Source: a virus. Taken from it: a stretch of DNA of 64,000 nt. Below, piece by piece: positions 1-64,000 of this stretch. The stretch is taken from the IMG/VR virus record IMGVR_UViG_3300044680_000048, positions 47,991-111,990 of that record. One strand, written 5' to 3'. Numbering within the stretch: the first letter of the stretch is position 1; each line of letters begins with the position of its first letter. Made by a program: the position numbers and the translations under genes. Below the pieces are notes generated by a model. It was not told the origin of the DNA. It was given only the letters and a program-made list of their open reading frames with translations, and made no database searches.

Positions 1-119
1 AAGACGTTAAGAAACATATTCAAAAGCATGGTGGGAAAGTAGAAATTTACTGCTAATGGGTAGTACTCTTCCCATTAAGCCCCGTTTTAAGAGTTAATGG
101 GTACACATTAACAGAAAAA

Positions 120-135
120 CCTCCCTCAGGGGAGG
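120..135 (-). terminator. candidate hairpin terminator (minus-strand sense)
   Basis: Inverted repeat CCTCCC/GGGAGG with a TCAG loop. The A-run before it on the + strand becomes a T-run after the hairpin on the minus strand. Weak call, because no minus-strand gene is evident upstream of it. Confidence 0.3.
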
Positions 136-440
136 CTACTACTAATGTTATTTTAGTATCTGCGGCAGTCTTACGACTACCCACCACCAACTTTCGTCGA
201 TGGGGCCTAAGAGCAAGTCTTAGGGTGGATTTCCTTCTACGTTATTCCGGCTAGTTACTTAAAACTCTCCATCGGTATACCCCAAGGGACCAAGAATAAC
301 GGCTTATGAAGGAAGTTAAATGAAGAAGGGGTTCGAACCTTTAGTTTCCCTTAAAGAAACTCCTTAATCATTTAATTACTCTTCCGGCAAGATTTTACTT
401 GCATCTTCCTCTGTACAATCGAGGGCTTTAATTAAGCGAC

Positions 441-452
441 GGAAGTTAGATT
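441..452 (+). promoter_or_regulatory. copy of GGAAGT-TAnAWT promoter-like motif
   Basis: GGAAGTTAGATT. The same core occurs at 658-669 and 32516-32527, and a weaker copy GGAAGTTAAATG at 311-322. Confidence 0.3.
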
Positions 453-653
453 GTCTTCCACGGTGGTCACGATCATTACCTACCCTGAAGACTTTGTAGG
501 TTATCAACCTACAACTTAAAGTTGATTTCCGAAATAAGAACGTCATATCAACTTAATAGCTAGATATTTTAGTACTACTATTTAGCTATCTTGGGGGGAA
601 GAAGTACGCAGAATTCTGTTCCCTCTTCCTTGTATATTTATTTTACCATACCT

Positions 654-669
654 TTCCGGAAGTTACAAT
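654..669 (+). promoter_or_regulatory. promoter-like element TTCCGGAAGTTACAAT
   Basis: A TTCCGGAA palindrome abuts a -10-like TACAAT about 30 nt upstream of the ATG at 701. An AGGAG SD lies at 690-694. Confidence 0.4.
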
Positions 670-700
670 CTCAAAAGTGTTAAATTTTTAGGAGAAGAAG

Positions 701-1081
701 ATGAAACGACCGGAAGGTTACTTTGGAAAACTACTAACAGTAGATTTTCTAGGTATAAGATCTGAACTCCTAGTAGATAAAGAGTTAATGGCTGAGGTTT
801 CCCGTCAAGTTATTAGTCTTGCGGCAATGACCATAATACAAGGTCCAGACATTTTCTATTATGAGCACCCAACAGACCCATTAGAGAGTGGACTTACCGG
901 ATGTACTATCCTCTCAGAAAGTCACTTCACATTTCACTCGTTCCAGAGAAGCGGGTTCCTAACCCTAGATCTGTATAGCTGTTCAGATTTTATTCCGGAA
1001 ACAATTATAAGTTACCTAAAGGGTGTATTTAACCCAACTTCAATGGAAACTAATGTTCACCTTAGAGGGAAGGGATACTAG
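701..1081 (+). CDS. speD: S-adenosylmethionine decarboxylase-like pyruvoyl enzyme (small class 1 SpeD/SpeH family)
   Basis: 126 aa. LSESHFTFHS matches the E-S-H self-cleavage motif (compare ESHxxxHTWPE), and LDLYSC matches the DxxTCG region. Good SD upstream. Confidence 0.75.
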   Translation: MKRPEGYFGKLLTVDFLGIRSELLVDKELMAEVSRQVISLAAMTIIQGPDIFYYEHPTDPLESGLTGCTILSESHFTFHSFQRSGFLTLDLYSCSDFIPETIISYLKGVFNPTSMETNVHLRGKGY

Positions 1082-1503
1082 GGTTTAATAACTCCTGCTT
1101 CTAGTTCGTCTCTTGTATATTCTATTTGTTCATCAATAAGTCCTGGGTCATAATAAGGTTCCGGAAAGTTAATTAATTTAACTGTTTGAGAATATGTATT
1201 GTAGATGCCTACAGCTATTCCCGTAGGAATATGTAGAGTACCACCAGTAGCTAAAACGTACTCTTTGGGTCCTGGTATACCTGGTTTGAAGAGAGTTACC
1301 TTTGCTGTTCCTTCTACACAGACATAATTAGAAGCTCTAATCTTATGTAGGTGAAACCCCTTGAAACAGTAGGGCTTAACGGTAGTCAAATAGGCTACTG
1401 TATGCTCCCCGTCTTTCTTTAATTCCATTAACTCACCATTAGTGAGATAGCCGGAAGAGTAGGTAATAACCTGCTTAGCCCAGCCAAGTTTTCCAAATTC
1501 CAT
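1078..1503 (-). CDS. cupin-fold sugar-nucleotide isomerase/epimerase-like protein (FdtA/WxcM-like)
   Basis: 141 aa. KGFHLHK...VCVEGTAKVTLF resembles the RGxHAHK...G signature of cupin 3,4-ketoisomerases. An RmlC-like epimerase is an alternative. Confidence 0.45.
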   Translation of the reverse strand: MEFGKLGWAKQVITYSSGYLTNGELMELKKDGEHTVAYLTTVKPYCFKGFHLHKIRASNYVCVEGTAKVTLFKPGIPGPKEYVLATGGTLHIPTGIAVGIYNTYSQTVKLINFPEPYYDPGLIDEQIEYTRDELEAGVIKP

Positions 1504-1505
1504 AA

Positions 1506-1772
1506 TTATCTAACCTCTTGAAGCATACGTGCTAGACGGGGATGGCAATAATAACCTTCCTTTTCTAGTAAAACTTTAACAGCAAGAAGGGCGTCATGTC
1601 CATTCATTAGACGCTTATACTTCTCTAAAGGCATATATCTTACTTTACCCTTAATCTTGCCGGAAGTATTTCTTTTCTTGCTATTAAAGTTATTCCGGCA
1701 CCTAATAGTGCAGTAGATATGAGCCGGATGTTTCATCTCAAACTGCCTTCCGCAATTGTCACAGATATCCAT
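1506..1772 (-). CDS. hypothetical zinc-ribbon protein
   Basis: 88 aa with CDNCG...CTIRC (CxxC...CxxxC) and a basic tail. Tightly packed with its neighbours. Confidence 0.5.
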   Translation of the reverse strand: MDICDNCGRQFEMKHPAHIYCTIRCRNNFNSKKRNTSGKIKGKVRYMPLEKYKRLMNGHDALLAVKVLLEKEGYYCHPRLARMLQEVR

Positions 1773-1784
1773 GAAAAATTCCTC

Positions 1785-2087
1785 CTAATTGTTACCTAAC
1801 TTTTTTAACTTGAAGAACTTTATAATCCGTTTAAGTGTTTTTGGTATATCATAACCTTCGGTTATATCTTCCATATATGAAACAGTCTCTCTATAACCTA
1901 TATGTAAGTCTATGTAAGCCTCATTATCAATTAAAGATATATCTGCCCGAAGGTTCTTCCGGACCCAGGAGAAATAAATACAGTTACTATCTACTATCTT
2001 AAAATAGTCCTTATTTAATTTGGGTTCCATTGACTCTAGCCAAACTTCTAGAGCCTTGGATCGATTTTCACATAAATTGGTTCTCAT
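1785..2087 (-). CDS. hypothetical protein (100 aa)
   Basis: ORF-track ORF oriented like its neighbours. Its ATG overlaps the stop of the upstream mini-ORF (ATGA). Confidence 0.5.
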   Translation of the reverse strand: MRTNLCENRSKALEVWLESMEPKLNKDYFKIVDSNCIYFSWVRKNLRADISLIDNEAYIDLHIGYRETVSYMEDITEGYDIPKTLKRIIKFFKLKKLGNN

Positions 2088-2203
2088 ACATTTAATACCA
2101 TGCTTAGTTCAAGAAGAAGAAGTCCACGTTCTAGGGGGTCTTTCTCTTCCAGAAACCTTTTAAGAATTTGAGAAGCTAACCTCACCACATCACCGCTTTC
2201 CAT
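2084..2203 (-). CDS. hypothetical small protein (39 aa)
   Basis: Hand-translated as MESGDVVRLASQILKRFLEEKDPLERGLLLLELSMVLNV. AGGAG lies 7 nt upstream and an ATGA overlap joins it to the next gene. Below the ORF-track cutoff. Confidence 0.4.
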   Translation of the reverse strand: MESGDVVRLASQILKRFLEEKDPLERGLLLLELSMVLNV

Positions 2204-2232
2204 AGATGAACTCCTGTTGGTTTACAGAAATC

Positions 2233-2261
2233 AATATACAACAACCGGAATCTATTGTCAA
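2233..2261 (-). promoter_or_regulatory. sigma70-type promoter TTGACA-N17-TATATT
   Basis: The minus strand reads TTGACA (2261-2256), 17 nt, then TATATT (2238-2233). It lies directly after a terminator and upstream of the 2203 mini-ORF operon. Confidence 0.55.
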
Positions 2262-2262
2262 T

Positions 2263-2290
2263 ACAGAAAAACCTCCCATTTCTGGTAGGT
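2263..2290 (-). terminator. intrinsic terminator after gene 2326-2844
   Basis: Stem ACCTCCC/GGTAGGT (one mismatch) with a 6-nt loop, followed on the minus strand by TTTTT. Confidence 0.5.
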
Positions 2291-2325
2291 CTTTAAGTTC
2301 ATAATCGAGACAGTAATATTTTAAC

Positions 2326-2844
2326 TTACTTGACTTTTGGTTCTTTGACAGAAGTGTTAAGTTTTTCTTCCTTTTTCAAATCAAGAGCAGTCTTACGGGT
2401 CTTAAGCTTAGCTTTTTCGGTCAATTCGACTTCCATCTCTTTGAGGATATCTCTTGGGGAAGTTTTATCCAACATAGAGGTATAGAGATTCATATACTTC
2501 TGATTCTTAACTGAAATGGGGTCTGAATTGAAGACACCGGAACGGTAATGGCAAGAACGCATTACTCTCTTGGCAAACTCCTTATCATTAGTATCAATAA
2601 TCCCGTCTTCACTTTCCGCTACCCAAGAAGCCACAAGATGCTCTTCTGTATGAAGATGTTCTGGAATGATAGGTTGGCCGGTAGCCGTAGCCCCTAGCTT
2701 ATTCTTCTTACTAAGGATTTCTTGATATTCTTCACAGAGAGTGGGATCAAAGAATTGAGCTTCTCCGGAAATCTGCCCATCAAGGTCAATTTTTGCGCCG
2801 TCTTTAGCCGGTCTAACAGCTAGTCGATAAAATGAAAGCTTCAT
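2326..2844 (-). CDS. hypothetical protein (172 aa)
   Basis: First ORF of the leftward unit, with a lysine-rich C-terminus. No motif recognised. Confidence 0.55.
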   Translation of the reverse strand: MKLSFYRLAVRPAKDGAKIDLDGQISGEAQFFDPTLCEEYQEILSKKNKLGATATGQPIIPEHLHTEEHLVASWVAESEDGIIDTNDKEFAKRVMRSCHYRSGVFNSDPISVKNQKYMNLYTSMLDKTSPRDILKEMEVELTEKAKLKTRKTALDLKKEEKLNTSVKEPKVK

Positions 2845-2868
2845 TTAATATTCAAATTCCTATATAGG

Positions 2869-2877
2869 TGGTATACT
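2869..2877 (+). promoter_or_regulatory. extended -10 promoter TGgTATACT
   Basis: TGnTATACT lies 33 nt upstream of the ATG at 2910, in a divergent intergenic region. Confidence 0.35.
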
Positions 2878-2909
2878 ATGTATGTTAGAAGCTAGTGGGT
2901 CAATAAGAA

Positions 2910-3230
2910 ATGGATGATAAATTTAAGCTTAAAAGAACTGGAACACCCTTATCCGAAATTTGGAGCATTTACTCTGGACCCACAGGTAGAAGCGACTACC
3001 TATTAAAAGAATTAGAGGGTTTAGGATTTGATTCTGTGGAGAGGCTTTATAGTAGTATTATAGGGTCTCCCGAAGCTTTTCAAGTGTTTTTTAAAGTTCA
3101 TGGGGAAAACCTAAGTACCCTTATAGGGATACTTGAAGCGTATCTTCCCGTTTCTTTTATTAAAGAGGTTAAGGAGTATATAGCTCCTGAATATGGTATG
3201 GGTCTAGTCTTGCCGGAAGACTTTGGATAG
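2910..3230 (+). CDS. hypothetical protein (106 aa)
   Basis: ORF-track ORF at the head of a rightward 5-gene block. No motif recognised. Confidence 0.5.
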   Translation: MDDKFKLKRTGTPLSEIWSIYSGPTGRSDYLLKELEGLGFDSVERLYSSIIGSPEAFQVFFKVHGENLSTLIGILEAYLPVSFIKEVKEYIAPEYGMGLVLPEDFG

Positions 3231-3565
3231 TGGGACAGCGGGGAGAATATGAAGACCTTATGGGAAAGACTTTTACTGATCTATATGTAGAGGGTCCGGC
3301 AGACTCTAGATGGGAATCCGGAAAGGTTAAATACTACTGGACAGTAAGATGTTCCTGTGGTACTATTTTTGAGGCTAGGGGGTCAGCACTTAAGCACGGT
3401 TCCCCCCAATCTTGTTTTCCCTGTGGAAGAAAGAGAGCCGGAAGAACTAATCACATCAGAAAATCTAAAATTATGCAGTGTATTAGAGAAACTGTTAAGG
3501 ACATGTATGATGCTGGAGTTATGTCAGAAGAAGAATTTACAAACTTTAAGGATATATTTGTATGA
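3230..3565 (+). CDS. hypothetical zinc-ribbon protein related to the N-terminus of the HNH ORF at 55548
   Basis: GTG start abutting the upstream stop. FTDLYVEG...W.VRCSCG...SCFPCG parallels LTGSTCGRYQVI...FKCLCNLCG in ORF 55548-56243. It lacks the HNH half. Confidence 0.5.
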   Translation: MGQRGEYEDLMGKTFTDLYVEGPADSRWESGKVKYYWTVRCSCGTIFEARGSALKHGSPQSCFPCGRKRAGRTNHIRKSKIMQCIRETVKDMYDAGVMSEEEFTNFKDIFV

Positions 3566-3777
3566 AGATTGAAAGATACGAGAACTATTATGGAGAGCAA
3601 GAGCTAACTTTCTGGTTTGGTAATAATTATTTCATGTTTGACTCCAAGGGTAACTTTGAATTCTTAGCTGCAGGTTATGGTAGTGGTTATGAAGTTGTTC
3701 CAGATATAACTAAACGGGACACACTTAGCAAAGAAGAACGGGAAATCCTTATTAAATTCCTTCAGGAGATTGAATGA
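3562..3777 (+). CDS. hypothetical protein (71 aa)
   Basis: Overlapping start/stop junctions with both neighbours. Confidence 0.5.
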   Translation: MKIERYENYYGEQELTFWFGNNYFMFDSKGNFEFLAAGYGSGYEVVPDITKRDTLSKEEREILIKFLQEIE

Positions 3778-4256
3778 AAGGACAGAAGCAAGTATTCTCT
3801 AGTACATATCAAAATTGGGAGACTCCTAAACCTTTATTTAATAGGTTACATGAAAGATTTAATTTTACTATAGATCTTGCCGCAAGCCCTGATAACCATC
3901 TATTACCTAGATTCTATACAGAAGAAGATAATTCCCTAATTCAATCTTGGGTAGATGAACGGGGGTTCACTAACCCTCCTTATAATATAGCTCCAGAATT
4001 CATTGAAAAGTCCTATATGGAAGTAGCTTATGGGTGTATGGAGTTGAATCTTTTATTGGTTCCGGCAAGAACTAGTAACAAAGAGTGGGAAGAATTTGTA
4101 TTCCCTCATGCGGAGGAGTTGATTTTTATCAATGGACGTGTTAAGTTTGGTAATAGTCCAACCGGTGCTCCTTTTCCTTCTGTTTGTATACTCTTCCGGG
4201 AAGACAATTGCGGGAAAGGTCCTAAAGTCAGTTGGATATCAGTAAGAGGTGAATAA
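3774..4256 (+). CDS. DNA N6-adenine methyltransferase (phage Dam-type)
   Basis: 160 aa. The motif order WETP...FNFTIDLAAS...N...FYTEEDNSL..W...FTNPPYN...LLVPARTSN.W...NGRVKF is typical of the phage Dam (PF05869-like) family, with an NPPY catalytic motif. Confidence 0.85.
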   Translation: MKGQKQVFSSTYQNWETPKPLFNRLHERFNFTIDLAASPDNHLLPRFYTEEDNSLIQSWVDERGFTNPPYNIAPEFIEKSYMEVAYGCMELNLLLVPARTSNKEWEEFVFPHAEELIFINGRVKFGNSPTGAPFPSVCILFREDNCGKGPKVSWISVRGE

Positions 4257-4327
4257 TGGGGATAGATAGAAGCGCGGCAGTCTGTTTTGGGGCAAAGATT
4301 CCCTATAAACTTATGCAGGAAAGTTAG

Positions 4328-4588
4328 ATGAAACGGGAAGATTTTAAAATTGGAGAACAGTTTTATACAGGTTCCGGAAGATGGATATGTACAGATAAAG
4401 GTACTAAGAATATACTAGCAATAAAGACGGAAGACCATTCCGGCAAGGCTCTTTTAAGTAATCAAGACTGGGAATGGATTAAGGGGAAACATGAAGACAT
4501 GCTTCATGTTTCAATCTTCCATATTAATGATTGGGATGGATGTTCCTTAAAGAATGATTGGGCTAATAGAGTAAGGCGGGAAAGATGA
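4328..4588 (+). CDS. hypothetical protein (86 aa)
   Basis: Last ORF of the rightward block, ahead of a bidirectional terminator. Confidence 0.5.
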   Translation: MKREDFKIGEQFYTGSGRWICTDKGTKNILAIKTEDHSGKALLSNQDWEWIKGKHEDMLHVSIFHINDWDGCSLKNDWANRVRRER

Positions 4589-4714
4589 TTGAAATTAAAA
4601 TTCCTTTTTGATATAGGGCAAGATGTCTACCCTATTAGATTATTTGATTACGAAATCATAACCTGCCCCAATTAAACATGATGAGAGTCCTAAAAGAGAA
4701 ATAACCTAAAGGAA

Positions 4715-4739
4715 AGCCTCCCAATTGGGAGGCTTTTTA
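4715..4739. terminator. bidirectional intrinsic terminator
   Basis: Perfect stem AGCCTCCC/GGGAGGCT with an AATT loop. TTTTT follows on the + side and an A-run precedes it. It sits between convergent genes 4328-4588 (+) and 4771-5964 (-). Confidence 0.7.
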
Positions 4740-4770
4740 TTGGTCTTATTTGGTAACTAACAGAACACGC

Positions 4771-5964
4771 CTAAGAATGCCCTGTGAGCAAACAGCGGCT
4801 CTGAGCAAGGGGGTCACATAACGATATTAAATCGAACAGAACACTCAAGTGATAGAGGTTAGTTACTGGCCTTTCCACTAAAAAACTTCCAGGCTTGCCT
4901 TGCATATGGAACTTAGCCAGTTGAGGAAGCGAAGCACGGAAGAACATAGTAGTTCCGGTAGGCATCTGCATATCTCTGATGAAGGGGATAGCAAGTCCGT
5001 TATTGTCTTCGTAGATCATTTGGATATCGCCAGGCTCAAGTCCTAGTCCGGCAAGTCTCTTTACGAGTACTTCGTCATAGCCCATTTTTGCCAGCGGCTC
5101 ATTGCCGGGGTAGCGGTTGATCATCAAGTTACGGATAACAGGGATCTGGGTGTTATTGGTTAAAGCAACAACATCATTTAGAGCGTCAAAACCGAAGAAG
5201 GCAGCTAACTGTGTGATAGCTTGAGCAATCAAAGCATCAGTGAGGTTTCCCCCGCCTACTGCAATTGGTCCTACGGTTGATCTCGTTACCATACCACCAA
5301 GAGATGGGATATTAGGGAGAGCTTCATCGGTATTTTCCAGAGCACTCAAGAGCAGAGGGTTCATGGTCCGTTCCATACGGATCATTGCTTTCTGGATTTG
5401 TGCTTGGAGTTCATTCCGGCGGTAAGGTGATTGAGCAGCAAGTTCTTCCGCCATAAAAGAAACGTTAATCTGTTGACCGATAGCCATCAGGGTATTAGTT
5501 CTTTCCGACAAGACTGACTGTTGAACTGCTGGGAGATTACCTTCTACGTTGAAAGCTGACAATTGGTCATTACCAATGGTTTCTTCCGGAATCCGGATCT
5601 GATAATCAGTTGCCGGGAAAGAAGGTTTCTTTTTCAGGATGTTAAGGAATTTGGCTTCCGTATTAACAATCTGAGCAATATAAGGATAGAGACTTACGAT
5701 TCTTACTGGACCAAGGTCTACTCCGGTAACGTCTTTATTAACTACCATAGTAGAGAATGCGTCCGAGGAGTCGGTATTCATTCTTACCGGCATATTCTTT
5801 AGAAGACGGCTAACCTTTTCACGGGTTTGGCTATCTTTGCACTCTTGGTACAAGATAACATCGATAGGTTGCGGATCAGCTTTCTGAATCGGAACCAGAG
5901 CTTGGTTCCCCGCACTCTTGTTTTGAAGATTAGATACCAGATCTTCTGCGCCAAATTGAGACAT
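4771..5964 (-). CDS. major capsid protein (putative, HK97-fold position)
   Basis: 397-aa ORF immediately downstream of the protease/scaffold gene on the same strand, ending at a strong terminator. Size and position are typical, but there is no motif-level proof. Confidence 0.6.
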   Translation of the reverse strand: MSQFGAEDLVSNLQNKSAGNQALVPIQKADPQPIDVILYQECKDSQTREKVSRLLKNMPVRMNTDSSDAFSTMVVNKDVTGVDLGPVRIVSLYPYIAQIVNTEAKFLNILKKKPSFPATDYQIRIPEETIGNDQLSAFNVEGNLPAVQQSVLSERTNTLMAIGQQINVSFMAEELAAQSPYRRNELQAQIQKAMIRMERTMNPLLLSALENTDEALPNIPSLGGMVTRSTVGPIAVGGGNLTDALIAQAITQLAAFFGFDALNDVVALTNNTQIPVIRNLMINRYPGNEPLAKMGYDEVLVKRLAGLGLEPGDIQMIYEDNNGLAIPFIRDMQMPTGTTMFFRASLPQLAKFHMQGKPGSFLVERPVTNLYHLSVLFDLISLCDPLAQSRCLLTGHS

Positions 5965-5974
5965 TAATAACTCC

Positions 5975-8149
5975 TTACTGTTGGGCCCAATTGGCCATGA
6001 TGAAACTGTCTAGTGTGTTTGCCGGTTGAGTAGCTTTATTTACTTCAACAGCTTTGTTCTGGATCTCAAGAACTTTTTCTACAAGTTCTTCCGCACTGGT
6101 GGAAGCAGCGGCTTCTACAGCCTTACTAATTGATTCGACCATTTTGGCAAGCTCCCCAATCAGTTTTGATTGATCAGCCTGGATTGATTTCTGTGCTTCT
6201 ACAGCAGCGACAAGCTTGTTGACTTTTTCAACAGCTTCCTTGTTAGAAGCAACAAGAGACTTTATTGTTAGGTTGGTTTCCGGAGAGAGTGAAGCTTCTA
6301 CAGATTTACCAAGCTTTACGGAAGTCGGATCTTTATCTTCCGATTTTCCTAGTTTGACGGAAGTAGGGTCACTATCTTCGTTAGTAATTTTCTTAGTGTC
6401 GTTATCACCGTCGCGGTCTTCACCGCCAACACCCTCATCACCATCAGGTTCTTTGTGGGCCTTAACACACTCATCATCTTCTTCAGACTTCATGCACTCA
6501 TCTTCTTCAGCAGAAGCTTTAGTGGAAACATCTTCGTACTTAGAAGGATCAGCATCACCGGAACCCGGATTTAGCTTAACCGCATCTTTTTCTTCTTTTG
6601 CCACTGATTTACTATCCTGTATAGTGTTAACGTTAATTATTGTAGCGGAGGATTTATTTTGTGTTAAATTATCTCTCAAAGAAGAGGCATGAACATTTAG
6701 AAGTGTCCCAAAAGCCTCATAAGAATTAACTGCCCCTTCTGGCAATTCCATATTATGTGTCCAGATGGTAGGGCGTTCAGCAGATTTAGCAGCTTCAAGA
6801 CGATGATGACCATCAATCATATAGATATCTCCATTGCGGGAGATAGTCATTCCACCATCAAAATTTCCTTCTTTAACAAATTGTGCAACTTTTTCTGCGT
6901 CTACGGCAGACTGAGTTGGTTTAACTTGTTCCGGACGAACCTGAACAAGGGGAAGACCCTTATATAATCCTGGATTACTAATCAATGCCTTAACAACAGA
7001 AAACTCAAATTCACTTTTAAGAAAGTCTGGATACAGGGTTTTATTGATGGATTCTGTTAAAGATTTCTGTTCAGGAGGTCCGGAAGAATCTATTTCTCTT
7101 TTCCAAGCAGCCTTAATCTTAGATTTTATATGAGAAAGTTCTTCAGAGGAGTACTCTGAAGAATTCCTTTCTTGATGAATGTAATTCCAAGCTGCTCTGA
7201 TGTGCTCTTCTGTATCTATAGGATAACGAGGTTTTTTATCTTCCTGGTAACCAGGATCTGCGTATTCTACATCCCCATAAGGTTTTTTCGCTTTCATCAT
7301 TGCTGCTTCAGGAGCATTATCACACTCATGAGCATTATCTTCCGGTTCATCTCTATAGGCTTCTGGATCAGTAACTCCACCACCATTAGGGGGAGAAATA
7401 GTAGCTTTATCCTCAAGGGCTTTTTGTTGAAGAGATTTGATTGCGGTTTTCATTCGAGCGGGAACATTTACAACCGATCTTTCTAGGTAGCGGGCAACTT
7501 TATTAATAGTTACTGAAACAGGTTTGCCGGATTCATCCACCTGTCCCGGTTCATGTGGGCAGGCATAAGAATAAATAGACATGTTACAGGAACTACAAAC
7601 TTTATGGTTGGGGTCTACTAAAATACCTACAGAAATAGAACGAACAGTACCGTTTTTTATTCCTTTTATAAGAGGAGCATGGTAATCCTCAAGAGGAATG
7701 CCCCATGTTTCTCTAGGACCTTCTTTAGTCATCCTAGAAGAAAGGCAGATACCTAATGGAGGGAGATTATTAAGATTATGTGAATGATCCATGAGGACGG
7801 GAGTAGCTGGTCCACCGTCTACTATGTCCTGTTCAGCATCTTTGGAGAACTTATCTCCTTGTACATCAACCTCATTTCCAAGGCCTAGAACGTTAATATT
7901 ACGTAAAACCATCCACTGGTGGGCTTCTTGGGGCACAACAGAAAATTCATTAATGAGTTTCATTTCTTCCATAGAAGGAGATAAACTTTGATTCTCCTCT
8001 ACCATTGTCTTAGCAGCTTTAAGAGTTCCGGTACTTCCCATACTCTTATACATAACTAAGCCGGTCTCTTCTTCAGGTTCCGGCAAAGACTTCTTGATAG
8101 AAACTGCTCTTACTTCTTCCGGAAGGACTTTTTTAAATTCTTCTACCAC
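5975..8149 (-). CDS. prohead protease / ParB-like domain / scaffold fusion protein
   Basis: 724 aa.
- N-terminus: PVLMDHSHN...PLG and GTVRSISVG resemble the HK97-type (S78-like) prohead protease.
- Middle: KPYGDVEYADPGYQEDKKPRYPIDTEEHIRAAWNYI is a motif common in phage head proteins.
- After that: VKPTQ...GDIYMIDGHHRLEAA is a ParB/Srx-type N-terminal domain.
- C-terminus: acidic, followed by coiled-coil-like sequence typical of scaffolds. Confidence 0.75.
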   Translation of the reverse strand: MVEEFKKVLPEEVRAVSIKKSLPEPEEETGLVMYKSMGSTGTLKAAKTMVEENQSLSPSMEEMKLINEFSVVPQEAHQWMVLRNINVLGLGNEVDVQGDKFSKDAEQDIVDGGPATPVLMDHSHNLNNLPPLGICLSSRMTKEGPRETWGIPLEDYHAPLIKGIKNGTVRSISVGILVDPNHKVCSSCNMSIYSYACPHEPGQVDESGKPVSVTINKVARYLERSVVNVPARMKTAIKSLQQKALEDKATISPPNGGGVTDPEAYRDEPEDNAHECDNAPEAAMMKAKKPYGDVEYADPGYQEDKKPRYPIDTEEHIRAAWNYIHQERNSSEYSSEELSHIKSKIKAAWKREIDSSGPPEQKSLTESINKTLYPDFLKSEFEFSVVKALISNPGLYKGLPLVQVRPEQVKPTQSAVDAEKVAQFVKEGNFDGGMTISRNGDIYMIDGHHRLEAAKSAERPTIWTHNMELPEGAVNSYEAFGTLLNVHASSLRDNLTQNKSSATIINVNTIQDSKSVAKEEKDAVKLNPGSGDADPSKYEDVSTKASAEEDECMKSEEDDECVKAHKEPDGDEGVGGEDRDGDNDTKKITNEDSDPTSVKLGKSEDKDPTSVKLGKSVEASLSPETNLTIKSLVASNKEAVEKVNKLVAAVEAQKSIQADQSKLIGELAKMVESISKAVEAAASTSAEELVEKVLEIQNKAVEVNKATQPANTLDSFIMANWAQQ
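6302..6370 (-). repeat. tandem 39-nt coding repeat (DPTSVKLGKS x2)
   Basis: Two adjacent copies encode DPTSVKLGKS(EDK/VEA). They differ mostly at synonymous positions. Confidence 0.6.
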
Positions 8150-8198
8150 TAAATTTGCCTATTATAAAGATAACAGTCTAAATTTTAGCTGTTACTTC

Positions 8199-8207
8199 TG
8201 GTATAAT
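8199..8207 (+). promoter_or_regulatory. extended -10 promoter TGgTATAAT for the tRNA
   Basis: TGGTATAAT, with TATAAT at 8202-8207, lies exactly 6 nt before tRNA position 1 (8214). Confidence 0.5.
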
Positions 8208-8213
8208 AAAATT

Positions 8214-8292
8214 AGTAGGGTAGGGGAGTCTGGTCGTCCCCGCAAGGCTCATAACCTTGAGATCGTGAGTTCAAATCTCACCCTTGCAACCA
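8214..8292 (+). tRNA. tRNA with CAU anticodon (Met; Ile2 or initiator not excluded)
   Basis: Hand-folded cloverleaf:
- Acceptor: AGTAGGG/CCTTGCA, with an A1-A72 mismatch and two G-U pairs.
- D arm: GGGG/CCCC.
- Anticodon arm: CAAGG-CTCATAA-CCTTG.
- Variable loop: AGATC.
- T arm: GTGAG-TTCAAAT-CTCAC.
- 3' end: A plus an encoded CCA. Confidence 0.75.
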
Positions 8293-8294
8293 AT

Positions 8295-8618
8295 TTAGAT
8301 AAAAGAACTATCATGCCTATCTATTAGGGACATAATTTCTTCTTGGGTGGCATCTGGATGATGGGGGATAGAGGTTTCCCGTCTCCATACTTCCGGATGA
8401 TTAGGGTCAATGGGATTAACTCCATTCCCATAAACCACTATTACATGATTATCTAGGTTAGGGTGTTTACTAACACTCATTATTTGGGCTTTCTTTTGCC
8501 CTCTATATTGAGGAGTAGAAGTTCTTTCTATGACTCTTGTGGCAATCAAATCTATATCATCATCGGTTAATTCATACCGGAAGAGATTCCATAACCACTC
8601 TTTCACTTTTTTAAACAT
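8295..8618 (-). CDS. hypothetical protein (107 aa)
   Basis: ORF-track ORF in the structural operon. No motif recognised. Confidence 0.5.
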   Translation of the reverse strand: MFKKVKEWLWNLFRYELTDDDIDLIATRVIERTSTPQYRGQKKAQIMSVSKHPNLDNHVIVVYGNGVNPIDPNHPEVWRRETSIPHHPDATQEEIMSLIDRHDSSFI

Positions 8619-8620
8619 AT

Positions 8621-9043
8621 TTAGAGGGCATCTCCCAATAAGGTTACTGTTGATGCCGTAGTAGCATCAGCACTTCTAAGAGTAACCTTGATCCACCCAC
8701 CTGTCTGAGCTAGGTTAACATTGAAGACAGTATTAACTGTTTGAGGACTTCCATCATTAGCTACTATAGGATTAAGGACAACAGTTTGTCCAACACTGTC
8801 ATAGGCAGGAGTTATGGGATTCCCGCCATTAACATAAAATCCAGGTTGTCCATTAGGGACCGCCGGTCCAAAACCATTAGTAACATTACAGGTAAAACCC
8901 GTAATAGAAGAAGTGGAAGCAAAGGTTATAGAAGTTTCTACCTGAAGTTCATTGAAGACAGTGGCATCTATTTCTATAATAAGAGTTCCGGAAGCAGCTA
9001 CTGAATAGGTTCCATAATTCGTGTAATTAGAATGCGAAGCCAT
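8621..9043 (-). CDS. small beta-rich virion-module protein, paralog of 14850-15254
   Basis: 140 aa. It shares AASG(T/S)...(I/F)(E/D)(I/V)D near the N-terminus and W(I/V)(K/R)(V/F)...(L/V)(L/V)GD at the C-terminus with ORF 14850-15254. Confidence 0.55.
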   Translation of the reverse strand: MASHSNYTNYGTYSVAASGTLIIEIDATVFNELQVETSITFASTSSITGFTCNVTNGFGPAVPNGQPGFYVNGGNPITPAYDSVGQTVVLNPIVANDGSPQTVNTVFNVNLAQTGGWIKVTLRSADATTASTVTLLGDAL

Positions 9044-9189
9044 TAATAACTCCCTACATAGAAGGCAGTTGTTTGGGAACCAAAGCCTAAACTATACCTT
9101 TCTCCGGAAACATCCATATTTCCCGCTCCGTCATCTACCCATTGAACAGTTTGACTATCAGAAGAACCACCGGAAAGAAATACCAACAT
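9043..9189 (-). CDS. hypothetical small protein (48 aa)
   Basis: Hand-translated as MLVFLSGGSSDSQTVQWVDDGAGNMDVSGERYSLGFGSQTTAFYVGSY. GAGG lies upstream and a TAATG overlap joins it to the next gene. Confidence 0.4.
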   Translation of the reverse strand: MLVFLSGGSSDSQTVQWVDDGAGNMDVSGERYSLGFGSQTTAFYVGSY

Positions 9190-9231
9190 ATTAAACCTCA
9201 AATCTTAAACTATGTAGAATTTTAGCTTTAG

Positions 9232-10071
9232 CTAAAAGCTGCCCCTTAAGGTTTCATAGGCTAACTCATATCCATGGTTTATTAGGGACTTCCGGTCCTT
9301 CTTATAGTTAAAGTCTATTAAATTACGCTGAATATTACTCTCTGCCTTTACTACTATAACTTTAACCTCTCTAAACCGAGAGTTGGTAGATACTATGGAG
9401 TTGATTGTCTCAACAAATTTAAGTTCTTTCGATATGGAGATATAAGACGGTAATGATAAACCAGCCTGCATTACATCTAAAATACTGTTTATCTTGTAAC
9501 AAGTCTCCGGCACTTGAGGTTGAAACAAGACAACAACATCGGCGCCCATTTCTACTGCCTGAGAAACCGAGAAGTTATTACTTAGCCCACCATCTAGGTA
9601 TTGTTGACCATTAAGAGAAACAGGCTCAAATAAAACTGGAGGTGAAGCAGATGCTCGTAAGAACGCCGGCAAGTCTTCTCCTAACTCATGAACGTCTTTA
9701 GTAACACCGCTCCAATCTGTAAAATTAGTAACGTTAATTAAGAATTTCTTAGGGTTTCCGGCAACTTTACCATTATCTATATATTTCTTTAATGTTCTTT
9801 CCAGAGGAGAAGAGTCGTATAAACAGAACTTACCGGAAAGAAAGTTACCAAATGGGTTTAAACTATAAACATCCGGATTCTTAATATTCATCCACAGATC
9901 TAGCATTTCATCTATTCTATTTTGATGAAGAAAAAGACCATTCAGGCTACCAACGGAAGTTCCATGAAGAACGTCATAAGTAAGTCCTAATTCATGCCAA
10001 GCTTTAATCATCCCGGCTTGTAGGATGCCCATTGAACCGCCGCCGGAAAGACATAGGTGGATATTAGACAT
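9232..10071 (-). CDS. patatin-like phospholipase
   Basis: 279 aa with all three patatin signatures: LSGGGSMG (oxyanion GGGxxG), GTSVGSLNG (GxSxG nucleophile) and YLDGGLSNN (catalytic DGG). Confidence 0.85.
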   Translation of the reverse strand: MSNIHLCLSGGGSMGILQAGMIKAWHELGLTYDVLHGTSVGSLNGLFLHQNRIDEMLDLWMNIKNPDVYSLNPFGNFLSGKFCLYDSSPLERTLKKYIDNGKVAGNPKKFLINVTNFTDWSGVTKDVHELGEDLPAFLRASASPPVLFEPVSLNGQQYLDGGLSNNFSVSQAVEMGADVVVLFQPQVPETCYKINSILDVMQAGLSLPSYISISKELKFVETINSIVSTNSRFREVKVIVVKAESNIQRNLIDFNYKKDRKSLINHGYELAYETLRGSF

Positions 10072-10504
10072 TGATTAGAGGAATGTTGTATTGCACAGCA
10101 AGTGATTCCGCCATGGTTATTACTGTAGGAGTCAACCAAGTGGGATTGGTTGCTTTTAGCCCCGTCCAATACTGAGAAATTGCTAGTGGATAGGTCGTAA
10201 TAAATTTGTCTACTAGCGGGAAGGCTTGAGAGAGATTTATAGCGGCTTCGGTTAGTCCTTGAGCCAGCAATCCCTGAAATAAAGATCCCTGGAACATGTC
10301 GGGATTTGGGACGGCGACGTTAGTCGGAATGTAGATCAGCACTCCATTCACGATTTTGTAATTCGTGATATTCTGGTCGCCGTTATACGACATGAACGGC
10401 GCCCAAGTGTCTTCCGCTGATGGCGTATCAACACCAGGCACGATGGTTGCTTGGTTGTTTGTGCCGGTGCAATTTGTTTGTCCGGCGAATTGAATTACGT
10501 TCAT
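10064..10504 (-). CDS. fibre-associated protein (possible fibre chaperone/assembly factor)
   Basis: 146-aa ORF directly downstream of the fibre gene. It shares the locally elevated GC of the fibre C-terminal domain. Function is inferred from position only. Confidence 0.45.
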   Translation of the reverse strand: MNVIQFAGQTNCTGTNNQATIVPGVDTPSAEDTWAPFMSYNGDQNITNYKIVNGVLIYIPTNVAVPNPDMFQGSLFQGLLAQGLTEAAINLSQAFPLVDKFITTYPLAISQYWTGLKATNPTWLTPTVITMAESLAVQYNIPLINV

Positions 10505-10507
10505 TAT

Positions 10508-13500
10508 TTACTCCGCATCCATAAAGACTGACTTTGTAGCTATGTTGACAGCCGTTGTGCTTAGTGTGGTGATCGTCTCGACATTGCACGCAACACCTGA
10601 TATCGGGACATCTGTCGTTGTAGACGCAGCTAGTACTGACGCACCGCCGTTAGTACTGATGTAGAAACTTACTGTGCCAGGTATAGAGCAATCAACCGCC
10701 ATTGTGTATACGGTGTTGTAATTTATTGGGACCGTCGTAGTGATCACGTTTTGCGCTGAGCCTGTGCCAGTTACACAACGCCAGTACTGAGTAGCATCTA
10801 CTGCGGGCGAGTAGCGAAATGCGGCCACGCTAACTGCGGTCCCAGGTGTATTCGTTCCTGTGCAATATGCAGCACCACCGCCTAGCATCCCCACCCAGAT
10901 CCGGCAATTCTGAATGTCTGTAGAACTTGATCCGGTCCTAATAGTCGCTATATATCTCGGTCCTGGGTACGTATTATTGAATACTCCCCAGTTTGCATTT
11001 GCTTGCGAAGAGCTACCGGCGTAGGTGCCCGAGGTAGTTGAAGTAGCAAAGTTGACTGCGAAATCTAATCCAGCAGTACCCCACAGCGTCGTAGCAGTGC
11101 CCGAATTTGTGGGACTAACTGTGTTCAAACCTCCCGAAAAATATACAGAAGTCGTTGCGACTGCTGGATAACTATAGGTTCCCCATCGCCGCGGACGAGC
11201 GCAGGTGATTGACGGGAACATATAACTATTAACCCACGCACCCGTCCCAGATCCAGTATTTTGAATTGTCTGCCCGATGTTGCCACCGGATGGTAAGCCG
11301 CCTCCACCTCCACCAGAGGCTGTAGAGGCAATAGTTATTGTGCTATTAGTAGAATTAAGAGTTAATGTAGTATTGGACCCGGCAACTAATGCATTAGTTA
11401 AAGCTGAGTATATATCAGTAGCTACAGGTGCTCTAAAAGTAGGCTTGTTTGCAGCTCCTGTTGTAGGTCCAAATAACCCTGTTCCTGAAGCTTGATTAAT
11501 TAGAGAAAGTTGAAGAGTTCCGTTAGCTGTAAGAGGAGAATTTGTTGCTGGAGAGGTAAAAATTACATTATCTGTAGTTAATCCAACAGAGGTTAAAGCC
11601 CCAGAAGCATAATTACTTAAGGTTATAGAATTAGCCGCATTACTAACTGTAATTCCTACACCAGTTATATTAGCCGGACTATAAGATCCTCCAGAAGTAG
11701 ATCCTATAGGTATTTGACCATCTGTAGGGACAGTAGAAACTCCAGTTCCACCTGAGTAGACACTGGCTATCTGAGGCTTGATAGTTCTCCAACCACTAAT
11801 TCCATCACTTATAACGCCCATGACTTGGAATTTCAGCATGGTTTTGGATGTAGAACCGCCATCAAAGGTATCGGTTCCATTAGTAGTTACAGTACAAGCA
11901 TTAGTCCCAGTAACAGTATTATTATTAAAATAAAATACTTCTGCTACAACACTTGAAGCAGCCGGGAGAATCAAGGTTACAGGAGCAGTTGAGGCATCCA
12001 TATTCTGGTAGCCCGGAGAAGTATTGGTTAAAGTTGCACTAACTGTAGCTGAAGCGAATCCTTGGAATAAATTAACATAAGCCGGGAGTCCATTAACTAC
12101 TCCTATTGCTTGAGAAGTTAAACCAACTCCTAAAGCAGACTCTACATTGGCATTTGTGAAGTAAGGAATATCTCCCATAGTTCCTACTGCCGAAAGATTA
12201 ATCTGTGGAGTTGAAGTTGAATTGGTTACATTAACTGCAATTGAAGGAATAGAACTACTGGCAGATACAGAACTTACTGTGCCGGAACCTCCTCCTGAAG
12301 CAGTAGAGGCAATAGTAATAACACTTCCATTATTAGTTAGAGTAATATTATTTCCGGCAGCTAGGGCTCCAGTAAGATCACTACCCGTAAGGTTCCTAAA
12401 TGTAGGAGCTGCATTACCACCACTTGCTGGACCGGCAAAGATAAGTCCTGAGGCTTGATTTACAAAAGTTCCTGTTAAAGTTCCAGAATTTATAACAGGA
12501 GAGCCTGAAACAGTAAATATGGTATTAGGGAGACTTAATGCTACAGAGGTAACTGTCCCATTGGTATTTGAGCTTCCGGCATTAGAAATAATGTTTAAAG
12601 TATTTCCATTGTTTGTTAATGAAAGGTTACTTCCACTAACTGTAATTGCATTAGTTAGGTCACTTCCTACTATATTGCGATAAATTGGAGAATTTGGACT
12701 TCCAGAAGCTGGACCACTTAAGAAAGTACCAGAGGCTGCACTTGATAGATTAAAACTTAAAGTTGGCGTAGTATTTGAAGTGCTAACTGATGTTGTAAAA
12801 ATTGGATTGGCAGTGCCCGCTGAAAAAGAAGTTACTGTCCCACTAGTATTAGAAGAACCAGCAGCGCTGATAATAACATTAGAACCATTGTTATTGACTG
12901 TAACATTAGTTCCGGCTTGAATAATTGATCCTAAATCATATCCAACTAAATTCCTGTAAGAAGGACTTCCCACAGCCCCACTTGCAGGTCCAGATAAAAT
13001 TTGACCAGAAGCTGTATTGGATAGACTAAAACTTAAAACTGGAGTAGTAGTTGAATTAGCAACTGAAGTTGTGAACACGGGATTAGCCGAACCAGCCGAA
13101 AAGTTTGTAACGGTTCCTGAACTAGAGCCACTTCCAGCTACTGCTGAAATAGTTAGAACTCCTCCACTATTATTAAAGTTTATATTAGCCCCAGCAGCAA
13201 GACTTCCAATTAAATCATTACTATTTAATGTCCTATAAGTAGGAGCAGTAGAACTACCTGAAGTTGGACCAGCTAAAAAGGTTGCCGAAGCTGCATTGGA
13301 AATAGTATAAGAAATGGAAGGTGCAGTAGTAGGGTTAGAAACCGCACTTGTAAATATAGGAGCTAGGTTTCCAGAAGAGACAGAAGTGACTGAACCATTC
13401 CCGCTCGATGTTGAAGATATTATTATATTTCCATCGGAATTTCCAATGTTTATATTACTTCCAGCAGTTAAGCTATTAGGAACCCAACCTGTGGCAGATC

Positions 13501-14848
13501 CTATTAACAGTTGTCCAGGACTATTACCTTGAGGAAGATCTGTTAAGACCATTGCTCGAAAATTAGGAGTTCCAGAAGTGGAACTTGGTGAAGCAAATAT
13601 CTGTCCAGAAGATTGTGAAGATAAGGTGTGAGAAATTACGGGAGTAGTAGTAGGGTTAGTTGTACTAGAAGTAAACAGTCCGGTAAGTCCTGAGTCACTT
13701 ACGGAAGTTACTGAACCTGAAGCATTATTAGTAGCAGTAATTGTTATCTGAGAACCATTATTGCTTAAACTGATCCCAGAACCATTATTGAAGTTTCCGA
13801 AAATATCATTACTGATAATTCCCCGATAACTTGGGGCTCCAGCAGTGCCAGAAGCAGGTCCGGCAAGAAATTGTCCTGAGGCTTGATTTGTTAGAGAAAA
13901 AGTAGTACTAGGTGTTGTAGTTGAAGTAGCTGTGGTGGAAGTAAAGATAGGAGAAAGGTTGCCAACAGCGACACTTGTTACTGACCCACTAGCTAAACCA
14001 GTTGCGGAAATAGTTCCACCAGAAGATATGTTTATATTACTTCCAGCAGTTAAAGTAGGAACTACATCAGAAGCTGTTAATGGTCTAAATCCAGGAGTGG
14101 CATTTCCACCAGAGATTGGTCCAGCATACACCTGCCCTGAAGCTTGACTAGTAACAGTAAAGGTTAAATTAGGTGTGCTGGTGGGTGTAGCTACGGATGT
14201 AGTAAAAAGCCCACCAGCATTTCCAGAAGTGAAACTACTTACTGTTCCACTACCACCAGAAGAGGCAATGACTAGGCTACTTCCCACTAAGGTTAGAGTA
14301 ATATTTGAACCCGCAGAGAGGGCAGAAATTAAATCTGAACCAACATGTAATCTATAGTATGGAGTTGCCGCAGACCCTGTTACAGGTCCTGCTAAAAACT
14401 GACCAGAAGGAGCAGAAGATAAGAGAAAACTTAATGCTGGTGTGGAAGTGGGATTGGAAACTGAAGTGGTGAATATAGGATTTGCTATTCCAGCCGAAAA
14501 GTTTGTTACTGTTCCTAATCCAGCTCCAGAAGACCCAATAGTTAATGTATTGGTCCCAGCAGTTAGAGAGATTCCGGCACCTGCTACTAACTTGAAAGAA
14601 TTAGGAAGGTTGGACGTTTCATTAGCTTGAGTTACATAGGTGCCGGAAGGATAACCTCCACCAGCAGCCGAGACTGTTAAATTTCCACCTGAGAAGGTTA
14701 ACGTGATATTACTTCCGGCAGCAATAACACTTGCTCCGGTAAGAGTAGAGTTAGAAGAAGTTAATAGATAAGGAGCATTCGTAGGCGCTCCACCAGAGCT
14801 TCCTCCGGTAGATGAACTAAAGAATATTGGGGGAAAGAAAAACTTCAC
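10508..14848 (-). CDS. tail fibre / receptor-binding protein with about 10 internal repeats
   Basis: 1446 aa, rich in Gly/Ser/Thr/Asn, with a GTG start 1 nt after the upstream stop. The repeat unit is about 90-100 aa: G(T/S)VT(S/N).S.G...P(I/V)FT(T/S)....TTP...(F/L)..(Q/A)ASG..(L/F)(A/S)GP.SG....P.(Y/F)R.L...D(L/I). A distinct 262-aa C-terminal domain follows a Gly6 linker. Confidence 0.8.
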   Translation of the reverse strand: MKFFFPPIFFSSSTGGSSGGAPTNAPYLLTSSNSTLTGASVIAAGSNITLTFSGGNLTVSAAGGGYPSGTYVTQANETSNLPNSFKLVAGAGISLTAGTNTLTIGSSGAGLGTVTNFSAGIANPIFTTSVSNPTSTPALSFLLSSAPSGQFLAGPVTGSAATPYYRLHVGSDLISALSAGSNITLTLVGSSLVIASSGGSGTVSSFTSGNAGGLFTTSVATPTSTPNLTFTVTSQASGQVYAGPISGGNATPGFRPLTASDVVPTLTAGSNINISSGGTISATGLASGSVTSVAVGNLSPIFTSTTATSTTTPSTTFSLTNQASGQFLAGPASGTAGAPSYRGIISNDIFGNFNNGSGISLSNNGSQITITATNNASGSVTSVSDSGLTGLFTSSTTNPTTTPVISHTLSSQSSGQIFASPSSTSGTPNFRAMVLTDLPQGNSPGQLLIGSATGWVPNSLTAGSNINIGNSDGNIIISSTSSGNGSVTSVSSGNLAPIFTSAVSNPTTAPSISYTISNAASATFLAGPTSGSSTAPTYRTLNSNDLIGSLAAGANINFNNSGGVLTISAVAGSGSSSGTVTNFSAGSANPVFTTSVANSTTTPVLSFSLSNTASGQILSGPASGAVGSPSYRNLVGYDLGSIIQAGTNVTVNNNGSNVIISAAGSSNTSGTVTSFSAGTANPIFTTSVSTSNTTPTLSFNLSSAASGTFLSGPASGSPNSPIYRNIVGSDLTNAITVSGSNLSLTNNGNTLNIISNAGSSNTNGTVTSVALSLPNTIFTVSGSPVINSGTLTGTFVNQASGLIFAGPASGGNAAPTFRNLTGSDLTGALAAGNNITLTNNGSVITIASTASGGGSGTVSSVSASSSIPSIAVNVTNSTSTPQINLSAVGTMGDIPYFTNANVESALGVGLTSQAIGVVNGLPAYVNLFQGFASATVSATLTNTSPGYQNMDASTAPVTLILPAASSVVAEVFYFNNNTVTGTNACTVTTNGTDTFDGGSTSKTMLKFQVMGVISDGISGWRTIKPQIASVYSGGTGVSTVPTDGQIPIGSTSGGSYSPANITGVGITVSNAANSITLSNYASGALTSVGLTTDNVIFTSPATNSPLTANGTLQLSLINQASGTGLFGPTTGAANKPTFRAPVATDIYSALTNALVAGSNTTLTLNSTNSTITIASTASGGGGGGLPSGGNIGQTIQNTGSGTGAWVNSYMFPSITCARPRRWGTYSYPAVATTSVYFSGGLNTVSPTNSGTATTLWGTAGLDFAVNFATSTTSGTYAGSSSQANANWGVFNNTYPGPRYIATIRTGSSSTDIQNCRIWVGMLGGGAAYCTGTNTPGTAVSVAAFRYSPAVDATQYWRCVTGTGSAQNVITTTVPINYNTVYTMAVDCSIPGTVSFYISTNGGASVLAASTTTDVPISGVACNVETITTLSTTAVNIATKSVFMDAE
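11297..14521 (-). repeat. array of about 10 degenerate ~280-nt coding repeats inside the fibre gene
   Basis: Periodic protein repeats were read from the translation. The repeats also generate a family of similar spurious + strand ORFs (for example 12222, 13017, 13314, 13932, 14175 and 14442). Confidence 0.8.
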
Positions 14849-14849
14849 C

Positions 14850-15254
14850 TTACGGAATATCTCCTACTACTTTTATTGTGGCAGGGTTTGCCGGATCAGG
14901 ATTAGAAATTACAAATCTTACCCACCTAGGAACCATGTAACAAAGTACTTCAATAAAGTCTGTATTGGTTAAACTAGAGCCGGAAGAAAGTTGATAAGTA
15001 GTTGCGCCTGTCTCATATATAGGTACGTTACTTCCTCCTATTACTATAGGAAGGGTTCCATTAGCGGTTGGGTCACTATTGCCGCAACCTGCATAACAAT
15101 TTACTACCAGACCAGAAGCCAGAAGAGAGGCATAGGTAGCACTTACGCCAATTGTTACTGGACTATTTTGGAAATTAAAAGTGTCTACATCGAAAGTATA
15201 ACTGCCGCTAGCTGCGAGAGTTGAAACAGGAACAATTATCTGAAAATTGGACAT
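14850..15254 (-). CDS. small beta-rich virion-module protein, paralog of 8621-9043
   Basis: 134 aa, located immediately upstream of the fibre gene. See 8621-9043 for the shared motifs. Confidence 0.55.
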   Translation of the reverse strand: MSNFQIIVPVSTLAASGSYTFDVDTFNFQNSPVTIGVSATYASLLASGLVVNCYAGCGNSDPTANGTLPIVIGGSNVPIYETGATTYQLSSGSSLTNTDFIEVLCYMVPRWVRFVISNPDPANPATIKVVGDIP

Positions 15255-15380
15255 TTATTGTCCCTTTTTCTTCTTTTTTTTCTTTTCCGATTTAGGTTTA
15301 TCAAGCCCTTTAGCAAGGAAAATCAGTTCCGTAGATTCTGACTTCTGCACTTCAGCAACTTTTTTATCAGTATTAATCAT
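15255..15380 (-). CDS. hypothetical small lysine-rich protein (41 aa)
   Basis: Hand-translated as MINTDKKVAEVQKSESTELIFLAKGLDKPKSEKKKKKKKGQ. AAGGA lies about 8 nt upstream and its stop abuts the next ATG. Confidence 0.35.
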   Translation of the reverse strand: MINTDKKVAEVQKSESTELIFLAKGLDKPKSEKKKKKKKGQ

Positions 15381-15411
15381 TATATATCCTTAAGAGACAC
15401 CTGAATTGTAA

Positions 15412-16926
15412 CTAGATATCTTGGTATGGAAGAGTATCAATTACAGCTTCTTCCCCTACTGGTAGTTTCATAGGAGTTGCCGGAGGTACTACTTCAGAAG
15501 CAACTGAGATATTGGGAAGAACCCTTAGAGGTTTCTTACCAGCAGTTCCACCTAGAGGAGGAAGTTTAGCTATTTCAGTTCTGGCTTCATCAACAGACAT
15601 AAATCCATCCAATTTACCAATATCAACTAAGGACTTAGCCATATTCATAGTAAAGGAATTGAATCTATCCCTTGCCCGAATCTGTACGTCTTTTATTCCG
15701 GCTCTGGGAAGGATTTCAGAATTAATGAAATTATCAACTATCTTAACTACTTGATAGATAGCTTTATCAAAGATATCAGCAGCTTCATCAGCAAGAGAAG
15801 CAGCATGGTATTGCTGATTAGCATTAGTAATAATTCCTAAACGTTCATGGGGGACACCCATTACATGAGCAACCTGTTTAGCAGCTTTATCAGAAGTTTT
15901 GTGGAAGGCTCCATCTAAGTCAGCCAGATTATTCATCTGTTTAATATCACGGGCACCCGTAAGGACTACAGTATCAAATCCGGCTCTGGCTCCAGAATGG
16001 TTTGCCCGAAGTTCATTTTCCATTTGACGGGCAAGAGCCATACTATTAGCCCCGGGAATTCCCGTAGTAGACTTATTATTATCCATAAGGATAGCCATGC
16101 CAATAAGACCGCCTTTCTGGAAGACCATATTGTTATACATAGAAGCCTGAAGATCTGCTTCTAAATCAGTCAAGAGAGTAGCCAATGGGGCATTTCCTAA
16201 ATCATAATGTCTCATTGACCGGCGGTAGACACAATGCTTAAGTTGGTCCACTTCAAATATATAAGCTACAAATCCCACATAATAAATCCATTGGACAACT
16301 CTTTGTCCATCAGGACTAAATCTTGGTTCAAGGTATTGCGGAAGAAGGATTTTAAGATCCTTAAGTCCACCCAACATATTATTTCTGGGCCAAACCCAAA
16401 AGTTACCATAAATCTTAAGGTGATCTACAAGCTCTAGACGGAGTTCATCTATCCGGAATTCCTTACAAACTCTCTTAGCTTTCTCAAAATTCTTCTCATT
16501 ACCTACTAAGTAGTAACCATCAGAAGCAATTTCCCTAGAGAACTCTTCCCGGCAACACCATACAGCCCAATGGTTCTCAGCCAAGAAGGCGAAAATCCCA
16601 AAAGGGTTAGGGAATAACTGCCAGAAATTAGATCCTTGTGCCCGGAATCCATATAAATCTCCAAGCCCAAACATCCCAAAATACTTATTCTGTTGCTGTA
16701 ACCCCTTACTCTCTACATAAGTCTTAGTAAAAGAAGCAGCTTCACTCTTAAATTGATTAATTAATTTAAAGGCAGTTTGTGGATCTTTATAAGTAGAGAG
16801 GGAAGAAAGTTGAGTAACTAATCCATTAATTCTACCAATAGCCGCTTTCTCTACTGGATCTGAAATTACAAGAGCTTCGGCAGCCTTCTTTAGGGCTTTC
16901 TCTTTCTTCTTTTTCTTCTTACTCAA
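15412..16926 (-). CDS. portal protein (putative)
   Basis: 504-aa ORF downstream of TerL in the packaging and head module. Called on size and position only. Confidence 0.6.
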   Translation of the reverse strand: MSKKKKKKEKALKKAAEALVISDPVEKAAIGRINGLVTQLSSLSTYKDPQTAFKLINQFKSEAASFTKTYVESKGLQQQNKYFGMFGLGDLYGFRAQGSNFWQLFPNPFGIFAFLAENHWAVWCCREEFSREIASDGYYLVGNEKNFEKAKRVCKEFRIDELRLELVDHLKIYGNFWVWPRNNMLGGLKDLKILLPQYLEPRFSPDGQRVVQWIYYVGFVAYIFEVDQLKHCVYRRSMRHYDLGNAPLATLLTDLEADLQASMYNNMVFQKGGLIGMAILMDNNKSTTGIPGANSMALARQMENELRANHSGARAGFDTVVLTGARDIKQMNNLADLDGAFHKTSDKAAKQVAHVMGVPHERLGIITNANQQYHAASLADEAADIFDKAIYQVVKIVDNFINSEILPRAGIKDVQIRARDRFNSFTMNMAKSLVDIGKLDGFMSVDEARTEIAKLPPLGGTAGKKPLRVLPNISVASEVVPPATPMKLPVGEEAVIDTLPYQDI

Positions 16927-16986
16927 GGCTATCCCAAATTTTAGAAACTATTTATGAGTTTAGCTTTAGGTGGCTCAATAAGAAAA

Positions 16987-17006
16987 AGCCTCCAGAAATG
17001 GAGGCT
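16987..17006 (-). terminator. intrinsic terminator after gene 17032-17529
   Basis: Stem AGCCTCC/GGAGGCT with a 6-nt loop. TTTTT follows on the minus strand. Confidence 0.6.
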
Positions 17007-17031
17007 TAGTTCTTGAGATGTTCGGACTAAA

Positions 17032-17529
17032 CTACTGAACTACAAACTGAGAGGTACTGGTGTAACCTTGTCCATCACCCCGGAGTTTACTAGCCGTAGC
17101 TAAATAACCCGCACTAACAGTGTGCCAGTTCTCACCTGCCGTACAGACGTACAGGCAAAGGACAGTGAATACACCTTGAGTGCTTGTGAAGGTTGAACCT
17201 GTTCCTGAATCTTGCATCAAGACGCCTACCCAAGAGGCAGCAGAAGTTGTATAGAAGATTAGGTCTTGGATCGTGGTCGTATTGAAGGTTGCACTAGCAG
17301 CTCCAGCATAGGTGATAGCACCTGAAGAAGCAGCAGCAGCTACTTTAACAACATTGGACCCAGAGGCGGTTTGTCCAATTACCATTACTACACCAGGAAC
17401 ACCCATATGGAAAGTTCCGGAAGCACTGGAGTTAGACGGATAGATTGAGGGGAGTCCCAGATCAGCTACTGGGAGAACTTGGGAACCAGCGAGTTTAAAT
17501 GCTTGTCCACCAGCTTCAGGTAATGCCAT
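17032..17529 (-). CDS. Ala/Gly/Ser/Thr-rich virion-module protein
   Basis: 165 aa between TerL and the portal gene, with its own terminator. Its composition resembles the two small paralogs, but similarity is weak. Confidence 0.5.
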   Translation of the reverse strand: MALPEAGGQAFKLAGSQVLPVADLGLPSIYPSNSSASGTFHMGVPGVVMVIGQTASGSNVVKVAAAASSGAITYAGAASATFNTTTIQDLIFYTTSAASWVGVLMQDSGTGSTFTSTQGVFTVLCLYVCTAGENWHTVSAGYLATASKLRGDGQGYTSTSQFVVQ

Positions 17530-17658
17530 TTATTTAAATGTCCTTTTTTATAGAGGGGTAAAAATCATCCCGTTCCCATTTAAGGTATCAAAGATAACAT
17601 TAATTATTTTAGCTGGTAAACCTAAAGTTTAGGTTTATGTTTACAAGGATCGGCCAAA

Positions 17659-20583
17659 TTACCAGAGACGGAAGCCCAGTCCACCTAAGAACTCCTTAAA
17701 GGATTGATTTTCCTTTCGGTCTATCTCATCTTGGATTTGTTGTTGAGCGGATCTTTGATGGCGGGAAGATTCTGTTTCATGTCCTTCATTAGTTCCCATT
17801 TGAGGAGTTTTATCTTTTCTTTCCGGCACATCCTTATATATAGTTTCTATTTCACCAGAAGGTTTTTGTTCAACTGAAACTTTATCTACAATAACAAGAC
17901 CGGCGGAATCCTTCATATCCTTCAATATATTATATTGATGGTAGATGACATAGGAGAGAGCATCAGTAGGGTGAGTCATACAGTAAATTCTGTCTCTGCG
18001 GGTAGCCCGCTTAGCATTAGCATCCCCATTAGGGTCCAGTTGATCCCTGAGGGATTTATCCTTCCACTTAAGTTCTTCCAGAGATTTAATAGTATTTTCA
18101 CAATTGGGGGAGATTAGAAGAAATCCATCCTCACATGCGTGGTTCATGGTATCCGTTCTTTCTTTAATGGGCATAGTATTGGTATCTGTGACCATTTCAC
18201 AGAAGAAACCATTACCTTCAAGGATTCTAATAATCTGTGCCGGACGAGTAAGTTCACGGGAAGTCTGTCCTCCCCATCCATGAGGATCACAGAAGATGAA
18301 AACTGTCTGACCTAAATAGTCTGGCTTATATCTCCGGACAAATTCATTAGCTACGTCTACAACATTAGCTCCCCCATATGGATTATCCATAGTAGGACCA
18401 AACATTACTATTTCATCTTTAACGGTAAATTTTCCATCTTCATATTGTCCAATGATAGAGCATTGAGGTTTAAGGTTAAAATCTAAAGCCCAGAAGTAAT
18501 CCTTGGTGGGATCAATATCCGATTTTTCTTCTAAAACATTACCTAGAAGGGTGAATTTATTGTATACATAATCGTCCCGGATATCCATGTTGGTCTTACC
18601 CTGAACATAGATTTTAAACATAGTCTCATCATAGGTATCTAACATTCCCTGAAAGTAGTCTGCGGGAAGATGTTTATTATGCATTGACTCGGATTTGATT
18701 ACCCGAGTATATTGTTGATCTCCGGGACAGAAGAATCTTTCTCCTTTCCACGTCCAATAGTCCTTAGAAGACTTACAGCTGGGACACTTGTAATCTAATC
18801 CATCCTTTTCCCAAGTAACCCTTTTCTGATAGGAAAGAAGACATTTAATACAAATCTGACATTGACAAGGTTTTCCTACTGATATTTCTACGGGGTGTTC
18901 AGAAGTGTCAACTCCATCGAAGCGTTTAAATTCAAACTCTTGATTCATCCAACCGTCACGGGTTTTTTCTGGATTTGTACAAAGAATAATCTGCCTAACT
19001 TCTGGAATATTTAAACGCAGACGGGAAAGCAAAGTATAATAAGAGTCCGCATTAGGTAGAAGGTGAGGTTCTTCTACTCCAATGATTCCTGCGTTAGCTC
19101 CAACTATTTTAATGAAATTAGTTAAATTGACTAAAGTTAAATCCGAACCATTTGCAAATCTTAAATTATTCTGTTGATCCGAGAGTCTATTAAGGATTGC
19201 CGGATGATCCCATTCCTCATCAATAGTGAACATTGTCTTAAGGGTGGGTATCAGGTTTCTTTTCAATAGAGGAGCATCCATCCCGCCAATGATAGATTTA
19301 CATCCAGGATTGCTACAAAGTGCATCGACGATGCAAGCGTCCATTCCAAAACTGTTATGAACAACAGTGAAGTCATCTAGAAGAAAAAGAGAATCTCCAT
19401 CAACAGTAAATCCATAATAGTTACCCACGCCTAGTTTTTTAATAGTAACCCCAGTAACTAAAGGATCTTTCTTTAATGGGGAAAACCTAATCTTTTTTCT
19501 TTCAATTTTCGTAGGTATTCTATAAACATCTCCATAAATACAAACTTCATAACAAGTATGTACTGCTCCAGTAGAGATATTACCAGAAGCCCTTTTTTCT
19601 ACTCTGTCTCTTTTACGAAAGGTAACTCCCAGTCCTAAACTTTTTGCAAGAAACTCAATTTGTTTGGCAATTAATTCATTTTTTTGAGTTATTGTAAAAG
19701 AAGCTTTACCACCTTTATCATTTTTAGAGACTGTTCCATCACTATCTATTAAGCCAGCCAAAAACTGTAATCTATCACTTTCGGAACTTGTTAGGTAATC
19801 ATGAGGTATGTGTTTATTATTTAAAACATTAAGTTCTCTTAAGTTATTTAAAAAAGTATTACACCCTTTGGACCTTGAATTAATAGAAGTGGTTGAATAA
19901 TGTAAATTGTCGCCATGATCTGTTAGTTTTAATCCTAATTTTAAGGCATACTCTTCAAAATAATTAACTACCTCAAAATCTGGACTGGTTATTCTAGTAT
20001 TATTAGAATTTCCATTTCCAACCCAATAGGATAATATATAAGGATCTATTAATAATTCTTTAGTGTTAGGGAAATTAATTAGGCTACTTCGATAAATCCT
20101 ATGTCTTTTTTGGTCATGTTTAGATAAGGATAAATATTCCTTTACTGATAAATTTTTTATAGTTCCATTAGGTACCTTATAAAGGTCAGTAGTTTTCAAA
20201 GAAAGAATATGGGATTCATTACAAATAAAAGATGAACCCTTATTGGGAATTACCTTGTATAACATATCCTCTCCTTTAGCTAAAGAAAGGACATTTCTAG
20301 GCTTAGAGTCAGGTCCCATTACCTGATCTCCCTCTACCACATCTTGAACCATTTTAATGGTCCCATCATACATTAATATGGGGGTATCAATCCCAAAACA
20401 CTTACCTGAACTTTTTTAGCCGAAGCCACCCACAGAAATTAATGCATCACTGGTATGCCAGTGAGGGCGTTTATTTGGCGGCATCTTCGAAATAAAGTAG
20501 CGCTTTTGTAATTCATTAGGACCAGGTTCAGCAGATTTAGAACCGGTAGTCCAGAGATTCACAGGTGGAATAGGCTTCGACAT
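17659..20583 (-). CDS. terL: terminase large subunit, interrupted by an intein and carrying an in-frame TAA in the Walker A motif
   Basis: - The hand-translated N-extein runs from the ATG at 20583 and reads ...HWHTSDALISVGGFG*KSSGK. The intein then starts with Cys (20400-20398) and the C-extein starts with Ser, giving G-x4-GKS.
- The C-extein has Walker B IIGVEE, the coupling motif CTNP, and nuclease aspartates at LDFN, FCDPHG and TDAL.
- The stop codon is at 20418-20416, in the same frame as both flanks. Confidence 0.85.
19354..20400 (-). mobile_element. intein (349 aa) with LAGLIDADG homing-endonuclease domain, inserted in the TerL P-loop
   Basis: It begins CFGIDTPILMYDG and has block B NESH. 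Two LAGLIDADG motifs are present (YILSYWVGNGNS and LQFLAGLIDSDGTV). It ends FTVVHN, followed by the +1 Ser. Confidence 0.85.
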
Positions 20584-20597
20584 ATATCACCTCCTAA

Positions 20598-21167
20598 TTA
20601 TTCATCGTCATCATCAAAATACTGATGATTATCAGTAGTAATCCTCTTAGGATCTACAACTTCTGTCACTTCTAAATGATTTCCAGAACCTGCTAGGTCT
20701 GTATTACCAGAAGTCATCTGAACTTGTTTAAGTCTTTCCGATTGAACTACTATCTGTAATAGACGGAGTTCATTCTGGATGACCATATTGGTTTCTTCCC
20801 GCGCTTGTTTATTTGCATCAATAGCCGCTTTAAGGTCAACCTTATATATAGGATTACCTAAGGCATCTGCTCCACTAGGAACTCCTTCTTCCGCCATCTT
20901 AGCTATTCGTTTATAATTATCTAACCGGACTCTAGGGGAAGACATTTCATGAGATTCTAAATCCTCTCGGGCAAACTTCCTTAAAATATTTATATCAGAT
21001 TTGTATTGACGGGAGATTTGCCCTATAATAGACTCAATAGATTCTTCGGAAGAAGTTTCCCGGAAGACTCTTCGATATTTGTCCTTAACTGCATAAATAT
21101 TGTCAGTTCTGGCCATTTCAGTAATGAGCCAAACTTTCTTATAAAAGGGGAACTCTTCATCTATCAT
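20598..21167 (-). CDS. terminase small subunit (putative, by position)
   Basis: 189-aa ORF immediately upstream of terL, with an acidic C-terminus. No motif proof. Confidence 0.4.
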   Translation of the reverse strand: MIDEEFPFYKKVWLITEMARTDNIYAVKDKYRRVFRETSSEESIESIIGQISRQYKSDINILRKFAREDLESHEMSSPRVRLDNYKRIAKMAEEGVPSGADALGNPIYKVDLKAAIDANKQAREETNMVIQNELRLLQIVVQSERLKQVQMTSGNTDLAGSGNHLEVTEVVDPKRITTDNHQYFDDDDE

Positions 21168-21175
21168 GCTTAGGA

Positions 21176-21643
21176 GTGTATAAAATAGTGGGTCAAGAAG
21201 AAAAAAGAATTACGGAAACCCTATTAAAGACGGCTAAACCCCTAAGATTGAAAGAGGAGATTAAGCTTCGTCCCGCCTTCGTAGATGAATATCTAGAAGC
21301 AGATAAGAATGAAAAAATCTGGAAGAAGAAGAAAGATGAGATAAAAATTGAACTTCTTCCTTTCTTGCGGGAAAACCCTCTTCTAGAAGATATTTATATA
21401 GCTAGACCCAAGGGAAAGCCTAAGTATGATCCAGATAAGTTATATGAATGGGTGGTTTCCCAAAACCTTCCGCCGGAAGTCCTTGAGGAAATTACTATAA
21501 AGACCATTGACACAGATAAGCTCTCTGAGATATACAAGAGGAATCTGATAGGTCTTCCCCCAGAAGATTGTTATGAAGTTAAAGAAGATTCAGAACGGTT
21601 AGAGATCCCAGCTAATAGGCGTAGGAAGAAAGATGAAAGTTAG
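21176..21643 (+). CDS. hypothetical protein (155 aa)
   Basis: GTG start after TAGGAG. It is the first gene of the rightward arm. Confidence 0.45.
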   Translation: MYKIVGQEEKRITETLLKTAKPLRLKEEIKLRPAFVDEYLEADKNEKIWKKKKDEIKIELLPFLRENPLLEDIYIARPKGKPKYDPDKLYEWVVSQNLPPEVLEEITIKTIDTDKLSEIYKRNLIGLPPEDCYEVKEDSERLEIPANRRRKKDES

Positions 21644-21815
21644 AACTGTGGCCTATTTACATGGTGATAAATATTCTATGAGAGATTTAGGAAGTGAGCT
21701 GGGTTTAACAGAAGATGCTATAGATCGTTTTAGGTATGCACTTTATGAGGTAGAGATAACTCTAGAAGTAGATACTGAAACTGGGGAATACACTATTATT
21801 TCCGTAAAAGAATAA
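21633..21815 (+). CDS. hypothetical protein (60 aa)
   Basis: Overlapping junctions with both neighbours. Confidence 0.4.
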   Translation: MKVRTVAYLHGDKYSMRDLGSELGLTEDAIDRFRYALYEVEITLEVDTETGEYTIISVKE

Positions 21816-21816
21816 A

Positions 21817-24657
21817 TTGTCCAACCTTTCCACTATCCTTAAATACCTTCCGGCTTTTAAGAAGAAATTTATACTTTCTTCTACAACTAAGTACGGTCAA
21901 CAGTGGTTGGCTGTAGATAAACACAAAGATCCTCTTCCTAACTGGAAGGCTCAGTATGATGACCAAAGAAGAAAAGGAATTCCGATAACTAAGGAAGTCC
22001 TGATTAACCATTTCAATGCTCAACCTAAGTACTCTAAGAAGATCCTTTCCCAAAAGATGGGAGGTGGAGTAGTTGATGCTGTATGGGGAATGTGGGGTGT
22101 CTGTCTTAATTTCGATGGTTTTGTCAGTCCTATTATTATAGATGCTGATAGTGATGAACTTATTGACCTCTTTGAGGAGAAACTTCGCCCTCAACTAATA
22201 AAGCATGACATTGAGTATATTGAAGAATACAGAGGTGTAGATAATGAAAGACGCCATTATATTCTCTTTGCCGATGACCTTGAAACTAAGTGGACTAATG
22301 CCCTTTTAAATCAATTCCGGTTAGATGCTGGAGTAGATAAAAAAGAATGGTTTCCAGAAATCTACCCTTATCTAGATAGAGATCAGGCTCTATGTAGTAT
22401 GCCTTTCGGTCTCTATCTAAAGACTATGAGTGTTAAATGGGGGAGATTTGGTAAGAGTGAAATTACCAATCTAGAAGAAGGAATGCAGTCTGTAATTGAT
22501 TGTAAGCCTATTACTCTAGATAAGCTTCAATCTCTTCTAAAAGCAACTCCTAAAGAAGAGAAGAAGATCTATAAGATTCCAGAAAAGGTTATTATAAAAC
22601 CTACTTCTGACCTTCCCGTTCCCTTAGATGTTCCGGAATACATTGCTGAAGTAGGAAAACGCTGTCAGGCTATTAATAGACTCCTCCACAATATCCAAGA
22701 TCCTAATGCAGTAGAAGACCATGAAGTTGGATTAGGTCTTGCCGCAATGGCTACTCTCAATGACAATATCCACAAGGACCAAGAGGGAAAAGATTGGATG
22801 GGAACTCTCCCTCTGGGAGTAAACTCACCGGAACAAAATCTCCTTTACTATTACCCCAAACGGGGAGGAACTCCTACTTGTGCTACTTGGGAAAGATTAT
22901 TAGATGCTTGTGAAGGTTGTCCCTTTAAAGGGCACATTACGACTCCTAAGCAGCTTTATAAAGCAGAAACTATTGAACGGGAAAAAATAGGAGAAATCCG
23001 TATTGCCTCTAAAGAAGAGATTAGAGCAGAAGTCTTCCCGCAAGTAGATAAATTAATCGATAATGCTCTAGATAGTAATCAGAGAGTAGATATCCTACTA
23101 GAGTCAGTCCAGGATTCCGGGAAGTCTTATTACGTAGATCAGCTTGCAGTTCGGCTTTCAAGAGAAGGAAAAAAGGTCTGTATCTCTTGTAACAGTACTG
23201 ATGTGGCTTTAGAGCATAAGAGCAGAATAGAATTCAGCCAAGACGGAAGTCCTACTGGAGCCAAGGCTTTCATTATGGCTTCCTACAATGCTATCTTTGA
23301 GAAATTCTCTAACGGAATTACTTGTCCCAAGTCTGAAGAAATCCAAGACCTAATTAGCTTGGGGGTAGATTCCTCCTACTTCAAAGAACGGTACTGTAAG
23401 AAGTGTCCATACTATGACACTTGTAATTACCCGAAACAGTATTCTCAGGTTCAAGAAGAGAAATATGATATTGTAATTATCCAACATGCCCATATGGCAT
23501 GTACTGAGGTTATCCGGCAACTCTTTGCTAAAGAATTTGATATCTTAATTATTGATGAGACTTTTATAGACCAGATTACCACTCAACTAAAACCTACTGA
23601 AGCTGAGTTGGAACTATTTGAAGATATTCCGGAACCCCCTAATTGGATTAAACACCTTCGGAAGTGGCTTAAGGGTGGAAACTATCCAGGACCTAAATTA
23701 AAACCTTCCAGAGACGATTTAAAACCTCTCCTAGCTCTTCATAAGGATAAAGGTATTCCCTATAGAGTAGATCAGTTTATCCGCCTCTATAACGATGATG
23801 AGTGGCTAGATGAAGCAGTAGGAGTAATGAAGTTTGTTCCTTTGCCGGAACCTACTGTAAGACTCCTTACAGATGCTACTCCTTCAATAGAAGAACTTCG
23901 AATAGTTCTAGATAATCCAGATATTATTAGAGTGGGAGGAGGGATAGTTATTGATCCCTCTTGCTATCATGAGAGAAGTAAGAATTATCAGATTCTAGAT
24001 TCTAAAGCTTCTAAACAGCAGATGCTTAAAAATGAGAAACTCTATGAGTATCTAGAGTGGGTTGGGGATCTTATGCGGGGTAAGTATAAAGATCTTACTG
24101 CCTTAATTACTGTACATATGGAAGCAGAACAAGATGCCTGGGATTGGTTAATCCGGAATTATCCGGAAACTATTTCCCGAATACAAATTAATCACATGAG
24201 TGTAGGAAGTAATGAATGGGCTAAGTTCAATGTCCAATTTATTCTTGCTTCCCCCTACATTGACTATAAAACAGTGCGGGAACAAGTTTATAAGTTGAAG
24301 TTCATTAAGAACTACTTCTTGAGAATGAAGGAGCTTCCCTCTGAACCTAATAGGTATCCAGGATTCCTTACTAGTAATTCAAAGCCAGAAAAGCCTTTAT
24401 GGAAACCGGTTAGACGGAACCATAGAGACGGGATATACAATTATCCCCAGTTCGTCTATGCAGTCCCTTGTGATAAAGATGAACAACTAGTTTCCCGAAG
24501 ACTTATCGGGAAGACTCAACAAGCGGGAAGAATTAGACATAGTGCCGGAAAAGTCAATATTATTTACTTTCTTGACAGTAGCCCTATGGACGGAATGTTA
24601 ATAGATGAAGTCTTTACAGAAGCAGAAATCCTGAACCCTATAAGAATTCAGGAATAA
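21817..24657 (+). CDS. primase-polymerase (AEP-like) / helicase fusion
   Basis: 946 aa.
- N-terminus: IIIDADSD (DxD) and ERRHYILF (sxH-like) resemble AEP prim-pol motifs.
- Middle: Cys cluster CATWERLLDACEGCPFKGH.
- C-terminal half: Walker A QDSGKSY, Walker B DILIIDETF and an arginine motif QQAGRIRH. Confidence 0.65.
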   Translation: MSNLSTILKYLPAFKKKFILSSTTKYGQQWLAVDKHKDPLPNWKAQYDDQRRKGIPITKEVLINHFNAQPKYSKKILSQKMGGGVVDAVWGMWGVCLNFDGFVSPIIIDADSDELIDLFEEKLRPQLIKHDIEYIEEYRGVDNERRHYILFADDLETKWTNALLNQFRLDAGVDKKEWFPEIYPYLDRDQALCSMPFGLYLKTMSVKWGRFGKSEITNLEEGMQSVIDCKPITLDKLQSLLKATPKEEKKIYKIPEKVIIKPTSDLPVPLDVPEYIAEVGKRCQAINRLLHNIQDPNAVEDHEVGLGLAAMATLNDNIHKDQEGKDWMGTLPLGVNSPEQNLLYYYPKRGGTPTCATWERLLDACEGCPFKGHITTPKQLYKAETIEREKIGEIRIASKEEIRAEVFPQVDKLIDNALDSNQRVDILLESVQDSGKSYYVDQLAVRLSREGKKVCISCNSTDVALEHKSRIEFSQDGSPTGAKAFIMASYNAIFEKFSNGITCPKSEEIQDLISLGVDSSYFKERYCKKCPYYDTCNYPKQYSQVQEEKYDIVIIQHAHMACTEVIRQLFAKEFDILIIDETFIDQITTQLKPTEAELELFEDIPEPPNWIKHLRKWLKGGNYPGPKLKPSRDDLKPLLALHKDKGIPYRVDQFIRLYNDDEWLDEAVGVMKFVPLPEPTVRLLTDATPSIEELRIVLDNPDIIRVGGGIVIDPSCYHERSKNYQILDSKASKQQMLKNEKLYEYLEWVGDLMRGKYKDLTALITVHMEAEQDAWDWLIRNYPETISRIQINHMSVGSNEWAKFNVQFILASPYIDYKTVREQVYKLKFIKNYFLRMKELPSEPNRYPGFLTSNSKPEKPLWKPVRRNHRDGIYNYPQFVYAVPCDKDEQLVSRRLIGKTQQAGRIRHSAGKVNIIYFLDSSPMDGMLIDEVFTEAEILNPIRIQE

Positions 24658-24661
24658 CTGA

Positions 24662-24847
24662 TTACGCATCTTGCGTTACGCTTAAAACGTAATTACATTT
24701 CTCACACTGACAAGTTCTCGTACCCTTCAATAATTTTATATTGACACAGCAGGAAGAACACAGTTGACAATCTACTGCTTTAGTTCCACCACAGCACTTG
24801 TTGCCGGAATCTTCTTCATGACACTCATGACACCACCATTCAGTCAT
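24662..24847 (-). CDS. hypothetical Cys-rich protein (61 aa, 11 Cys)
   Basis: CHEC...CC...CQLCSSCC...CQCEKC. Its start overlaps the stop of the PTH2 remnant. Confidence 0.45.
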   Translation of the reverse strand: MTEWWCHECHEEDSGNKCCGGTKAVDCQLCSSCCVNIKLLKGTRTCQCEKCNYVLSVTQDA

Positions 24848-25202
24848 AGAAGTTTTAAATCTCCAGTAAAAGGGGCTAAGACAGAAGAGTAATCAGGACC
24901 TAGCGCAGCGCATGTAAAAGTAGGAACTCCATGAAACTCCATAGCTCCATTATCAACTATTCGGGAAACTCTTATTCCGGCTTCTTCTGCTAAATCACAA
25001 AGGCTAGAAAGTTTCTCCTCTGAGAGACAGTAGGGGAAAAACCACAACAGTCTGGATTTCCACACCCAGAATAGTTCATTACAGGCTTAAGAGAATCTGT
25101 GAGAAACTTCATAGAAGCGTGAGAAACTTGAGACGAAGTTTTTCCTATAGACATTTTAAGGTCTTTTCTGACAACTATGACTTGTTTAATTTTGTCTTCC
25201 AT
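24844..25202 (-). pseudogene. peptidyl-tRNA hydrolase PTH2-like gene, frameshifted
   Basis: The N-terminus KQVIVVRKDLKMSIGKTSSQVSHAS and C-terminus LSEEKLSSLCDLAEEAGIRVSRIVDNG...ALGP...TGDLKLL match the PTH2 (PF01981-type) pattern but lie in different frames. The central CGNP / TVVVFP segment matches CGQPKVVVKAP only if a third frame is read between about 25060 and 25025. Confidence 0.7.
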
Positions 25203-25544
25203 TTATCCTCCTATAGAATCTGGAACATCATCTAGATTCAAACCTTTCAGTTCTTCTATGTCAGTAGAAGGAGGAGAACCCCCAATGGTTACTACGGCAG
25301 TAAGTTCCTTACCTATCTTTCCGGAATGGTTTGGTAGGAACTCTAAGGTAAACTTATTACCACCTTCCCATTTAATAATCCCCCCGGCACGGCTAATAAC
25401 CTTCAGGAGGGTAAGACTCTCATAATCCTTAACTAACTTATTAGTAACATTAATGAAAGTACTTAGTAGAAGCTCATCTGGATTACTCCCTTTATTGTAC
25501 TGCTCTATATAGGCCTTAAGCAAATCAAATTCTTCTTTATTCAT
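25203..25544 (-). CDS. hypothetical protein (113 aa)
   Basis: It shares KL(V/I)KD(Y/W)E(S/R)L with the upstream ORF 25541-25780, a possible paralog pair. Confidence 0.5.
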   Translation of the reverse strand: MNKEEFDLLKAYIEQYNKGSNPDELLLSTFINVTNKLVKDYESLTLLKVISRAGGIIKWEGGNKFTLEFLPNHSGKIGKELTAVVTIGGSPPSTDIEELKGLNLDDVPDSIGG

Positions 25545-25780
25545 TTTCCGTCCACCGAGTATTCATTTTCATCTAAGCTTGACTCTTCCAATAAGGTATT
25601 AAATCCATTAATTGACATACCAACAACTTCTTCAAAAGATAGTCTTTCCCAATCCTTTATTAACTTTTCACTAATTTCAACAAGAAGAGAAATATCTTCT
25701 GTCTCTAAAACAAACTCACTTTTAAGAAGATTTAATAGACTTCTTAATTTAAATATCTCTAACTGAGTCATTACCGGCAC
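25541..25780 (-). CDS. hypothetical protein (79 aa)
   Basis: See 25203-25544. Overlapping start/stop junctions. Confidence 0.5.
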   Translation of the reverse strand: MPVMTQLEIFKLRSLLNLLKSEFVLETEDISLLVEISEKLIKDWERLSFEEVVGMSINGFNTLLEESSLDENEYSVDGK

Positions 25781-25839
25781 TCCTTACATCCACAAGTTTT
25801 CAGTCCAATCTTTAAGTTTTTTGTAATCTTTCGGTTCCA

Positions 25840-25971
25840 TTAGAATTCCACTTCTCCAAATACTGATTCTAGAAATTCATGAATATCTGCTGACCAATCT
25901 ACACACTCATAAGAGTAGTAGGAATACATGAATTCAATAAATTTGTCTACTTGTTCTCCGGTTAGATTCAT
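25840..25971 (-). CDS. hypothetical small protein (43 aa)
   Basis: The internal ATG at 25971 (MNLTGEQVDKF...) has AAGGA about 8 nt upstream. The longer track ORF (to 26052) lacks an SD. Confidence 0.4.
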   Translation of the reverse strand: MNLTGEQVDKFIEFMYSYYSYECVDWSADIHEFLESVFGEVEF

Positions 25972-26286
25972 TATATTTTCCTTAAACCCTACGCTAGCTG
26001 TATACGTTCTCTCATCTTTCTTTATTTTCCCTCTTAAAAAAGAAGTCCACACTGCTTACTATCTAGTTACATGTTATCTAAGATAACTACTGTCATATAG
26101 TTATATAGGTAATTACTATAAAGTAGTAACATACTTAAAACAGTATTCACGCTCCCTTCGGTCGCTGAGTCATGATAGCATAGATTTGGGCGTTTACAAC
26201 ATTAAGTTTTTTTCTTTTTGGGAATATCTTCGAACAATTACGAAAAGCTAAAATTAAAGATGACAACCGTTTCCACCGGAAACATC

Positions 26287-26295
26287 TGTTATACT
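26287..26295 (+). promoter_or_regulatory. extended -10 promoter TGtTATACT
   Basis: Lies 28 nt upstream of the ATG at 26324. An AAAGGAG SD sits between them. Confidence 0.4.
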
Positions 26296-26323
26296 AAATT
26301 CAATACTAATAAAGGAGTACCTT

Positions 26324-27229
26324 ATGGTACAAAACGCAGTCAACAGTTTCTTAGAAACAAGTGAGAAAGTAGAAGTAGTTAAGAATACCCGAAGCGGTGG
26401 CTTCGACTATGATCTATATTATCCGAAACTTATCCTTCAAGAAGATACACCCTCTCATATCTCTTTTTTAACAGATTTTATTAGAGGGGTCAAGTTTAAG
26501 GTACATTGGAATGATGAGAAGCGAGGCTTCGATCTATGTAATGATCATTACAAATTACCATGTAAATCATGTGAGGAGTCTAAAAAGGCTCAATCTAAAG
26601 CAGATAAAGCTGCCGGAAAGAAAAGAAGTTACCCTTCTGAAATGAGACTAATGTTCACCTACTGTTATGATAAAGTAGGTGTTACTAAAGAGTCTACTAG
26701 TGGAGTAGAGTATCAGGAAGAACCTGTCTGCATAGCAGAAATCCGTAAAGGGGAAGGTGGAGTTAACTTCAAGACTCTTCAAGAAGCTAATGGAGAACAT
26801 CCAGACTTCATGGACCTTTATGATTTCTACGAGATTGTAGAAGAAAATGGAGTAGAAGTCTATAGACTTAAAAAAGAATCTCTCAAGAATAACTATCTTA
26901 TGTATGAAGACAATGGCGAAGCCAAAATTTGGCAACTCCGAAAAACTAAATCAGGAGAAGGTAAGAACGCTAAAACCACTTACAATGAACCTAAGTACAT
27001 CACACATAATAAGGCTAGACAAAACTTTGGTAAGGACACTAAGTTTACTGTTCCTAAAGAAGTTAGAGAGTACTTTGATAATAAGTCCGCAGCAGAGCTG
27101 CTTCCATTCTTCTTAGTCAATTTCTCTAATGTCCAGTGGGATCTACTGGGTATGGAACCTCCTAAAGAAGGGGATAAGCTAGTTCTAAGTGGAGCTACTA
27201 AAAAGGTGGATGCCTCTAAAGAACTCTAA
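26324..27229 (+). CDS. ssDNA-binding protein, gp32-like (putative)
   Basis: 301 aa upstream of the DNA polymerase gene. It has a His/Cys zinc cluster (HWNDEKRGFDLCNDHYKLPCKSC) in the same region as the T4 gp32 Zn site. Called on position and size only. Confidence 0.45.
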   Translation: MVQNAVNSFLETSEKVEVVKNTRSGGFDYDLYYPKLILQEDTPSHISFLTDFIRGVKFKVHWNDEKRGFDLCNDHYKLPCKSCEESKKAQSKADKAAGKKRSYPSEMRLMFTYCYDKVGVTKESTSGVEYQEEPVCIAEIRKGEGGVNFKTLQEANGEHPDFMDLYDFYEIVEENGVEVYRLKKESLKNNYLMYEDNGEAKIWQLRKTKSGEGKNAKTTYNEPKYITHNKARQNFGKDTKFTVPKEVREYFDNKSAAELLPFFLVNFSNVQWDLLGMEPPKEGDKLVLSGATKKVDASKEL

Positions 27230-27244
27230 ATTGATAGTAAAGGT

Positions 27245-27264
27245 GGGAGGGCAATTGCCCTCCC
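27245..27264 (+). terminator. hairpin terminator/attenuator
   Basis: Perfect palindrome GGGAGGGC-AATT-GCCCTCCC. The T-tract after it is weak (TTCT). Confidence 0.5.
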
Positions 27265-27267
27265 TTC

Positions 27268-27276
27268 TGCTATAGT
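27268..27276 (+). promoter_or_regulatory. extended -10 promoter TGcTATAGT, 6 nt from the DNA polymerase ATG
   Basis: TATAGT at 27271-27276 is followed by aagtaa and then the ATG at 27283. There is no SD, and an in-frame TAA lies directly upstream of the ATG. Confidence 0.45.
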
Positions 27277-27282
27277 AAGTAA

Positions 27283-29850
27283 ATGAATAATACACTAGAA
27301 AAGACTTATACTGTTATTGAAACTATAGAAGCCCTTGAAGTTGCTCTTCAGGAGCTTCATAAATATCTAGATAAAACTGAAGAAAACGGACAAAAACCCC
27401 GTCTAGCCTTAGATACAGAAACTTATACCTGTAAGGAGTCTAGGGATAGATATGACTTAGAATACTCCCTTACCCGGCTCAGAAGAGGAGATAAGGTTTG
27501 GGCTAAGCAAATTCAGGGTCTTCTAGACAGTTGCATGAGTATGAATGAAATTAAGGCTTCTGATATTTGGCAGGAGATGCCGGAAGCTTTTGAATTAAGG
27601 CAAAACCCTGATCCGGAAGAAAGATACCCAATTCCTGAACCCATTCTTAATAAATGGGGATTCCATGATGCTAGAGTACGTTTAATTCAGATTGGAATAA
27701 ATCCTGCCCACATTAATCTTCAATATATATTTGACTTAGATAAGATTAGACTAGATAACTGCTATGGTTCTGAGAAAAATTATAATCAAGATCATGTTTT
27801 TCCTTTTTATGCAGAAATAGGGAGGATGTTTAAACCCCTTCTAGACCGAGTTACTATTGTTGGACAGAACCTTAAGTACGAATATAAATTCTTCTGGGCT
27901 TACTTCAAGATAAGACTTAAGTTGATGAGGGATACATACCTTATCAATCAGGTTATCTATACCGGAGATAAGATTAGCCACTCTTTGGGAAACCTTTACC
28001 GGCAACATATTCCTAAAGCTAAGTTCAGTGCCCTTATAGGTTATGTTCCAGAGATAGTAGAAGATGAAGAAGGGAACCAAACTGAAATAGATGATCCCTC
28101 TGGTTGGTATGACAAGTTCAAGAAGGAAGAACAATTATCTCCTTGGTATGCTGAAAACCTTTCTCCTAAACAGTATGTATATGGATCTCATGACGTATTC
28201 CTAATCTGGCCAGTATTTGAAAGACAGTTAGAAATAGCTTCTGATTGGGCTAATAAGCATGATACAGGAGTTCCGGGAACCGGAATCCTTGAGATTATAA
28301 AGTTAGAATGTGAGCTTATTAAGGCAATCTCTAAAGCAGAGGTTGTAGGCTTCCCTCTTGACTTAGATTATTACGAGAATGAATTACGCCCCGCTTTAGA
28401 AAAAGAGATTCAGGAAGCTCAGGAAGAGGCGGATAAGCTCTTTAAGAAGACAGTTACTAGAGAGAAGAAAGTTACTACTGTAAAAGGGAAAAAAGATAAG
28501 AAGATTGAATTTGTTACTGAGGTAACGGAAGAATCCTATAATTTAAATTCTCCAGACCAAATCAGAGTAATTCTGGGACCAGAACTTTGTGCTCTACTTC
28601 CTAAAACAGATAAGGGAAAACCTTCTACAGCCGCTGATGAACTGTTTATCATTCAAGATAAGCATCCTATCATCCCTCTTGCTTTAAGAGTCAAGAGAGC
28701 CCTTAAAACCATCTCCTCCTTTGAGGGAGAGCGGGGCTATAAGAATAATATGGACAGTAATGGAGTAATACACCATACAATTCATCAATTAGGTAGAGAA
28801 GAAAGTGGAATCAGCACAGGACGTATGGCTGGAGCCAAACCTAATCTGATGCAGGTAGACAATGATCCTAAAGTTCGTAGAGCTTTTGTTCCGGAAAGTA
28901 AAGAAGATAAACGAGAAGGGAAGAAAAAGAAGATTATTATTTGGGACTACTCCCAAATTGAACCAAGACTTCAGGGAGAAGATGCCTTAGATGATTTCCT
29001 AATTGGTTGTTTTAGAGACGGAAGAGATCTCCATGCTGAAACTGCTAAGAATATCTTCCATCTAGACTTCTTGCCGGATAAACATAAACCGGAAGATAAA
29101 CCTTGGAGAGATAGAGGTAAAGAAATTAGACTTGCCCGAACATACCTTATGGGTATTGATAAAGGTATTAAGAAAGTCTATGTAGAGTCCAAGGGAAAAC
29201 TTGACTATATCCTTAGAGGAGATGAGGGAAGACAGGCTTTTATTGAGGATTTAAATACCTTCGATAACCTTACTCCACAACTCAAAGAACTAAAAGAGAA
29301 TATGGAGAATGAGGTTAAAGCCTTAGCAATACAGAAGAAAGGATTAGCCTTTGCTGCTGATGGTAGACCTTTCTATGTAGCTAAGAGTATGATGGGGAGA
29401 ACTAGAAGATTCTGCCTCTCTCCGGAAGACCGTAGGGATGCTATGAAGAATCCGGAAGATTGGGATTTCCATAAGAAGGTTTACTATACCAGGACCGGAA
29501 ATACTAGTAGTTGGTCTAATAAGTGTAACTCTGAATTAAGAGATGCGGCAAGAGAAGCCGGAAATAATAGATTCCAAATGTCTGCTGCGGATATCTTCAA
29601 GTCTGCAATTGTTAAAGCAAACTTAAAACTTGAGGAATTTGAAGAAGAGTGGGCAAATATGGGATATACTGCTTATATGGTAAATTTCGTACACGATGAA
29701 ATTATTGCCATTGCTAGTGAAGAAGTTGCGGAAATAGTAAGCAAGATAATCCATGATAGTATGGTAGAGGCCGCTAAACCTTTCTTCAAAGTAGTACCTG
29801 TTTTAGTAGAAGGTGGAATTGCTCCTAATGATAGCTGGGCAGATAAATAA
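27283..29850 (+). CDS. DNA polymerase, family A, with 3'-5' exonuclease domain
   Basis: 855 aa. Exo I LALDTETY, pol motif A WDYSQIEPRL and motif C FVHDEIIA. Confidence 0.95.
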   Translation: MNNTLEKTYTVIETIEALEVALQELHKYLDKTEENGQKPRLALDTETYTCKESRDRYDLEYSLTRLRRGDKVWAKQIQGLLDSCMSMNEIKASDIWQEMPEAFELRQNPDPEERYPIPEPILNKWGFHDARVRLIQIGINPAHINLQYIFDLDKIRLDNCYGSEKNYNQDHVFPFYAEIGRMFKPLLDRVTIVGQNLKYEYKFFWAYFKIRLKLMRDTYLINQVIYTGDKISHSLGNLYRQHIPKAKFSALIGYVPEIVEDEEGNQTEIDDPSGWYDKFKKEEQLSPWYAENLSPKQYVYGSHDVFLIWPVFERQLEIASDWANKHDTGVPGTGILEIIKLECELIKAISKAEVVGFPLDLDYYENELRPALEKEIQEAQEEADKLFKKTVTREKKVTTVKGKKDKKIEFVTEVTEESYNLNSPDQIRVILGPELCALLPKTDKGKPSTAADELFIIQDKHPIIPLALRVKRALKTISSFEGERGYKNNMDSNGVIHHTIHQLGREESGISTGRMAGAKPNLMQVDNDPKVRRAFVPESKEDKREGKKKKIIIWDYSQIEPRLQGEDALDDFLIGCFRDGRDLHAETAKNIFHLDFLPDKHKPEDKPWRDRGKEIRLARTYLMGIDKGIKKVYVESKGKLDYILRGDEGRQAFIEDLNTFDNLTPQLKELKENMENEVKALAIQKKGLAFAADGRPFYVAKSMMGRTRRFCLSPEDRRDAMKNPEDWDFHKKVYYTRTGNTSSWSNKCNSELRDAAREAGNNRFQMSAADIFKSAIVKANLKLEEFEEEWANMGYTAYMVNFVHDEIIAIASEEVAEIVSKIIHDSMVEAAKPFFKVVPVLVEGGIAPNDSWADK

Positions 29851-29858
29851 AGGATAAT

Positions 29859-30632
29859 ATGGAAGAACTAAACTTACTGATAATTCCCGATCCACATACT
29901 AGAAAAGGGGAAGATAATATTTCCCGTTTTACTGCACTTGGGCGGAAGGTTGTTTCAGAACAACCAGATGTAATTATCAATATGGGAGACCATTTCGATT
30001 TTCCCTCTTTATCTGCTTGGGATGAAGGAACGGAAGCAATGTGGGGACAGTTCTTAGATGAGGACATCGCTGCAGGACATGAAGCTCTAGATGCCTTCCA
30101 TGCTGAAATAGATGCCTATAATAAGGGAAGACGGAATAAGTATACCCCTAGACTTGAATTCCTTGAAGGGAACCATGAATGGAGAATGGAGAGATTCCTA
30201 ATTAAAAATCCAAAATTTAGAGGAACCTTCGGTTTTGAAAAGTTAGGGCTAGAAGAAAGAGGCTGGAATACTACCAGATATAAGAAGAGATTAGTTATTC
30301 AAGATATTGTATTTATGCATCATTTTGAAAACAAAATGGGTAAACCACTGGCCAGTCTTCATCTGGGATACAACATTATCCGGAACCACAAAGTAAGCGG
30401 AATTATGGGACATAACCACGGTTATAACCTCTACAAAGAAGGAGGAGCAGATGGTAGGAAATACTTAGCGGGCACGGTTGGGTGGTATGGAAGTTCCTCT
30501 CAGATAGAAGCCTATGCTGAATCCACTATGTATAACTGGTTCAATGGTATAACCGAAATCAAAAATGCCAAAGAGGGCTTTGGGGATGACTCTTTTACTA
30601 GTCAAGAAACTTTACTAAAGGAATATCTATGA
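29859..30632 (+). CDS. metallophosphoesterase (calcineurin-like)
   Basis: 257 aa. Motifs IIPDPH, NMGDHFD, LEGNHE and MGHNHG appear in canonical order. Confidence 0.8.
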   Translation: MEELNLLIIPDPHTRKGEDNISRFTALGRKVVSEQPDVIINMGDHFDFPSLSAWDEGTEAMWGQFLDEDIAAGHEALDAFHAEIDAYNKGRRNKYTPRLEFLEGNHEWRMERFLIKNPKFRGTFGFEKLGLEERGWNTTRYKKRLVIQDIVFMHHFENKMGKPLASLHLGYNIIRNHKVSGIMGHNHGYNLYKEGGADGRKYLAGTVGWYGSSSQIEAYAESTMYNWFNGITEIKNAKEGFGDDSFTSQETLLKEYL

Positions 30633-30955
30633 TAACAAGAGCTGCTGTACTCAAAACACTTAAAGATAAAGAAAAAAAGAAGAAAGAACTGTCTTCTAAA
30701 CAATTTGAAGGGGCTTTGGCTAGGATTGAGTCTGGGGTTAATGACGGAAAACTTATTTTTATGAATATAGGAAATGACCCTAAACTTCATGAATTTATTA
30801 CTAAAACTTTAAAGAAGGAGGGACTCAAAGCAGAATTTACTATTGTTGAAACTCCCGTAGCTCCTTTTATCTCAAAGAGTAAAAATGGAAAGCCAACTAA
30901 AACAAGGGCATATTTAAACAAAACTACTATTTTGAGGATTAGTATAGATGAGTAA
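30629..30955 (+). CDS. hypothetical protein (108 aa)
   Basis: ATGA overlap with the upstream gene. No motif recognised. Confidence 0.5.
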   Translation: MITRAAVLKTLKDKEKKKKELSSKQFEGALARIESGVNDGKLIFMNIGNDPKLHEFITKTLKKEGLKAEFTIVETPVAPFISKSKNGKPTKTRAYLNKTTILRISIDE

Positions 30956-31412
30956 TCCTAAACATAACCCATATAGTTGGGGAACTGGATATAAACCTTA
31001 CTACCCTACTCATAATGGAGTAGTAGGAAATAGGGTTCCGGAAAGAGAGATTGATCTTAAGAAGATTGCCGGACTTCCTCTTGGAGCTACTGAGTTCCTA
31101 ATGGAACTAGGGGATGAGGGAATACAGTATTCTGCTCTTGGATCTATTGTTGCCGGAACTCTTACTAAGGAAGAAGAAGTAACAAATTTAAAGTTTGATA
31201 TGAAAGGTAATCATATTACTCATGATTTCCGCTATGGAAGACAAGGTAAGGATATAGAGATTTGTAGACTTGTCCGGAAAGACAAAGACGGAAATCATAA
31301 AGAAGCCCAAAAGGGCTTGCTAAAACTCCTCATCTCTGATAAGCTTATAAAGCTGCGGGAAGAAGATTATGACCTAGCAGAAGAGATGGAAATTGTAGAG
31401 GATAATATCTAA
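30948..31412 (+). CDS. hypothetical protein (154 aa)
   Basis: Oriented like its neighbours, with overlapping junctions. Confidence 0.5.
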   Translation: MSNPKHNPYSWGTGYKPYYPTHNGVVGNRVPEREIDLKKIAGLPLGATEFLMELGDEGIQYSALGSIVAGTLTKEEEVTNLKFDMKGNHITHDFRYGRQGKDIEICRLVRKDKDGNHKEAQKGLLKLLISDKLIKLREEDYDLAEEMEIVEDNI

Positions 31413-31819
31413 TGAAATTTGACATGAAAAAGTTTTTGAGTTCACCCTTAAATGATGGTTCAACTTATTGGAACTATGATGATGGATGTGGGTGTGTTAA
31501 GTCCGTGTTTAATGAGTCATTGGAGGAGCCCCTAGTATATAGAAGTAAACTCTCGCTAACAGAGACTGCTGACCCTGGACCTTTTATGGCAGTTTATGGC
31601 TCTCCAACTTGTTATGTAGGCCAACCTATTGGTGGAGAGGTTATAAAAAATATAAATAAAAAACTTAAAGAAGTATTGGATGTAGGAGAGCACATCCTTA
31701 TAAAAGGATACCCCCAAAAGGCAAAACTCTATGTAGCTCACATGCTTGAGAAGTTCAATCTGGTTGAGCTTATTAACACAGAAGTAGAGGTTAAGGAATG
31801 CCAGACCAGTCAGATCTAG
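31412..31819 (+). CDS. hypothetical protein (135 aa)
   Basis: Oriented like its neighbours, with a TAATG junction. Confidence 0.5.
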   Translation: MKFDMKKFLSSPLNDGSTYWNYDDGCGCVKSVFNESLEEPLVYRSKLSLTETADPGPFMAVYGSPTCYVGQPIGGEVIKNINKKLKEVLDVGEHILIKGYPQKAKLYVAHMLEKFNLVELINTEVEVKECQTSQI

Positions 31820-32094
31820 ATAAGTTCATTAAACAAGCCCAAATAGATTCTCAGATGTTAGTGAGGGCGGAACTTCTCCGCCCTCTATTTCCTGGAGCTA
31901 CTGATGAGCAGTTAGCAGATGAAGTGCTTTCAACACTATGGTGGACAAAGAGCCGGAAGAAAGTTAGCCGGAAATACATAGGTTCTTTAGTAAAAGAATA
32001 CCAACAGAGACTCAATGAGGCAAATCTTGAAAGTTCTGAAACTCAAACAGATACAGGAAGCTTGCCCCTCGAAGTGGATAGCCTACCTGGATAA
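31798..32094 (+). CDS. hypothetical protein (98 aa)
   Basis: ORF-track ORF that overlaps the next ORF by 80 nt. Confidence 0.45.
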   Translation: MPDQSDLDKFIKQAQIDSQMLVRAELLRPLFPGATDEQLADEVLSTLWWTKSRKKVSRKYIGSLVKEYQQRLNEANLESSETQTDTGSLPLEVDSLPG

Positions 32095-32344
32095 TGGGGA
32101 AGAGAAACTAATCTATCATAGACTTAGTTACCCATTTAATGAAGATAGTAAATGGTACTTAAGGATCTATCGAGAATACCCAGAAATAGAAATAGAATTT
32201 GAAGATGTAGCCCCAGATGACTTGACGGCAATATTTGAAACATTTACCCTTTTAGGGTACAGTCTAGAGGAAACGGAAATAGACCCAATACTTTATGAGC
32301 TACTAGAAGATTTTTACAACGGGGACTTCTTTTATGAATCTTAA
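32015..32344 (+). CDS. hypothetical acidic protein (109 aa; start uncertain)
   Basis: ORF-track ORF. There is no internal ATG after the upstream stop, so either the overlap is real or an alternative start is used. Confidence 0.4.
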   Translation: MRQILKVLKLKQIQEACPSKWIAYLDNGEEKLIYHRLSYPFNEDSKWYLRIYREYPEIEIEFEDVAPDDLTAIFETFTLLGYSLEETEIDPILYELLEDFYNGDFFYES

Positions 32345-32498
32345 TGAACAGAAAGCTTACTATGAATGGTTGAAGATGAGACTTTGGAAGGCAGTCTTTG
32401 CTGGAAAAGATAATAAAAAGACTTGGAAGGATCTAGACTACTGTACGGAAGCCTTAGAAAAAATTAGACAATCTTCTAATCCAAGACGCCCAAAGTAG
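32334..32498 (+). CDS. hypothetical small protein (54 aa)
   Basis: Hand-translated as MNLNEQKAYYEWLKMRLWKAVFAGKDNKKTWKDLDYCTEALEKIRQSSNPRRPK. It overlaps the end of the upstream ORF. Confidence 0.4.
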   Translation: MNLNEQKAYYEWLKMRLWKAVFAGKDNKKTWKDLDYCTEALEKIRQSSNPRRPK

Positions 32499-32508
32499 GT
32501 TAAAAAAG

Positions 32509-32527
32509 AACTTCCGGAAGTTAGAAT
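32509..32527 (+). promoter_or_regulatory. 14-bp perfect palindrome AACTTCCGGAAGTT overlapping -10-like TAGAAT
   Basis: AACTTCCGGAAGTTAGAAT lies about 80 nt upstream of the nrdA start. It has the same GGAAGT-TAnAAT arrangement as 658-669. Confidence 0.45.
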
Positions 32528-32604
32528 AAGATTACAAAGTTAGACAATTTATTTGCTTTTGAGCCAAGACTGCATTGGCTCTTAGCTTTTCATGGGGTAT
32601 TTTA

Positions 32605-34341
32605 ATGGTACAGATAGACTATTCTAGGGATTCTTTATTGACCCGGTTTGCACTAGAGACTCTAAAGGATAGGTATCTATTACCAGGAGAAACACCTCAA
32701 GATGGGTTTGCTAGAGCAGCTTCAGCATATGCTGATGATGAAGACCACGCTCAGAGACTTTATGATTACGCTTCTAATTTGTGGTTTATGTTCTCTACGC
32801 CTATTTTGTCTAATGGTGGAACAGAAAGGGGATTAGGGATATCTTGTTATTTAAACCACATAGATGATTCCCGCAATGGAATAATTGAACATTGGAAGGA
32901 AAATACCTTTTTAGCCTCATTAGGTGGAGGTGTTGGAGCCTGTTGGGGGGATATAAGGTCTGATGGAACCGGAACAAGTAGTGGATCAGTTTCTACAGGT
33001 AGTATCCCCTTCCTCAAGACTGTAGATTCTCAATTCTTGGCAGTAGCACAGGGTAAGACCCGTAGAGGTTCCTACGCTGCTTACCAAAATATTGACCACC
33101 CAGAGATAGAAGAATTCATTACTATTAGAAAGACTACCGGTGGGGACTCTAATAGAAAGTGCCCTAATATCCATAATGCTGTAAATATCACAGATGAATT
33201 CATGGAATCAGTCATTGCGGGAAGAGATTGGAATTTAATTGATCCACATTCTAAGAAAGTAACTAAGACCTTAAAAGCCCGAGACTTATTCCGTCTTATC
33301 CTAGAAACTAGGATCTCTAAAGGGGAACCTTACATACACTTTATAGATACGGCTAATAAACACTTACCAGAGTCCCTTAAAGTATTAGGATTGAGGATAA
33401 ATACTAGCAACTTATGTCAAGAAGTTGAGCTTCCTACAAGTAAGGATCGTACAGCTGTATGTTGCCTCTCTTCTGTAAATCTAGAGAAGTATGATGAGTG
33501 GAAGGACCATCTAACCTTTATTTCTGACTTGATAAAGATGCTGGATAATGTTATTGAAAATTTTATTCAAACTGCTCCACCAGAACTGTGGAGGGCAGTA
33601 GCCTCAGCCAAAGGAGAAAGGTCTTTAGGATTAGGAGCTATGGGGTTTCACTCTTATCTTCAGAAGTTAAATATTCCATTTGAGGGACCCCTGGCTTCGG
33701 GGATAAATAGAAAGATCTTTTCCCAATTGAAAGCCCAAGCAACAGAAGCTTCTAAAGAGTTGTATAATAAAAAAGGTCCGGCTGGTGATCTAAGAAATGA
33801 GAGAAATGCACACCTTATGGCAATAGCCCCTAATGCTTCCAGCTCTATTATCTGTGGAGAAGCTAGCCCTTCTATTGAACCTTTCCGGGCTAATGCCTAT
33901 ACCCATAAGACTCTTAGTGGTAGCTTCTACATTAAGAATAAGTATCTTCAACAAAGATTAGAAGAATTGGGGAAGAACACAGATGAGACTTGGACTTCAA
34001 TTATAGGTAATGGCGGAAGTGTCACCCATTTAGAGTTTTTATCTGATTGGGATAAAGAAGTATTTAAGACAGCTATTGAGATAGACCAGCATTGGATAAT
34101 TCAACATGCTGCTGATAGGCAGGAGTATATATGTCAAGGCCAGTCTATTAATCTCTTTTTCTTAGCAAACACTAATGTTCAATATTTATATGATGTTCAT
34201 ATTGCAGCGTATAAAAAGGGCATTAAGGGATTATACTACTTGAAGAGTGAGTCAATACAAAGACCAGACTTAATTTCTCAGCAGATTGAAAGGATTACTA
34301 GGAAAGAGACGGAAGAAGATTGTTTTAGTTGCCAGGGGTAA
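32605..34341 (+). CDS. nrdA: ribonucleotide reductase large subunit (class I, no ATP-cone)
   Basis: LKDRYL, STPILSNGG, SCYL, GGGVG, active-site SNLCQEVELP and a C-terminal redox pair CFSCQG. The ATG at 32605 is preferred over the TTG at 32575. Confidence 0.9.
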   Translation: MVQIDYSRDSLLTRFALETLKDRYLLPGETPQDGFARAASAYADDEDHAQRLYDYASNLWFMFSTPILSNGGTERGLGISCYLNHIDDSRNGIIEHWKENTFLASLGGGVGACWGDIRSDGTGTSSGSVSTGSIPFLKTVDSQFLAVAQGKTRRGSYAAYQNIDHPEIEEFITIRKTTGGDSNRKCPNIHNAVNITDEFMESVIAGRDWNLIDPHSKKVTKTLKARDLFRLILETRISKGEPYIHFIDTANKHLPESLKVLGLRINTSNLCQEVELPTSKDRTAVCCLSSVNLEKYDEWKDHLTFISDLIKMLDNVIENFIQTAPPELWRAVASAKGERSLGLGAMGFHSYLQKLNIPFEGPLASGINRKIFSQLKAQATEASKELYNKKGPAGDLRNERNAHLMAIAPNASSSIICGEASPSIEPFRANAYTHKTLSGSFYIKNKYLQQRLEELGKNTDETWTSIIGNGGSVTHLEFLSDWDKEVFKTAIEIDQHWIIQHAADRQEYICQGQSINLFFLANTNVQYLYDVHIAAYKKGIKGLYYLKSESIQRPDLISQQIERITRKETEEDCFSCQG

Positions 34342-34344
34342 TAG

Positions 34345-35307
34345 ATGTCCTTATTAGAAACCCGTTCATATTTTAAACCATTCCAATATAATTGGGCTTT
34401 TGAAGCCTACAATAAACAACAACAGATACATTGGCTGCCGGATGAAGTCCCTCTGGGTTCTGATATTTCAGATTGGAATACCGGAAAGTTGAGTAACTCA
34501 GAAAAAAACTTATTAACGCAACTATTTAGATTCTTTACCCAAGCTGATGTTAGTATTGCTGAAGGGTATATAGATAAATATTTACCAATATTTAGACCTC
34601 CAGAAGTTCGTATGATGCTTACTGCCTTTGCTAATATGGAATCCATACATATGCACGCCTACAGTAGACTTTTAGATTCCGTAGGAATGCCGGAAGTTGA
34701 GTATAGTAAGTTCCAAGAATATGAGGATATGAAGGCCAAACATGACTACTTGGATACCATTAAACCTTCTTCTTTAGAAGAGATAGCTGAGACCCTGGCT
34801 ATTTATTCTGCTTTTGGGGAAGGGCTTCAATTATTCTCTTCTTTTGCCATTCTTTTAAACTTTTCTAGATTTAACAAAATGAAGGGAATGTCCCAGATAG
34901 TAACATATTCTGTACGTGATGAGACACTACATGTGGACTCTATGATTAAACTTTTCCACATCTTCTTAGATGAAAATCCTAAAATTTGGAAAAGTAATTT
35001 AAAGAAAAAGATATATTTGGCCTGTCAGGATATGGTATTATTAGAGGATAAGTTTATTGATCTTGCTTTTGAACAAGGAGGAATTGAAGGCTTAGATAAG
35101 GAAGGCGTTAAAACGTACATTAGGTTTATTGCCGATAGGCGGTGTTTACAATTGGGACTTAAACCTGTGTATAAACAAAAGAAAAACCCGCTAGGTTGGC
35201 TGGACAATATACTAAATGCAGTAGAGTTAGCTAATTTCTTTGAAACAACATCATCGGAATACTCATCTGGAGCCTTAACAGGTTCATGGGAAGAACTTAA
35301 ATGGTAA
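34345..35307 (+). CDS. nrdB: ribonucleotide reductase small subunit (class I R2)
   Basis: 320 aa. Di-iron ligand motifs MESIHMHAYS (ExxH), EGLQLFSSFA and VRDETLHV (ExxH). Adjacent to nrdA. Confidence 0.9.
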   Translation: MSLLETRSYFKPFQYNWAFEAYNKQQQIHWLPDEVPLGSDISDWNTGKLSNSEKNLLTQLFRFFTQADVSIAEGYIDKYLPIFRPPEVRMMLTAFANMESIHMHAYSRLLDSVGMPEVEYSKFQEYEDMKAKHDYLDTIKPSSLEEIAETLAIYSAFGEGLQLFSSFAILLNFSRFNKMKGMSQIVTYSVRDETLHVDSMIKLFHIFLDENPKIWKSNLKKKIYLACQDMVLLEDKFIDLAFEQGGIEGLDKEGVKTYIRFIADRRCLQLGLKPVYKQKKNPLGWLDNILNAVELANFFETTSSEYSSGALTGSWEELKW

Positions 35308-35843
35308 ATTTTTATAGTGAAATGAAAGAGTTGTATCCAGAACTCTATCAGAATGTCTATTGTGGATTCTCTTGCCCCAAAGGGTGGGAGAGTCTTATTA
35401 GAGACCTTTCCGCTAAGATTGCTTCACTTAATGCAGTTAGAGTGGCTCAAGTAAAAGAGAAATTTGGCTTCCTCCGGTACTACTTTGATCCATTAAGTGA
35501 TGCCGGAATCCCCTTAGACAAGAGAACAACTTTATGGAAGAACTATAATAAAGCCAAAGAGTTAATTAAGGAAGCCGAGGAGGCTTCCCAAACTACGTGT
35601 CAAGAATGTGGAGAATATGGGGAACCTAGAAAGAGTTCTTGGGTATCAACTCTCTGTAATGACCACGCTAATGGTATGCCTAGTCATTGGGGACCAAGAG
35701 CTAAATGTAAACTTTGTCAAACCGTAATCCAGAGTAAGTTTCAACATGACTTTAAGTACTGTGAATGCGGAGCCATTTTTGTAGATGGTGGAGGATCTTA
35801 TACCAGATATGGAGGGGAAATGGTGAATATAGAATGGCTTTAG
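35301..35843 (+). CDS. hypothetical protein with Cys clusters (180 aa)
   Basis: CPKGWESLI...QVKEKFGFLRYY N-terminal module, followed by CQECG...CNDH and CKLC...CECG. Confidence 0.5.
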   Translation: MVNFYSEMKELYPELYQNVYCGFSCPKGWESLIRDLSAKIASLNAVRVAQVKEKFGFLRYYFDPLSDAGIPLDKRTTLWKNYNKAKELIKEAEEASQTTCQECGEYGEPRKSSWVSTLCNDHANGMPSHWGPRAKCKLCQTVIQSKFQHDFKYCECGAIFVDGGGSYTRYGGEMVNIEWL

Positions 35844-36331
35844 ATTTCCAAGCAGTGAGGTATAACACTGATCTAGTAAATACCTTCAACAAGGCGGCCT
35901 GTGAAATTGACTCACTAGGAGCGTTAGCTTCCCTTTGCAATGATTATGATTTTGTAGAAGAAATGATGGATCAGGCAAAGAGTATATTAATGGGTGTGAT
36001 GGAATCAACGATTATTACTGATCCTGAAGAGAATGAGGGAGAAGAACAACAAATAGCTCCTGATGAGATAGTAGAAAAATCTCCAATTAGTATACTACCC
36101 ACCCAGATAGAAGTTGATGGAGAAGATAATCAACTTCGGGCCATCATGTATAATGATGGAGTTCCTTGGGCTTTAACGGAATGGGTTCCCTTTGAGCCTA
36201 ATATAGATGTTACTTATTCTATTTCCTCTGCTCTTAGACTAATGGCGGAAGTCCTAGAAAGAAAATACGACCTTTCTCAATTACCAAAGGCAGAAGATAA
36301 TGCTCAAGACCCTGATCCGAATTGTAATTAA
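35834..36331 (+). CDS. hypothetical acidic protein (165 aa)
   Basis: Internal ATG (MALDFQAV...) 10 nt before the upstream stop. The longer track start at 35765 is unlikely. Confidence 0.45.
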   Translation: MALDFQAVRYNTDLVNTFNKAACEIDSLGALASLCNDYDFVEEMMDQAKSILMGVMESTIITDPEENEGEEQQIAPDEIVEKSPISILPTQIEVDGEDNQLRAIMYNDGVPWALTEWVPFEPNIDVTYSISSALRLMAEVLERKYDLSQLPKAEDNAQDPDPNCN

Positions 36332-36389
36332 GATATTTGTTCAAGTAGTAGCTAATATTATAGTAGGCCTAAGTTTAGAAATGATATAA

Positions 36390-36665
36390 GTGGGAAAGCC
36401 TAAGAAGAAACCACCTCCAACTAAAGATCAGAAGAGGATAGACTTCTCTCAAACTTGGACTGAGTACAAGATTAAAGGCCAGTATTTTGAAAGAATCCCT
36501 GTAGGAGAGGAAACATTTAATATAGAAATAGAAGACAATAGATGTTTTCTATGTTATGCTGAGGTAACGATGCTCCACCAACTTGGTTGTGAGGCAGAGT
36601 GCTCAGCATTTTCTGGAAGAAGTGTTTGGCTAGATGAAGAAGAAGCTTATGAGGATGATGAATGA
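36390..36665 (+). CDS. hypothetical protein (91 aa)
   Basis: GTG start, basic N-terminus and acidic tail. Confidence 0.45.
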   Translation: MGKPKKKPPPTKDQKRIDFSQTWTEYKIKGQYFERIPVGEETFNIEIEDNRCFLCYAEVTMLHQLGCEAECSAFSGRSVWLDEEEAYEDDE

Positions 36666-36877
36666 ATTTTTACCAGACAAAGTTACCGGCAGATCCCTCT
36701 GTCACTTTATATATTAGACAGGGCCCGAAGACTAACAGTAGATATGCTCTTGCGGCACATACTAATACACCTATTAAGGGTAAAGAGGATTCCCTCAAGC
36801 CTTGTCAAGCTTCCCTATATCTAGGATATTATGAGACCTTTGCGGAAGCCTTAGTGGAATTACGAAAATTACTGTAA
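36662..36877 (+). CDS. hypothetical protein (71 aa)
   Basis: ATGA overlap with the upstream ORF. Confidence 0.45.
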   Translation: MNFYQTKLPADPSVTLYIRQGPKTNSRYALAAHTNTPIKGKEDSLKPCQASLYLGYYETFAEALVELRKLL

Positions 36878-36892
36878 ATTGGAGATGATGAA

Positions 36893-37141
36893 ATGGGAAA
36901 TAAAGGCACAGCTGATATTGGAATCAAGGGTAAGATAGAAGCAATATTCTTTAATCTATTCCCGAAAGGTAAAGTAATGAATAAGGAAGAGATTAATAAA
37001 CTCGTAAACACTAAGATTAAGGCTACTCCCAAGACTGTTAATGGAGTACTGGTTGACCTTATACAAGAGGGAAAACTCAAAGTAGCTCAACATGAATCTG
37101 GAAGAAGATTATTTGAAGTTCTTGCCGGAGATAAGAAATGA
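36893..37141 (+). CDS. hypothetical protein, possible winged-helix (82 aa)
   Basis: ORF-track ORF. The C-terminal half, ...TVNGVLVDLIQEGKLKV, resembles a wHTH recognition region (weak). Confidence 0.4.
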   Translation: MGNKGTADIGIKGKIEAIFFNLFPKGKVMNKEEINKLVNTKIKATPKTVNGVLVDLIQEGKLKVAQHESGRRLFEVLAGDKK

Positions 37142-37740
37142 TAACTATCTTAGGAGCTGGGGGCTTTGCTAAAGAAGTTCTAGCTCTTCTAAAGTTCAAC
37201 AACTCCTCCATTTTTGAATACAGGATGGTAGTAGAACCTTTTGGTAATTATATGACCGATAGGTTTTATTATATGGGAGTAGGAGATCCCTACTTAAGGT
37301 ACAAGTTTTATAATCACTTTAGGGCTAAACATAGCAATTTTAACCCCTTAATCTCTAATGATTTAATCTGTGATGACGAGACAGTAAGCTTTGGGGAAGG
37401 AACTATAGTCTGCCAAAACTGTGTAATAACCACAGATGTTCAGGTAGGAAAGTTTTCTATCATCAATATTTCTAGTACTGTAGGGCATGATGCTAGGATA
37501 GGAGACTTTGTAACTATAGCTCCAGCTTGTAATATTCTTGGTTTTGCAGAAGTAGGGGACTTTACTGAACTAGGGGCTAACGTAACAGTTCTTCCTAAAG
37601 TCAGGATTGGAAAGCACTGTATGATAGGTGCTGGAACACTAGTTACAAAAGATGTTCCGGACTATTCTCTTGTATATGGAGTTCCGGGAAAAGTTATTAA
37701 AGAATATAGAAAGGATAAGAGATATGAGTCAACAAACTAA
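37138..37740 (+). CDS. sugar N-acetyltransferase, left-handed beta-helix (PglD/NeuD-like)
   Basis: 200 aa. N-terminal ILGAGGFAKEV Rossmann-like start followed by hexapeptide repeats (IGDFVTIAPACNILGFAEVGDFTELGANVTVLPKVRIGKHCMIGAGTLV). Confidence 0.75.
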   Translation: MITILGAGGFAKEVLALLKFNNSSIFEYRMVVEPFGNYMTDRFYYMGVGDPYLRYKFYNHFRAKHSNFNPLISNDLICDDETVSFGEGTIVCQNCVITTDVQVGKFSIINISSTVGHDARIGDFVTIAPACNILGFAEVGDFTELGANVTVLPKVRIGKHCMIGAGTLVTKDVPDYSLVYGVPGKVIKEYRKDKRYESTN

Positions 37741-38023
37741 TAACAATAGGGAGTTTAGAGATTTTTGTAATTTCTGGCAAAAGTATGATATTTACGCTAG
37801 AGATAAGTTGGATGCTCTATTGACTCTAGCTTTAAAGGCTGAGCAGGAAGAAGAAAAACAACTAATAGACCAATACGAGGATTATCTAGAGACTCTTTGT
37901 CCTGAAGATAAGGAACTTGCTATTTCTATAACAGAGTATAAGAACCAAGAATTTGAAATGTGTTTCAGCAATCAACAGATGGAAAATGCTTATGGGTTTC
38001 TGAGGCTTATCCGGAATGCCTAA
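37724..38023 (+). CDS. hypothetical protein (99 aa)
   Basis: Internal ATG (MSQQTNNN...) overlapping the upstream gene by 17 nt. Confidence 0.4.
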   Translation: MSQQTNNNREFRDFCNFWQKYDIYARDKLDALLTLALKAEQEEEKQLIDQYEDYLETLCPEDKELAISITEYKNQEFEMCFSNQQMENAYGFLRLIRNA

Positions 38024-38747
38024 ATCCATATCTGTCTGTGCCTGGACATATAATCAAGAAAACTTTGTGAAACCTATGATGGAAAGTGTACTCCATCAGA
38101 AGAGTTCAAATTTTCATTTAATCATAGCTGATGATTGCAGTACAGATGGAACGCCTGTTCATATAGAAAATTATTCTCACATTTATAAGGGGTTATTGAC
38201 TTTAGTTCAGCCCGAAAAGAATATAGGAGCAGCTTCCGATTTCTGTATCTCTAAAGCTCCTAAGGTTGATTACATAGCCTTTATGGATGGGGATGATCAA
38301 TGGCTTCCGGAAAAGCTAGAAAAGTCTATTGCTTTCCTAGAAGAAAACAACTATGATATGGTATGTACTGATGTAATGAGTATTAATCCTGCCGGAGAAC
38401 ATTTGGGAAGAGCACTAGACTGGATGAATCTTCCCCAAACTCTTACTATAAAAGAGCTTTCAGTGGATAACAGAATCTATACCTCTACAGTAGTAGCCAA
38501 GATGGGCATTATTCTAAAGTCTCCTGGCTTTCTTGGGTTTGGGTATAAGGTTCTCTTAGACTATCCGTTATTTCTATGGCTTGCGGCAAGATATAAAATT
38601 GGATACCTCAATGAAGCCCTTACCTATAAGATGCAGAATACCAATTCTGTCCTTCATCATTCTAATACCAAAGATATAGGAATTTGGGAGTATGGACACC
38701 AGAAGATGAACATGGCTCAAATAATAAGTACAACGGGAAGAAAATGA
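38016..38747 (+). CDS. glycosyltransferase family 2
   Basis: 243 aa. IIADDCSTDGT and FMDGDD (DxD) are in canonical GT-A positions. Confidence 0.8.
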   Translation: MPKSISVCAWTYNQENFVKPMMESVLHQKSSNFHLIIADDCSTDGTPVHIENYSHIYKGLLTLVQPEKNIGAASDFCISKAPKVDYIAFMDGDDQWLPEKLEKSIAFLEENNYDMVCTDVMSINPAGEHLGRALDWMNLPQTLTIKELSVDNRIYTSTVVAKMGIILKSPGFLGFGYKVLLDYPLFLWLAARYKIGYLNEALTYKMQNTNSVLHHSNTKDIGIWEYGHQKMNMAQIISTTGRK

Positions 38748-39415
38748 TCCAAATCTATGGACTAGCCTACAGAAGACCGGATTATCTTGAGAAGTGTATT
38801 GAAAGTCTTTTTATAAATAGGTCTGAGCCAGTTGAGATAAATGTAGCTGAAAGTAAAAGTCCTGTTTCCCTCAGACCTCTATTAGAAGGTTATGTTAAAG
38901 GGGGACAAATTAAACGGGCTTGTATCTTTGAAGAGAATGTAGCTTCTTGGGGCTTACAGAAGATGATTGAGGATTTCCCTCCTCAAGATAAGTTTTTTAT
39001 AATGACGGATTTAGACCTTATTGTTCCCACAGGATGTGATTATCTTGGTATAATAAGGGAGGCTCAAGAACGAAATGTCTTAACCGGATGCACTCTTAGT
39101 CTGGAAAACTATGTTCCGCCCAATTGGGGCTATGGGGGAGATGCTGATGGTTTTGGTGGGTGGTTGATGAGTCTCCGGACAGATATTTGGAAACAATATC
39201 CTGCTGGATGTCCTATTGCGGATGCTTGGATTATAGAGTTCTTCAAACACTTTGGACTGGTAGAGAAACTTTTAGATATCAGACTTTACCATTTAGCTTG
39301 GGATTTATGGAAGGACGATCCGGAATACCTCGAACACAAAATTCAGAACCATGCAGCAATCTTTAATAATGGAAACCGTCCAGTTAATTTAAACTATGAG
39401 TTGATAGAAAGATGA
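38744..39415 (+). CDS. GT-A-like glycosyltransferase (putative)
   Basis: ATGA-overlap start (MIQIYGLAYRRPDYLEKCIESL...). FIMTDLDLIV is a DxD-like motif. Confidence 0.4.
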   Translation: MIQIYGLAYRRPDYLEKCIESLFINRSEPVEINVAESKSPVSLRPLLEGYVKGGQIKRACIFEENVASWGLQKMIEDFPPQDKFFIMTDLDLIVPTGCDYLGIIREAQERNVLTGCTLSLENYVPPNWGYGGDADGFGGWLMSLRTDIWKQYPAGCPIADAWIIEFFKHFGLVEKLLDIRLYHLAWDLWKDDPEYLEHKIQNHAAIFNNGNRPVNLNYELIER

Positions 39416-40437
39416 CCTACTATGTCGGAAAACCTAATGTCTGTAATCCGGAAGGGATGATAGAGTACGTTTATAAAGTACTCCGTTCCGGAAAACTTAC
39501 TAATAACGGGGAACAAGTAGAAGCTTTTGAATACGAATTTGCTAATAAGCATAAGTTTAAATATGCAGTAGCGGTATCCAATGCTACAGTAGGATTACAA
39601 TTATGCCTTTCCGGATACCCTAATGGAAGAATAGGACTTCCAGCATTTAGCTTTATAGCCACATTAAATGCAGTTAAGAATAGCAAACTTCTGCCAGACT
39701 TCTATGATGTAGATGAGAACATGGCTATTAACAATTCTGAATCTAGATTGACTTTGCCAGTAAACCTATTCGGGTCCTGTGTTCCCGAAAAGTTTAACGG
39801 GAAGAATGTAGCTGTATATGATTCAGCCCATTGTACTGGAATGGATGTAACTCACCTTAAGGGTGCTCCTCATGTATTCTCCCTTCATGCAACTAAATTA
39901 GTAAATAGTTGTGAGGGAGGGATGATCTGTACTGATAATAAATTCTTAGCTGATTATTTAAAGGCTGCTAGAAACTTCGGATTTGACCCCAATTCTGAAG
40001 CTCCGGAAGGGGAAATTCTGGATATAGATGGCGGAACTAATGCCAAAATGAGTGAAGTTCATGCGGCAATAGGAAGATTTAATCTTGCCTCAGTAGGGGA
40101 AATCATTGAATATAATAAGCAAATCTTCAAATGGTATGAAGAATTCTTACCGGAAGTTAATTTATTCATCCCACCGGAAAGTTCAAATTTTAGCTACATA
40201 GTAATGAATTTTCAGCCAGAGGTGCGGGAAAGACTTTACACCTCTCTAAGAGTAATGGGAGTAATGGTTCGTAAATACTTCGCCTACACACTTCCAAAAG
40301 TAGCTAAGATTAAGGGGGATTTCCCCATGGCGGAAAGATTCTCCCAAACTAATCTAGCTTTTCCTACGGGAATGGAACTAAAACGGGAAGACATAGAACA
40401 CATATGTAAACTTACTAGAGGATTTATAAATGATTAA
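39412..40437 (+). CDS. DegT/DnrJ/EryC1-type sugar aminotransferase (PLP-dependent)
   Basis: 341 aa. FEYEFA, VSNATVGLQL and the PLP-lysine region FSLHATKLVNSCEGGMI. Confidence 0.85.
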   Translation: MTYYVGKPNVCNPEGMIEYVYKVLRSGKLTNNGEQVEAFEYEFANKHKFKYAVAVSNATVGLQLCLSGYPNGRIGLPAFSFIATLNAVKNSKLLPDFYDVDENMAINNSESRLTLPVNLFGSCVPEKFNGKNVAVYDSAHCTGMDVTHLKGAPHVFSLHATKLVNSCEGGMICTDNKFLADYLKAARNFGFDPNSEAPEGEILDIDGGTNAKMSEVHAAIGRFNLASVGEIIEYNKQIFKWYEEFLPEVNLFIPPESSNFSYIVMNFQPEVRERLYTSLRVMGVMVRKYFAYTLPKVAKIKGDFPMAERFSQTNLAFPTGMELKREDIEHICKLTRGFIND

Positions 40438-40990
40438 GATTAACTTGGGATGTGGACCAGATGTTAGACCGGGCTGGATTAGTGTGGATTTTCCACCAAC
40501 ACATGCGGGACAAGTTCATCCAGATGTAGTACAATGGGACCTCTCTAAAGGAGTTCCAGATTCAATTGAACCAGAATCTGTAGACTTAGCTATGTCTAGT
40601 CATTTTTTAGAACATTTGGATGACAAAGACGGAAGAATATTTCTTATTAGTGTTTTGAATTCTTTAAAGAAAGGTGGAAAACTTCGTCTATGTTTGCCGG
40701 ATGCCTTCAGAACCTGTAAGAATTACGTAGAGGGGAATTGGGATTTCTTCAATCCAGTCAGTGGATTTATAGGAGATCATTATCCAGAAACCAGAACTCT
40801 AATTGATTATCTGACTCTCTGCGTTTATCAGGCAGGTGAACACAAGTCAGTCTGGGACGCCAAAAAGGCTATTAGAGTATTAGAAAATCTAGGATTTTCT
40901 AATGTTTATGAGTCACAATTTGACCCAACTATAGACTTGAATGAGCCTATCCGGATCATGTATAGTATATATGTAGAGGCTGTTAAATGA
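40430..40990 (+). CDS. class I SAM-dependent methyltransferase
   Basis: 186 aa. Motif I INLGCGPD, followed by HFLEHL and LKKGGKLRL. Confidence 0.75.
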   Translation: MIKINLGCGPDVRPGWISVDFPPTHAGQVHPDVVQWDLSKGVPDSIEPESVDLAMSSHFLEHLDDKDGRIFLISVLNSLKKGGKLRLCLPDAFRTCKNYVEGNWDFFNPVSGFIGDHYPETRTLIDYLTLCVYQAGEHKSVWDAKKAIRVLENLGFSNVYESQFDPTIDLNEPIRIMYSIYVEAVK

Positions 40991-41193
40991 ACTTTGAGAT
41001 CACTGAAGAACAATTAGAGAAGCTCAGACCTTGGCTGGAAGAACAAGATGAACTTTGTAAACACCAAACCCATGGAGCTGTTGGCGGAGGTACTACTTTT
41101 GAATTTACTCCTACTAGCTTAGGGGTAATAGTAAAGGTTTTTAGTGGCTGTTCCGGAAATGTATTAGATATTACTGATTACGAAAACTGGTAG
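40987..41193 (+). CDS. hypothetical protein (68 aa)
   Basis: ATGA overlap with the upstream gene. Confidence 0.45.
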   Translation: MNFEITEEQLEKLRPWLEEQDELCKHQTHGAVGGGTTFEFTPTSLGVIVKVFSGCSGNVLDITDYENW

Positions 41194-41197
41194 TCAA

Positions 41198-41863
41198 ATG
41201 TTATATAACACTACTTGGAAATTTACTAAGGTTATAGACCCTCCTACACAAGAGGAGATTTATAACTGCCCTCATTACTTTGGGATGAGTTATGAACAAG
41301 TAAGAGATTCCGGTCCTCCTGAATTCCTTATGAAATTGTTAGACCAGTTCCCGTTTGATGGAAGAAAGACTATACTACAGATACGTCCTCAAGACTTCCG
41401 GAATGGTCCTATTGGTATAGATGGTATAGAGTGGCATTCAGATTACAATGTAAGACTACTTGACGGGAAGCATTATGCTAAAGATCATGATGAATTCCAC
41501 CTTATGGTTATATCTTGGGGGTATGGACCCAAGACTGAATTTCTAACTACTCCCATGCATCTACCTAACAATTTAGTTGATTATGATAAGTGGAAATCAG
41601 AATTTGAACTTAGATGTAGATTTTCTACTCTAAATGTAGTTCAAGCTCCTAAAAACCAGATGGTGGAGTATAAGTCTTCTGATTTACATAAAGCCGGGAG
41701 CTGGAAACATGGAGACGGTCCAGGCTTTAGATTGATGGTCGTAGGGTTTGATACCTCCTACATTGATGGAAACATTAGAATACTTCCTTCTATAAGGGAA
41801 AATGACAGAGAAGATGGAATTCCTCTTTGGAAAGAAACTGAAGAACGTAAGCCAAGCCTATAA
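41198..41863 (+). CDS. hypothetical protein; weak HxD...H (cupin/2OG-oxygenase-like) pattern
   Basis: 221 aa with EWHSDYN and, later, DLHKAG. The assignment is speculative. Confidence 0.3.
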   Translation: MLYNTTWKFTKVIDPPTQEEIYNCPHYFGMSYEQVRDSGPPEFLMKLLDQFPFDGRKTILQIRPQDFRNGPIGIDGIEWHSDYNVRLLDGKHYAKDHDEFHLMVISWGYGPKTEFLTTPMHLPNNLVDYDKWKSEFELRCRFSTLNVVQAPKNQMVEYKSSDLHKAGSWKHGDGPGFRLMVVGFDTSYIDGNIRILPSIRENDREDGIPLWKETEERKPSL

Positions 41864-41995
41864 TGCCCTAAGGAAACTCTTGCGGGAAATAGAATTAACA
41901 ACCTCTTGTCCGAAGACCAAGAAAGTAATTGAAGAATACTTTAAACCTAATAGTATGAGAAAATATGATAATGAATAAAGGAGGGATGTTACAAA

Positions 41996-42110
41996 ATGAA
42001 TATATTCTTCACTAGTGACACACACTTTTCATCATTATAACTCTATTGAATATTGTAATCGCCCATATTCTTATGAAGAAGTGGAGGAGTTAATTAGACA
42101 AAATGTTTGA
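41996..42110 (+). pseudogene. 5' stub of a metallophosphoesterase gene, frameshifted and truncated
   Basis: After an AAGGAGG SD comes MNIFFTSDTHF. After a T-run (42026-42029) the frame shifts to HHYNSIEYCNRPYSYEEVEELIRQNV*. Together these match the common MPP N-terminus FTSDTHFGHxNIIxYCNRPF...EEMNExLIxNWN. The frame ends 8 nt inside the RNA ligase ORF. Confidence 0.6.
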
Positions 42111-43326
42111 AATGACTTTAGACGAAATATTAAATACTACTCCAGCCTTAGCTCAAGTAGTAGAAATTAAAGACGCAATTAAAACACCAGGTTCGGATAG
42201 GTTAACCTCATATTCTCTCAAAGGAATGGGTTGGACAGTAATATCTTCTAATATCAACCAGACAGAAGAAAATTTTGGGGAACCAAGGTATAAACCGAGC
42301 GATAAAGTTATCTATATTGCCATTGACAGTATTCTTCCGGAAAAGCTTGAAAGGTTACTCTTCCCTGAAGGTAGTAAGATTACTCTCAGTGGAGGAAGAA
42401 TTAAGACTCTCAAACTTAGAGGGGCTTACTCTCAAGGAATGTTGATAAACCTGTCTGATTTCTCTAAGGTAGTAACCGATGGAGATTATGATCTAAAGCC
42501 AGGTAGGGATGTGACTAAGGCTTTGGGAATAACTAAATTTGAACCTCCGGTATCCTCTATTCCTAAACATATGCGTGGTCAACAGAGTAAGAAAAATCCT
42601 TTATTTAAAGAGTATACAGATGTCAGACACCTTAAATACTATACAGAATCCAATATATTTGAGTTTGGAGAGTTAGTCTATGTGACAGCTAAACTTCATG
42701 GGACTTCAGCTAGATATGCATTATTACCTACTTATTGTCCAAATCTTCCCAGACTATGTTTTGGAAATTTGAAGGAGTATGGAAGCTTAATCATAAAACA
42801 TGTTAAGAAATTCTTTGGTTTCTTACCAGAATATGAATATTGTTTTGGCTCCCGCCGTTGTCAATTACAAGATAAACCGAAAGACCATAAAACCTTTTAT
42901 GAGGATAATGTCTATAGGACTGTAGGAGAAGCTTATGGATTTAAGAAAATTCTCCAACCGGGAGAAGAACTCTTTGGGGAAATAGCAGGACCTGGAATCC
43001 AGAAAGGTTATGATTACAACTTCAAAGAACATAAATTCTTCGCTTATGATGTCATGATCAATGGTCAATTCTTAGATTCTGAGAACTTTAAGAACTGGTG
43101 TGATGCTAGAGAAGTACCAAGGGTGTCGGAACTAGGAGTAATTCCTTATGATTTAGATGAGTTGACCAAACTAGCTTCTGCTAAAACATGCCTCAACGGG
43201 CAAAAGACAAGAGAAGGAGTTGTAGTTAAAAAGGTTGTGGAACAGAATCATCCAAGTTGTGGAAGAGTTTGCTTCAAACTTATAAATCCAGAATACTTAC
43301 TTAAAGACCAGTCTGATTTCCACTAA
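42103..43326 (+). CDS. ATP-dependent RNA ligase with N-terminal tRNA-binding-type OB domain (Rnl5-like architecture)
   Basis: 407 aa.
- N-terminus: AQVVEIKDAIKTPGSDRL...KLRGAYSQGML resembles the tRNA_bind/OB module.
- Ligase domain: adenylylation motif I AKLHGTS (KxxG), TREGVVVK and the C-terminal FKLINPEY. Confidence 0.75.
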   Translation: MFEMTLDEILNTTPALAQVVEIKDAIKTPGSDRLTSYSLKGMGWTVISSNINQTEENFGEPRYKPSDKVIYIAIDSILPEKLERLLFPEGSKITLSGGRIKTLKLRGAYSQGMLINLSDFSKVVTDGDYDLKPGRDVTKALGITKFEPPVSSIPKHMRGQQSKKNPLFKEYTDVRHLKYYTESNIFEFGELVYVTAKLHGTSARYALLPTYCPNLPRLCFGNLKEYGSLIIKHVKKFFGFLPEYEYCFGSRRCQLQDKPKDHKTFYEDNVYRTVGEAYGFKKILQPGEELFGEIAGPGIQKGYDYNFKEHKFFAYDVMINGQFLDSENFKNWCDAREVPRVSELGVIPYDLDELTKLASAKTCLNGQKTREGVVVKKVVEQNHPSCGRVCFKLINPEYLLKDQSDFH

Positions 43327-43339
43327 AAGAGAAATAATA

Positions 43340-43591
43340 ATGAATGAAGAACAAAGAGCTGGAGCTTTTGACCGTTACGGGAAACTAAGAAATTGGACCT
43401 ATCGCCGTGAAGACGGTATGTTAATAGATCTCTGTTCAGCGTTACGAGAAGCTTTAGAAAAGAACCCTAGTTTGAGATTAGGGCAATTCTTAGTCAACCT
43501 CTTCCCAGATTATGAGGGAGAAGACTTCTCTAATAGGCTTTTTAATGTTTTTGATGAAGAGTTTCTACAAAGAATCACAGAGAAATCATGA
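43340..43591 (+). CDS. hypothetical protein (83 aa)
   Basis: Oriented like its neighbours. No motif recognised. Confidence 0.45.
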   Translation: MNEEQRAGAFDRYGKLRNWTYRREDGMLIDLCSALREALEKNPSLRLGQFLVNLFPDYEGEDFSNRLFNVFDEEFLQRITEKS

Positions 43592-43892
43592 AATATAAAT
43601 TATTCTTGGCATAGGTCACACCTTGAATTAATATGGGGTGTTTTTGCTCAAAAGTTCTTGAGTCAACTAGGTTCTTGATTTTGTAGTTCTTGTCTATCTT
43701 TTCCCCATCAGAGGTTAGATAAGTATAGATGGTTATCTTATTGACTTGTTCTTTAACATAGCCGGAACGAGTTCTAATCATATTCTTTTCTTCTATAATA
43801 TGACTATCGGCAAGAGTAGTAATAACAGTTCCGGCAAAGGCCGGAGAAACCATCAAGAAAGTAGCTAGTATTGCCGGAAGAATCTTATACAT
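43575..43892 (-). CDS. secreted protein with signal peptide (105 aa)
   Basis: MYKILPAILATFLMVSPAFA|GT is a classical Sec signal. Confidence 0.55.
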   Translation of the reverse strand: MYKILPAILATFLMVSPAFAGTVITTLADSHIIEEKNMIRTRSGYVKEQVNKITIYTYLTSDGEKIDKNYKIKNLVDSRTFEQKHPILIQGVTYAKNNLYFMISL

Positions 43893-43947
43893 ACCAAAAA
43901 GTCTAGCAATTACTTACTAGACTTAGAAGGCGGAGGGAGGAAAAGGA

Positions 43948-44157
43948 CTATTGGGTGAGAGTATTAATCTTACCGGTGGCATTATACGTATTTGTTACGG
44001 TTGTTTGATCATTTTGTAAGGCTGTAATAAGATTGGAATATTGTGAATTTAGGTCAGTGTAGTTGTTGTTGAGCAAGTCACCCTTCATAACTGTCAAGAT
44101 TTGCTCTACTTGAAGTTGGAGATTAGCCAAAATATTTGTTCCAGTTCCGCCTGCCAT
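43948..44157 (-). CDS. hypothetical protein (69 aa)
   Basis: Internal ATG (MAGGTGTNILANLQLQVEQ...). The upstream part of the track ORF overlaps a + strand promoter. Confidence 0.4.
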   Translation of the reverse strand: MAGGTGTNILANLQLQVEQILTVMKGDLLNNNYTDLNSQYSNLITALQNDQTTVTNTYNATGKINTLTQ

Positions 44158-44158
44158 G

Positions 44159-44167
44159 TGGTATAAT
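44159..44167 (+). promoter_or_regulatory. extended -10 promoter TGgTATAAT
   Basis: The perfect TGnTATAAT lies 33 nt upstream of the ATG at 44201, at the point where transcription turns rightward again. Confidence 0.5.
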
Positions 44168-44200
44168 ATCCTTAGAAGTTTTACAGTAGAGATTTTAGCA

Positions 44201-44413
44201 ATGAAAGTTATCTTTGAAAATAGTATGAAAAACCCCTTCCAGTTCAAATATCCCCTAGTAAAGGTAGTCCGGAGAGACAGTGAAGACGGAGGATTTACAG
44301 AATCCTTCTTAGTCAATCCGGAAACAGCAGATACAAGAGTTAATCACGGAACTCTTCTACATAGTAATATACTAGAATTTGCCCTATTAGAACTAACCAA
44401 AGGGAAAGAATAA
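44201..44413 (+). CDS. hypothetical protein (70 aa)
   Basis: Internal ATG (MKVIFENSMK...) downstream of the promoter. Its stop overlaps the dcd ATG (TAATG). Confidence 0.45.
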   Translation: MKVIFENSMKNPFQFKYPLVKVVRRDSEDGGFTESFLVNPETADTRVNHGTLLHSNILEFALLELTKGKE

Positions 44414-44964
44414 TGATCTTAACTGATTGGGAGATTAGAAAAGCCATAGAAGATGGAGATATAGGAGTTGACCCTTTTGATGAGTCCTTAATTAATCCGG
44501 CAAGCCTTGATATAAGGCTTGGAGATATGTTTTCATTAACGGAAGCCCAGAAAACTCAAGGAAAACGTAGAGAACCCTATGTAGACCCTATGGATAAAGA
44601 GAGTTTTAATACCCTTACATTCAAGGTCACAAAAGATTATTACCTTCCTCCAAGACGGGCAGTTTTAGCCTCAATGATGGAGAAAACTGTCCTTTCAGAT
44701 AATATTTCTGTAAAGCTTTTCGGAAAGAGTTCTCTGGCTCGTTTGGGACTGATGAATTCCCCAGACGCTTGTTGGGTAGATTGTGGCTGGGTGGGCCAAC
44801 TTACCATGGAGCTGTTCAACAGTTCAGACTTTGCCATAAGACTTGTTCCGGGAATGAAAATAGGACAGCTGGTCTTTTTTAAACATAAGAGGGCAAGTAA
44901 GCCCTACAACTTAACGGGAAGATATTCAAACCAAGTACCCGGAATGGGCTCTCTTGGAATATAA
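44413..44964 (+). CDS. dcd: dCTP deaminase family protein
   Basis: 183 aa. MILTDWEI..AI..G.I...P......INPASLDIRLG, KSSLARLGL and GWVGQLTMELFN. Confidence 0.9.
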   Translation: MILTDWEIRKAIEDGDIGVDPFDESLINPASLDIRLGDMFSLTEAQKTQGKRREPYVDPMDKESFNTLTFKVTKDYYLPPRRAVLASMMEKTVLSDNISVKLFGKSSLARLGLMNSPDACWVDCGWVGQLTMELFNSSDFAIRLVPGMKIGQLVFFKHKRASKPYNLTGRYSNQVPGMGSLGI

Positions 44965-44976
44965 GGAGTAAAGTAG

Positions 44977-45252
44977 ATGGAACCAAGAAATGTACCAGTT
45001 TTTCTATTTGGAGCACCTCAAATAAACCCAGAGACAGTTACTAAGATCTCAGATAATATATTCTTAGTTCCTCCGGACGGTATTGTATTTGCCTGTTTAC
45101 GGGAACCCTCTGAAGAAGATATGGTAACTATCAAGAAAACAGTAGAGGGAATGATGGAAGCCCAATTCCAAACCTTAGATTCACCGGAAAAGTACATGAC
45201 CCTTGATGAAGTTAAGGAGATGTTAGACCAGGAGAAGGAAAGTGGAGTTTAG
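44977..45252 (+). CDS. hypothetical protein (91 aa)
   Basis: Oriented like its neighbours, with a GGAG SD. Confidence 0.45.
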   Translation: MEPRNVPVFLFGAPQINPETVTKISDNIFLVPPDGIVFACLREPSEEDMVTIKKTVEGMMEAQFQTLDSPEKYMTLDEVKEMLDQEKESGV

Positions 45253-45733
45253 ACAATCTCCTAATTACACTAAGGGAAGAGGGGGAAAGAAGCCCTCCAT
45301 GATAGTAATTCATGCGATTGCCGGAAGTGCTACTTCTGCCGAAAATTGGTTCATGAATACACATGCTAAGGTCTCTGCCCACTACATTATTGACCAGACC
45401 GGAAAAATAGTTCAAATGGTTAAGGATGAGGACACAGCTTGGCATTGTTATGGCTTTAATCAAACAAGTATTGGTCTGGAACATGAAGATTTCGGAAAGT
45501 GTCTTAAAGACCCTAATTGGGCCTCTGAGACTCTACTAGAGGCTTCCGCTAAACTTGTAGCCTCTCTTATGAAGAAGTGGAATATCCCTTTAGAGAAAGT
45601 TAAAGGACATAATGATCCAGAAATTGTGGGGTATGCCAAGAGGCTGAAACCAGGTATGGCGCACGCTGACCCTGGACTTTTCCCTTGGGATCTCTACCGG
45701 AAACTGATTACTAAACACTTAGGAGATAAATAA
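45242..45733 (+). CDS. N-acetylmuramoyl-L-alanine amidase (Amidase_2/PGRP-type endolysin)
   Basis: 163 aa. IVIHAIAGS....NWF......VSAHYIID..GKIVQMV.DEDTAWH and GHNDP. Confidence 0.85.
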   Translation: MEFRQSPNYTKGRGGKKPSMIVIHAIAGSATSAENWFMNTHAKVSAHYIIDQTGKIVQMVKDEDTAWHCYGFNQTSIGLEHEDFGKCLKDPNWASETLLEASAKLVASLMKKWNIPLEKVKGHNDPEIVGYAKRLKPGMAHADPGLFPWDLYRKLITKHLGDK

Positions 45734-46299
45734 TGAAGAACTATTTTACTGTGTATCATCAATACTTACCACAAAGTAGGAATGATTTTATAAAAGTTTC
45801 CGCAAACCGTATAGTTGAGTATATAGAAAAGGAATGTTTGCCCTTTCGTAATGGTCCAATAGTAATATCTATTGAATCGGGCTATATACGTGCAGGAGGA
45901 AGACATTTTGGAGCCTTTAATGTTAAGGATTGCTTTGATCAGCTTGTGGAAATTTACACAACAGATAAACGGGAAGGAGTTAATGTCACTTTTGATGGAA
46001 CAACCCTTACCATATCCCTAGAAGAATCAGTAAAGTCCCCTTCAGAAAGATGGGATGTAGTTGCTAATTTTGGCTTTAAACCGGATGCAGCCAGAGTCAT
46101 GGATTTACCCCAGGATACTGTTGATGTCAGTTTAATAACAACATATACTTCTTCGGGGTCCCTCAGGATGAATGGCTCTGGTGAGGTGTTTACTAAAGAA
46201 GATGGGAGCAAATTCACGATAGTAAATCTTAAAGATTTTCCTCAAGAGCCCTTTGGTACTTGGATTTTAACTGTTTCAGCAAAAAGGAAAGGATTATGA
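45733..46299 (+). CDS. hypothetical protein (188 aa)
   Basis: TAATG junction with the endolysin gene. Confidence 0.5.
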   Translation: MKNYFTVYHQYLPQSRNDFIKVSANRIVEYIEKECLPFRNGPIVISIESGYIRAGGRHFGAFNVKDCFDQLVEIYTTDKREGVNVTFDGTTLTISLEESVKSPSERWDVVANFGFKPDAARVMDLPQDTVDVSLITTYTSSGSLRMNGSGEVFTKEDGSKFTIVNLKDFPQEPFGTWILTVSAKRKGL

Positions 46300-46577
46300 T
46301 ATTTAAAGCACTTATACCAACATTAGCATTACTGTTTTCCGCAAACTCTACTCCCGCAGTAGTAATGGATCAAGAGACAGATAACGAAAACATCCAAGAA
46401 GTTAACCTGGCTACTGCTTATAGCAGTAAGACTAAAGAGGAATTAGGGACTATCACGGTCACTAAAGGAGGATTGCGAGTAAAGATTTTGGATGCAGAGA
46501 TGACCCTCTCCAGAGATGACCTCCAACAAGTTATCAGTGTTTCCCGCATGATAGAGGATCAAGATGTCTCTCACTAA
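46296..46577 (+). CDS. secreted/periplasmic protein with signal peptide (93 aa)
   Basis: ATGA-overlap start. MIFKALIPTLALLFSANSTPAV is a signal-like N-terminus. Confidence 0.5.
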   Translation: MIFKALIPTLALLFSANSTPAVVMDQETDNENIQEVNLATAYSSKTKEELGTITVTKGGLRVKILDAEMTLSRDDLQQVISVSRMIEDQDVSH

Positions 46578-46935
46578 TACATTTTCAGAATTGGCAAGAC
46601 TTCTTAAGAAAGTAGAAGATTTAGGAGTTGAAGTAGATTTTACTCTGGAATCTTGGGGAATCTTTATTGAATGTGGGAAAAATGGTCCGGAAATCAGGTA
46701 TCAACCCAAGGATCAAAGCATTTGCTTCTTTGATTCATGTTTCCATGACAGGGAATGGACAGAAGACCAGTTCTTTGAGGCTTTGGAGGGAAACCAATCT
46801 ACAAAAGTAATTAAGGACTTACGGAAAGAGATAGAAGACCTAAAGACCAAACTCCTAATTGCTGAAATGCCGAAGATAGGTATACCATATTACCCTCCAT
46901 ACTACTCTGGTATTATTTTGACTACAACCCCATGA
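46564..46935 (+). CDS. hypothetical protein (123 aa)
   Basis: Oriented like its neighbours, with overlapping junctions. Confidence 0.5.
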   Translation: MSLTNTFSELARLLKKVEDLGVEVDFTLESWGIFIECGKNGPEIRYQPKDQSICFFDSCFHDREWTEDQFFEALEGNQSTKVIKDLRKEIEDLKTKLLIAEMPKIGIPYYPPYYSGIILTTTP

Positions 46936-47126
46936 TTAACCTCCAAGTTTCTTTTCATTTAAAAAAAGATGGTAGACTTACCTATATGGTAGATACAGTA
47001 AGTGATGAGATTATGAATTCTTGCCAGTCACTACTCACCCTTAAGTCTTTCTACTGTACTGAAAAGGGATATCGAAATAAGGATATAGAGAATTTCCAGA
47101 TACTGGAGCCTGAAGAAGATGAGTGA
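46932..47126 (+). CDS. hypothetical protein (64 aa)
   Basis: ATGA overlap with the upstream gene. Confidence 0.45.
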   Translation: MINLQVSFHLKKDGRLTYMVDTVSDEIMNSCQSLLTLKSFYCTEKGYRNKDIENFQILEPEEDE

Positions 47127-47292
47127 AGTTCTTGTCTTAAGGACAATATATATGGATAGGTCTAAAGATGAAATATTGAGGGAAATAGCCTATCATTATA
47201 AGATTAGTAAGGGAACATTAATTCGAATATTAGTTAACTATGGGATAGAAAATATAAAAGAAGCCTTGCCGGATGAAGAACAAGAGGATTAG
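47119..47292 (+). CDS. small HTH protein (57 aa)
   Basis: Hand-translated. EIAYHYKISKGTLIRIL is a helix-turn-helix-like segment. Below the track cutoff. Confidence 0.4.
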   Translation: MSEVLVLRTIYMDRSKDEILREIAYHYKISKGTLIRILVNYGIENIKEALPDEEQED

Positions 47293-47527
47293 AGGAGAAC
47301 ACGCCCATCTAAATGTTTCCTTTATAGCCGAATTATTTGGAATAAGTGTAAGTAGAACCCGCCGGTATCTAAAGAAGCATAAAGTTAATACAATAGAGGA
47401 CCTTGGGGAATTAGTATGGGAGATACGGACAATTGAAAAAATCAAATTTACTGGTAGGACTTTTCACTATCTTGGCACTGACTGGATGCGATCAGAACCA
47501 GTTAAACCTAAAAGTAGAGAAGTTTGA
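47273..47527 (+). CDS. small HTH protein (84 aa)
   Basis: VSFIAELFGISVSRTRRYLKKH is an HTH-like segment. The 3' end overlaps the lipoprotein ORF by 95 nt. Confidence 0.45.
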   Translation: MKNKRIRGEHAHLNVSFIAELFGISVSRTRRYLKKHKVNTIEDLGELVWEIRTIEKIKFTGRTFHYLGTDWMRSEPVKPKSREV

Positions 47528-47756
47528 CGATACTATAACAAGCCACACTTACACCAAACACTATGGCACCTGCCAAGGATGGAAAGCTATCTATTGTGTT
47601 TACGGGAAGACCCCTTCCGGAATCCCTGCTGGAGTAGCAGTAACTTTTGACCATAAGTTTTTCTTTAGTATTAAGGAATTAACAGATAAGAATCCGGAAC
47701 TTCTTACCCAAGCAGTAAGTAAGGCGGAAGAAGTTCAAGAGAAGTTAGTGAGATGA
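47433..47756 (+). CDS. lipoprotein (107 aa)
   Basis: MKKSNLLVGLFTILALTGC carries a signal peptide with the lipobox L-A-L-T-G-C. Confidence 0.7.
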   Translation: MKKSNLLVGLFTILALTGCDQNQLNLKVEKFDDTITSHTYTKHYGTCQGWKAIYCVYGKTPSGIPAGVAVTFDHKFFFSIKELTDKNPELLTQAVSKAEEVQEKLVR

Positions 47757-47926
47757 GAAGATATTGTGGGCTTTACCGGAACCCTTGGGCTAAATTTAAA
47801 GCCTATTTCCACCAATATTTAACTTGCAAAATACTAGGATGCCATGTAAAGTTTAATAATGGGGACCCTTTTTGCCTAAAGTGTCTAATCCATACCATAC
47901 AACCGAGGAGAAGTAATGGATCTTAA
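47753..47926 (+). CDS. hypothetical Cys-rich small protein (57 aa)
   Basis: Hand-translated as MRRYCGLYRNPW...CKILGCHVKFNNGDPFCLKCLIH. ATGA overlap with the upstream gene. Confidence 0.35.
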   Translation: MRRYCGLYRNPWAKFKAYFHQYLTCKILGCHVKFNNGDPFCLKCLIHTIQPRRSNGS

Positions 47927-48161
47927 AGATAAAGTATTTGATATTTGGTTTAGAGATTGGATCTACTACATAGTAGGAAATTCCCGCAAAAATGATGATA
48001 ATTCAGAAACCTTAAGGGAAAGGTTAAACTTCTATTTTAGAAGAATGGCTGAAGGGGCAAATGTCCCTAACGTAGCCTTAGGATTCGAGGATACTCATGA
48101 GTGGTGTGCATATAAAAATCCAGGTTGGAAACCATCTGCGGATGGAAAGAAGGAAAAATGA
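47916..48161 (+). CDS. hypothetical protein (81 aa)
   Basis: ORF-track ORF oriented like its neighbours. Confidence 0.45.
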   Translation: MDLKDKVFDIWFRDWIYYIVGNSRKNDDNSETLRERLNFYFRRMAEGANVPNVALGFEDTHEWCAYKNPGWKPSADGKKEK

Positions 48162-48373
48162 ACTCTTTACTAGCAGTTATTGACGGAATTCTGATGTTAA
48201 CATTCTCCTACTTAGCTTTTCAGGCATATAAACATCCAGACTTTGGGGGAATGGAAGAAATGCTTCCGGAAGAAATGCTTCCCCCAAGCTTAAATATACA
48301 GAAGATTGCCATGGGGGTTTATGGTGGATTTGCCATTATTTTTGCTATGAATATGGGGGCAGTATTGAATTGA
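48158..48373 (+). CDS. two-TM membrane protein (holin candidate)
   Basis: ATGA-overlap start. The predicted TM segments are LLAVIDGILMLTFSYLAFQAY and IAMGVYGGFAIIFAMNMGAVL. Confidence 0.45.
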   Translation: MNSLLAVIDGILMLTFSYLAFQAYKHPDFGGMEEMLPEEMLPPSLNIQKIAMGVYGGFAIIFAMNMGAVLN

Positions 48374-48594
48374 ACAAAAAACATCACTTTCTAGATGACA
48401 AGGTTTGGCTTCTTAAGTCTCTACAGAACTACTACCCTCAAGAGCTAGCGGACTTACATGGAATCAAGAGAGGCTCAATAGATTGGGCTATGCGGTTCTT
48501 TACTCCAGAACAGTTGATGACAACTAAGGTTGGCCGGAAAGGTAAGAAATTTCTCGCTAAAATAGAAGAGTATACTTCAGTTAAGGGAGATTAG
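48370..48594 (+). CDS. hypothetical protein (74 aa)
   Basis: TTG/ATGA-type overlap with the upstream gene. No motif recognised. Confidence 0.4.
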   Translation: MNKKHHFLDDKVWLLKSLQNYYPQELADLHGIKRGSIDWAMRFFTPEQLMTTKVGRKGKKFLAKIEEYTSVKGD

Positions 48595-48598
48595 ATAA

Positions 48599-48937
48599 AT
48601 GGATTTGGCGAAAGAATTAATGGAGAGCCCCGCAATTCAAGCTATTGCTATTAAAGTTATTGTGGACATGGGCAAAGGTCAACTGAAGAATCTTGATTCT
48701 AACCATGTAGCTGACCATTATGGTAAATATCTTCAGGCTACAGTAACCCTATTGACGGCAATTACTACTTTCCTCACTTTAACCTTACAAGGCCACGCAT
48801 CCCAATTTGATTTACAATCATTTGTACAGTATTTCGTAACACTTTTTACAAGCGTCTTTTTGGTAAACCACGTAGTAGATGCCTCTAAACAAAAGCTTGA
48901 TGCTGACAATAGCGTAATAACACCAAAAAAGAAATAG
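48599..48937 (+). CDS. two-TM membrane protein
   Basis: Hydrophobic segments ATVTLLTAITTFLTLTL and FVQYFVTLFTSVFLVNHVV. Confidence 0.5.
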   Translation: MDLAKELMESPAIQAIAIKVIVDMGKGQLKNLDSNHVADHYGKYLQATVTLLTAITTFLTLTLQGHASQFDLQSFVQYFVTLFTSVFLVNHVVDASKQKLDADNSVITPKKK

Positions 48938-48949
48938 GGATTTCTATCC

Positions 48950-49246
48950 ATGCCCACCAATGATGACTGGATAGAAGAAAGAGTAGAGAGCTTAGACTCT
49001 AAGTTAGATGACCTCTACACCCTGACTAATTCTAACCACATAGAAGTACTTAAAGGGTTAGACCTTATCCGGATGGAATCTAAACAATTCCAGATAGACC
49101 AAATGGAGAAGATCCACCTGATAGACAGTAAAGTTCAAAGTCATGAAAGAACTTTCGACAACTTCCAGAAGTTCCTTTATGGAGGGGGCATGTCAGTAAT
49201 TGCCCTAATAGCTTATTTCAAGGACTTCTTTTTCTCCCATAAATAA
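48950..49246 (+). CDS. C-terminally anchored membrane protein (98 aa)
   Basis: Coiled-coil-like N-terminus and the hydrophobic segment GGGMSVIALIAYF. Confidence 0.45.
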   Translation: MPTNDDWIEERVESLDSKLDDLYTLTNSNHIEVLKGLDLIRMESKQFQIDQMEKIHLIDSKVQSHERTFDNFQKFLYGGGMSVIALIAYFKDFFFSHK

Positions 49247-49248
49247 TT

Positions 49249-49386
49249 ATGAAAAAATTAGGATATTTAGTAGTAGGATTTGTCTTCACCTTTATATCAG
49301 TTACGTTAATTAGCACAATATTTGATACTAAAGATGAAACAGCTTCCCTATCTTCCCGTATTACCGCTCCTAAAGCGCTAATATGA
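49249..49386 (+). CDS. single-TM small protein (45 aa)
   Basis: Hand-translated as MKKLGYLVVGFVFTFISVTLISTIF.... Its stop overlaps the next ATG. Confidence 0.4.
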   Translation: MKKLGYLVVGFVFTFISVTLISTIFDTKDETASLSSRITAPKALI

Positions 49387-49871
49387 GTCTTTACAATTTG
49401 AACAATAAAGGACAAGCCATATTAGGGAAATCCCAGAAAGAGTTCCTATTTAAGGCTATAGTCTTCAGTCAATACTTGGCGGAACAGATAGAGAACAAGC
49501 TCTCCCTCTTCTACGGTGTAGAAGTAGGTATAAGCAGTACTACTATCTTGGCGGAAATACTTTATAAATCAGAGTTCGGGGAACACCCTTTAGCCCAAGA
49601 AACCTACCCCATTAAGAGTACTAAATGGGCGAATAACCTTACCCTTTTAGAATTAGATGAATCTTGGAATAGTAAATTCCTTAAATATGACGGGAAGTTT
49701 TTTAAGAGTTTTTGCTCATGGGAGTCTTACGCAACTCACCTCTCAGATATCTTAGTCTTCCGGAAAGAATTTAATAAATACCTAATGTCTACTACTCCTC
49801 CTACAGAGTATAATATTCTCATAGAGAACTATAATCTTAAGGAGTTTGAGATTGGTAAAACAGAAAGATGA
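49383..49871 (+). CDS. hypothetical protein (162 aa)
   Basis: Oriented like its neighbours. No motif recognised. Confidence 0.5.
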   Translation: MSLYNLNNKGQAILGKSQKEFLFKAIVFSQYLAEQIENKLSLFYGVEVGISSTTILAEILYKSEFGEHPLAQETYPIKSTKWANNLTLLELDESWNSKFLKYDGKFFKSFCSWESYATHLSDILVFRKEFNKYLMSTTPPTEYNILIENYNLKEFEIGKTER

Positions 49872-51024
49872 TGACGACAGATTTAAGCTAACAAAGGCTT
49901 CTCAGAAGGTAGAAGCTTATCTTAACAGAAAGTGTTACCCCGTACAACCATTTAGCTTTGCGTTAGCTTTAGGAAAAATAGACCCAGAAACCGGACTTCC
50001 CGGACTACCTCAAGGGTGTATTATTGAAGTAGCTGGAGCCAACGGTAAGGGCAAATCTTGTATGTTGGAACATTCCATCAAGGCTATCCAAGATGAAAAT
50101 CCAGAATACACCTGTCTAATATTGGCCTATGAACCCGTTAACTTCGTAAGAATGGAGGACGTAGGAATAGACCTAAACCGGCTATACATCTTAGATTACT
50201 CTAAGGTAGATGAGGGTATTGAATTAGATACAGCCGAACAGGGACTTAATATTACTATGTTTCAAGCCCAGAATGACCCTAATCTGAAGTTGGTTGGTAT
50301 TGACTCCATTGGTGGGATGCCCGTTCGCAAGGAAATTATGGATGAAAAAGGAGAATTCCTTAGTGTAGATAAGACTCCTCAAATGGCCATTCGAGCTACT
50401 ATATTAACTAGGTTCATTAATCAATGGAATACCTTAGACCCCAATACTAGACCTATACTTTTCCTCATTAATCACATGAAGGATCAGATTGAGGCTGGAG
50501 GGTTTGGTATGGATATGATGAAAGTCAACCGTATTGGAGAAAACCTTAATTATGTGACTCCTGGTGGACAGGCTCTTAAATATGCTTGTGATGTTAGAGT
50601 AAAGATAGACGGAAGGAAGATAGAAGTCAAGGAGGGGGGCAGACCAGTTAAGCATCCAATCTTTGATAATAACATACAGACAGGACTAGAAATACATCTA
50701 GAAATATATAAGAATAAATTCTGTGGAAATCAGGGTTCCCGAAGAGCTGTTGGAAAGTTTGATTTTGAGACCAAATCATTTGATATAGTTGATGAGACCC
50801 TCTCCTATGCTGCGTATTTAGATATTTGCGGAATTTCTAAAGGGGCAACGGGAATGTATGAGGGAATCATTCCTGATAAAAAGCTTAGGATTGCGCAAGC
50901 AAAGGAGTATTTCAAGGAAAATCCTGATAAACTAAGAGATATCCAAAAAGAGATTGCTAAACACTCCAACGAGCTATTTGGACTAAAGAAAAAAGAAAAA
51001 CCCGATACGGATAAAAGTCTATGA
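49846..51024 (+). CDS. RecA/UvsX/Sak4-like recombination ATPase
   Basis: Walker A GANGKGKS and Walker B LVGIDSIGG. The start is uncertain (TTG at 49846 or 49852, after AAGGAG). Confidence 0.7.
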   Translation: MRLVKQKDDDDRFKLTKASQKVEAYLNRKCYPVQPFSFALALGKIDPETGLPGLPQGCIIEVAGANGKGKSCMLEHSIKAIQDENPEYTCLILAYEPVNFVRMEDVGIDLNRLYILDYSKVDEGIELDTAEQGLNITMFQAQNDPNLKLVGIDSIGGMPVRKEIMDEKGEFLSVDKTPQMAIRATILTRFINQWNTLDPNTRPILFLINHMKDQIEAGGFGMDMMKVNRIGENLNYVTPGGQALKYACDVRVKIDGRKIEVKEGGRPVKHPIFDNNIQTGLEIHLEIYKNKFCGNQGSRRAVGKFDFETKSFDIVDETLSYAAYLDICGISKGATGMYEGIIPDKKLRIAQAKEYFKENPDKLRDIQKEIAKHSNELFGLKKKEKPDTDKSL

Positions 51025-51344
51025 AGAAATTATGGGAATTGGCTGAGGACCTTACCCAGAAAGTCTTCAAACTTAATCCTGTCTCTGGTAGTGGTAGAGG
51101 GCCTTTCGGTAAAGGTGATGCTAAAGATGATTACTATCAAGTAGATACTAAGTCTACAGAGAAAGGTAGTTTTTCTGTTAAGCGGGAAGACTTCCGGAAA
51201 TATCGATTACAAGCTGCAAGGGAACGGAAGACCTTCTTCCTACACTTAATATTCTGTGAAGATAATAAGATGACAGATGACCGGTATGTTATTATACATG
51301 AGAGGGACTTCCTCCCTCTATTTGAGGCATTACCAAATGAGTGA
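51021..51344 (+). CDS. PD-(D/E)XK nuclease, possible Holliday-junction resolvase
   Basis: 107 aa. GSGRG...GKGDAKDDYYQVDTKST fits a D...(D/E)xK core. It is adjacent to the recombinase gene. Confidence 0.45.
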   Translation: MKKLWELAEDLTQKVFKLNPVSGSGRGPFGKGDAKDDYYQVDTKSTEKGSFSVKREDFRKYRLQAARERKTFFLHLIFCEDNKMTDDRYVIIHERDFLPLFEALPNE

Positions 51345-51522
51345 AATTGAAAGAGCTGCCCGATGGTTAATCTATTGGGAAGATTACTCTAATCTCTACT
51401 TTGGATTCTGGTGTAGTTCTAATGGTAGAGTTCTTCCTCCCGTAATAAAAGATCGGATGGACAGATCAGAGGAGAAATTTGAACTGGCTAAAGAAAGGCT
51501 TAGAAAGTTGGTGAACTCTTGA
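51337..51522 (+). CDS. hypothetical protein (61 aa)
   Basis: Internal ATG (MSEIERAARW...) overlapping the upstream stop. Confidence 0.4.
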   Translation: MSEIERAARWLIYWEDYSNLYFGFWCSSNGRVLPPVIKDRMDRSEEKFELAKERLRKLVNS

Positions 51523-52349
51523 GTCTTTTAGACGAACTTTTAATTTACCGTGAAAACACCTACTGTTCTGCCCAGAAATCTGCTGCTATCCAGCAGGAGT
51601 ATCAGAGAAGGGAGAACTTTGAGTGGTCCGGCAGACTTAGTGTTGGGTCTTTTAAGACTTGGGATTGTTGCCCTAAGAAGCTTGTAGCTGAAGCTCAGAA
51701 GACTAAGACTTGGCCGGAATCCTTATTATTCAAATTTGATGTAGGACATGCTATTCATGAAGTCTACCAAAGACGGGCAATGAATACTCCTGGATTGAAG
51801 ATGATTAAACCCTACTTTATTCCGGAAGTTAATATGAAATCTCGGAATAGTATGGGACAGTATGTTGATACTACTTTACGGGAAGAATTAGAAAAATCTT
51901 GGCCGGAAATCCCTGTAACTTATAGAGACCCAGATACTGGGGAAGTAGTAATTATGGGCTATATTGATGAGATAGAAGTCCATAAGAACAAGCCGGTAGT
52001 CCTTGATATCAAGTCTATTAATGATGATCCATTAGAGTTTAAGTTAAGATTTGATGAAATCATCAAAGAAAAGGTTGAAAGCCACTTTATCCAGACGCAA
52101 TTCTATGGTATTATGGCTAATACAGACAGCTACTTCTCCCCATTAAAGATAGAGAAAACTAAGATCCTCTACATATCAACTAAATTACTAGGGGAACCGG
52201 AAAGTGAGAGAGAATTAGTAAGACCAATAAAAGATGAACATTACACGAAATTTGATCTTCTGGCAAAAGAATCTGTTAATCAGATTCGAGCGTTCAAGGC
52301 TGGTAAAGAGTGTAAATGTAACTACCGATATTGCGAAAATCACATGTAG
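51519..52349 (+). CDS. Cas4/RecB-family PD-(D/E)XK exonuclease with Cys cluster
   Basis: 276 aa. N-terminal Cys (WDCCPKK), core GYIDEIEV...VVLDIKS, QTQFYG (QxxxY) and C-terminal CKCNYRYCENH. Confidence 0.7.
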   Translation: MSLLDELLIYRENTYCSAQKSAAIQQEYQRRENFEWSGRLSVGSFKTWDCCPKKLVAEAQKTKTWPESLLFKFDVGHAIHEVYQRRAMNTPGLKMIKPYFIPEVNMKSRNSMGQYVDTTLREELEKSWPEIPVTYRDPDTGEVVIMGYIDEIEVHKNKPVVLDIKSINDDPLEFKLRFDEIIKEKVESHFIQTQFYGIMANTDSYFSPLKIEKTKILYISTKLLGEPESERELVRPIKDEHYTKFDLLAKESVNQIRAFKAGKECKCNYRYCENHM

Positions 52350-52359
52350 GAAGAATAAT

Positions 52360-52761
52360 ATGAAAGTAGTGGTCAATAAATGTTATGGTGGATTTGGACT
52401 CTCAGCTAGGGCTATAATGATGCTTTATGAGATGGGATTTGAAGGAATAGACGCCACACCGGTAGAAGAATATTTCCCTATTACGTGGCGTGATACGGCA
52501 ATTGAAGAGTTTAAGAAAGACCCAGATGCAATATTTGGTCAAATCTTTTCTCCTGATTTTAAATTTGTACTTACGGACGGATGCAGAATTCGTGAGCTTA
52601 GAGACCACCCTTCTTTAATTAAAGTAGTAGAAGAGTTGGGAAAGGCTGCTAATGGTAGACATGCCAAGCTAGAAATAGTAGAAATTCCAGATGGTAGTCC
52701 TTGGGAAATTCAAGAGTATGACGGAATGGAGTCTCTAACTGCCCCAGTACATTATTATTAA
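52360..52761 (+). CDS. hypothetical protein with CYGGFGLS N-terminal motif (133 aa)
   Basis: ATG at 52360 after AGGAAG. The longer track start at 52234 overlaps the nuclease gene. Confidence 0.5.
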   Translation: MKVVVNKCYGGFGLSARAIMMLYEMGFEGIDATPVEEYFPITWRDTAIEEFKKDPDAIFGQIFSPDFKFVLTDGCRIRELRDHPSLIKVVEELGKAANGRHAKLEIVEIPDGSPWEIQEYDGMESLTAPVHYY

Positions 52762-52763
52762 AT

Positions 52764-52961
52764 ATGGAACCGGAAGAAGCTCCTCAAATTAATAGTTTAC
52801 TCTTTGCGGAAATGAGACTTCTAAGATCTGATATAGATGCAGTAGACAACCATATCTATTACCTAAAGAGTATCAAGGCTTCTGATGTAGAAATTGCCCA
52901 AAGTGTAGATGAAAAACGTAGACGGGTAGAAAGACTAGATAAGATGATAGGATATAGATAA
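52764..52961 (+). CDS. hypothetical protein (65 aa)
   Basis: Oriented like its neighbours. Confidence 0.45.
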   Translation: MEPEEAPQINSLLFAEMRLLRSDIDAVDNHIYYLKSIKASDVEIAQSVDEKRRRVERLDKMIGYR

Positions 52962-53377
52962 TGAAAGAGAAAGAGACAGATTTATTGACCTATGCATGTA
53001 TTCTTGCCCGCCACTACGGTCTGGCTTTGGGGAGGAAAAATTCTAGAGACCCCCTTATCAAGGCTCTGGGGGAACTGTGTGGTATGGGTGTAGATCCTTA
53101 TCGGGAATATCTTGACATGGAACACTCAGAAATTTTTGCTTGGATGCAGGAACACAAGTGCTTAGAGTCTCAAGTAGTAGATGTTGTCCGGAAGACTATT
53201 CCTTCAACTAATTGGGATAATTCTATTAGGGAAATCTGTAAGGCAACTAGTGAGGTATTAGATACCAACAATACCAAAGAGTTAGAAACCCTTACTAGGA
53301 AATTAGAACTGATTAGAAATTCTGACTTTGAAGACCGGTTAAAACTTGAGGCTCTATTAGAGGAATCACCGGAATGA
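52961..53377 (+). CDS. hypothetical protein (138 aa)
   Basis: TAATG junction with the upstream gene. Confidence 0.5.
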   Translation: MKEKETDLLTYACILARHYGLALGRKNSRDPLIKALGELCGMGVDPYREYLDMEHSEIFAWMQEHKCLESQVVDVVRKTIPSTNWDNSIREICKATSEVLDTNNTKELETLTRKLELIRNSDFEDRLKLEALLEESPE

Positions 53378-53547
53378 CCTACTCAGAGGCACGGGAAGCC
53401 CTTATAGAACTCCAGAAAGTAATAAACAGTGATGAGCATAATAAACTAGGTCCCAATTCTAGACCTTACTTTTCCGGACTCACTGAAATACTATTAGAAT
53501 ACCTTCCTCAGATATTCTTACTTCTTCCGGCAGAGGTCAATCAATGA
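53374..53547 (+). CDS. hypothetical small protein (57 aa)
   Basis: Hand-translated as MTYSEAREALIELQKVINSDEHNKLG.... ATGA overlaps at both ends. Confidence 0.4.
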   Translation: MTYSEAREALIELQKVINSDEHNKLGPNSRPYFSGLTEILLEYLPQIFLLLPAEVNQ

Positions 53548-53867
53548 AAGTATACTTAGTTAGAGGGTGGGGCGGAGCCAAAGATGGTACTCGTACTTGG
53601 GATGTCAAAGCCTTTACCTCTAAAGAAAAGGCGGAAGAATTAGCCCACAATACTAATCTTTATATGGAAAAGATCTCTAAAAGAGCTGAAAAACTAAAAT
53701 TAAAAGGCCCAATAAACCGTTGGGGTGGAGATAAAGAATTTTGTAAGAGAATTGCTCAGGGAAATTTTAGAAAGCGTTGCCGGAATCCCTATGACCCTTT
53801 CCATCAAGAGAACATGGACCTTTACGATAATTCCTATAGTGTAGTAGAGCTTGAGGTAGAAGAATAG
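53544..53867 (+). CDS. hypothetical protein (107 aa)
   Basis: Oriented like its neighbours. Confidence 0.5.
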   Translation: MKVYLVRGWGGAKDGTRTWDVKAFTSKEKAEELAHNTNLYMEKISKRAEKLKLKGPINRWGGDKEFCKRIAQGNFRKRCRNPYDPFHQENMDLYDNSYSVVELEVEE

Positions 53868-54182
53868 ATGAGTTATTTCTTCGAGCATATAGGAACTATT
53901 CCTGGAAAAACAGGTGTTTACTATCCTGTTATAGAGATGAGACATATAGGAATAGGGTGTTATGGATTTCCGGCAATAGAATTATCCGTGTCCAATTGTC
54001 CTATAGATATAGAATGTGAAAGAACTGGAGATACTTTTGGAGGAGTTACCGGAAACTGTGAAGCTAATTGTGATGAAGAGCAGTCCTACTGTGATGCAGC
54101 TACTAGGTACTTGAGTTTAGAGAATTGTTATAAGTTGAGAGAAATGTTGAATAGGGCAATTGAATTGATGGAGAGAAAGTAA
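53868..54182 (+). CDS. hypothetical Cys-rich protein (104 aa)
   Basis: Its start abuts the upstream stop. Confidence 0.5.
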   Translation: MSYFFEHIGTIPGKTGVYYPVIEMRHIGIGCYGFPAIELSVSNCPIDIECERTGDTFGGVTGNCEANCDEEQSYCDAATRYLSLENCYKLREMLNRAIELMERK

Positions 54183-54183
54183 T

Positions 54184-54756
54184 TTGGCAAACATTGTTAG
54201 TATATGTGGTCAGAGACGCTCAGGTAAGACATATTTCTCTAATCTAGTTATAGACGTAGCTAGAGACTTTGGGATAAAGGTAGAAAAAGTAAGCTTTGCC
54301 GGACCTCTTAAAACCCTATTCTGTGACTATAAGCATATAGGTATAGAATATCTTGAATACAATAAAGAAGAATTCCGGGTAGAGCTAGAAGAGTTTAGCA
54401 ATACATGTAAGGCGGAAGACCCTTTCCTCTTTACTGATATGCTCCTTAAGTCTCTATTGCCCTTAGGAAACTATATAATAGATGACCTTCGTCTATTTGA
54501 CGTAGAGTTGATACCCCTTCTAGATCTAAAAGTTCCCCCTTATAGAGTCTATGCGGATATTAATACTAGGATTGCCCGAGGGCTTAAACCCAATCCGGCA
54601 ACGGATAATAGTAGATATGAGACAGACTTAGACTTGCCGCAAGATATCTTTAAAAAATGGGGTGGATACTGGGTCTTCAATAACAAAGAGGGAAAAGACC
54701 ACTTATTGGAAGAAGCTAAGTATATAATAAGGAAGCACTTCTTAAAGTTACAATAG
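54184..54756 (+). CDS. P-loop kinase, dNMP kinase-like
   Basis: 190 aa. ICGQRRSGKTY (compare T4 gp1 GVKRSGKD) and IIDDLRLFDVE (DxR...E). Confidence 0.55.
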   Translation: MANIVSICGQRRSGKTYFSNLVIDVARDFGIKVEKVSFAGPLKTLFCDYKHIGIEYLEYNKEEFRVELEEFSNTCKAEDPFLFTDMLLKSLLPLGNYIIDDLRLFDVELIPLLDLKVPPYRVYADINTRIARGLKPNPATDNSRYETDLDLPQDIFKKWGGYWVFNNKEGKDHLLEEAKYIIRKHFLKLQ

Positions 54757-54760
54757 ATTC

Positions 54761-55429
54761 ATGAAACATATCTTCATGATTCTTTTATCTTTCTTTTTGG
54801 CTCTGCCCTGTTATTCGGCAGAGCCTTTTTTGGCTATATACTCTAGTATGGATGCTGTTAATGGATGGAATACCTACTATCCGGGAAAGATAGATCTTCT
54901 TTATTCCGCCAATGACTGGGAGGGACTAGACTACTTCCTACAGAAGGTTAAGGATCAAGCTAAACCGGAACAAGAGATAATAATAGATATATCCTGCCAC
55001 GGAAGTGGACAAACCGGACTCTTAGGGTTATGTGATGAAGAACAGGATCACTGGAAGGATGCTAGTCTAGGACTAGTAGTAAATCATATAAGGCAATTCT
55101 TGCCGGAAGAGCGGGTAACTCTAATATTAGACGCTTGTTATGCACCATTAGTATATGAACACTCTCTCAGGACATATTATACAACTCATACAGCAACTGT
55201 ATGGACGGAAACCTATGATGAAAAAGATATCCCTTTTCCGGTATATGGAATACGGGAATCAAAACCCAACTTATTCAGGCTAACCCTAGAGAGCTACTTA
55301 GCTAAAGATTTTGAATTAATAACTGACCTTCGGCAATTTGATGATCCCTTCTTGCCGGTAGAACATGACTTAATATCTAAATATAAAATGAACCTTAAAT
55401 TCCACAACTTAGACAATAAGATTAAATAA
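54761..55429 (+). CDS. secreted clan CD (caspase/metacaspase-fold)-like protein
   Basis: 222 aa. Signal peptide MKHIFMILLSFFLALPCYSA|E. A His-Gly after a hydrophobic strand (IIIDISCHGS) and a Cys after a second hydrophobic strand (TLILDACYAP) give the spacing and pattern of the clan CD catalytic dyad. Confidence 0.4.
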   Translation: MKHIFMILLSFFLALPCYSAEPFLAIYSSMDAVNGWNTYYPGKIDLLYSANDWEGLDYFLQKVKDQAKPEQEIIIDISCHGSGQTGLLGLCDEEQDHWKDASLGLVVNHIRQFLPEERVTLILDACYAPLVYEHSLRTYYTTHTATVWTETYDEKDIPFPVYGIRESKPNLFRLTLESYLAKDFELITDLRQFDDPFLPVEHDLISKYKMNLKFHNLDNKIK

Positions 55430-55434
55430 AAGTA

Positions 55435-55443
55435 TGGTATGAT
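55435..55443 (+). promoter_or_regulatory. extended -10 promoter TGgTATGAT
   Basis: The same TGGTATRAT element as at 8199, 44159 and 61406, about 105 nt upstream of the HNH ORF. Confidence 0.4.
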
Positions 55444-55547
55444 ACTCCTATAGATAGTAGGAGATGTGGAATTTGCTCAAACCTTTTTTAGGACTATTAC
55501 TTACAGTAAGTCTTGCCGTCTTCCTGCCAGAGTTGGTTAAAGAATAA

Positions 55548-56243
55548 ATGCCTAGAAAACCCTTTGAGGACTTAACCGGAAGCACTTGTGGAAGATACCA
55601 AGTAATCTGTCTAGACCATGTAGGTCCTAACTTCCATTATAATTTTAAATGTCTTTGTAATCTTTGCGGAAAAGAAGTTGTACAAAACCGCACTAGAATA
55701 GTAAAGGATTTGGGACACTTTAATTGCCTTCCCATTGAGAAAAAGACCAAACATGGGGATAGTAGAAGAAATGAGTTTGGCGGGAAGACCATTCTCTACT
55801 CTAGATGGTCTGCACTGGTTGCTAGAACTACTAAGACTTATCTTGATTGTTCAGTTAATTACATTGAACGGGGGATAGATATTACAGAAAAGTGGACTGG
55901 TGGTGGAGAAGGTTATCTAAACTTCAAAAACTGGGCTTACGGGAAATACCCTAATTTAGATGAACTTCTAGAACAGGGGTATGAACTCGACCGGGAAGAT
56001 AACGATAAAGGGTATTCCGAAGAAAATTGTAGGTTTGTATCCCACAAGACTAATATGAGAAACCAGAGAATAACAAAAAAAGTTGAATGGAAGGGTCAGC
56101 TTCTACCTATCGGAGACATTATAGAGCAGGAAAATTGTCCTTATTCTTATGGTGTGGTGTCCGGCAGACTTAAATTAGGATGGAGTATGGTTGATACCTT
56201 AACAGTTCCGTACACTCCTGGGAAAAGAGGCTGGAGAAAATGA
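55548..56243 (+). CDS. free-standing HNH homing endonuclease-like protein
   Basis: 231 aa. N-terminal Zn module, then ELDREDNDKGYSEENCRFVSHKTNMRNQR, which is typical of the phage HNH C-terminal core. Confidence 0.7.
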   Translation: MPRKPFEDLTGSTCGRYQVICLDHVGPNFHYNFKCLCNLCGKEVVQNRTRIVKDLGHFNCLPIEKKTKHGDSRRNEFGGKTILYSRWSALVARTTKTYLDCSVNYIERGIDITEKWTGGGEGYLNFKNWAYGKYPNLDELLEQGYELDREDNDKGYSEENCRFVSHKTNMRNQRITKKVEWKGQLLPIGDIIEQENCPYSYGVVSGRLKLGWSMVDTLTVPYTPGKRGWRK

Positions 56244-57526
56244 AAACATTAATTTTTCTAAGTGACCAAGCGGGACCTGCACAACTTACGGCTATTAATC
56301 CTCACAAGTGGTTAATGGCTTATGGAGTAGAGACGGATTATGAGTGTATTCTTCCCTCAGACAGTGGAGTTCCAGGAAGCTCCTTCAATGCCCTAGTTAA
56401 GCAAATTGCCAGGTATGATTTAATTGCAGTTCAACGTGTAACTCAATTAGATATCATGAAGATGATAAGGTCTGCATGTGACCTATTAGGTAAACCTCTT
56501 CTACTTATTTTAGATGACAATTACGTACATCTAGAAAGACACAACCCTTGTCATTTTAGTACCGCCCTTGGTGGCACAATACAAATGTACCGGCAGCTTC
56601 AGATGGAAGGAAAGAATGAAGAGGCTAATGCCCTCATTCCTCTTCTAGAAATGGAAAGAGTTAAGGGACAACAAGAACTTAAGGAAGCTTGGGCACTGCC
56701 CGATCATGTTATTGTGACTACTGATGAACTAGCTGATGTAGTACGTCCCTATAATAGAAATATTTCCGTCTTCTGTAATAACATGGAAAGAGTTCATTGG
56801 GAAACGGACCTCAGTATTGAAGAAGCCGGTCCCGATGGAATGCTTAAGGGAACTTCTAATACATTTGGGCTAGGTACTATTCCCTCTTACTATGCCGATA
56901 ATGAAGGTAAACTACAAAAAGTAGTACGTGTGGGGTATACAGGAACTTCTACCCACCAAGAAGACTATAAGACCATTGAGTCATCCTTAAATAAAGTATT
57001 GGATAAGTACCACGGGAAGATTTGGATGGTGTATATTGGAGATCCTTGGTTCTTTCAAAGACGGATGGACCATTGTTATAAAGCAGGTTTAGGGGCACAA
57101 AAGAGAACACACTTTATTCCCGCAACACCTTTTGATACTTACCAATTGAATGTCCGGAATATTGATATAGGACTGGCTCCTTTAGAGCCTACTCCATTTA
57201 ATATGAGTAAGAGTGACCTAAAGGCACTAGAATATTCTGCGTGGTCAGCTTGTTCAATTTTACCACATTATGTAACCTACAGTAGAGCCTTTGTCCATAA
57301 GGAGACAGCCCTACTTTACCGGAATTCAGAAGAATTTGAAAAATACCTAGAAGAATTAATTAATAATGAAAGACTCCGGAAGAAATTAGGGAATAACGCC
57401 CGTAATTATATAGCTAATAACAGATTAGAGAAACACCACAGTCTCAGGAGATATGAATTGTATAAATCATTGATTGCCACAAGCCCTGGATTGAAAATCT
57501 TCCAGCCAGAGGCAGTAGCAGTATGA
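56240..57526 (+). CDS. GT-B-fold glycosyltransferase (GT1/GT4-like)
   Basis: 428 aa. The C-terminal region KALEYSAW....LPHYV.......VHKETALLYRNSEEFEKYLEELINNERLRKKLGNNARNYI resembles the GT4 nucleotide-sugar binding half. Confidence 0.65.
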   Translation: MKTLIFLSDQAGPAQLTAINPHKWLMAYGVETDYECILPSDSGVPGSSFNALVKQIARYDLIAVQRVTQLDIMKMIRSACDLLGKPLLLILDDNYVHLERHNPCHFSTALGGTIQMYRQLQMEGKNEEANALIPLLEMERVKGQQELKEAWALPDHVIVTTDELADVVRPYNRNISVFCNNMERVHWETDLSIEEAGPDGMLKGTSNTFGLGTIPSYYADNEGKLQKVVRVGYTGTSTHQEDYKTIESSLNKVLDKYHGKIWMVYIGDPWFFQRRMDHCYKAGLGAQKRTHFIPATPFDTYQLNVRNIDIGLAPLEPTPFNMSKSDLKALEYSAWSACSILPHYVTYSRAFVHKETALLYRNSEEFEKYLEELINNERLRKKLGNNARNYIANNRLEKHHSLRRYELYKSLIATSPGLKIFQPEAVAV

Positions 57527-57810
57527 TAATTCCCCTGAATATTATCCATATTTCATCAGACATGGAAGCTTTAGACTTTAACTTTCAGAAACACATAGAT
57601 TTTGCAATTAAACAGGGTTGTAATAGGATGGTGAGCCTAAAATATGAGAAATACGACCATCTTATTTGTGCTTTTAAGTTTCCAGAAACAGAAGAAGAGA
57701 TTAAAGAAGTAGACGAATGGTTTTGGAATTATGAAGGCCCAAGTCATGATCTTAAGAACTATGACATTATAGACCTTACACCTAGAGCTAAAGAATTAGG
57801 AGTAGCATGA
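57523..57810 (+). CDS. hypothetical protein (95 aa)
   Basis: ATGA overlap with the upstream gene. Confidence 0.45.
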   Translation: MIIPLNIIHISSDMEALDFNFQKHIDFAIKQGCNRMVSLKYEKYDHLICAFKFPETEEEIKEVDEWFWNYEGPSHDLKNYDIIDLTPRAKELGVA

Positions 57811-58100
57811 ACCTCCAAGAAATACTAGATGAGCTTCCGCCGGAACAAAGAAAAAGAATTAGAGATAGAGCAGTAGAGTTGCTGATATCAGACCTCTTTC
57901 CCTTTCAAGAATACAAGCTTGAAAACGACTATTTTATTAAATGGGATGTGAGAGTTTTTGAATCAGGTAATAATAAGATTCCCTTTATATATGGTGGACG
58001 GGGTTGTGATATGGAATCCATCCGTCTAGTTTCTAGGGTAGATAAGTTCATAAAAGATGGAAATAGTATACCAGAGGTAGACAATGCAGACAAAGATTAA
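57807..58100 (+). CDS. hypothetical protein (97 aa)
   Basis: ATGA overlap with the upstream gene. Confidence 0.45.
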   Translation: MNLQEILDELPPEQRKRIRDRAVELLISDLFPFQEYKLENDYFIKWDVRVFESGNNKIPFIYGGRGCDMESIRLVSRVDKFIKDGNSIPEVDNADKD

Positions 58101-58674
58101 ACCAGCAACTCTTAAGCCCGCTATTAAGGGATTTGTAGTAGGGAGACGCCGGAAAAGACCTGATATGACTACTGGAGGTATAGCTCTTCCGGATACCTAT
58201 CTTACCGGTCAAGATGGCATTACTAATACAGAATACAGATTAGTAGAAGTACTTTCCGTTCCATCTGATTTAAAAAAGACAGTTAAGGTAAGCGGGTTCA
58301 TACTAGCACATGAGTTGGACTGTGTACCTTTTGCTTTGAGTGCAGAGGAGTATGAATTACAATCTATTCCCTGGAGCCAAGTTTATGCTTACGGGAAAAC
58401 TGTAGAAACCCTCAAGCCCCTTAGGGATGTAGTATTCATTAAGGAAGATGAACAAAAAGAAGAAGTAACTTCCGGTGGGCTTATTCTTCCCTCTTTCGCC
58501 AGAGGCATTGATAAATTTGGCACAGTAATGAAGCAAACGGGACCAGAAGTTAAAGAATTAAAGGGTGGAGATAGAGTTTTTTGGCTCAAAGGATATGGCT
58601 TAAATTTTAGTTCCGGAGAGTCCAAATTCTTGGCTATTTCTGAGAAAGATATCGTGGCTACGGTGGGAGAATAA
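58084..58674 (+). CDS. tandem (duplicated) GroES/Cpn10-like co-chaperonin
   Basis: 196 aa with two GroES-like halves.
- First half: LKPAIKGFVVGRRRKRPDMTTGGIALPDT...VKVSGFIL.
- Second half: LKPLRDVVFIKEDEQKEEVTSGGLILPS...GTVMKQTGP...LKGGDRVFW. Confidence 0.6.
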   Translation: MQTKIKPATLKPAIKGFVVGRRRKRPDMTTGGIALPDTYLTGQDGITNTEYRLVEVLSVPSDLKKTVKVSGFILAHELDCVPFALSAEEYELQSIPWSQVYAYGKTVETLKPLRDVVFIKEDEQKEEVTSGGLILPSFARGIDKFGTVMKQTGPEVKELKGGDRVFWLKGYGLNFSSGESKFLAISEKDIVATVGE

Positions 58675-58675
58675 C

Positions 58676-59059
58676 ATGGGGAGCAGTTCACAGAATTGGA
58701 AAAATTCCGAATCCCTCTTTGCCAAAGTTCTTAATAAATTCAAAATTCCGGCAAAAAGAAAGATGGAACGTGCTGGTAACTATGCTCTCAGTGATTATGA
58801 TGTAGAGATTGAAGGGTACAGTTTCTTTAAAGGAGACAGTAAGTATTCTGCCTCCAACCCCTACAGACATCACGGGAAGATTAAGGAGATTGAATCTAAG
58901 TATTGTAAGGAGGAAGGAGATGTTCCCGTACTCTACACCCGCAATTATAAAGAGCATGGAGGTTATATTTCTGTTAAAGATGAGTATTTTGCTATGCTTC
59001 TATCCTACTGGTTAGGGTTTGGTACTAAAGACGAACTTATGGAGATTTATAAAGGATGA
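58676..59059 (+). CDS. hypothetical protein, possible PD-(D/E)XK nuclease (127 aa)
   Basis: E..LFAKVL...IPAKR...SDYDVEIEG...GDSKYS is a weak D...ExK-like pattern. Confidence 0.35.
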   Translation: MGSSSQNWKNSESLFAKVLNKFKIPAKRKMERAGNYALSDYDVEIEGYSFFKGDSKYSASNPYRHHGKIKEIESKYCKEEGDVPVLYTRNYKEHGGYISVKDEYFAMLLSYWLGFGTKDELMEIYKG

Positions 59060-59898
59060 GGTGGTTAATCTCCAGTATCGGTAGCCGTGAAGAACTTAAT
59101 GGATTGACCAATACAGTTCGGAGGAGTTATATGAGTCCGTCTATTGTCAAGATGGTGGACATATTTGAAGACAATTATAATAAGTCTCCAGCGATCTTTT
59201 ATGGAAGTATAAATGCTTGTAATAAGATTTTTCAAGATAATCCAGACTGGCCTTGTTTCTACTTTCCTGAAAAGATGACTTGTCAATATTACTACTCCCA
59301 TTGGAATGGACTATTAATTAATAGGCATTACTCCATGATGCCAATCTCTGAGTTTTTCTCTCGGATAGTTGAAGTTTTTGATAGTTATGGAGAGGTCCAT
59401 AATGGATTAACTGATGATATAAATCCTATTACTGAATTAGCAGTATTTGTACGGCCTAATTCTAATGATAAGATTTTTACTGGAAGACCTGTTTTTAAAA
59501 GCCAGGTTCATTCCTTTAAGCGACATATAGAGATGTTAGACCTCCCTCTAGAAACTCTTATTGTAGTGGCTCAGCCAGTAAAGATATTAGAAGAATATAG
59601 GTGTGTAATTCACCATAATAAGTTTGTAACCGGCTCTAAGTACTATGTATTTGATGAGTTAGAAGGACACTTACCAGAGTATGGTGAAGTTCCCGCAGAT
59701 GTAATAGAGTTTGCTGAATCAGTACCACATCTAGAGGGTTTGCCAATTTATGTCCTAGATGTGGGAAGAACAGAACAGGGGTTGGGAATCTTAGAAATGG
59801 GTTCTGTTCATTGTACTGGGTTTTATGAGATGGACCTCCAAAAGTTCGTTTCAGCTGTGGGAGGAGAGGTTATGTCAAAGTGGGGTTGGTTGGATTGA
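59056..59898 (+). CDS. ATP-grasp-like protein (putative)
   Basis: 280 aa. VFVRPNSNDKIFTG, VAQPVKILEEYRCVI and YVLDVGRTEQGLGILEMGSVHC resemble phage ATP-grasp (DUF4343-like) proteins. Confidence 0.4.
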   Translation: MRWLISSIGSREELNGLTNTVRRSYMSPSIVKMVDIFEDNYNKSPAIFYGSINACNKIFQDNPDWPCFYFPEKMTCQYYYSHWNGLLINRHYSMMPISEFFSRIVEVFDSYGEVHNGLTDDINPITELAVFVRPNSNDKIFTGRPVFKSQVHSFKRHIEMLDLPLETLIVVAQPVKILEEYRCVIHHNKFVTGSKYYVFDELEGHLPEYGEVPADVIEFAESVPHLEGLPIYVLDVGRTEQGLGILEMGSVHCTGFYEMDLQKFVSAVGGEVMSKWGWLD

Positions 59899-59930
59899 AG
59901 GAAGATAAGAAGAAAGAAGATAAAGATGTA

Positions 59931-60947
59931 ATGAAGCATCTTTCTAATGTTGCTAAGAAACATAAGATACTCAAGCGGGAAGAGGAATTTGAACTTGTTG
60001 CCGCCTATAAGATTCCTATAAAGAAGACTTATGACACATTAGCAAAGAGATTCCCGCAAGAGGAGAAGGAAACTGCTAAACAGTTCCATAACCGTATTTA
60101 TGAATTAGCTAAAAGTTCCACCCTTACTAAGGGAAATAAGTACTTCTCTCCTGGTGCCGCAAGAGCATTAGATTTACTAATTAAGCATAATATCCGTATT
60201 ATCCTTAAGTACAGCCGGATGGCTTATCTTAAAGAGTCTGCCCGGAAGAAGGGTGCCCCTAATCTAGAAACCTATGACCACTTCGTAGAAGGACTTTTAG
60301 GATTTATCCATGGATTAGATAAGTTCGATCAAACTAAAGTTACTAAAGAGGGTCTTCCCCTAAGACTTGGTACATATGTATTTTCTTGGATTAAGCAGAG
60401 TATACGCCGTGGTATACAGGATAAAGAAGCTACTATCCGGATTCCTATCCATATTCATGACCAAGTAGATAAGCTTAGAAGAGTCTTCGGGCAATGGTGT
60501 TCTGAACACCCTGAGTCACTCTCACCTCCTCCTAAGCAGCTAGCAGAGATTTATAATAAAGTCTACCCGGAAGAGAAGATGGATGAAGATACTGCTGCTA
60601 GACTGGGTAGGTATCTTGATACTATCAAGTCTCTAGACCAGACCTGTAATGATGAAGAGAATATGGATGGTTATGCCTTCCTGGAAGCCGAAGATAGTAA
60701 GTATGGGGCTACAGAACAGACGGAAAAGTCTTTAAACCACGAAAATCTACTAAAGCTTATAGGACAATTACACCCTAGTGATCAACAGTTTATGACTCTT
60801 CGTTATGGGCTTCTTGATGGAATTGACCGTTCAGATAAAGAAATTTCTGTCATTATAGGCTGTAAGCCATACGAAGTAAAGAAACGGGAAATAGAAATTA
60901 TCGAATACTTAAAGGGTCTAGCTAATCCAGCAGAATTTAGCCTGTAG
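59931..60947 (+). CDS. sigma-70 family RNA polymerase sigma factor
   Basis: Region 2 is NIRIILKYSR...FVEGLLGFIHGLDKFD...RLGTYVFSWIKQSIRRGI. Region 4 is FMTLRYGLLDGIDRSDKEISVIIGCKPYEVKKREIEIIEYLK. The ATG at 59931 is preferred over the GTG at 59880. Confidence 0.88.
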   Translation: MKHLSNVAKKHKILKREEEFELVAAYKIPIKKTYDTLAKRFPQEEKETAKQFHNRIYELAKSSTLTKGNKYFSPGAARALDLLIKHNIRIILKYSRMAYLKESARKKGAPNLETYDHFVEGLLGFIHGLDKFDQTKVTKEGLPLRLGTYVFSWIKQSIRRGIQDKEATIRIPIHIHDQVDKLRRVFGQWCSEHPESLSPPPKQLAEIYNKVYPEEKMDEDTAARLGRYLDTIKSLDQTCNDEENMDGYAFLEAEDSKYGATEQTEKSLNHENLLKLIGQLHPSDQQFMTLRYGLLDGIDRSDKEISVIIGCKPYEVKKREIEIIEYLKGLANPAEFSL

Positions 60948-61371
60948 GTCTTCTAGTCTTAATATCAACCTTAAGATCTTGTGCCCGTTTCTGTATATTC
61001 TGTTCCAGCTTTACTAAACTCAACTCTCTTTCTAGACCAGAGGTAAGGGGAACCATATTGTACTGCTTATCTAGATGGAGGTAATTAGTTCCGTGACTAT
61101 AGAAATCATAGGCTACGATATCATGGTCCAATTTTAGGAGATCTAAGGCATAACTAGTAAGGGTAATAGCTTCTCCAGTATTAATTTCATGACTTTCGAA
61201 TCGAACCTTTACATAATTCAAAAGCGATTCTATCTCTGAGAGTTTGTTATCCACAAAATCTGTATGAGAATTAAAATTCTGAATCATGACATCCGTTTTA
61301 TATAGACTCCAGAGAGCCAATCCAAGAGTTAGAAGAATTGCCAAGAAGACTAAGATTAAATAAAGATCCAA
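60937..61371 (-). CDS. N-terminally anchored membrane protein (144 aa)
   Basis: The TM segment is MDLYLILVFLAILLTLGLALWSLY. It is a lone minus-strand gene in the rightward arm. Confidence 0.5.
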   Translation of the reverse strand: MDLYLILVFLAILLTLGLALWSLYKTDVMIQNFNSHTDFVDNKLSEIESLLNYVKVRFESHEINTGEAITLTSYALDLLKLDHDIVAYDFYSHGTNYLHLDKQYNMVPLTSGLERELSLVKLEQNIQKRAQDLKVDIKTRRPTG

Positions 61372-61405
61372 ATCGAATATATCCTATCAGAAGTAGTAAG
61401 TTCCA

Positions 61406-61414
61406 TGGTATGAT
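61406..61414 (+). promoter_or_regulatory. extended -10 promoter TGgTATGAT, 6 nt from the SNF2 helicase ATG
   Basis: TATGAT at 61409-61414 is followed by tatact and then the ATG at 61421. There is no SD. Confidence 0.45.
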
Positions 61415-61420
61415 TATACT

Positions 61421-63199
61421 ATGATTAAGGCTAGTTTTAGTGGAAAAAACATTAAACTTGAGTGGGAATTAATCTCTGAAAAGAAGCGTATAGAGAAGCT
61501 CAAGAACAGAATTCCCCGCTATGAAATTGACGTAGATGGAGATAGTATACTATCTTCTTATGAGTTCCCGCAAGCCTCTATTAGAGACATATTAGAAGCT
61601 TTTGATGTAGTGCCGGACCCTAAAATCCAAAAACTTATAGACCAGTATCTCATAGAATCTACTCCTATGGACAAGATGGAACCGGAAGAGTTAGATATGT
61701 CGATGTTCCATCTTCCTCCCAAAGAGTACCAACTTAAACTTCTGCAAGTCAATAGGCTGAAGAGAAATATCATCTTAAATATGGGAATAGGTAGTGGTAA
61801 GAGCTACTCCAGTCTCTACCGTTGTAGAATCCTTGCCGGAAACAACACTTTTAAACTATTGGTTATTGCCCCAAAGAATCTTGTAGTTAAGACAGACCAG
61901 TGGAAGAATGAAGTTAAGAAATGTCTTGGGCGGGAAGCTTTAGTTTTCTGGGCTGTTGGAAGTAAGAAGCGGGAAGAACTCCTTAAGAAGGTCAAAGACT
62001 TTGATATTATCCTTACCACATATGACCAAGCCGGTTATCTTACTGGGTTTAAGCCGGACTACATTATCATAGATGAGGGACACCTTATCCGGAAAGAGGG
62101 TTCTAAGAAGCACAAAGCTACCAAGAAACATGTAACTTCTAATCCTAATGCCGGAAAACTCATACTTACCGGAAGCCCCAAGCCTAACAAGTTAGAGAAC
62201 TTATGGGTCCTACTAAATCTTATAGCTCCTACTATTGCCGGAAGCAAGAAGAGCTTCCTCAATAAGTACCAAAAGCCTACTAGGTTCATGAATATCCGGA
62301 AAGTCCTTCCCTCTGGTATAGTTACTACCTTCAGAGTGGCAACGGCGTTTAAGGACATAAACCTAGATGAATTATACACACATATTTCACCAGTAGTTTA
62401 TACTGTTCCCAAATCAGACATTATTAACTTTGAGGACACTCTAGACTTCATTGACTTAGAAATGACACCTAAGCAGAAGAAAGTCTATTATCAACTGGCT
62501 AATGAGCTTCTGGAGAAGAAGAGAGATGGAACCATTCGATATGAAGACGCCCTTCAATATACTCTTAGATTAAATCAAGTTGCGGAAGGTTTATTCAATC
62601 TTCCGGATCTCAACTCTTTGGACTCTAACCACCTAGATTATATAGTATCCATAATTGAAGAGTTAGATGAAGATGAGAAACTTATAATATGGAGCCGGTT
62701 CCAACCTATAACAAACATACTGTATAATAGGTTTAAGGAAAGATCTGTTCTATTTAATGGTACTGTATCTCCGGCAAGAACTAAACTAGGAATTATGGCT
62801 TTTGGGGGAATAACTTCTGAAGAAGAGTACAAACAGTATGAAGAACTGGCTTACCGGCAAAAAGATTGGAGACTTAAGCCTGGAGAAGCCCAATTGTTCT
62901 TAGGAGTAATGCACGAGGTCTCTTCTATTGGAGTAGACAGCTTGCAGAAAGGTTGTTCTTATCAAATAGTAAGTGCTCAATCAGACCTTCTAGCCACAGA
63001 CCATCAGGCAATAGGGAGAATTAGCAGATTAGGTCAATTATCAAGTGAAGTAAGAACAGATTACCTATTTAGCCGGAATAGCCTAGAAAGAACTAAATAC
63101 GAGAACAAATTAGCAGTTTATAAGTCAGGAGTCCATGCCCTAGAGTCTAAACACAGTTCAACTTATGCCCTGATTAAAGAAATAGAAGGAGCCTTATAG
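61421..63199 (+). CDS. SNF2-family helicase/translocase
   Basis: 592 aa. MGIGSGKS (I), IIIDEGH (II), LILTGSPKPNKLENLW (III) and QAIGRISRLGQ (VI). Confidence 0.88.
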   Translation: MIKASFSGKNIKLEWELISEKKRIEKLKNRIPRYEIDVDGDSILSSYEFPQASIRDILEAFDVVPDPKIQKLIDQYLIESTPMDKMEPEELDMSMFHLPPKEYQLKLLQVNRLKRNIILNMGIGSGKSYSSLYRCRILAGNNTFKLLVIAPKNLVVKTDQWKNEVKKCLGREALVFWAVGSKKREELLKKVKDFDIILTTYDQAGYLTGFKPDYIIIDEGHLIRKEGSKKHKATKKHVTSNPNAGKLILTGSPKPNKLENLWVLLNLIAPTIAGSKKSFLNKYQKPTRFMNIRKVLPSGIVTTFRVATAFKDINLDELYTHISPVVYTVPKSDIINFEDTLDFIDLEMTPKQKKVYYQLANELLEKKRDGTIRYEDALQYTLRLNQVAEGLFNLPDLNSLDSNHLDYIVSIIEELDEDEKLIIWSRFQPITNILYNRFKERSVLFNGTVSPARTKLGIMAFGGITSEEEYKQYEELAYRQKDWRLKPGEAQLFLGVMHEVSSIGVDSLQKGCSYQIVSAQSDLLATDHQAIGRISRLGQLSSEVRTDYLFSRNSLERTKYENKLAVYKSGVHALESKHSSTYALIKEIEGAL

Positions 63200-63200
63200 A

Positions 63201-63839
63201 GTGACAATTTGTGGAATGATAAAGGTCCGGAAACCTTCTGGAGAACTAATTATCCTTGCCGGAAGTGACTCTGAGGTTTCTACTACAAGCCACCGGCTAC
63301 ATAGTATAGAAAACAAGAACAAATTACTAAAGATAAAGGATTCTATTATCGCTGTTTCTGGTGGTGGAAGTATCTCTGAAGCTGTAGAGGACTTGCTGGA
63401 AGATAAAAACTTTCTTGACTCTATTGACCTATGTACCAAAAAGGGTGTAAGATTACTAGGTGAGCAAATTTATGAGCTATTCAAGCTCATGGCGGAAAGA
63501 TCTCCTATTCCAGATATAGCTTCTTCTGCTGGAGATCTCCTTATAGCTACTCCCAATAACATATATAAGATGTTTCCAGATTTAGCTATTTACAGTTTTG
63601 ATGATTTCTGTAGTTCTGGAATAGGAGAAGAGAGCTTTAATGGAGCTATGACCATTTTACTAGAAGACTTAAAGAGTGATCCGGAAATAACTAATAGAAA
63701 AGTAGAAATGGTGATGACTAGGGCTATTGACACTGCTTGTACTCATGTATTACACTGTAATCCTCCGATTCACTTAGCTTATCCAGATTCTTCTTGTACG
63801 CCGATAAGACCTAAAACAAGGAAAAAGAGAAATGGCTAA
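63201..63839 (+). CDS. HslV/proteasome beta-like Ntn hydrolase
   Basis: 212 aa. The GTG start is followed by Thr (MTICGMIKVRKPSGELIILAGSDSE...KLLKIKDSIIAVSGGGSISEA...CSSGIGEESFNGAM...AIDTACTHVLHCN). This is collinear with HslV TTIVSVRRNGHVVIAGDGQ...KVIAGFAGGTADA...GSGG.YA..AA...ALDIAGDICIYTN. Confidence 0.55.
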   Translation: MTICGMIKVRKPSGELIILAGSDSEVSTTSHRLHSIENKNKLLKIKDSIIAVSGGGSISEAVEDLLEDKNFLDSIDLCTKKGVRLLGEQIYELFKLMAERSPIPDIASSAGDLLIATPNNIYKMFPDLAIYSFDDFCSSGIGEESFNGAMTILLEDLKSDPEITNRKVEMVMTRAIDTACTHVLHCNPPIHLAYPDSSCTPIRPKTRKKRNG

Positions 63840-63896
63840 GAGAGGACTTAAATTCAAAGTCTCTGAACTAAAGGAGGCTCTAGAGGAGTGGTTTTA

Positions 63897-63986
63897 ATGA
63901 ACCTTAGGGAAAGAATAGAAGAAATTATTGCCGGAATATGGATAACACTTGAGTACATATTTAAACACTTTGGAAAGAATAAATAA
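63897..63986 (+). CDS. mini-ORF (29 aa), first of a tandem duplicated pair
   Basis: MNLRERIEEIIAGIWITLEYIFKHFGKNK. The same ATGAACCTTAGGGAA start recurs at 63986, with the copy truncated by the window end. Confidence 0.3.
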   Translation: MNLRERIEEIIAGIWITLEYIFKHFGKNK

Positions 63987-64000
63987 TGAACCTTAGGGAA

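Follow-up and report, generated by a model that had tools for sequence, protein, structure and literature searches.

The window, the whole 64,000-nt stretch analysed here (GC 38.8%), belongs to an uncultured marine phage that encodes its own DNA polymerase, RecA-like protein and nuclease. A DNA methyltransferase gene lies beside the capsid gene, and a 946-residue candidate replication protein (21817-24657) has no family match. The whole window also carries a signature of CpG-containing words, the coordinates of which are given in Table 1. This word-saturated sequence is not an assembly artefact; a second assembly is 100% identical, and seven of seven CCGG sites are retained in a 1,954-bp contig from another metagenome (99.8% identity).

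Table 1. Features of the window, with the two longest CpG words listed by copy
Feature	Position	Strand	Remark
CpG-word compositional signature	1..64000	.	whole window
N6-adenine DNA methyltransferase, PF05869 Dam family, 160 aa	3774..4256	+	Pfam
TTCCGGAA	654..661	.	intergenic
TTCCGGAA	993..1000	.	
TTCCGGAA	1159..1166	.	
TTCCGGAA	4372..4379	.	
TTCCGGAA	5584..5591	.	capsid gene; Pro-Glu, conserved residues
TTCCGGAA	8117..8124	.	
TTCCGGAA	8986..8993	.	
TTCCGGAA	17415..17422	.	
TTCCGGAA	22631..22638	.	
TTCCGGAA	23627..23634	.	
TTCCGGAA	25319..25326	.	earlier given as 25318
TTCCGGAA	28889..28896	.	
TTCCGGAA	31036..31043	.	
TTCCGGAA	32512..32519	.	intergenic
TTCCGGAA	38305..38312	.	
TTCCGGAA	39486..39493	.	
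TTCCGGAA	41151..41158	.	
TTCCGGAA	41396..41403	.	
TTCCGGAA	42335..42342	.	
TTCCGGAA	47615..47622	.	
TTCCGGAA	48264..48271	.	
TTCCGGAA	49758..49765	.	
TTCCGGAA	51192..51199	.	
TTCCGGAA	51820..51827	.	
TTGCCGGAA	382..390	-	intergenic
TTGCCGGAA	1657..1665	+	
TTGCCGGAA	3210..3218	+	
TTGCCGGAA	4060..4068	-	
TTGCCGGAA	4438..4446	-	
TTGCCGGAA	8078..8086	-	
TTGCCGGAA	9756..9764	-	
TTGCCGGAA	23842..23850	+	
TTGCCGGAA	24801..24809	+	intergenic
TTGCCGGAA	31150..31158	+	
TTGCCGGAA	43829..43837	-	
TTGCCGGAA	43871..43879	+	
TTGCCGGAA	45318..45326	+	
TTGCCGGAA	53777..53785	+	
TTGCCGGAA	53968..53976	-	
TTGCCGGAA	55100..55108	+	
TTGCCGGAA	58746..58754	-	
TTGCCGGAA	61833..61841	+	
TTGCCGGAA	62235..62243	+	
TTGCCGGAA	63256..63264	+	
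TTGCCGGAA	63928..63936	+	intergenic

Exact counting across the window gave 283 copies of CCGG (90 expected from composition, 76 from a first-order Markov model), 172 of CCGGA and 129 of TCCGG (301 combined), 69 of TCCGGA, 190 of CCGGAA with its reverse complement (120 plus 70 TTCCGG; 16.6 expected under a dinucleotide model) and 24 of TTCCGGAA (0.9 expected). Dinucleotide shuffles contained a mean of 1.01 TTCCGGAA, and none of 100 reached 24. Related words are also present, including 77 CCGGCA/TGCCGG and 87 CGGGAA/TTCCCG, and CGGCA is enriched (112 versus 25.7 expected). The large excess reported by the initial annotation is therefore real against composition, first-order Markov and shuffle models. 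Its partial CCGG counts (17 in 1-3000 and 14 in 27241-30000, of which 27 of 31 lie in a TCCGG or CCGGA context) are correct, as are 23 of the 24 positions it listed for TTCCGGAA; the exception is displaced by one nucleotide. Against higher-order models the excess holds only in part: a third-order model leaves CCGGAA 1.8-fold (190 versus 105) and TTCCGGAA 2.5-fold (24 versus 9.7) over-represented, whereas a maximal-order model built from its 7-mers reproduces TTCCGGAA (24 versus 25.6). Much of the excess is absorbed by such models because the anomaly sits in 3-5-mers.

The enrichment of CCGGAA-type words is a DNA-level effect, not a coding one. CCGGAA is enriched 3.0-6.1 fold in all six strand-by-phase classes, and intergenic DNA holds 11 copies where 1.0 is expected, an approximately 11-fold enrichment that matches the genome-wide figure against base composition. 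With all phases, both strands and intergenic DNA affected, the effect acts on the DNA itself. Synonymous-codon shuffles that preserve amino-acid sequence and codon counts gene by gene did not reproduce the observed numbers of CCGG (270 versus 147, z=13), CCGGAA (114 versus 31, z=17) or TTCCGGAA (22 versus 4.8, z=8). This upholds the earlier exclusion of codon usage as the cause, and the intergenic examples quoted for it are genuine and lie outside gene calls. In the capsid gene, four to five of nine CCGG sites fall on a Gly or Pro that only this phage has, so that some sites cost amino-acid changes, as a directional pressure would give.

The sites are uniformly distributed. CCGG density is ~4.4-5 per kb across the window, spacing is Poisson-like (CV 0.94, KS p=0.23) and the variance/mean ratio per 4 kb is 1.1, with no clustering by either measure. 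The distance from CCGG sites to gene starts is no shorter than for positions drawn at random. Sites so uniform, without polarity and inside genes at ~5 per kb, do not resemble promoters or partition sites.

The 8-bp palindrome TTCCGGAA, presented earlier as the highly iterated element, was rejected as the unit, its count exceeding neither the 31.9 copies expected from two independent CCGG flanks nor the 7-mer prediction. The same holds at shorter lengths: TCCGGA occurs 69 times versus ~79 expected from independent flanks, and CCGG exceeds the product of its halves (CCG×CGG/CG, 255) only ~1.1 times, a mild synergy (odds ratio 1.47). Flank pairs around CCGG also fit independence, for instance AA/CA (36 versus 25.8). 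The iterated unit is instead the asymmetric 5'-CGG(S)AA-3' (S being nothing, C or G), mostly preceded by C and equally enriched on both strands. CCGG, TCCGGA, TTCCGGAA and the 9-mer TTGCCGGAA arise where two such words, on opposite strands, have one CpG in common, at approximately the frequency of independent halves. The sharpest form is TTGCCGGAA, with 21 copies versus 0.23 in dinucleotide shuffles, and even a fourth-order Markov model leaves it 2.2 fold in excess. Instead of a discrete 8-bp element, the window has a composition rule that operates genome-wide and at the level of the DNA.

This rule operates in a genome that is otherwise poor in CpG (observed/expected 0.50). Retention of NCGN words relative to composition drops roughly multiplicatively from CCGG (3.13) through CCGC (0.98), CCGT (0.79) and CCGA (0.47) to DCGH (0.17-0.31), with CGCG at 0.04. 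Surviving CpGs concentrate at junctions between pyrimidine and purine runs (...TTCC|GGAA...). Restriction-site avoidance is known in phages (PMC6286503), and this phage evidently experiences strong restriction pressure: 12 six-base palindromes are absent from the window, and GGCC, CGCG, GCGC, TCGA and GATC are depleted. However, unlike in simple avoidance, one CpG word is in large excess here, whereas CCGG has been purged to zero in comparable marine phages. In addition, depletion is just as strong for non-palindromic as for palindromic DCGH words, so type II site avoidance alone would not suffice. Sparing is also insufficient: CCGGAA (counted as 178 in this comparison) stands far above its one-base neighbours lacking CpG (27-79), and of 89 Pro codons that precede GAA, 50 are CCG, versus 7% before non-G, which together indicate a positive drive.

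CCGGAA enrichment is lineage-specific. The four closest relatives (capsid identity 73%, 59%, 52% and 48%) carry CCGGAA at expectation, and relatives L004 and L002 are enriched on both strands, in several reading frames, for other CpG words, (T)CGGCA and TGCSGCA. In other marine phage contigs, CCGG reaches 0-0.9 fold. Pelagibacter phage HTVC048P has no CCGG in 42.8 kb, and its GCGGC is ~9 fold over first-order Markov; in HTVC008M, GACGC is over-represented. Like the window, these are CpG-poor marine phages with one strongly over-represented CpG word, but theirs are sense-strand codon-pair effects in a single phase (GCG-GCN in phase 0 at 49 of 51 sites; GAC-GCN at 57 of 59), whereas the word studied here is independent of frame and strand.

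Our preferred explanation, a tentative one, is a substitution or repair pressure that is specific to the lineage, depends on sequence context and works against a heavy purging of restriction sites. This pressure would act on each strand separately. CpGs in D-CG-H contexts would be lost, or disfavoured by the many restriction systems that the phage evidently evades, while those with C before and G(S)AA after may escape the loss and be actively restored, for instance through repair that is linked to modification or biased in some other way. A precedent is found in E. coli, where oligonucleotide skews were attributed to very-short-patch (Dcm/Vsr) repair (Bhagwat & McClelland 1992, cited in PMC4687349); there too the proposal is that biased repair, not function, makes a methylation-site-like word and related words more abundant across the genome. 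Unlike in that case, the expected drain of CTGG/CCAG is absent and no Vsr or Dcm-type gene was seen in the 69 kb available. The transition neighbours CTGGAA (1.03) and CCAGAA (1.34) are undrained, so classical T:G repair of the very-short-patch type does not fit; depletion is seen instead in the transversion pair, CAGGAA (0.56) and CCTGAA (0.81). Several points count against biased repair in general: a 3.5-11 fold excess is large for a neutral bias, no enzyme that would impose it was found in the sequence searched, and information over 6-9 bases would also fit a sequence-specific protein. The one gain/loss comparison available, 2 kb at 99.8% identity, is uninformative.

A second explanation, possible though unlikely, is that a cytosine methyltransferase, from the host or from the unseen part of the phage genome, acts on CCGG or on a longer version of it such as TCCGGA. 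Methylation would shield these sites from CpG-word purging, and they would accumulate through a ratchet of methyl-directed repair of the kind modelled by Elhai. HIP1 (GCGATCGC) is recognised by a second-order Markov observed/expected ratio of 16-317 (Xu, Lawrence & Durand 2018, PMC5861425), and the cyanobacterial 'alternate HIPs' rCCGGy, GCsGC and GGCGCC are hyper-abundant only where a cognate m5C methyltransferase is present (Elhai 2015, PMC4390886). The likeness in kind to HIP1 drawn by the initial annotation is reasonable. Both involve short, GC-rich words built around CpG that are hyper-abundant throughout the genome, whatever the reading frame and also between genes, with no gene-level function. 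Both are also lineage-specific, with replacement words in relatives, and the CCGG core is shared with rCCGGy. In favour of a methylation site, no 4-bp palindrome other than CCGG (3.1 fold) is in excess in this phage, one-base variants retaining the CCGG core are moderately enriched, and L002, whose words differ from those of the window, also has a methyltransferase of another family in the corresponding position next to the capsid gene. The phage words resemble alternate HIPs, yet they fall outside that group on several measures. They occur in a phage genome and not a cyanobacterial chromosome, TTCCGGAA is only 4.1 fold over second-order Markov, and the palindrome shows no excess over its halves. 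They are flanked by K on the left (T/G) and M on the right (A/C), opposite to the r..y pattern. Against a methylated CCGG target, GCCGGC (1 versus 3.2) and CCCGGG (1 versus 3.9) are at or below expectation. The preference for C is one-sided, preceding 40% of CpGs even where no G follows.

No cognate enzyme was found either. Pfam searches of the window detected no C5-methyltransferase, Vsr, MutH-like or deaminase-type protein, and the records for the adjacent 5 kb on the left show none (69 kb in total, with ~43 kb of the genome outside). Both methyltransferases seen are adenine enzymes. No DNA-modifying enzyme other than the PF05869 protein was seen in the window. It had been proposed among the readers or writers of the motif, but as a member of an N6-adenine family it is unable to write the CCGG cytosines; it could write only the A of CCGGA/A, a candidate link. 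The two candidates proposed alongside it fare no better: the ParB-like match is to a nuclease/CTPase-type N-terminal domain and is weak (E=1e-4 and 6e-3), with no DNA-reading helix-turn-helix detected in the protein, and the putative sigma factor matches Sigma70_r2 at no better than E=0.07.

An equally improbable account is that CCGGAA/CGG(S)AA is a functional word: a phage enzyme would read it on one strand and require numerous copies on both. Such an enzyme could be a primase, a nicking or recombination enzyme, or the PF05869 methyltransferase, with the A as its target. The high density, in a genome otherwise emptied of CpG, would then be maintained by selection. The word is asymmetric, equal in both orientations and graded in its flanks, and priming sites behave likewise, as with GTC and its preferred pentamers in T7. 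The CGGCA-sharing words of L004 and L002 would fit a clade-wide protein with drifting specificity, and TTGCCGGAA is 21 fold above a second-order Markov model (1.0 expected). However, no protein is linked to CCGGAA, the candidate replication protein belongs to no recognised family, and ~5 sites per kb, without positional preference, far exceed the needs of priming.

The host may instead have the same CpG-context rule, for instance from its own methyltransferase and repair set, with the phage drifting through host replication and repair enzymes or being favoured for matching its host. Phages commonly resemble their hosts in oligonucleotide usage, and the word differs between related phages, as expected with different hosts. 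This is quite unlikely, since none of 80 bacterial/MAG loci recovered via the ribonucleotide reductase gene carries the CCGGAA signature (maximum 3.4 fold, in genomes of 48-56% GC, versus 11 fold in the phage) and the phage brings its own DNA polymerase, RecA-like protein and nuclease.

Chi sites and DNA uptake sequences are also short, over-represented words not determined by coding, and they are strand-polar or orientation-biased and shared with the host. A codon-pair or translational effect, a Chi-like polar signal or a dispersed mini-repeat is very improbable: although CCG-GAA (Pro-Glu) is the largest single class of sites (n=50) and frame-locked CpG words exist in the two Pelagibacter phages, these readings are refuted by the like enrichment in all three phases, both orientations and intergenic DNA, the same ratios in plus- and minus-strand gene blocks with no polarity, the lack of conserved flanks around the 21 TTGCCGGAA copies and the Poisson-like spacing.

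Returning to the substitution or repair pressure, we infer that this bias, rather than selection for function, is the driving force. The CCGGAA-type word would then be a by-product, a mutational or epigenetic footprint on the genome of this phage lineage and not a set of binding sites.

Exact counting in the 64,000 bases of the window (38.8% GC) gave 283 copies of CCGG, 172 of CCGGA, 129 of TCCGG, 69 of TCCGGA, 120 of CCGGAA, 70 of TTCCGG and 24 of the 8-bp palindrome TTCCGGAA. Base composition predicts 90 copies of CCGG and a first-order Markov model 76, while 16.6 copies would be expected for CCGGAA and its reverse complement together (190 observed) and 0.9 for TTCCGGAA. Dinucleotide shuffles produced 1.01 copies of TTCCGGAA and 0.23 of the non-palindromic 9-mer TTGCCGGAA (read as TTCCGGCAA on the other strand), which is present 21 times. 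The figures obtained by eye in the initial annotation were accurate. Its CCGG counts of 17 and 14, the TCCGG or CCGGA context of 27 of these 31 sites and its intergenic examples were all confirmed, and the 24 palindrome positions it listed are correct except for 25318, which is 25319. An assembly artefact can be rejected, as a second assembly is 100% identical and a 1,954-bp fragment recovered from a different metagenome matches at 99.8% identity. This fragment, at about 2 kb the only near-identical DNA found, keeps 7 of 7 CCGG sites.

The enrichment acts at the DNA level. A total of 96 genes were called, covering 92.5% of the window, and synonymous codons were shuffled within each. CCGG was observed 270 times versus 147 in the shuffles (z=13), CCGGAA 114 times versus 31 (z=17) and TTCCGGAA 22 times versus 4.8 (z=8); total CpG, currently 1,113, would go up to 1,527. 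CCGGAA/TTCCGG is 3.0-6.1 fold enriched in all six strand-by-phase classes, with sense/antisense values of 3.2/3.1 for genes on the minus strand and 3.9/3.5 for those on the plus strand, and the 4.8 kb of intergenic DNA carry 11 copies versus 1.0 expected. At the codon level, proline before GAA is encoded by CCG in 50 of 89 cases and before a non-G base in 7%, and the arginine codon CGG is found chiefly where C precedes and AA or GA comes next.

The palindrome itself is not the iterated unit: its 24 copies compare with 31.9 expected from independent flanks and 25.6 from 7-mers. CpG stands at 0.50 of expectation in the window, and CCGG holds 24% of all CpGs. Relative to base composition, retention is 3.13 for CCGG, 0.98 for CCGC, 0.79 for CCGT, 0.47 for CCGA, 0.17-0.31 for D-CG-H words (D, not C; H, not G), palindromic or not, and 0.04 for CGCG, roughly what results from multiplying two one-sided preferences, for C 5' of the CpG cytosine on each strand. 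Trinucleotides (CCG×CGG/CG) predict 255 copies of CCGG versus the 283 seen, with an odds ratio of 1.47 in the 2×2 table, and C precedes 40% of the CpGs that have no G after them. The base after CCGG is A in 53% of cases and G in just 6%, and pairs of flanks fit independence (AA/AA, 24 versus 31.9; AA/CA, 36 versus 25.8). Among the NCCGGN classes, enrichment is limited to those with CCGGA (GCCGGA 3.45 fold, TCCGGA 2.9, ACCGGA 1.75); CCCGGA (1.0), ACCGGT (0.77), GCCGGC (1 copy versus 3.2) and CCCGGG (1 versus 3.9) are unenriched. Further words, namely CCGGCA(A), D-CGGGAA and CGGAAG, are each enriched in both orientations. Because of these one-sided CpG preferences, the independence of the flanks, the NCCGGN classes and the other enriched words, the iterated unit is the asymmetric word CGG(S)AA (S, C or G), mostly with C before it.

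The sharpest discrete form of this word is TTGCCGGAA/TTCCGGCAA, whose 21 copies compare with 1.0, 2.5 and 9.7 under second-, third- and fourth-order Markov models. Its copies have random flanks and are spread over every frame, both strands and intergenic DNA. By the refutation rule of the initial annotation, the claim for the octamer fails because higher-order Markov models absorb it (24 copies versus 9.7 at third order and 25.6 at maximal order), whereas the underlying enrichment stands. For motif searches the lesson is one of care: the conspicuous palindrome is the statistical shadow of an asymmetric half-word.

Along the window, CCGG sites are uniform at ~4-5 per kb, with Poisson-like spacing (CV 0.94, KS p=0.23) and a variance/mean of 1.1 for counts per 4 kb, and they lie no nearer to gene starts than random positions do. 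Over the 64 kb, clustering, periodicity and proximity to gene starts were rejected, and nothing in the distribution suggests regulatory arrays or partition sites.

The capsid protein of this phage belongs to the SU10/phiEco32-type family (PF17236). Among GenBank phages, no match was found for 20 kb of the sequence (megablast) or for the capsid protein; searches with the capsid protein or its alignment were also negative in IMG/VR and in GTDB genomes. The DNA polymerase and terminase gave just 25-38% matches, to unrelated phages, and relatives were retrieved solely from a large protein database. The phage DNA covered amounts to 69 kb of the 111,990-bp source contig, with identical Logan contigs stopping inside the window or 5 kb beyond it. 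Restriction-type palindromes are avoided: twelve 6-mers are absent from the window, including GGATCC (0 versus 12, maximal-order Markov), and GGCC, CGCG, GCGC, TCGA and GATC are low. CCGG is the sole 4-bp palindrome in excess, and TCCGGA the sole strongly enriched 6-bp palindrome.

Features of the window with their positions, strands and supporting matches
Feature	Position	Strand	Remark
speD (AdoMet decarboxylase)	701-1081		auxiliary gene typical of marine phages
N6-adenine DNA methyltransferase	3774-4256		PF05869
Single tRNA-Met (CAT) gene	8214-8292	+	between head-protein genes
1,446-aa Ser/Thr/Gly/Ala-rich protein	10508-14848	-	many similar ~50-70-residue units; no family match
Large terminase gene with intein-type insertion	17659-20373	-	Pfam Hint E=7e-17; LAGLIDADG E=1.6e-11, 1e-9
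PTH2-like fragment	24662-24847		auxiliary gene typical of marine phages
Class I ribonucleotide reductase	32575-35307		auxiliary genes typical of marine phages
Sugar-modification cluster	37138-40437, 56240-57526	+	hexapeptide acyltransferase, GT2 glycosyltransferase, DegT-type aminotransferase, further glycosyltransferase-like gene
Cpn10/GroES-like gene	58084-58674		auxiliary gene typical of marine phages

NrdB shares 60% identity with its counterpart in Pelagibacter podophages, which also have speD beside nrdA. Together with speD, the GroES-like gene and the sugar-modification genes, this match points to a marine setting. Relatives have different sugar genes (NTP_transferase, FdtA, epimerase). 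The intein-type insertion sits in a 904-aa ORF, both ends of which match terminase families, and the terminase-side gene of one relative, L003, likewise has Hint and Hom_end matches; straight after its capsid gene, L003 also encodes a peptide-chain-release-factor (RF-1 domain) protein (11811-12242). The 1,446-aa protein, with units such as '...SGSVTSV...FTS...TTP...SGQ..AGP.SG....P.YR...', is presumably a fibre or decoration protein. GC and AT skew of the + strand are strongly positive over the plus-strand block (26000-64000; ~+0.10 to +0.17, with +0.05 in the last 4 kb) and near zero, not negative, over the minus-strand structural block (1-26000), which suggests a genome-wide strand asymmetry added to coding asymmetry.

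CpG depletion is common to all four fetched relatives (capsid identity 73%, 59%, 52% and 48%), and CCGGAA is at expectation in each. Two of them are enriched for other words, (T)CGGCA in L004 and TGCSGCA in L002, on both strands and in several reading frames, and the window too has an excess of CGGCA (112 versus 25.7). On these grounds, a DNA-level CpG word may be a trait of the clade, with the actual word varying by lineage. An 'own CpG word' is the same phenomenon as in the window for L004 and L002, but not for L003 or the Pelagibacter phages. Any enriched CpG word in L003 and in three cultured Pelagibacter phages is frame-locked on the sense strand and is therefore a codon-pair effect; for instance, HTVC048P has GCG-GCN in 49 of 51 sites and HTVC008M has GAC-GCN in 57 of 59, while HTVC010P has no enriched CpG word. 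In 13 other viral contigs, CCGG is at 0-0.9 fold in 12 and at 1.48 fold in one (L112), and none nears the z-score of the window's word. The window is an outlier in strength and in kind.

Some of these control genomes have unusual word contents of their own. L112 (Ga0265298_10001507), an unrelated viral contig, has zero GATC, an excess of GATATC (32 versus 9.1) and a mild excess of ACCGGA (18 versus 2.7). HTVC048P (OR420745.1, 42.8 kb) has zero CCGG, GCGC, CGCG, GGCC, CCGT and ACGG, one TCGA and one GATC, where composition predicts 32-134 of each, so that the purge takes in the non-palindromic CCGT/ACGG. HTVC010P, from the same host strain, is also without CCGG, CGCG, GGCC and CCGT and retains GATC.

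The most likely cause, put forward tentatively, is a lineage-specific, strand-wise substitution or repair pressure, possibly linked to modification, set against restriction-driven purging of CpG. Restriction pressure would purge CpG from the phage genome, and a strand-wise bias particular to this lineage would raise the word against that purging. The enrichment is positive, beyond mere sparing. Transition neighbours are undrained relative to shuffle expectation (CTGGAA 1.03, CCAGAA 1.34), a transversion pair is drained (CAGGAA 0.56, CCTGAA 0.81), and the enrichment extends to amino-acid-changing positions at variable residues. This argues against a classical very-short-patch repair footprint, in which the T:G-derived transition neighbours (CTGG/CCAG) of the enriched site would be depleted.

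Among known phenomena, the HIP family comes closest. Like HIP words, the window's word is genome-wide and frame-independent, being found in every reading frame of both strands as well as in non-coding DNA, and it contains a published alternate core, CCGG. HIP words are palindromic octamers whose observed/expected ratio, calculated with a second-order Markov model, is at least ~16 (Xu 2018, PMC5861425). In contrast, TTCCGGAA reaches 4.1 fold (24 versus 5.9) and the non-palindromic TTGCCGGAA 21 fold, and palindromic unity fails. HIP sites are also expected to be conserved between diverged genomes more than codon conservation would explain and to show a periodicity of 10-90 kb; here the nearest relative (73% capsid identity) lacks the word. 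Genomes with HIP words code for a DNA methyltransferase cognate to the core (Elhai 2015, PMC4390886), and the 69 kb seen of the 112-kb contig yielded no cognate one. A methylated CCGG site with a HIP-like repair ratchet is an unlikely origin. Such a scheme was put forward for the cyanobacterial words rCCGGy, GCsGC and GGCGCC (PMC4390886). When every window protein was scanned with Pfam and PHROG, one DNA methyltransferase emerged, of the N6-adenine type, and no C5-methyltransferase was found in the 69 kb. Neither the latter enzyme nor Vsr or MutH-like proteins were found in the window by Pfam/PHROG, and the adjoining 5 kb on the left have none on record. In the matching neighbourhood of L002 there is a D12-class adenine methyltransferase.

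That the word is a functional, asymmetric recognition site is about equally unlikely. No protein tied to the word was found among the window proteins scanned. The ParB-like and sigma-like proteins suggested as readers in the initial annotation are both weak assignments, and the ParB-like match is confined to an N-terminal nuclease-type domain. ParB/Noc-type or other dimeric binding sites do not fit, as there is no palindromic cooperativity and the sites are neither limited nor clustered. The Bacillus Noc binding site is ATTTCCCGGGAAAT, and a likeness to it was dropped because CCCGGG occurs once.

Somewhat less probable again is a reading in which the word is targeted by a strand-specific enzyme of the phage that modifies or processes DNA, with a modification-coupled repair ratchet having saturated one lineage while sister lineages ratcheted other words. 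The enzyme could be the small adenine methyltransferase (PF05869), which would write CCGGA(A), or one encoded in the ~43 kb of the contig beyond the 69 kb seen; L004 (TCGGCA) and L002 (TGCSGCA) would then have taken different words after swapping enzymes.

Inheritance of the signature from the host is improbable to a similar degree. A host search via the ribonucleotide reductase gene gave marine taxa as the closest matches (50-57% identity), none of which shows the signature, and Pelagibacter host loci have no such excess. The best 'Marinimicrobia' match is a T7-like phage contig, L009 (NZIV01000032.1, 'Candidatus Neomarinimicrobiota' MAG MED589), which is probably mis-binned or may be a hint at the host. 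Binned as bacterial, L009 encodes a single-subunit RNA polymerase, T7-type primase-helicase, DNA polymerase, portal, capsid, tail tube and nozzle proteins.

Other explanations are ruled out: codon or codon-pair effects (enrichment not limited to the sense strand and one phase, with counts that shuffles fail to reproduce), Chi-like polarity (enrichment equal in sense and antisense at 3.1-3.9 fold across both gene blocks), a dispersed mini-repeat or mobile element (random flanks at the 21 TTGCCGGAA copies, Poisson-like spacing, the majority of copies inside genes) and a cooperative palindromic binding site. A shift in amino-acid composition was also rejected, with Pro+Gly at 12.3% in the capsid protein versus 10.7-12.7% in its homologues.

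Short words in great excess, HIP1 among them, were recognised 30 years ago, and to our knowledge there is as yet no agreed origin or function for them. The signature of the window, a hyper-abundant oligonucleotide that in this phage is asymmetric, is real and unusual; no relevant paper on TTCCGGAA and no report of CCGG excess in phages were found in the literature. Comparable saturation, frame-independent and strand-symmetric at ~5 sites per kb, is seen here in a small phage genome, in a setting of close relatives with different words and a background of obvious restriction-site purging. If the ratchet reading is true, a HIP-like process has been caught in a 112-kb phage genome, and the question of whether highly iterated words are by-product or function opens to experiment. 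Should the cause be a modification or repair enzyme, the phage would offer a far more tractable system in which to show how such words arise than a cyanobacterial chromosome does. If instead the word is functional, phage DNA metabolism would have a sequence requirement so far unrecognised.

Follow-up and report, generated by a model that had tools for sequence, protein, structure and literature searches.

The large terminase gene (terL) in the 64-kb stretch of viral DNA analysed here (the window) carries a TAA stop codon within its Walker A coding sequence, and this stop is real, conserved, and located in a gene under selection. The most likely explanation is programmed recoding where a stop follows a Gly codon, with a 9-nt ribosomal hop as its likeliest form. 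Our specific reading, to which we assign a probability of roughly one half, is that the TAA heads a 9-nt gap in a functional terL and that ribosomes would hop this gap to restore the P-loop GGFGSGKS.

The interrupted terL locus

An earlier note on this DNA had placed an in-frame TAA inside the TerL Walker A motif, five codons before an intein, and we find it there, at 20418-20416 on the minus strand, between Gly55 (GGC) and KSSGK (Table 1). Codons 1-55 translate to MSKPIPPVNLWTTGSKSAEPGPNELQKRYFISKMPPNKRPHWHTSDALISVGGFG, codon 56 is the TAA, and the triplets that follow, AAA AGT TCA GGT AAG, encode KSSGK and lead directly into TGT (20400-20398), the first codon of the intein (Cys1). Translation likewise bears out the claim that the flanks of the stop share one frame, which remains open beyond the TAA as far as the final TAA of the gene. 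The ORF is otherwise intact over 918 codons, and no further disruptions were found in terL or in the neighbouring genes. Apart from one ordinary gene boundary, this is the sole single in-frame stop between long open frames in the window. As the note had also stated, TAA is an ordinary terminator elsewhere: it ends 38 of the 81 ORFs of at least 80 aa in the window (12 of the 38 as TAA-A), and it ends both terL itself and the gene just upstream.

Table 1. Features of the terL locus in the window
Feature	Positions	Strand	Remarks
Conserved 189-aa gene immediately upstream of terL	20598..21167	-	own TAA at 20600-20598
Shine-Dalgarno sequence AGGAGG	20590..20595	-	read from sequence; 6 nt upstream of the terL ATG (20583-20581)
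terL segment 1, codons 1-55 (M1-G55)	20419..20583	-	beta-strand 1 and first Walker A half (ISVGGFG)
Small hairpin UGGC-UUCG-GCUA	20417..20428	-	RNAfold of local sequence
GGC, last codon of terL segment 1	20421-20419	-	proposed take-off codon
9-nt coding gap TAAAAAAGT	20410..20418	-	equivalently shifted by one T; starts with TAA (20418-20416), contains A6 run
TCA GGT AAG (Ser-Gly-Lys), second Walker A half	20401..20409	-	UCA is the proposed resume codon
GGT, alternative cognate landing codon	20406-20404	-	GGA in strain L003
Class 1 intein, 349 aa, LAGLIDADG homing endonuclease	19354..20400	-	Cys1, C-terminal His-Asn, +1 Ser
terL C-extein, ATPase remainder with invariant Cys-rich insertion and nuclease domain	17659..19353	-	stop 17661-17659
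Portal protein gene, two genes downstream of terL	15412..16926	-	phrog_12, phrog_2662, ~1e-12

The gene encodes a large terminase subunit, with a P-loop ATPase and an RNase H-like nuclease, and the nearby portal gene places it in a packaging module. The C-extein matches phrog_10250 (terminase large subunit, 2.2e-10), and annotated phage terminases were matched by tblastn with terL. Neither a Pfam search of the spliced TerL nor a PDB sequence search with the family profile gave a match, and a fold search was needed: the AF2 model of the homologue P0001 matches the TerL proteins of D6E, Sf6, HK97, and T4 in Foldseek (best E 1e-17). The residues of this model equivalent to the end of segment 1 form a strand (46-53) followed by a loop (54-58), and the N-terminal domain of terL is conserved across the family. 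PF04860 is recorded on the equivalent portal gene in related loci, and a gene of 185-195 aa precedes terL in every one of them. The counterpart of the latter in the window has no PHROG or Pfam match and may, by its position, encode the small terminase subunit. Gene callers split such terL genes into an ORF of 55-65 aa and a truncated ATPase.

The element that follows the Walker A lysine has the features of a class 1 LAGLIDADG intein, an intein-less allele included, and is predicted to splice. It is intact in the window and matches the Pfam families Hom_end_hint (7.7e-22), Hom_end (8e-12), and LAGLIDADG_3 (1.3e-10); its junction reads C...VVHN/S, and the C-extein begins SFGMDAC. The same insertion site is used in eight homologues. 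Two relatives of the window, L002 and L003, represent intein-less alleles that lack exactly these 1047 nt. Another relative, P0036, is an odd intein-bearing sequence.

Conservation of the stop and homologue spacing

The sequence GGC-TAAAAAAGT-TCA is identical in L002 (ENA ERZ25039529) and L003 (ENA ERZ27263696), which come from two other assemblies and are 94% and 95-99% identical to the window, respectively. The presence of the same 9 nt in these diverged alleles refutes the sequencing error that the earlier note had listed among its options. Synonymous differences flank the insert among the strains, both at Gly52 and at the Gly after the gap (GGT/GGA in each case). The window and L002 differ synonymously at 83 codons and non-synonymously at 7; in the part downstream of the stop, pS amounts to 0.235 and pN to 0.006 (pN/pS ~0.03), and upstream of it we count 3 synonymous and 0 non-synonymous differences. 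Comparison with L003 gives 13 synonymous and 0 non-synonymous differences. The terL gene is under strong purifying selection on both sides of the stop. An exact 55-aa ORF with the same stop recurs in other assemblies. L001, which has the same 9 nt, is 100% identical to the window and was left out as independent evidence. L002 looks like an error-prone long-read assembly.

Several other searches yielded nothing of use. When the region was compared with 50,697 phage records by megablast, no match was returned, and no relative was found among IMG/VR viral contigs by protein patterns or by DNA pattern. The one match in a DNA pattern scan of GTDB, on a Hadarchaeota MAG contig (L027), proved to be an unrelated chance match. 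The upstream 189-aa gene, used as a query to find further strains of the lineage, returned only the cluster of the window itself and one contig too short to reach the P-loop.

The interrupted motif had been read as a perfect GxxxxGK[ST] with the stop at position x1. The pattern is indeed there, but it arises automatically from any three-codon insertion after the fourth P-loop residue; the actual P-loop of the family is GG-x-G-S-G-K-[ST] rather than GxxxxGK[ST]. All 34 uninterrupted homologues show GG-x-G-S-G-K-[STCV] with identical spacing, within the wider pattern D-x5-G[GA]x[GR][SA]xK. At 35-79% identity, the distance from the invariant Asp to the residue past the Walker A Lys is exactly 14 residues in every one of them. 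The 9-nt insert is missing from all 34, and the family spacing is restored only by skipping exactly 9 nt. Because all uninterrupted homologues share this spacing, the alignment indicates a 9-nt insertion, TAAAAAAGT, that has the TAA as its first codon, rather than the mutation of a sense codon. An alignment had been proposed to find which residue occupies the position of the stop; in these 34 homologues none does, the TAA lying within the insertion. The flanks of the product are contiguous in homologues, as is characteristic of bypassing, in which a non-coding insert separates two ORF segments.

Proposed routes to full-length TerL

In the mechanism that we propose, a functional terL would have gained a 9-nt coding gap, UAAAAAAGU, within the sequence that encodes its Walker A motif. 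Having read codons 1-55, the ribosome would have Gly55 (GGC) in its P site and face UAA in its A site. Some ribosomes would escape termination, the peptidyl-tRNA(Gly) uncoupling while the mRNA moves forward (a "stop hop"), and decoding would resume, most likely, at UCA-GGU-AAG to give ISVGGFG-SGK. Splicing out of the intein would then yield the exact family P-loop GGFGSGKS. We infer the ribosomal nature of the event, its efficiency, and its exact landing site from the sequence, and no alternative route to full-length TerL is apparent in the window. AGU, the landing triplet that would restore the consensus, is non-cognate for tRNA-Gly and can pair at best at two of three positions. The first downstream cognate triplet is GGU, 12 nt on. 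Bypassing is further characterized by a stem-loop with the take-off codon in its 5' arm, as we see in relatives L006, L017, and L020; the gap in the window has no hairpin in it or after it. RNAfold predicts the small hairpin listed in Table 1, with the take-off codon in its 3' arm together with the first two bases of the stop, but this structure is partly forced by the Gly-Phe-Gly codons and is a candidate element only.

Readthrough and a short GGC-to-GGT bypass had both been put forward in the earlier note as genuine recoding. That class of explanation stands, but relative to the 34 homologues the GGC-to-GGT hop gives a product two residues too short and readthrough one three residues too long. 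Insertion of an amino acid at the UAA, producing GGFG-X-KSSGKS, strikes us as unlikely. It could come about by true readthrough with a near-cognate tRNA (Lys, Gln, or Tyr), or in two steps, a +1 shift that takes GGC-U onto AAA and then a -1 slide by tRNA-Lys along the A6 run, which is a classic slippery sequence for this tRNA; a +1 shift alone would reach a stop 14 codons later. Such a product still fits GxxxxGK[ST], with Gly55 as the first Gly, its flanks share one frame, and the Gly codon past the gap varies synonymously, which would be expected of a translated codon. The bypass model otherwise leaves unexplained that the insert consists essentially of an A6 run, and relative L009 has the same UUC-GGC-UA context and must shift +1 there. 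However, none of the 34 homologues shows a length change in this segment, and in the structural model three extra residues would make the phosphate-binding loop that joins strand 1 to helix 1 longer. Both release factors recognise UAA, the stop that leaks least in bacteria; UAA-A is a normal terminator 12 times in the window, where a tRNA-Met is the single tRNA and no suppressor tRNA was found. Nor can readthrough account for the inserts of 1, 17, and 22 nt that relatives carry at the same site. A hop that takes the ribosome from GGC to GGU, the first downstream Gly triplet that is cognate, skipping 12 nt plus the landing codon to give ISVGGFG-K/S, is what known bypass rules predict (one tRNA-Gly reads both codons of a matched pair, the A site has a stop, and the gap is short and AU-rich), and SVGGFGKS would keep Gly at positions 4 and 6 of GxxGxGK[ST]. 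We nevertheless consider it quite improbable, as the resulting GGFG-KS is two residues shorter than the segment in 34 of 34 homologues, the invariant Asp and beta-strand 1 would be shifted relative to the P-loop, and in L003 the landing codon is GGA, which a tRNA that reads GGC would match less well.

That terL is inactive, as a pseudogene or part of a defective element, with the inserts as scars of imprecise repair after cuts by the homing endonuclease, is strongly disfavoured, and only a small chance is left to it. An essential motif is interrupted, the inserts lie at most 12 nt from the intein homing site, where the endonuclease would cut, and one interrupted relative (L004) lacks a canonical start codon as well. 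On the other hand, dN/dS is ~0.03 across terL in the window lineage and ~0.1-0.18 in the C-terminal segment of those other disrupted lineages that allowed a comparison, even though synonymous sites there are near saturation. The absence of further lesions in terL or its neighbours, the intact intein, and the fact that no second terminase was found among the large ORFs of the window all argue the same way, as do the presence of several disrupted lineages in 3-7 assemblies and the repeated, independent origin of a T insertion that creates TAG. Removal of the insert from the RNA, by cutting and rejoining of the mRNA (a nuclease and a phage RNA ligase) or by polymerase realignment, seems very improbable. 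The window encodes an RNA ligase (42103-43326; phrog_968, 2.8e-50), and the longer inserts of relatives, of 17 and 22 nt, are compact hairpins; RNA ligases are, however, common in large phages, for tRNA repair, and we know of no mechanism that cuts 1 or 9 nt precisely out of a bacterial mRNA. A deletion of A residues from the A6 run would leave the UAA in place, and a search of 20200-20700 gave no Rfam match. The oddity of the stop is all that speaks for an error of sequencing or assembly or for a global reassignment of TAA, and the odds of either are negligible: beyond the 9 nt shared by diverged independent assemblies, TAA ends 38 of 81 ORFs, terL included, with one internal case in the window, whose only tRNA is the tRNA-Met.

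Three other routes were rejected. Transcriptional slippage on the A6 run fails, as the loss of A residues cannot delete the TAA. Reinitiation after termination, or a TerL made in two pieces, would need a start codon between the stop and the Walker A Lys, and neither the window nor any disrupted relative has one. An archaeal bulge-helix-bulge intron leaves the 1-nt cases of the relatives unexplained.

Interrupted relatives and parallels to known recoding systems

At least five other lineages of the TerL family carry short frame-breaking inserts at most 12 nt from the same position, and in a neighbour-joining tree the disrupted loci are interspersed among intact and intein-bearing relatives. L005 and L026 (GGG-T-AGC) and L009-11 (GGC-T-AGC) each have a 1-nt insert that makes a TAG and would need a +1 shift; this T insertion recurs independently in the two groups. 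L028 and L029 have one extra nucleotide inside CGG-AGG-AGG. Longer inserts follow the Gly codon of GSG in L006-8 (22 nt), L016-19 (22 nt), and L020-25 (17 nt), each with a tetraloop hairpin that holds the take-off codon in its 5' arm and shows compensatory stem changes. The L020 insert has TAGCCTTCGGGC, a 12-mer identical (100%) to part of the T4 gene 60 cassette. L016-19 have matched GGU...GGU codons, and stops lie in both other routes. L006 and L020 have hairpin gaps and no cognate landing codon, and no single landing rule for these two, whether based on a cognate triplet or on a set distance from the hairpin, fits all cases. The 9-nt, in-frame insert of L004 (GGT-TAG-TTA-GGA), with roughly matched take-off and landing codons (GGU/GGA), is a less certain case because it is known from a single contig without a canonical start codon.

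A Gly take-off codon followed at once by a stop is found in six of the eight catalogued disrupted loci, as it is in the window (GGC-UAA). The frame-breaking inserts of the relatives could be rescued only by frameshifting or bypassing. Judged by their divergence, these disrupted relatives are anciently maintained: pS is ~0.7 and pN ~0.07 between L005 and L026 in both frames, and pS is 0.6-0.74 with pN 0.11 within the hairpin-gap clade.

The disrupting inserts of the family cluster at most 12 nt from the intein homing site, and a rough hand count finds inteins in ~18 of 41 gapless lineages versus 1 of 8 gapped ones, an enrichment that is suggestive only. The window allele has gap and intein together; the gap thus did not exclude this intein. 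We speculate that the inserts are "savior indels" within the DNA target of the intein homing endonuclease, or, equally speculatively, that they act as a throttle on TerL synthesis. The fuller form of the former idea, in which the Walker A segment of terL in this uncultivated phage group is the homing site of a LAGLIDADG intein and has acquired at least six independent gaps (1, 9, 17, and 22 nt), all crossed by ribosomes through a +1 shift, a stop hop, or a hairpin-driven bypass like that of gene 60 and serving as savior indels with the protein unchanged, we put forward tentatively, as a possibility that we consider somewhat less likely than not.

To our knowledge, T4 gene 60 and its homologues are the only firmly established phage cases of translational bypassing, and the Hau3 terminase is a candidate. 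The best reading of the window case is that it is of the same kind as these two, as a variant. Like gene 60, with its 50-nt coding gap, it has a Gly take-off codon with a stop directly after it, a non-coding insert within a conserved motif of an essential enzyme, and an association with a homing endonuclease. It differs in that the gap is 9 nt, in frame, and without an internal hairpin, in that the take-off codon sits in the 3' arm of the local hairpin, and in that no cognate landing codon exists at the consensus-restoring position; the gene is terL and the neighbouring element an intein, whereas gene 60 encodes a topoisomerase and is associated with a free-standing mob gene. Relatives L006, L017, and L020 come closer to gene 60, as each has a take-off hairpin that is capped by a UUCG or GNRA tip and holds the take-off codon in its 5' arm. 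The CC-UUCG-GG or GNRA tips of the relatives and their AU-rich 3' gaps match a published description (bioRxiv 10.1101/2022.08.31.505936).

Streptomyces phage Hau3 has a terminase gene with inserts of 10 and 7 nt, for which bypassing has been proposed, and mass spectrometry in Escherichia coli showed a peptide from the bypass junction (PMC10732093). As in the window, short inserts follow a Gly codon of a large-terminase gene (KGWG/K in Hau3), the flanks are contiguous in homologues, and the argument from an invariant junction length is the same. In Hau3, however, the A site has not a stop but UUA, a rare sense codon linked to bldA regulation in Streptomyces; the Hau3 inserts shift the frame, no intein is involved, and the two terminases belong to different families. 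In stop hopping as described in constructs in 1987, the peptidyl-tRNA moves from the codon before a stop to an in-frame triplet a few nucleotides downstream, as we propose for the window. The hops seen in constructs take place between matched codons, with low efficiency, and no natural occurrence of in-frame stop hopping was known as of a 2016 review (PMC5009743).

Among the 1-nt relatives, L005/L026 (UUU-GGG-UAG-C) and L009 (UUC-GGC-UAG-C) fit the +1 "shifty stop" of prfB (RF2), and CGG-AGG-AGG in L028 fits +1 frameshifting at tandem rare AGG codons, for which there is precedent. The window shares UUC-GGC-UA with L009, but unlike the prfB shift its insert keeps the frame. With programmed readthrough the window has in common an in-frame stop with an open frame beyond it; in contrast to such systems, its UAA-A terminates 12 other ORFs and has no known stimulatory context, and the product would be a three-residue P-loop insertion found in 0 of 34 homologues.

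If the fuller savior-indel reading is correct, the window would provide, with its 9-nt gap, the first in-frame stop hop found in nature, and the relatives with gaps of 17 and 22 nt would have small versions of the gene 60 cassette outside topoisomerase genes. The gaps would alter the DNA target of the endonuclease without a change in the protein and may also throttle TerL. The family offers several independent, selectively maintained candidate solutions at one codon position of one essential gene: the +1 shifty stop, the rare-codon +1 shift, the 9-nt stop-led gap, and the 17- and 22-nt hairpin gaps. They would make up a natural comparative series for minimal take-off and landing signals. With the proposed recoding located beside an intein homing site, the idea that bypass inserts confer immunity to homing endonucleases could be tested in a second system. 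As gene callers split terL at these inserts, phages that carry them would be annotated as lacking an intact terminase.

A stop codon within the terminase P-loop

The interrupted gene encodes the large terminase (TerL), and the interrupted motif is its P-loop. PHROG 10250 (terminase large subunit) matches the C-terminal half of the gene product, as do annotated terminases in tblastn, and the gene two positions downstream encodes a portal protein. An AlphaFold model of the homologous protein P0001 (59% identical to the window TerL; mean pLDDT 79) predicts a strand (residues 46-53), a loop (54-58), and a helix (59-73) spanning SDALISVG-GYGSG-KS, the classic strand-1/P-loop/helix-1 arrangement. 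In a Foldseek search with this model, the TerL proteins of phages D6E, Sf6, HK97, T4, and P74-26 occupied the top ranks (best E 1e-17). The family also has an invariant seven-cysteine cluster (CxCxxCxxC ... CxxC ... C) within the ATPase domain, an unusual feature for terminases that resembles a zinc-ribbon insertion.

As the earlier note stated, an in-frame TAA lies five codons before the intein. The intein contains Hint and LAGLIDADG domains. No other single in-frame stop between long open frames occurs in the 64 kb, barring one ordinary gene boundary. TAA is indeed an ordinary terminator elsewhere in the window, where it is the commonest (38 of 81 ORFs, 12 of these TAA-A as at the terL site), and terL and its upstream gene both terminate at TAA. 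The only tRNA gene found in the window encodes tRNA-Met. Given this usage, the uniqueness of the site, and the single tRNA, the observation is correct as written.

Coordinates of features in the window and in related loci
Feature	Coordinates	Strand	Details
terL ATG	20583	minus	preceded by strong AGGAGG; opens 55 codons, last residues ISVGGFG
In-frame TAA	20418-20416	minus	followed by KSSGK
Intein Cys codon	20400-20398	minus	
Intein	20400-19354	minus	349 aa, C-terminal His-Asn
TAA ending terL	17661-17659	minus	closes the frame of the C-extein, which begins with +1 Ser (SFGMDAC...)
Candidate hairpin	20428-20417		UGGC-UUCG-GCUA
Seven-cysteine cluster	~18727-18867	minus	
tRNA-Met gene	8214-8292	+	single, within otherwise minus-strand structural module
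RNA ligase gene	42103-43326	+	phrog_968, 2.8e-50
Extra base 1, L002	~3723 (window ~18814)		TT->TTT
Extra base 2, L002	~4490 (window ~18046)		CAG-GGA->CAGAGGA
N-terminal segment, L004	2800-2830		
Frame break	L028 3170-3200; L029 2467-2497		inside CGG-AGG-AGG
Shared 12-mer TAGCCTTCGGGC	L020 3650-3690; T4 gene 60 H33, HM137666.1 2797-2855		L020: 17-nt insert
HNH endonuclease genes	L020 1969-2511; L028 5617-6216 and 1-698		free-standing

Comparison with 26 homologues (39-59% identity) and further representatives shows the stop to be part of a 9-nt insertion. All 34 homologues with an uninterrupted N-terminus conform to RPH-x4-D-x5-G-[GA]-x-[GR]-[SA]-x-K-[STCV], with identical spacing and zero length variation. 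This alignment, a check that the earlier note had proposed, shows the window segment (GGFG-*KS-SGK, asterisk denoting the stop) to be 9 nt longer than the family, GGC|TAAAAAAGT|TCA GGT AAG; the nearest gapless relative, L015 (78% identity), reads GGT AGC GGT AAG. The perfect GxxxxGK[ST] match that had been pointed out, in which the stop occupies x1, would result from any insertion of three codons behind the fourth residue of the P-loop. In eight homologues an intein sits at the window's position, after the Walker A lysine.

Sister strains and selection

The stop is not an error nor, very probably, a sign of decay. The exact 55-aa ORF is also encoded in other assemblies; of these, L001 matches the window at 100% identity across 6.2 kb and is therefore not independent evidence. 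Two related loci, L002 (ENA ERZ25039529) and L003 (ENA ERZ27263696, MEGAHIT-style contig name), represent distinct strains in which the intein is precisely absent and GGC-TAAAAAAGT-TCA is identical to the window. Synonymous differences flank the insert directly, with GGT/GGA at both Gly52 and the post-gap Gly, and the same 9 nt in distinct strains with such differences alongside refutes the sequencing or assembly error considered previously. On the spliced terL, the window and L002 differ by 83 synonymous and 7 non-synonymous codons, of which 3 and 0 lie upstream of the stop (downstream, pS 0.235 and pN 0.006); the window and L003 differ by 13 and 0. The 83-to-7 ratio, along with the absence of a second terminase among the ten largest other ORFs of the window, also speaks against an inactivated terminase, and a non-functional terL is very improbable. 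Two more single-base insertions inside terL and homopolymer differences in intergenic DNA are found in L002; because this locus resembles a long-read assembly, we treat these differences as errors, which they probably are. The second inserted base creates AGA-GGA and could also be a real shift site.

Recurrent disruption of the P-loop in the family

Seemingly N-terminally truncated homologues and short N-terminal "proteins" of 54-71 aa, retrieved by an N-terminal-domain profile, are terL genes broken at the P-loop. In a neighbor-joining tree, the disrupted lineages are scattered among intact and intein-bearing relatives, which points to six or more independent events including the window, or at least five without L004. 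The latter is less secure because only one contig represents it and no canonical start codon opens its N-terminal ORF: the segment has no ATG, GTG, or TTG and reads CAG TAA ACC ATA GCC after GGAGGTGA. Either a non-canonical start is used in L004, or it is a decaying copy.

Disrupted terL loci
Loci	Sequence at the break	Type	Predicted hairpin
L005, L026	UUU GGG U AGC GGN AAA ACN	1-nt insert creating UAG; +1 shift gives GGFG-SGKT	
L009-11 (7 contigs, <=119 kb)	UUC GGC U AGC GGA AAA ACG	same 1-nt type, +1 shift	
L028, L029 (two assemblies)	GGU GCU GCU CGG AGG AGG CAA	+1 shift; +1 frame GGA GGA GGC AAG ACA	
L004	GGU UAG UUA GGA UCU GGG AAG	9 nt, in frame, last codon Gly	
L006-8	GGU + UAGGGGGCAACCCCAAACUUUC + AAG	22-nt bypass needed	L006, GGUUA-GGGG-GCAA-CCCC-A-AACU
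L016-19	GGU + GGGCGAAAGCCCAUUUUAAGGU + AAA	22-nt bypass needed	L017, GGU-GGGC-GAAA-GCCC-AUU
L020-25	GGC + UAGCCUUCGGGCAAGAU + AAA	17-nt bypass needed	L020, CUAGCC-UUCG-GGCAAG

The insert in L009-11 arose independently of that in L005 and L026. The more distant terL of L028 and L029 has no adjacent stop; its tandem rare AGG codons and GGAGGAGG make the break a putative tandem rare-Arg, Shine-Dalgarno-like +1 site. The three groups requiring long bypasses form one clade, with the insert after the Gly of GSG. Each of these inserts is predicted to fold into a tetraloop hairpin whose 5' arm holds the take-off codon, and two of the four core pairs differ on both sides between lineages. The L016-19 insert ends in GGU, identical to its take-off GGU, and both alternative reading routes run into stops there, so that bypass alone can work. 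The disrupted lineages are old and maintained, with pS ~0.7 and pN ~0.07 between L005 and L026 in both frames and pS 0.6-0.74 and pN 0.11 in the hairpin clade. A two-piece TerL produced by reinitiation is ruled out, as start codons are missing from the stretch between break and Walker A lysine in all disrupted lineages.

Decoding of the site and its relation to the intein

By its sequence, the window site would belong with translational bypassing or stop hopping. The order of codons places tRNA-Gly on GGC in the P site when the ribosome meets UAA, and a Gly codon followed by a stop is common to the window, T4 gene 60, and six of the eight disrupted loci catalogued. A fraction of ribosomes would escape termination at UAA and resume downstream, and we give bypass of either kind a probability of about 0.5-0.6. 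We rank first a skip of exactly 9 nt, with landing on the non-cognate AGU and resumption at UCA, which would yield GGFG-SGKS of family length; it is favored by the absolute length invariance of the segment in 34 homologues and by the consensus-restoring skip being the solution in every other lineage. The known mechanism favors a hop to GGU, the first cognate triplet, which would yield GGFG-KS, two residues short of the family. Readthrough of UAA, or a +1 move onto AAA and then a -1 slide on A6, would give GGFG-X-KSSGKS, three residues long, and is unlikely; the slide draws some support from the A6 run and from the UUC-GGC-UA context common to the window and L009. Speculatively, refolding of the window's candidate hairpin behind the ribosome could drive the mRNA forward over approximately the right distance. 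The window also carries an RNA ligase gene, and RNA-level repair or splicing is conceivable, if remote.

The T4 gene 60 gap, which is 100% identical to the annotated bypass region of T4 records, reads GGA UAG CCUUCGGGC UAUC.... L020 shares with it the 12-mer UAGCCUUCGGGC, directly after the L020 Gly codon, which could reflect convergence or a shared mobile cassette. Homologues of gene 60 have Gly or Asp take-off codons, mostly followed by UAG, hairpin tips of CC-UUCG-GG or GNRA, an AU-rich 3' gap, and wobble-variant landing codons, and the insert protects against a linked homing endonuclease (Manning and Atkins, bioRxiv 10.1101/2022.08.31.505936). For the Hau3 terminase gene, ribosomes have been proposed to bypass UUA-led inserts of 10 and 7 nt that follow a Gly codon, and a junction peptide is reported from E. 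coli (PMC10732093); the argument from invariant junctions is the same for Hau3 and the window. A 2016 review knew of no natural in-frame stop hopping and introduced "savior" indels, compensated by low-level recoding (PMC5009743). Our literature search found no paper on coding gaps in the terL P-loop adjoining an intein.

The inserts all sit upstream of the intein site, at a distance of 3-12 nt, which falls inside the recognition site of LAGLIDADG enzymes, and TerL is required in catalytic amounts only. Because the P-loop cannot escape recognition through an amino-acid change, a recoding-compensated indel is a plausible, if tentative, route of escape from the intein endonuclease. By hand counts, an intein is present in 1 of ~8 gapped lineages versus roughly 18 of 41 gapless ones. 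Gap and intein coexist in the window lineage, however, which counts against escape. Identity between L003 and the window (19122-20790) is 99.3% upstream of the intein site and 94.8% downstream, which looks more like recombination or co-conversion with its breakpoint right at that site than like exclusion.

In the homologous protein P0036 (ENA ERZ1426628, 51-kb contig), the N-extein ends IGGSQ immediately before an intein closely like the window's, with no Gly-Lys ahead of it, and the ORF is only 143 aa long before its stop. The intein may have inserted at a different point, or the P-loop may be one more disrupted case. The L020 and L028 genomes are rich in homing elements: HNH endonuclease genes flank their terL modules, and a neighboring 1344-aa gene in L028 also has a Hint/LAGLIDADG intein.

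The finding is real, and more interesting than the earlier note could know from the sequence alone: the window stop belongs to a recurrent, selectively maintained series of putative recoding sites that affect the Walker A segment in one family of phage terminases.
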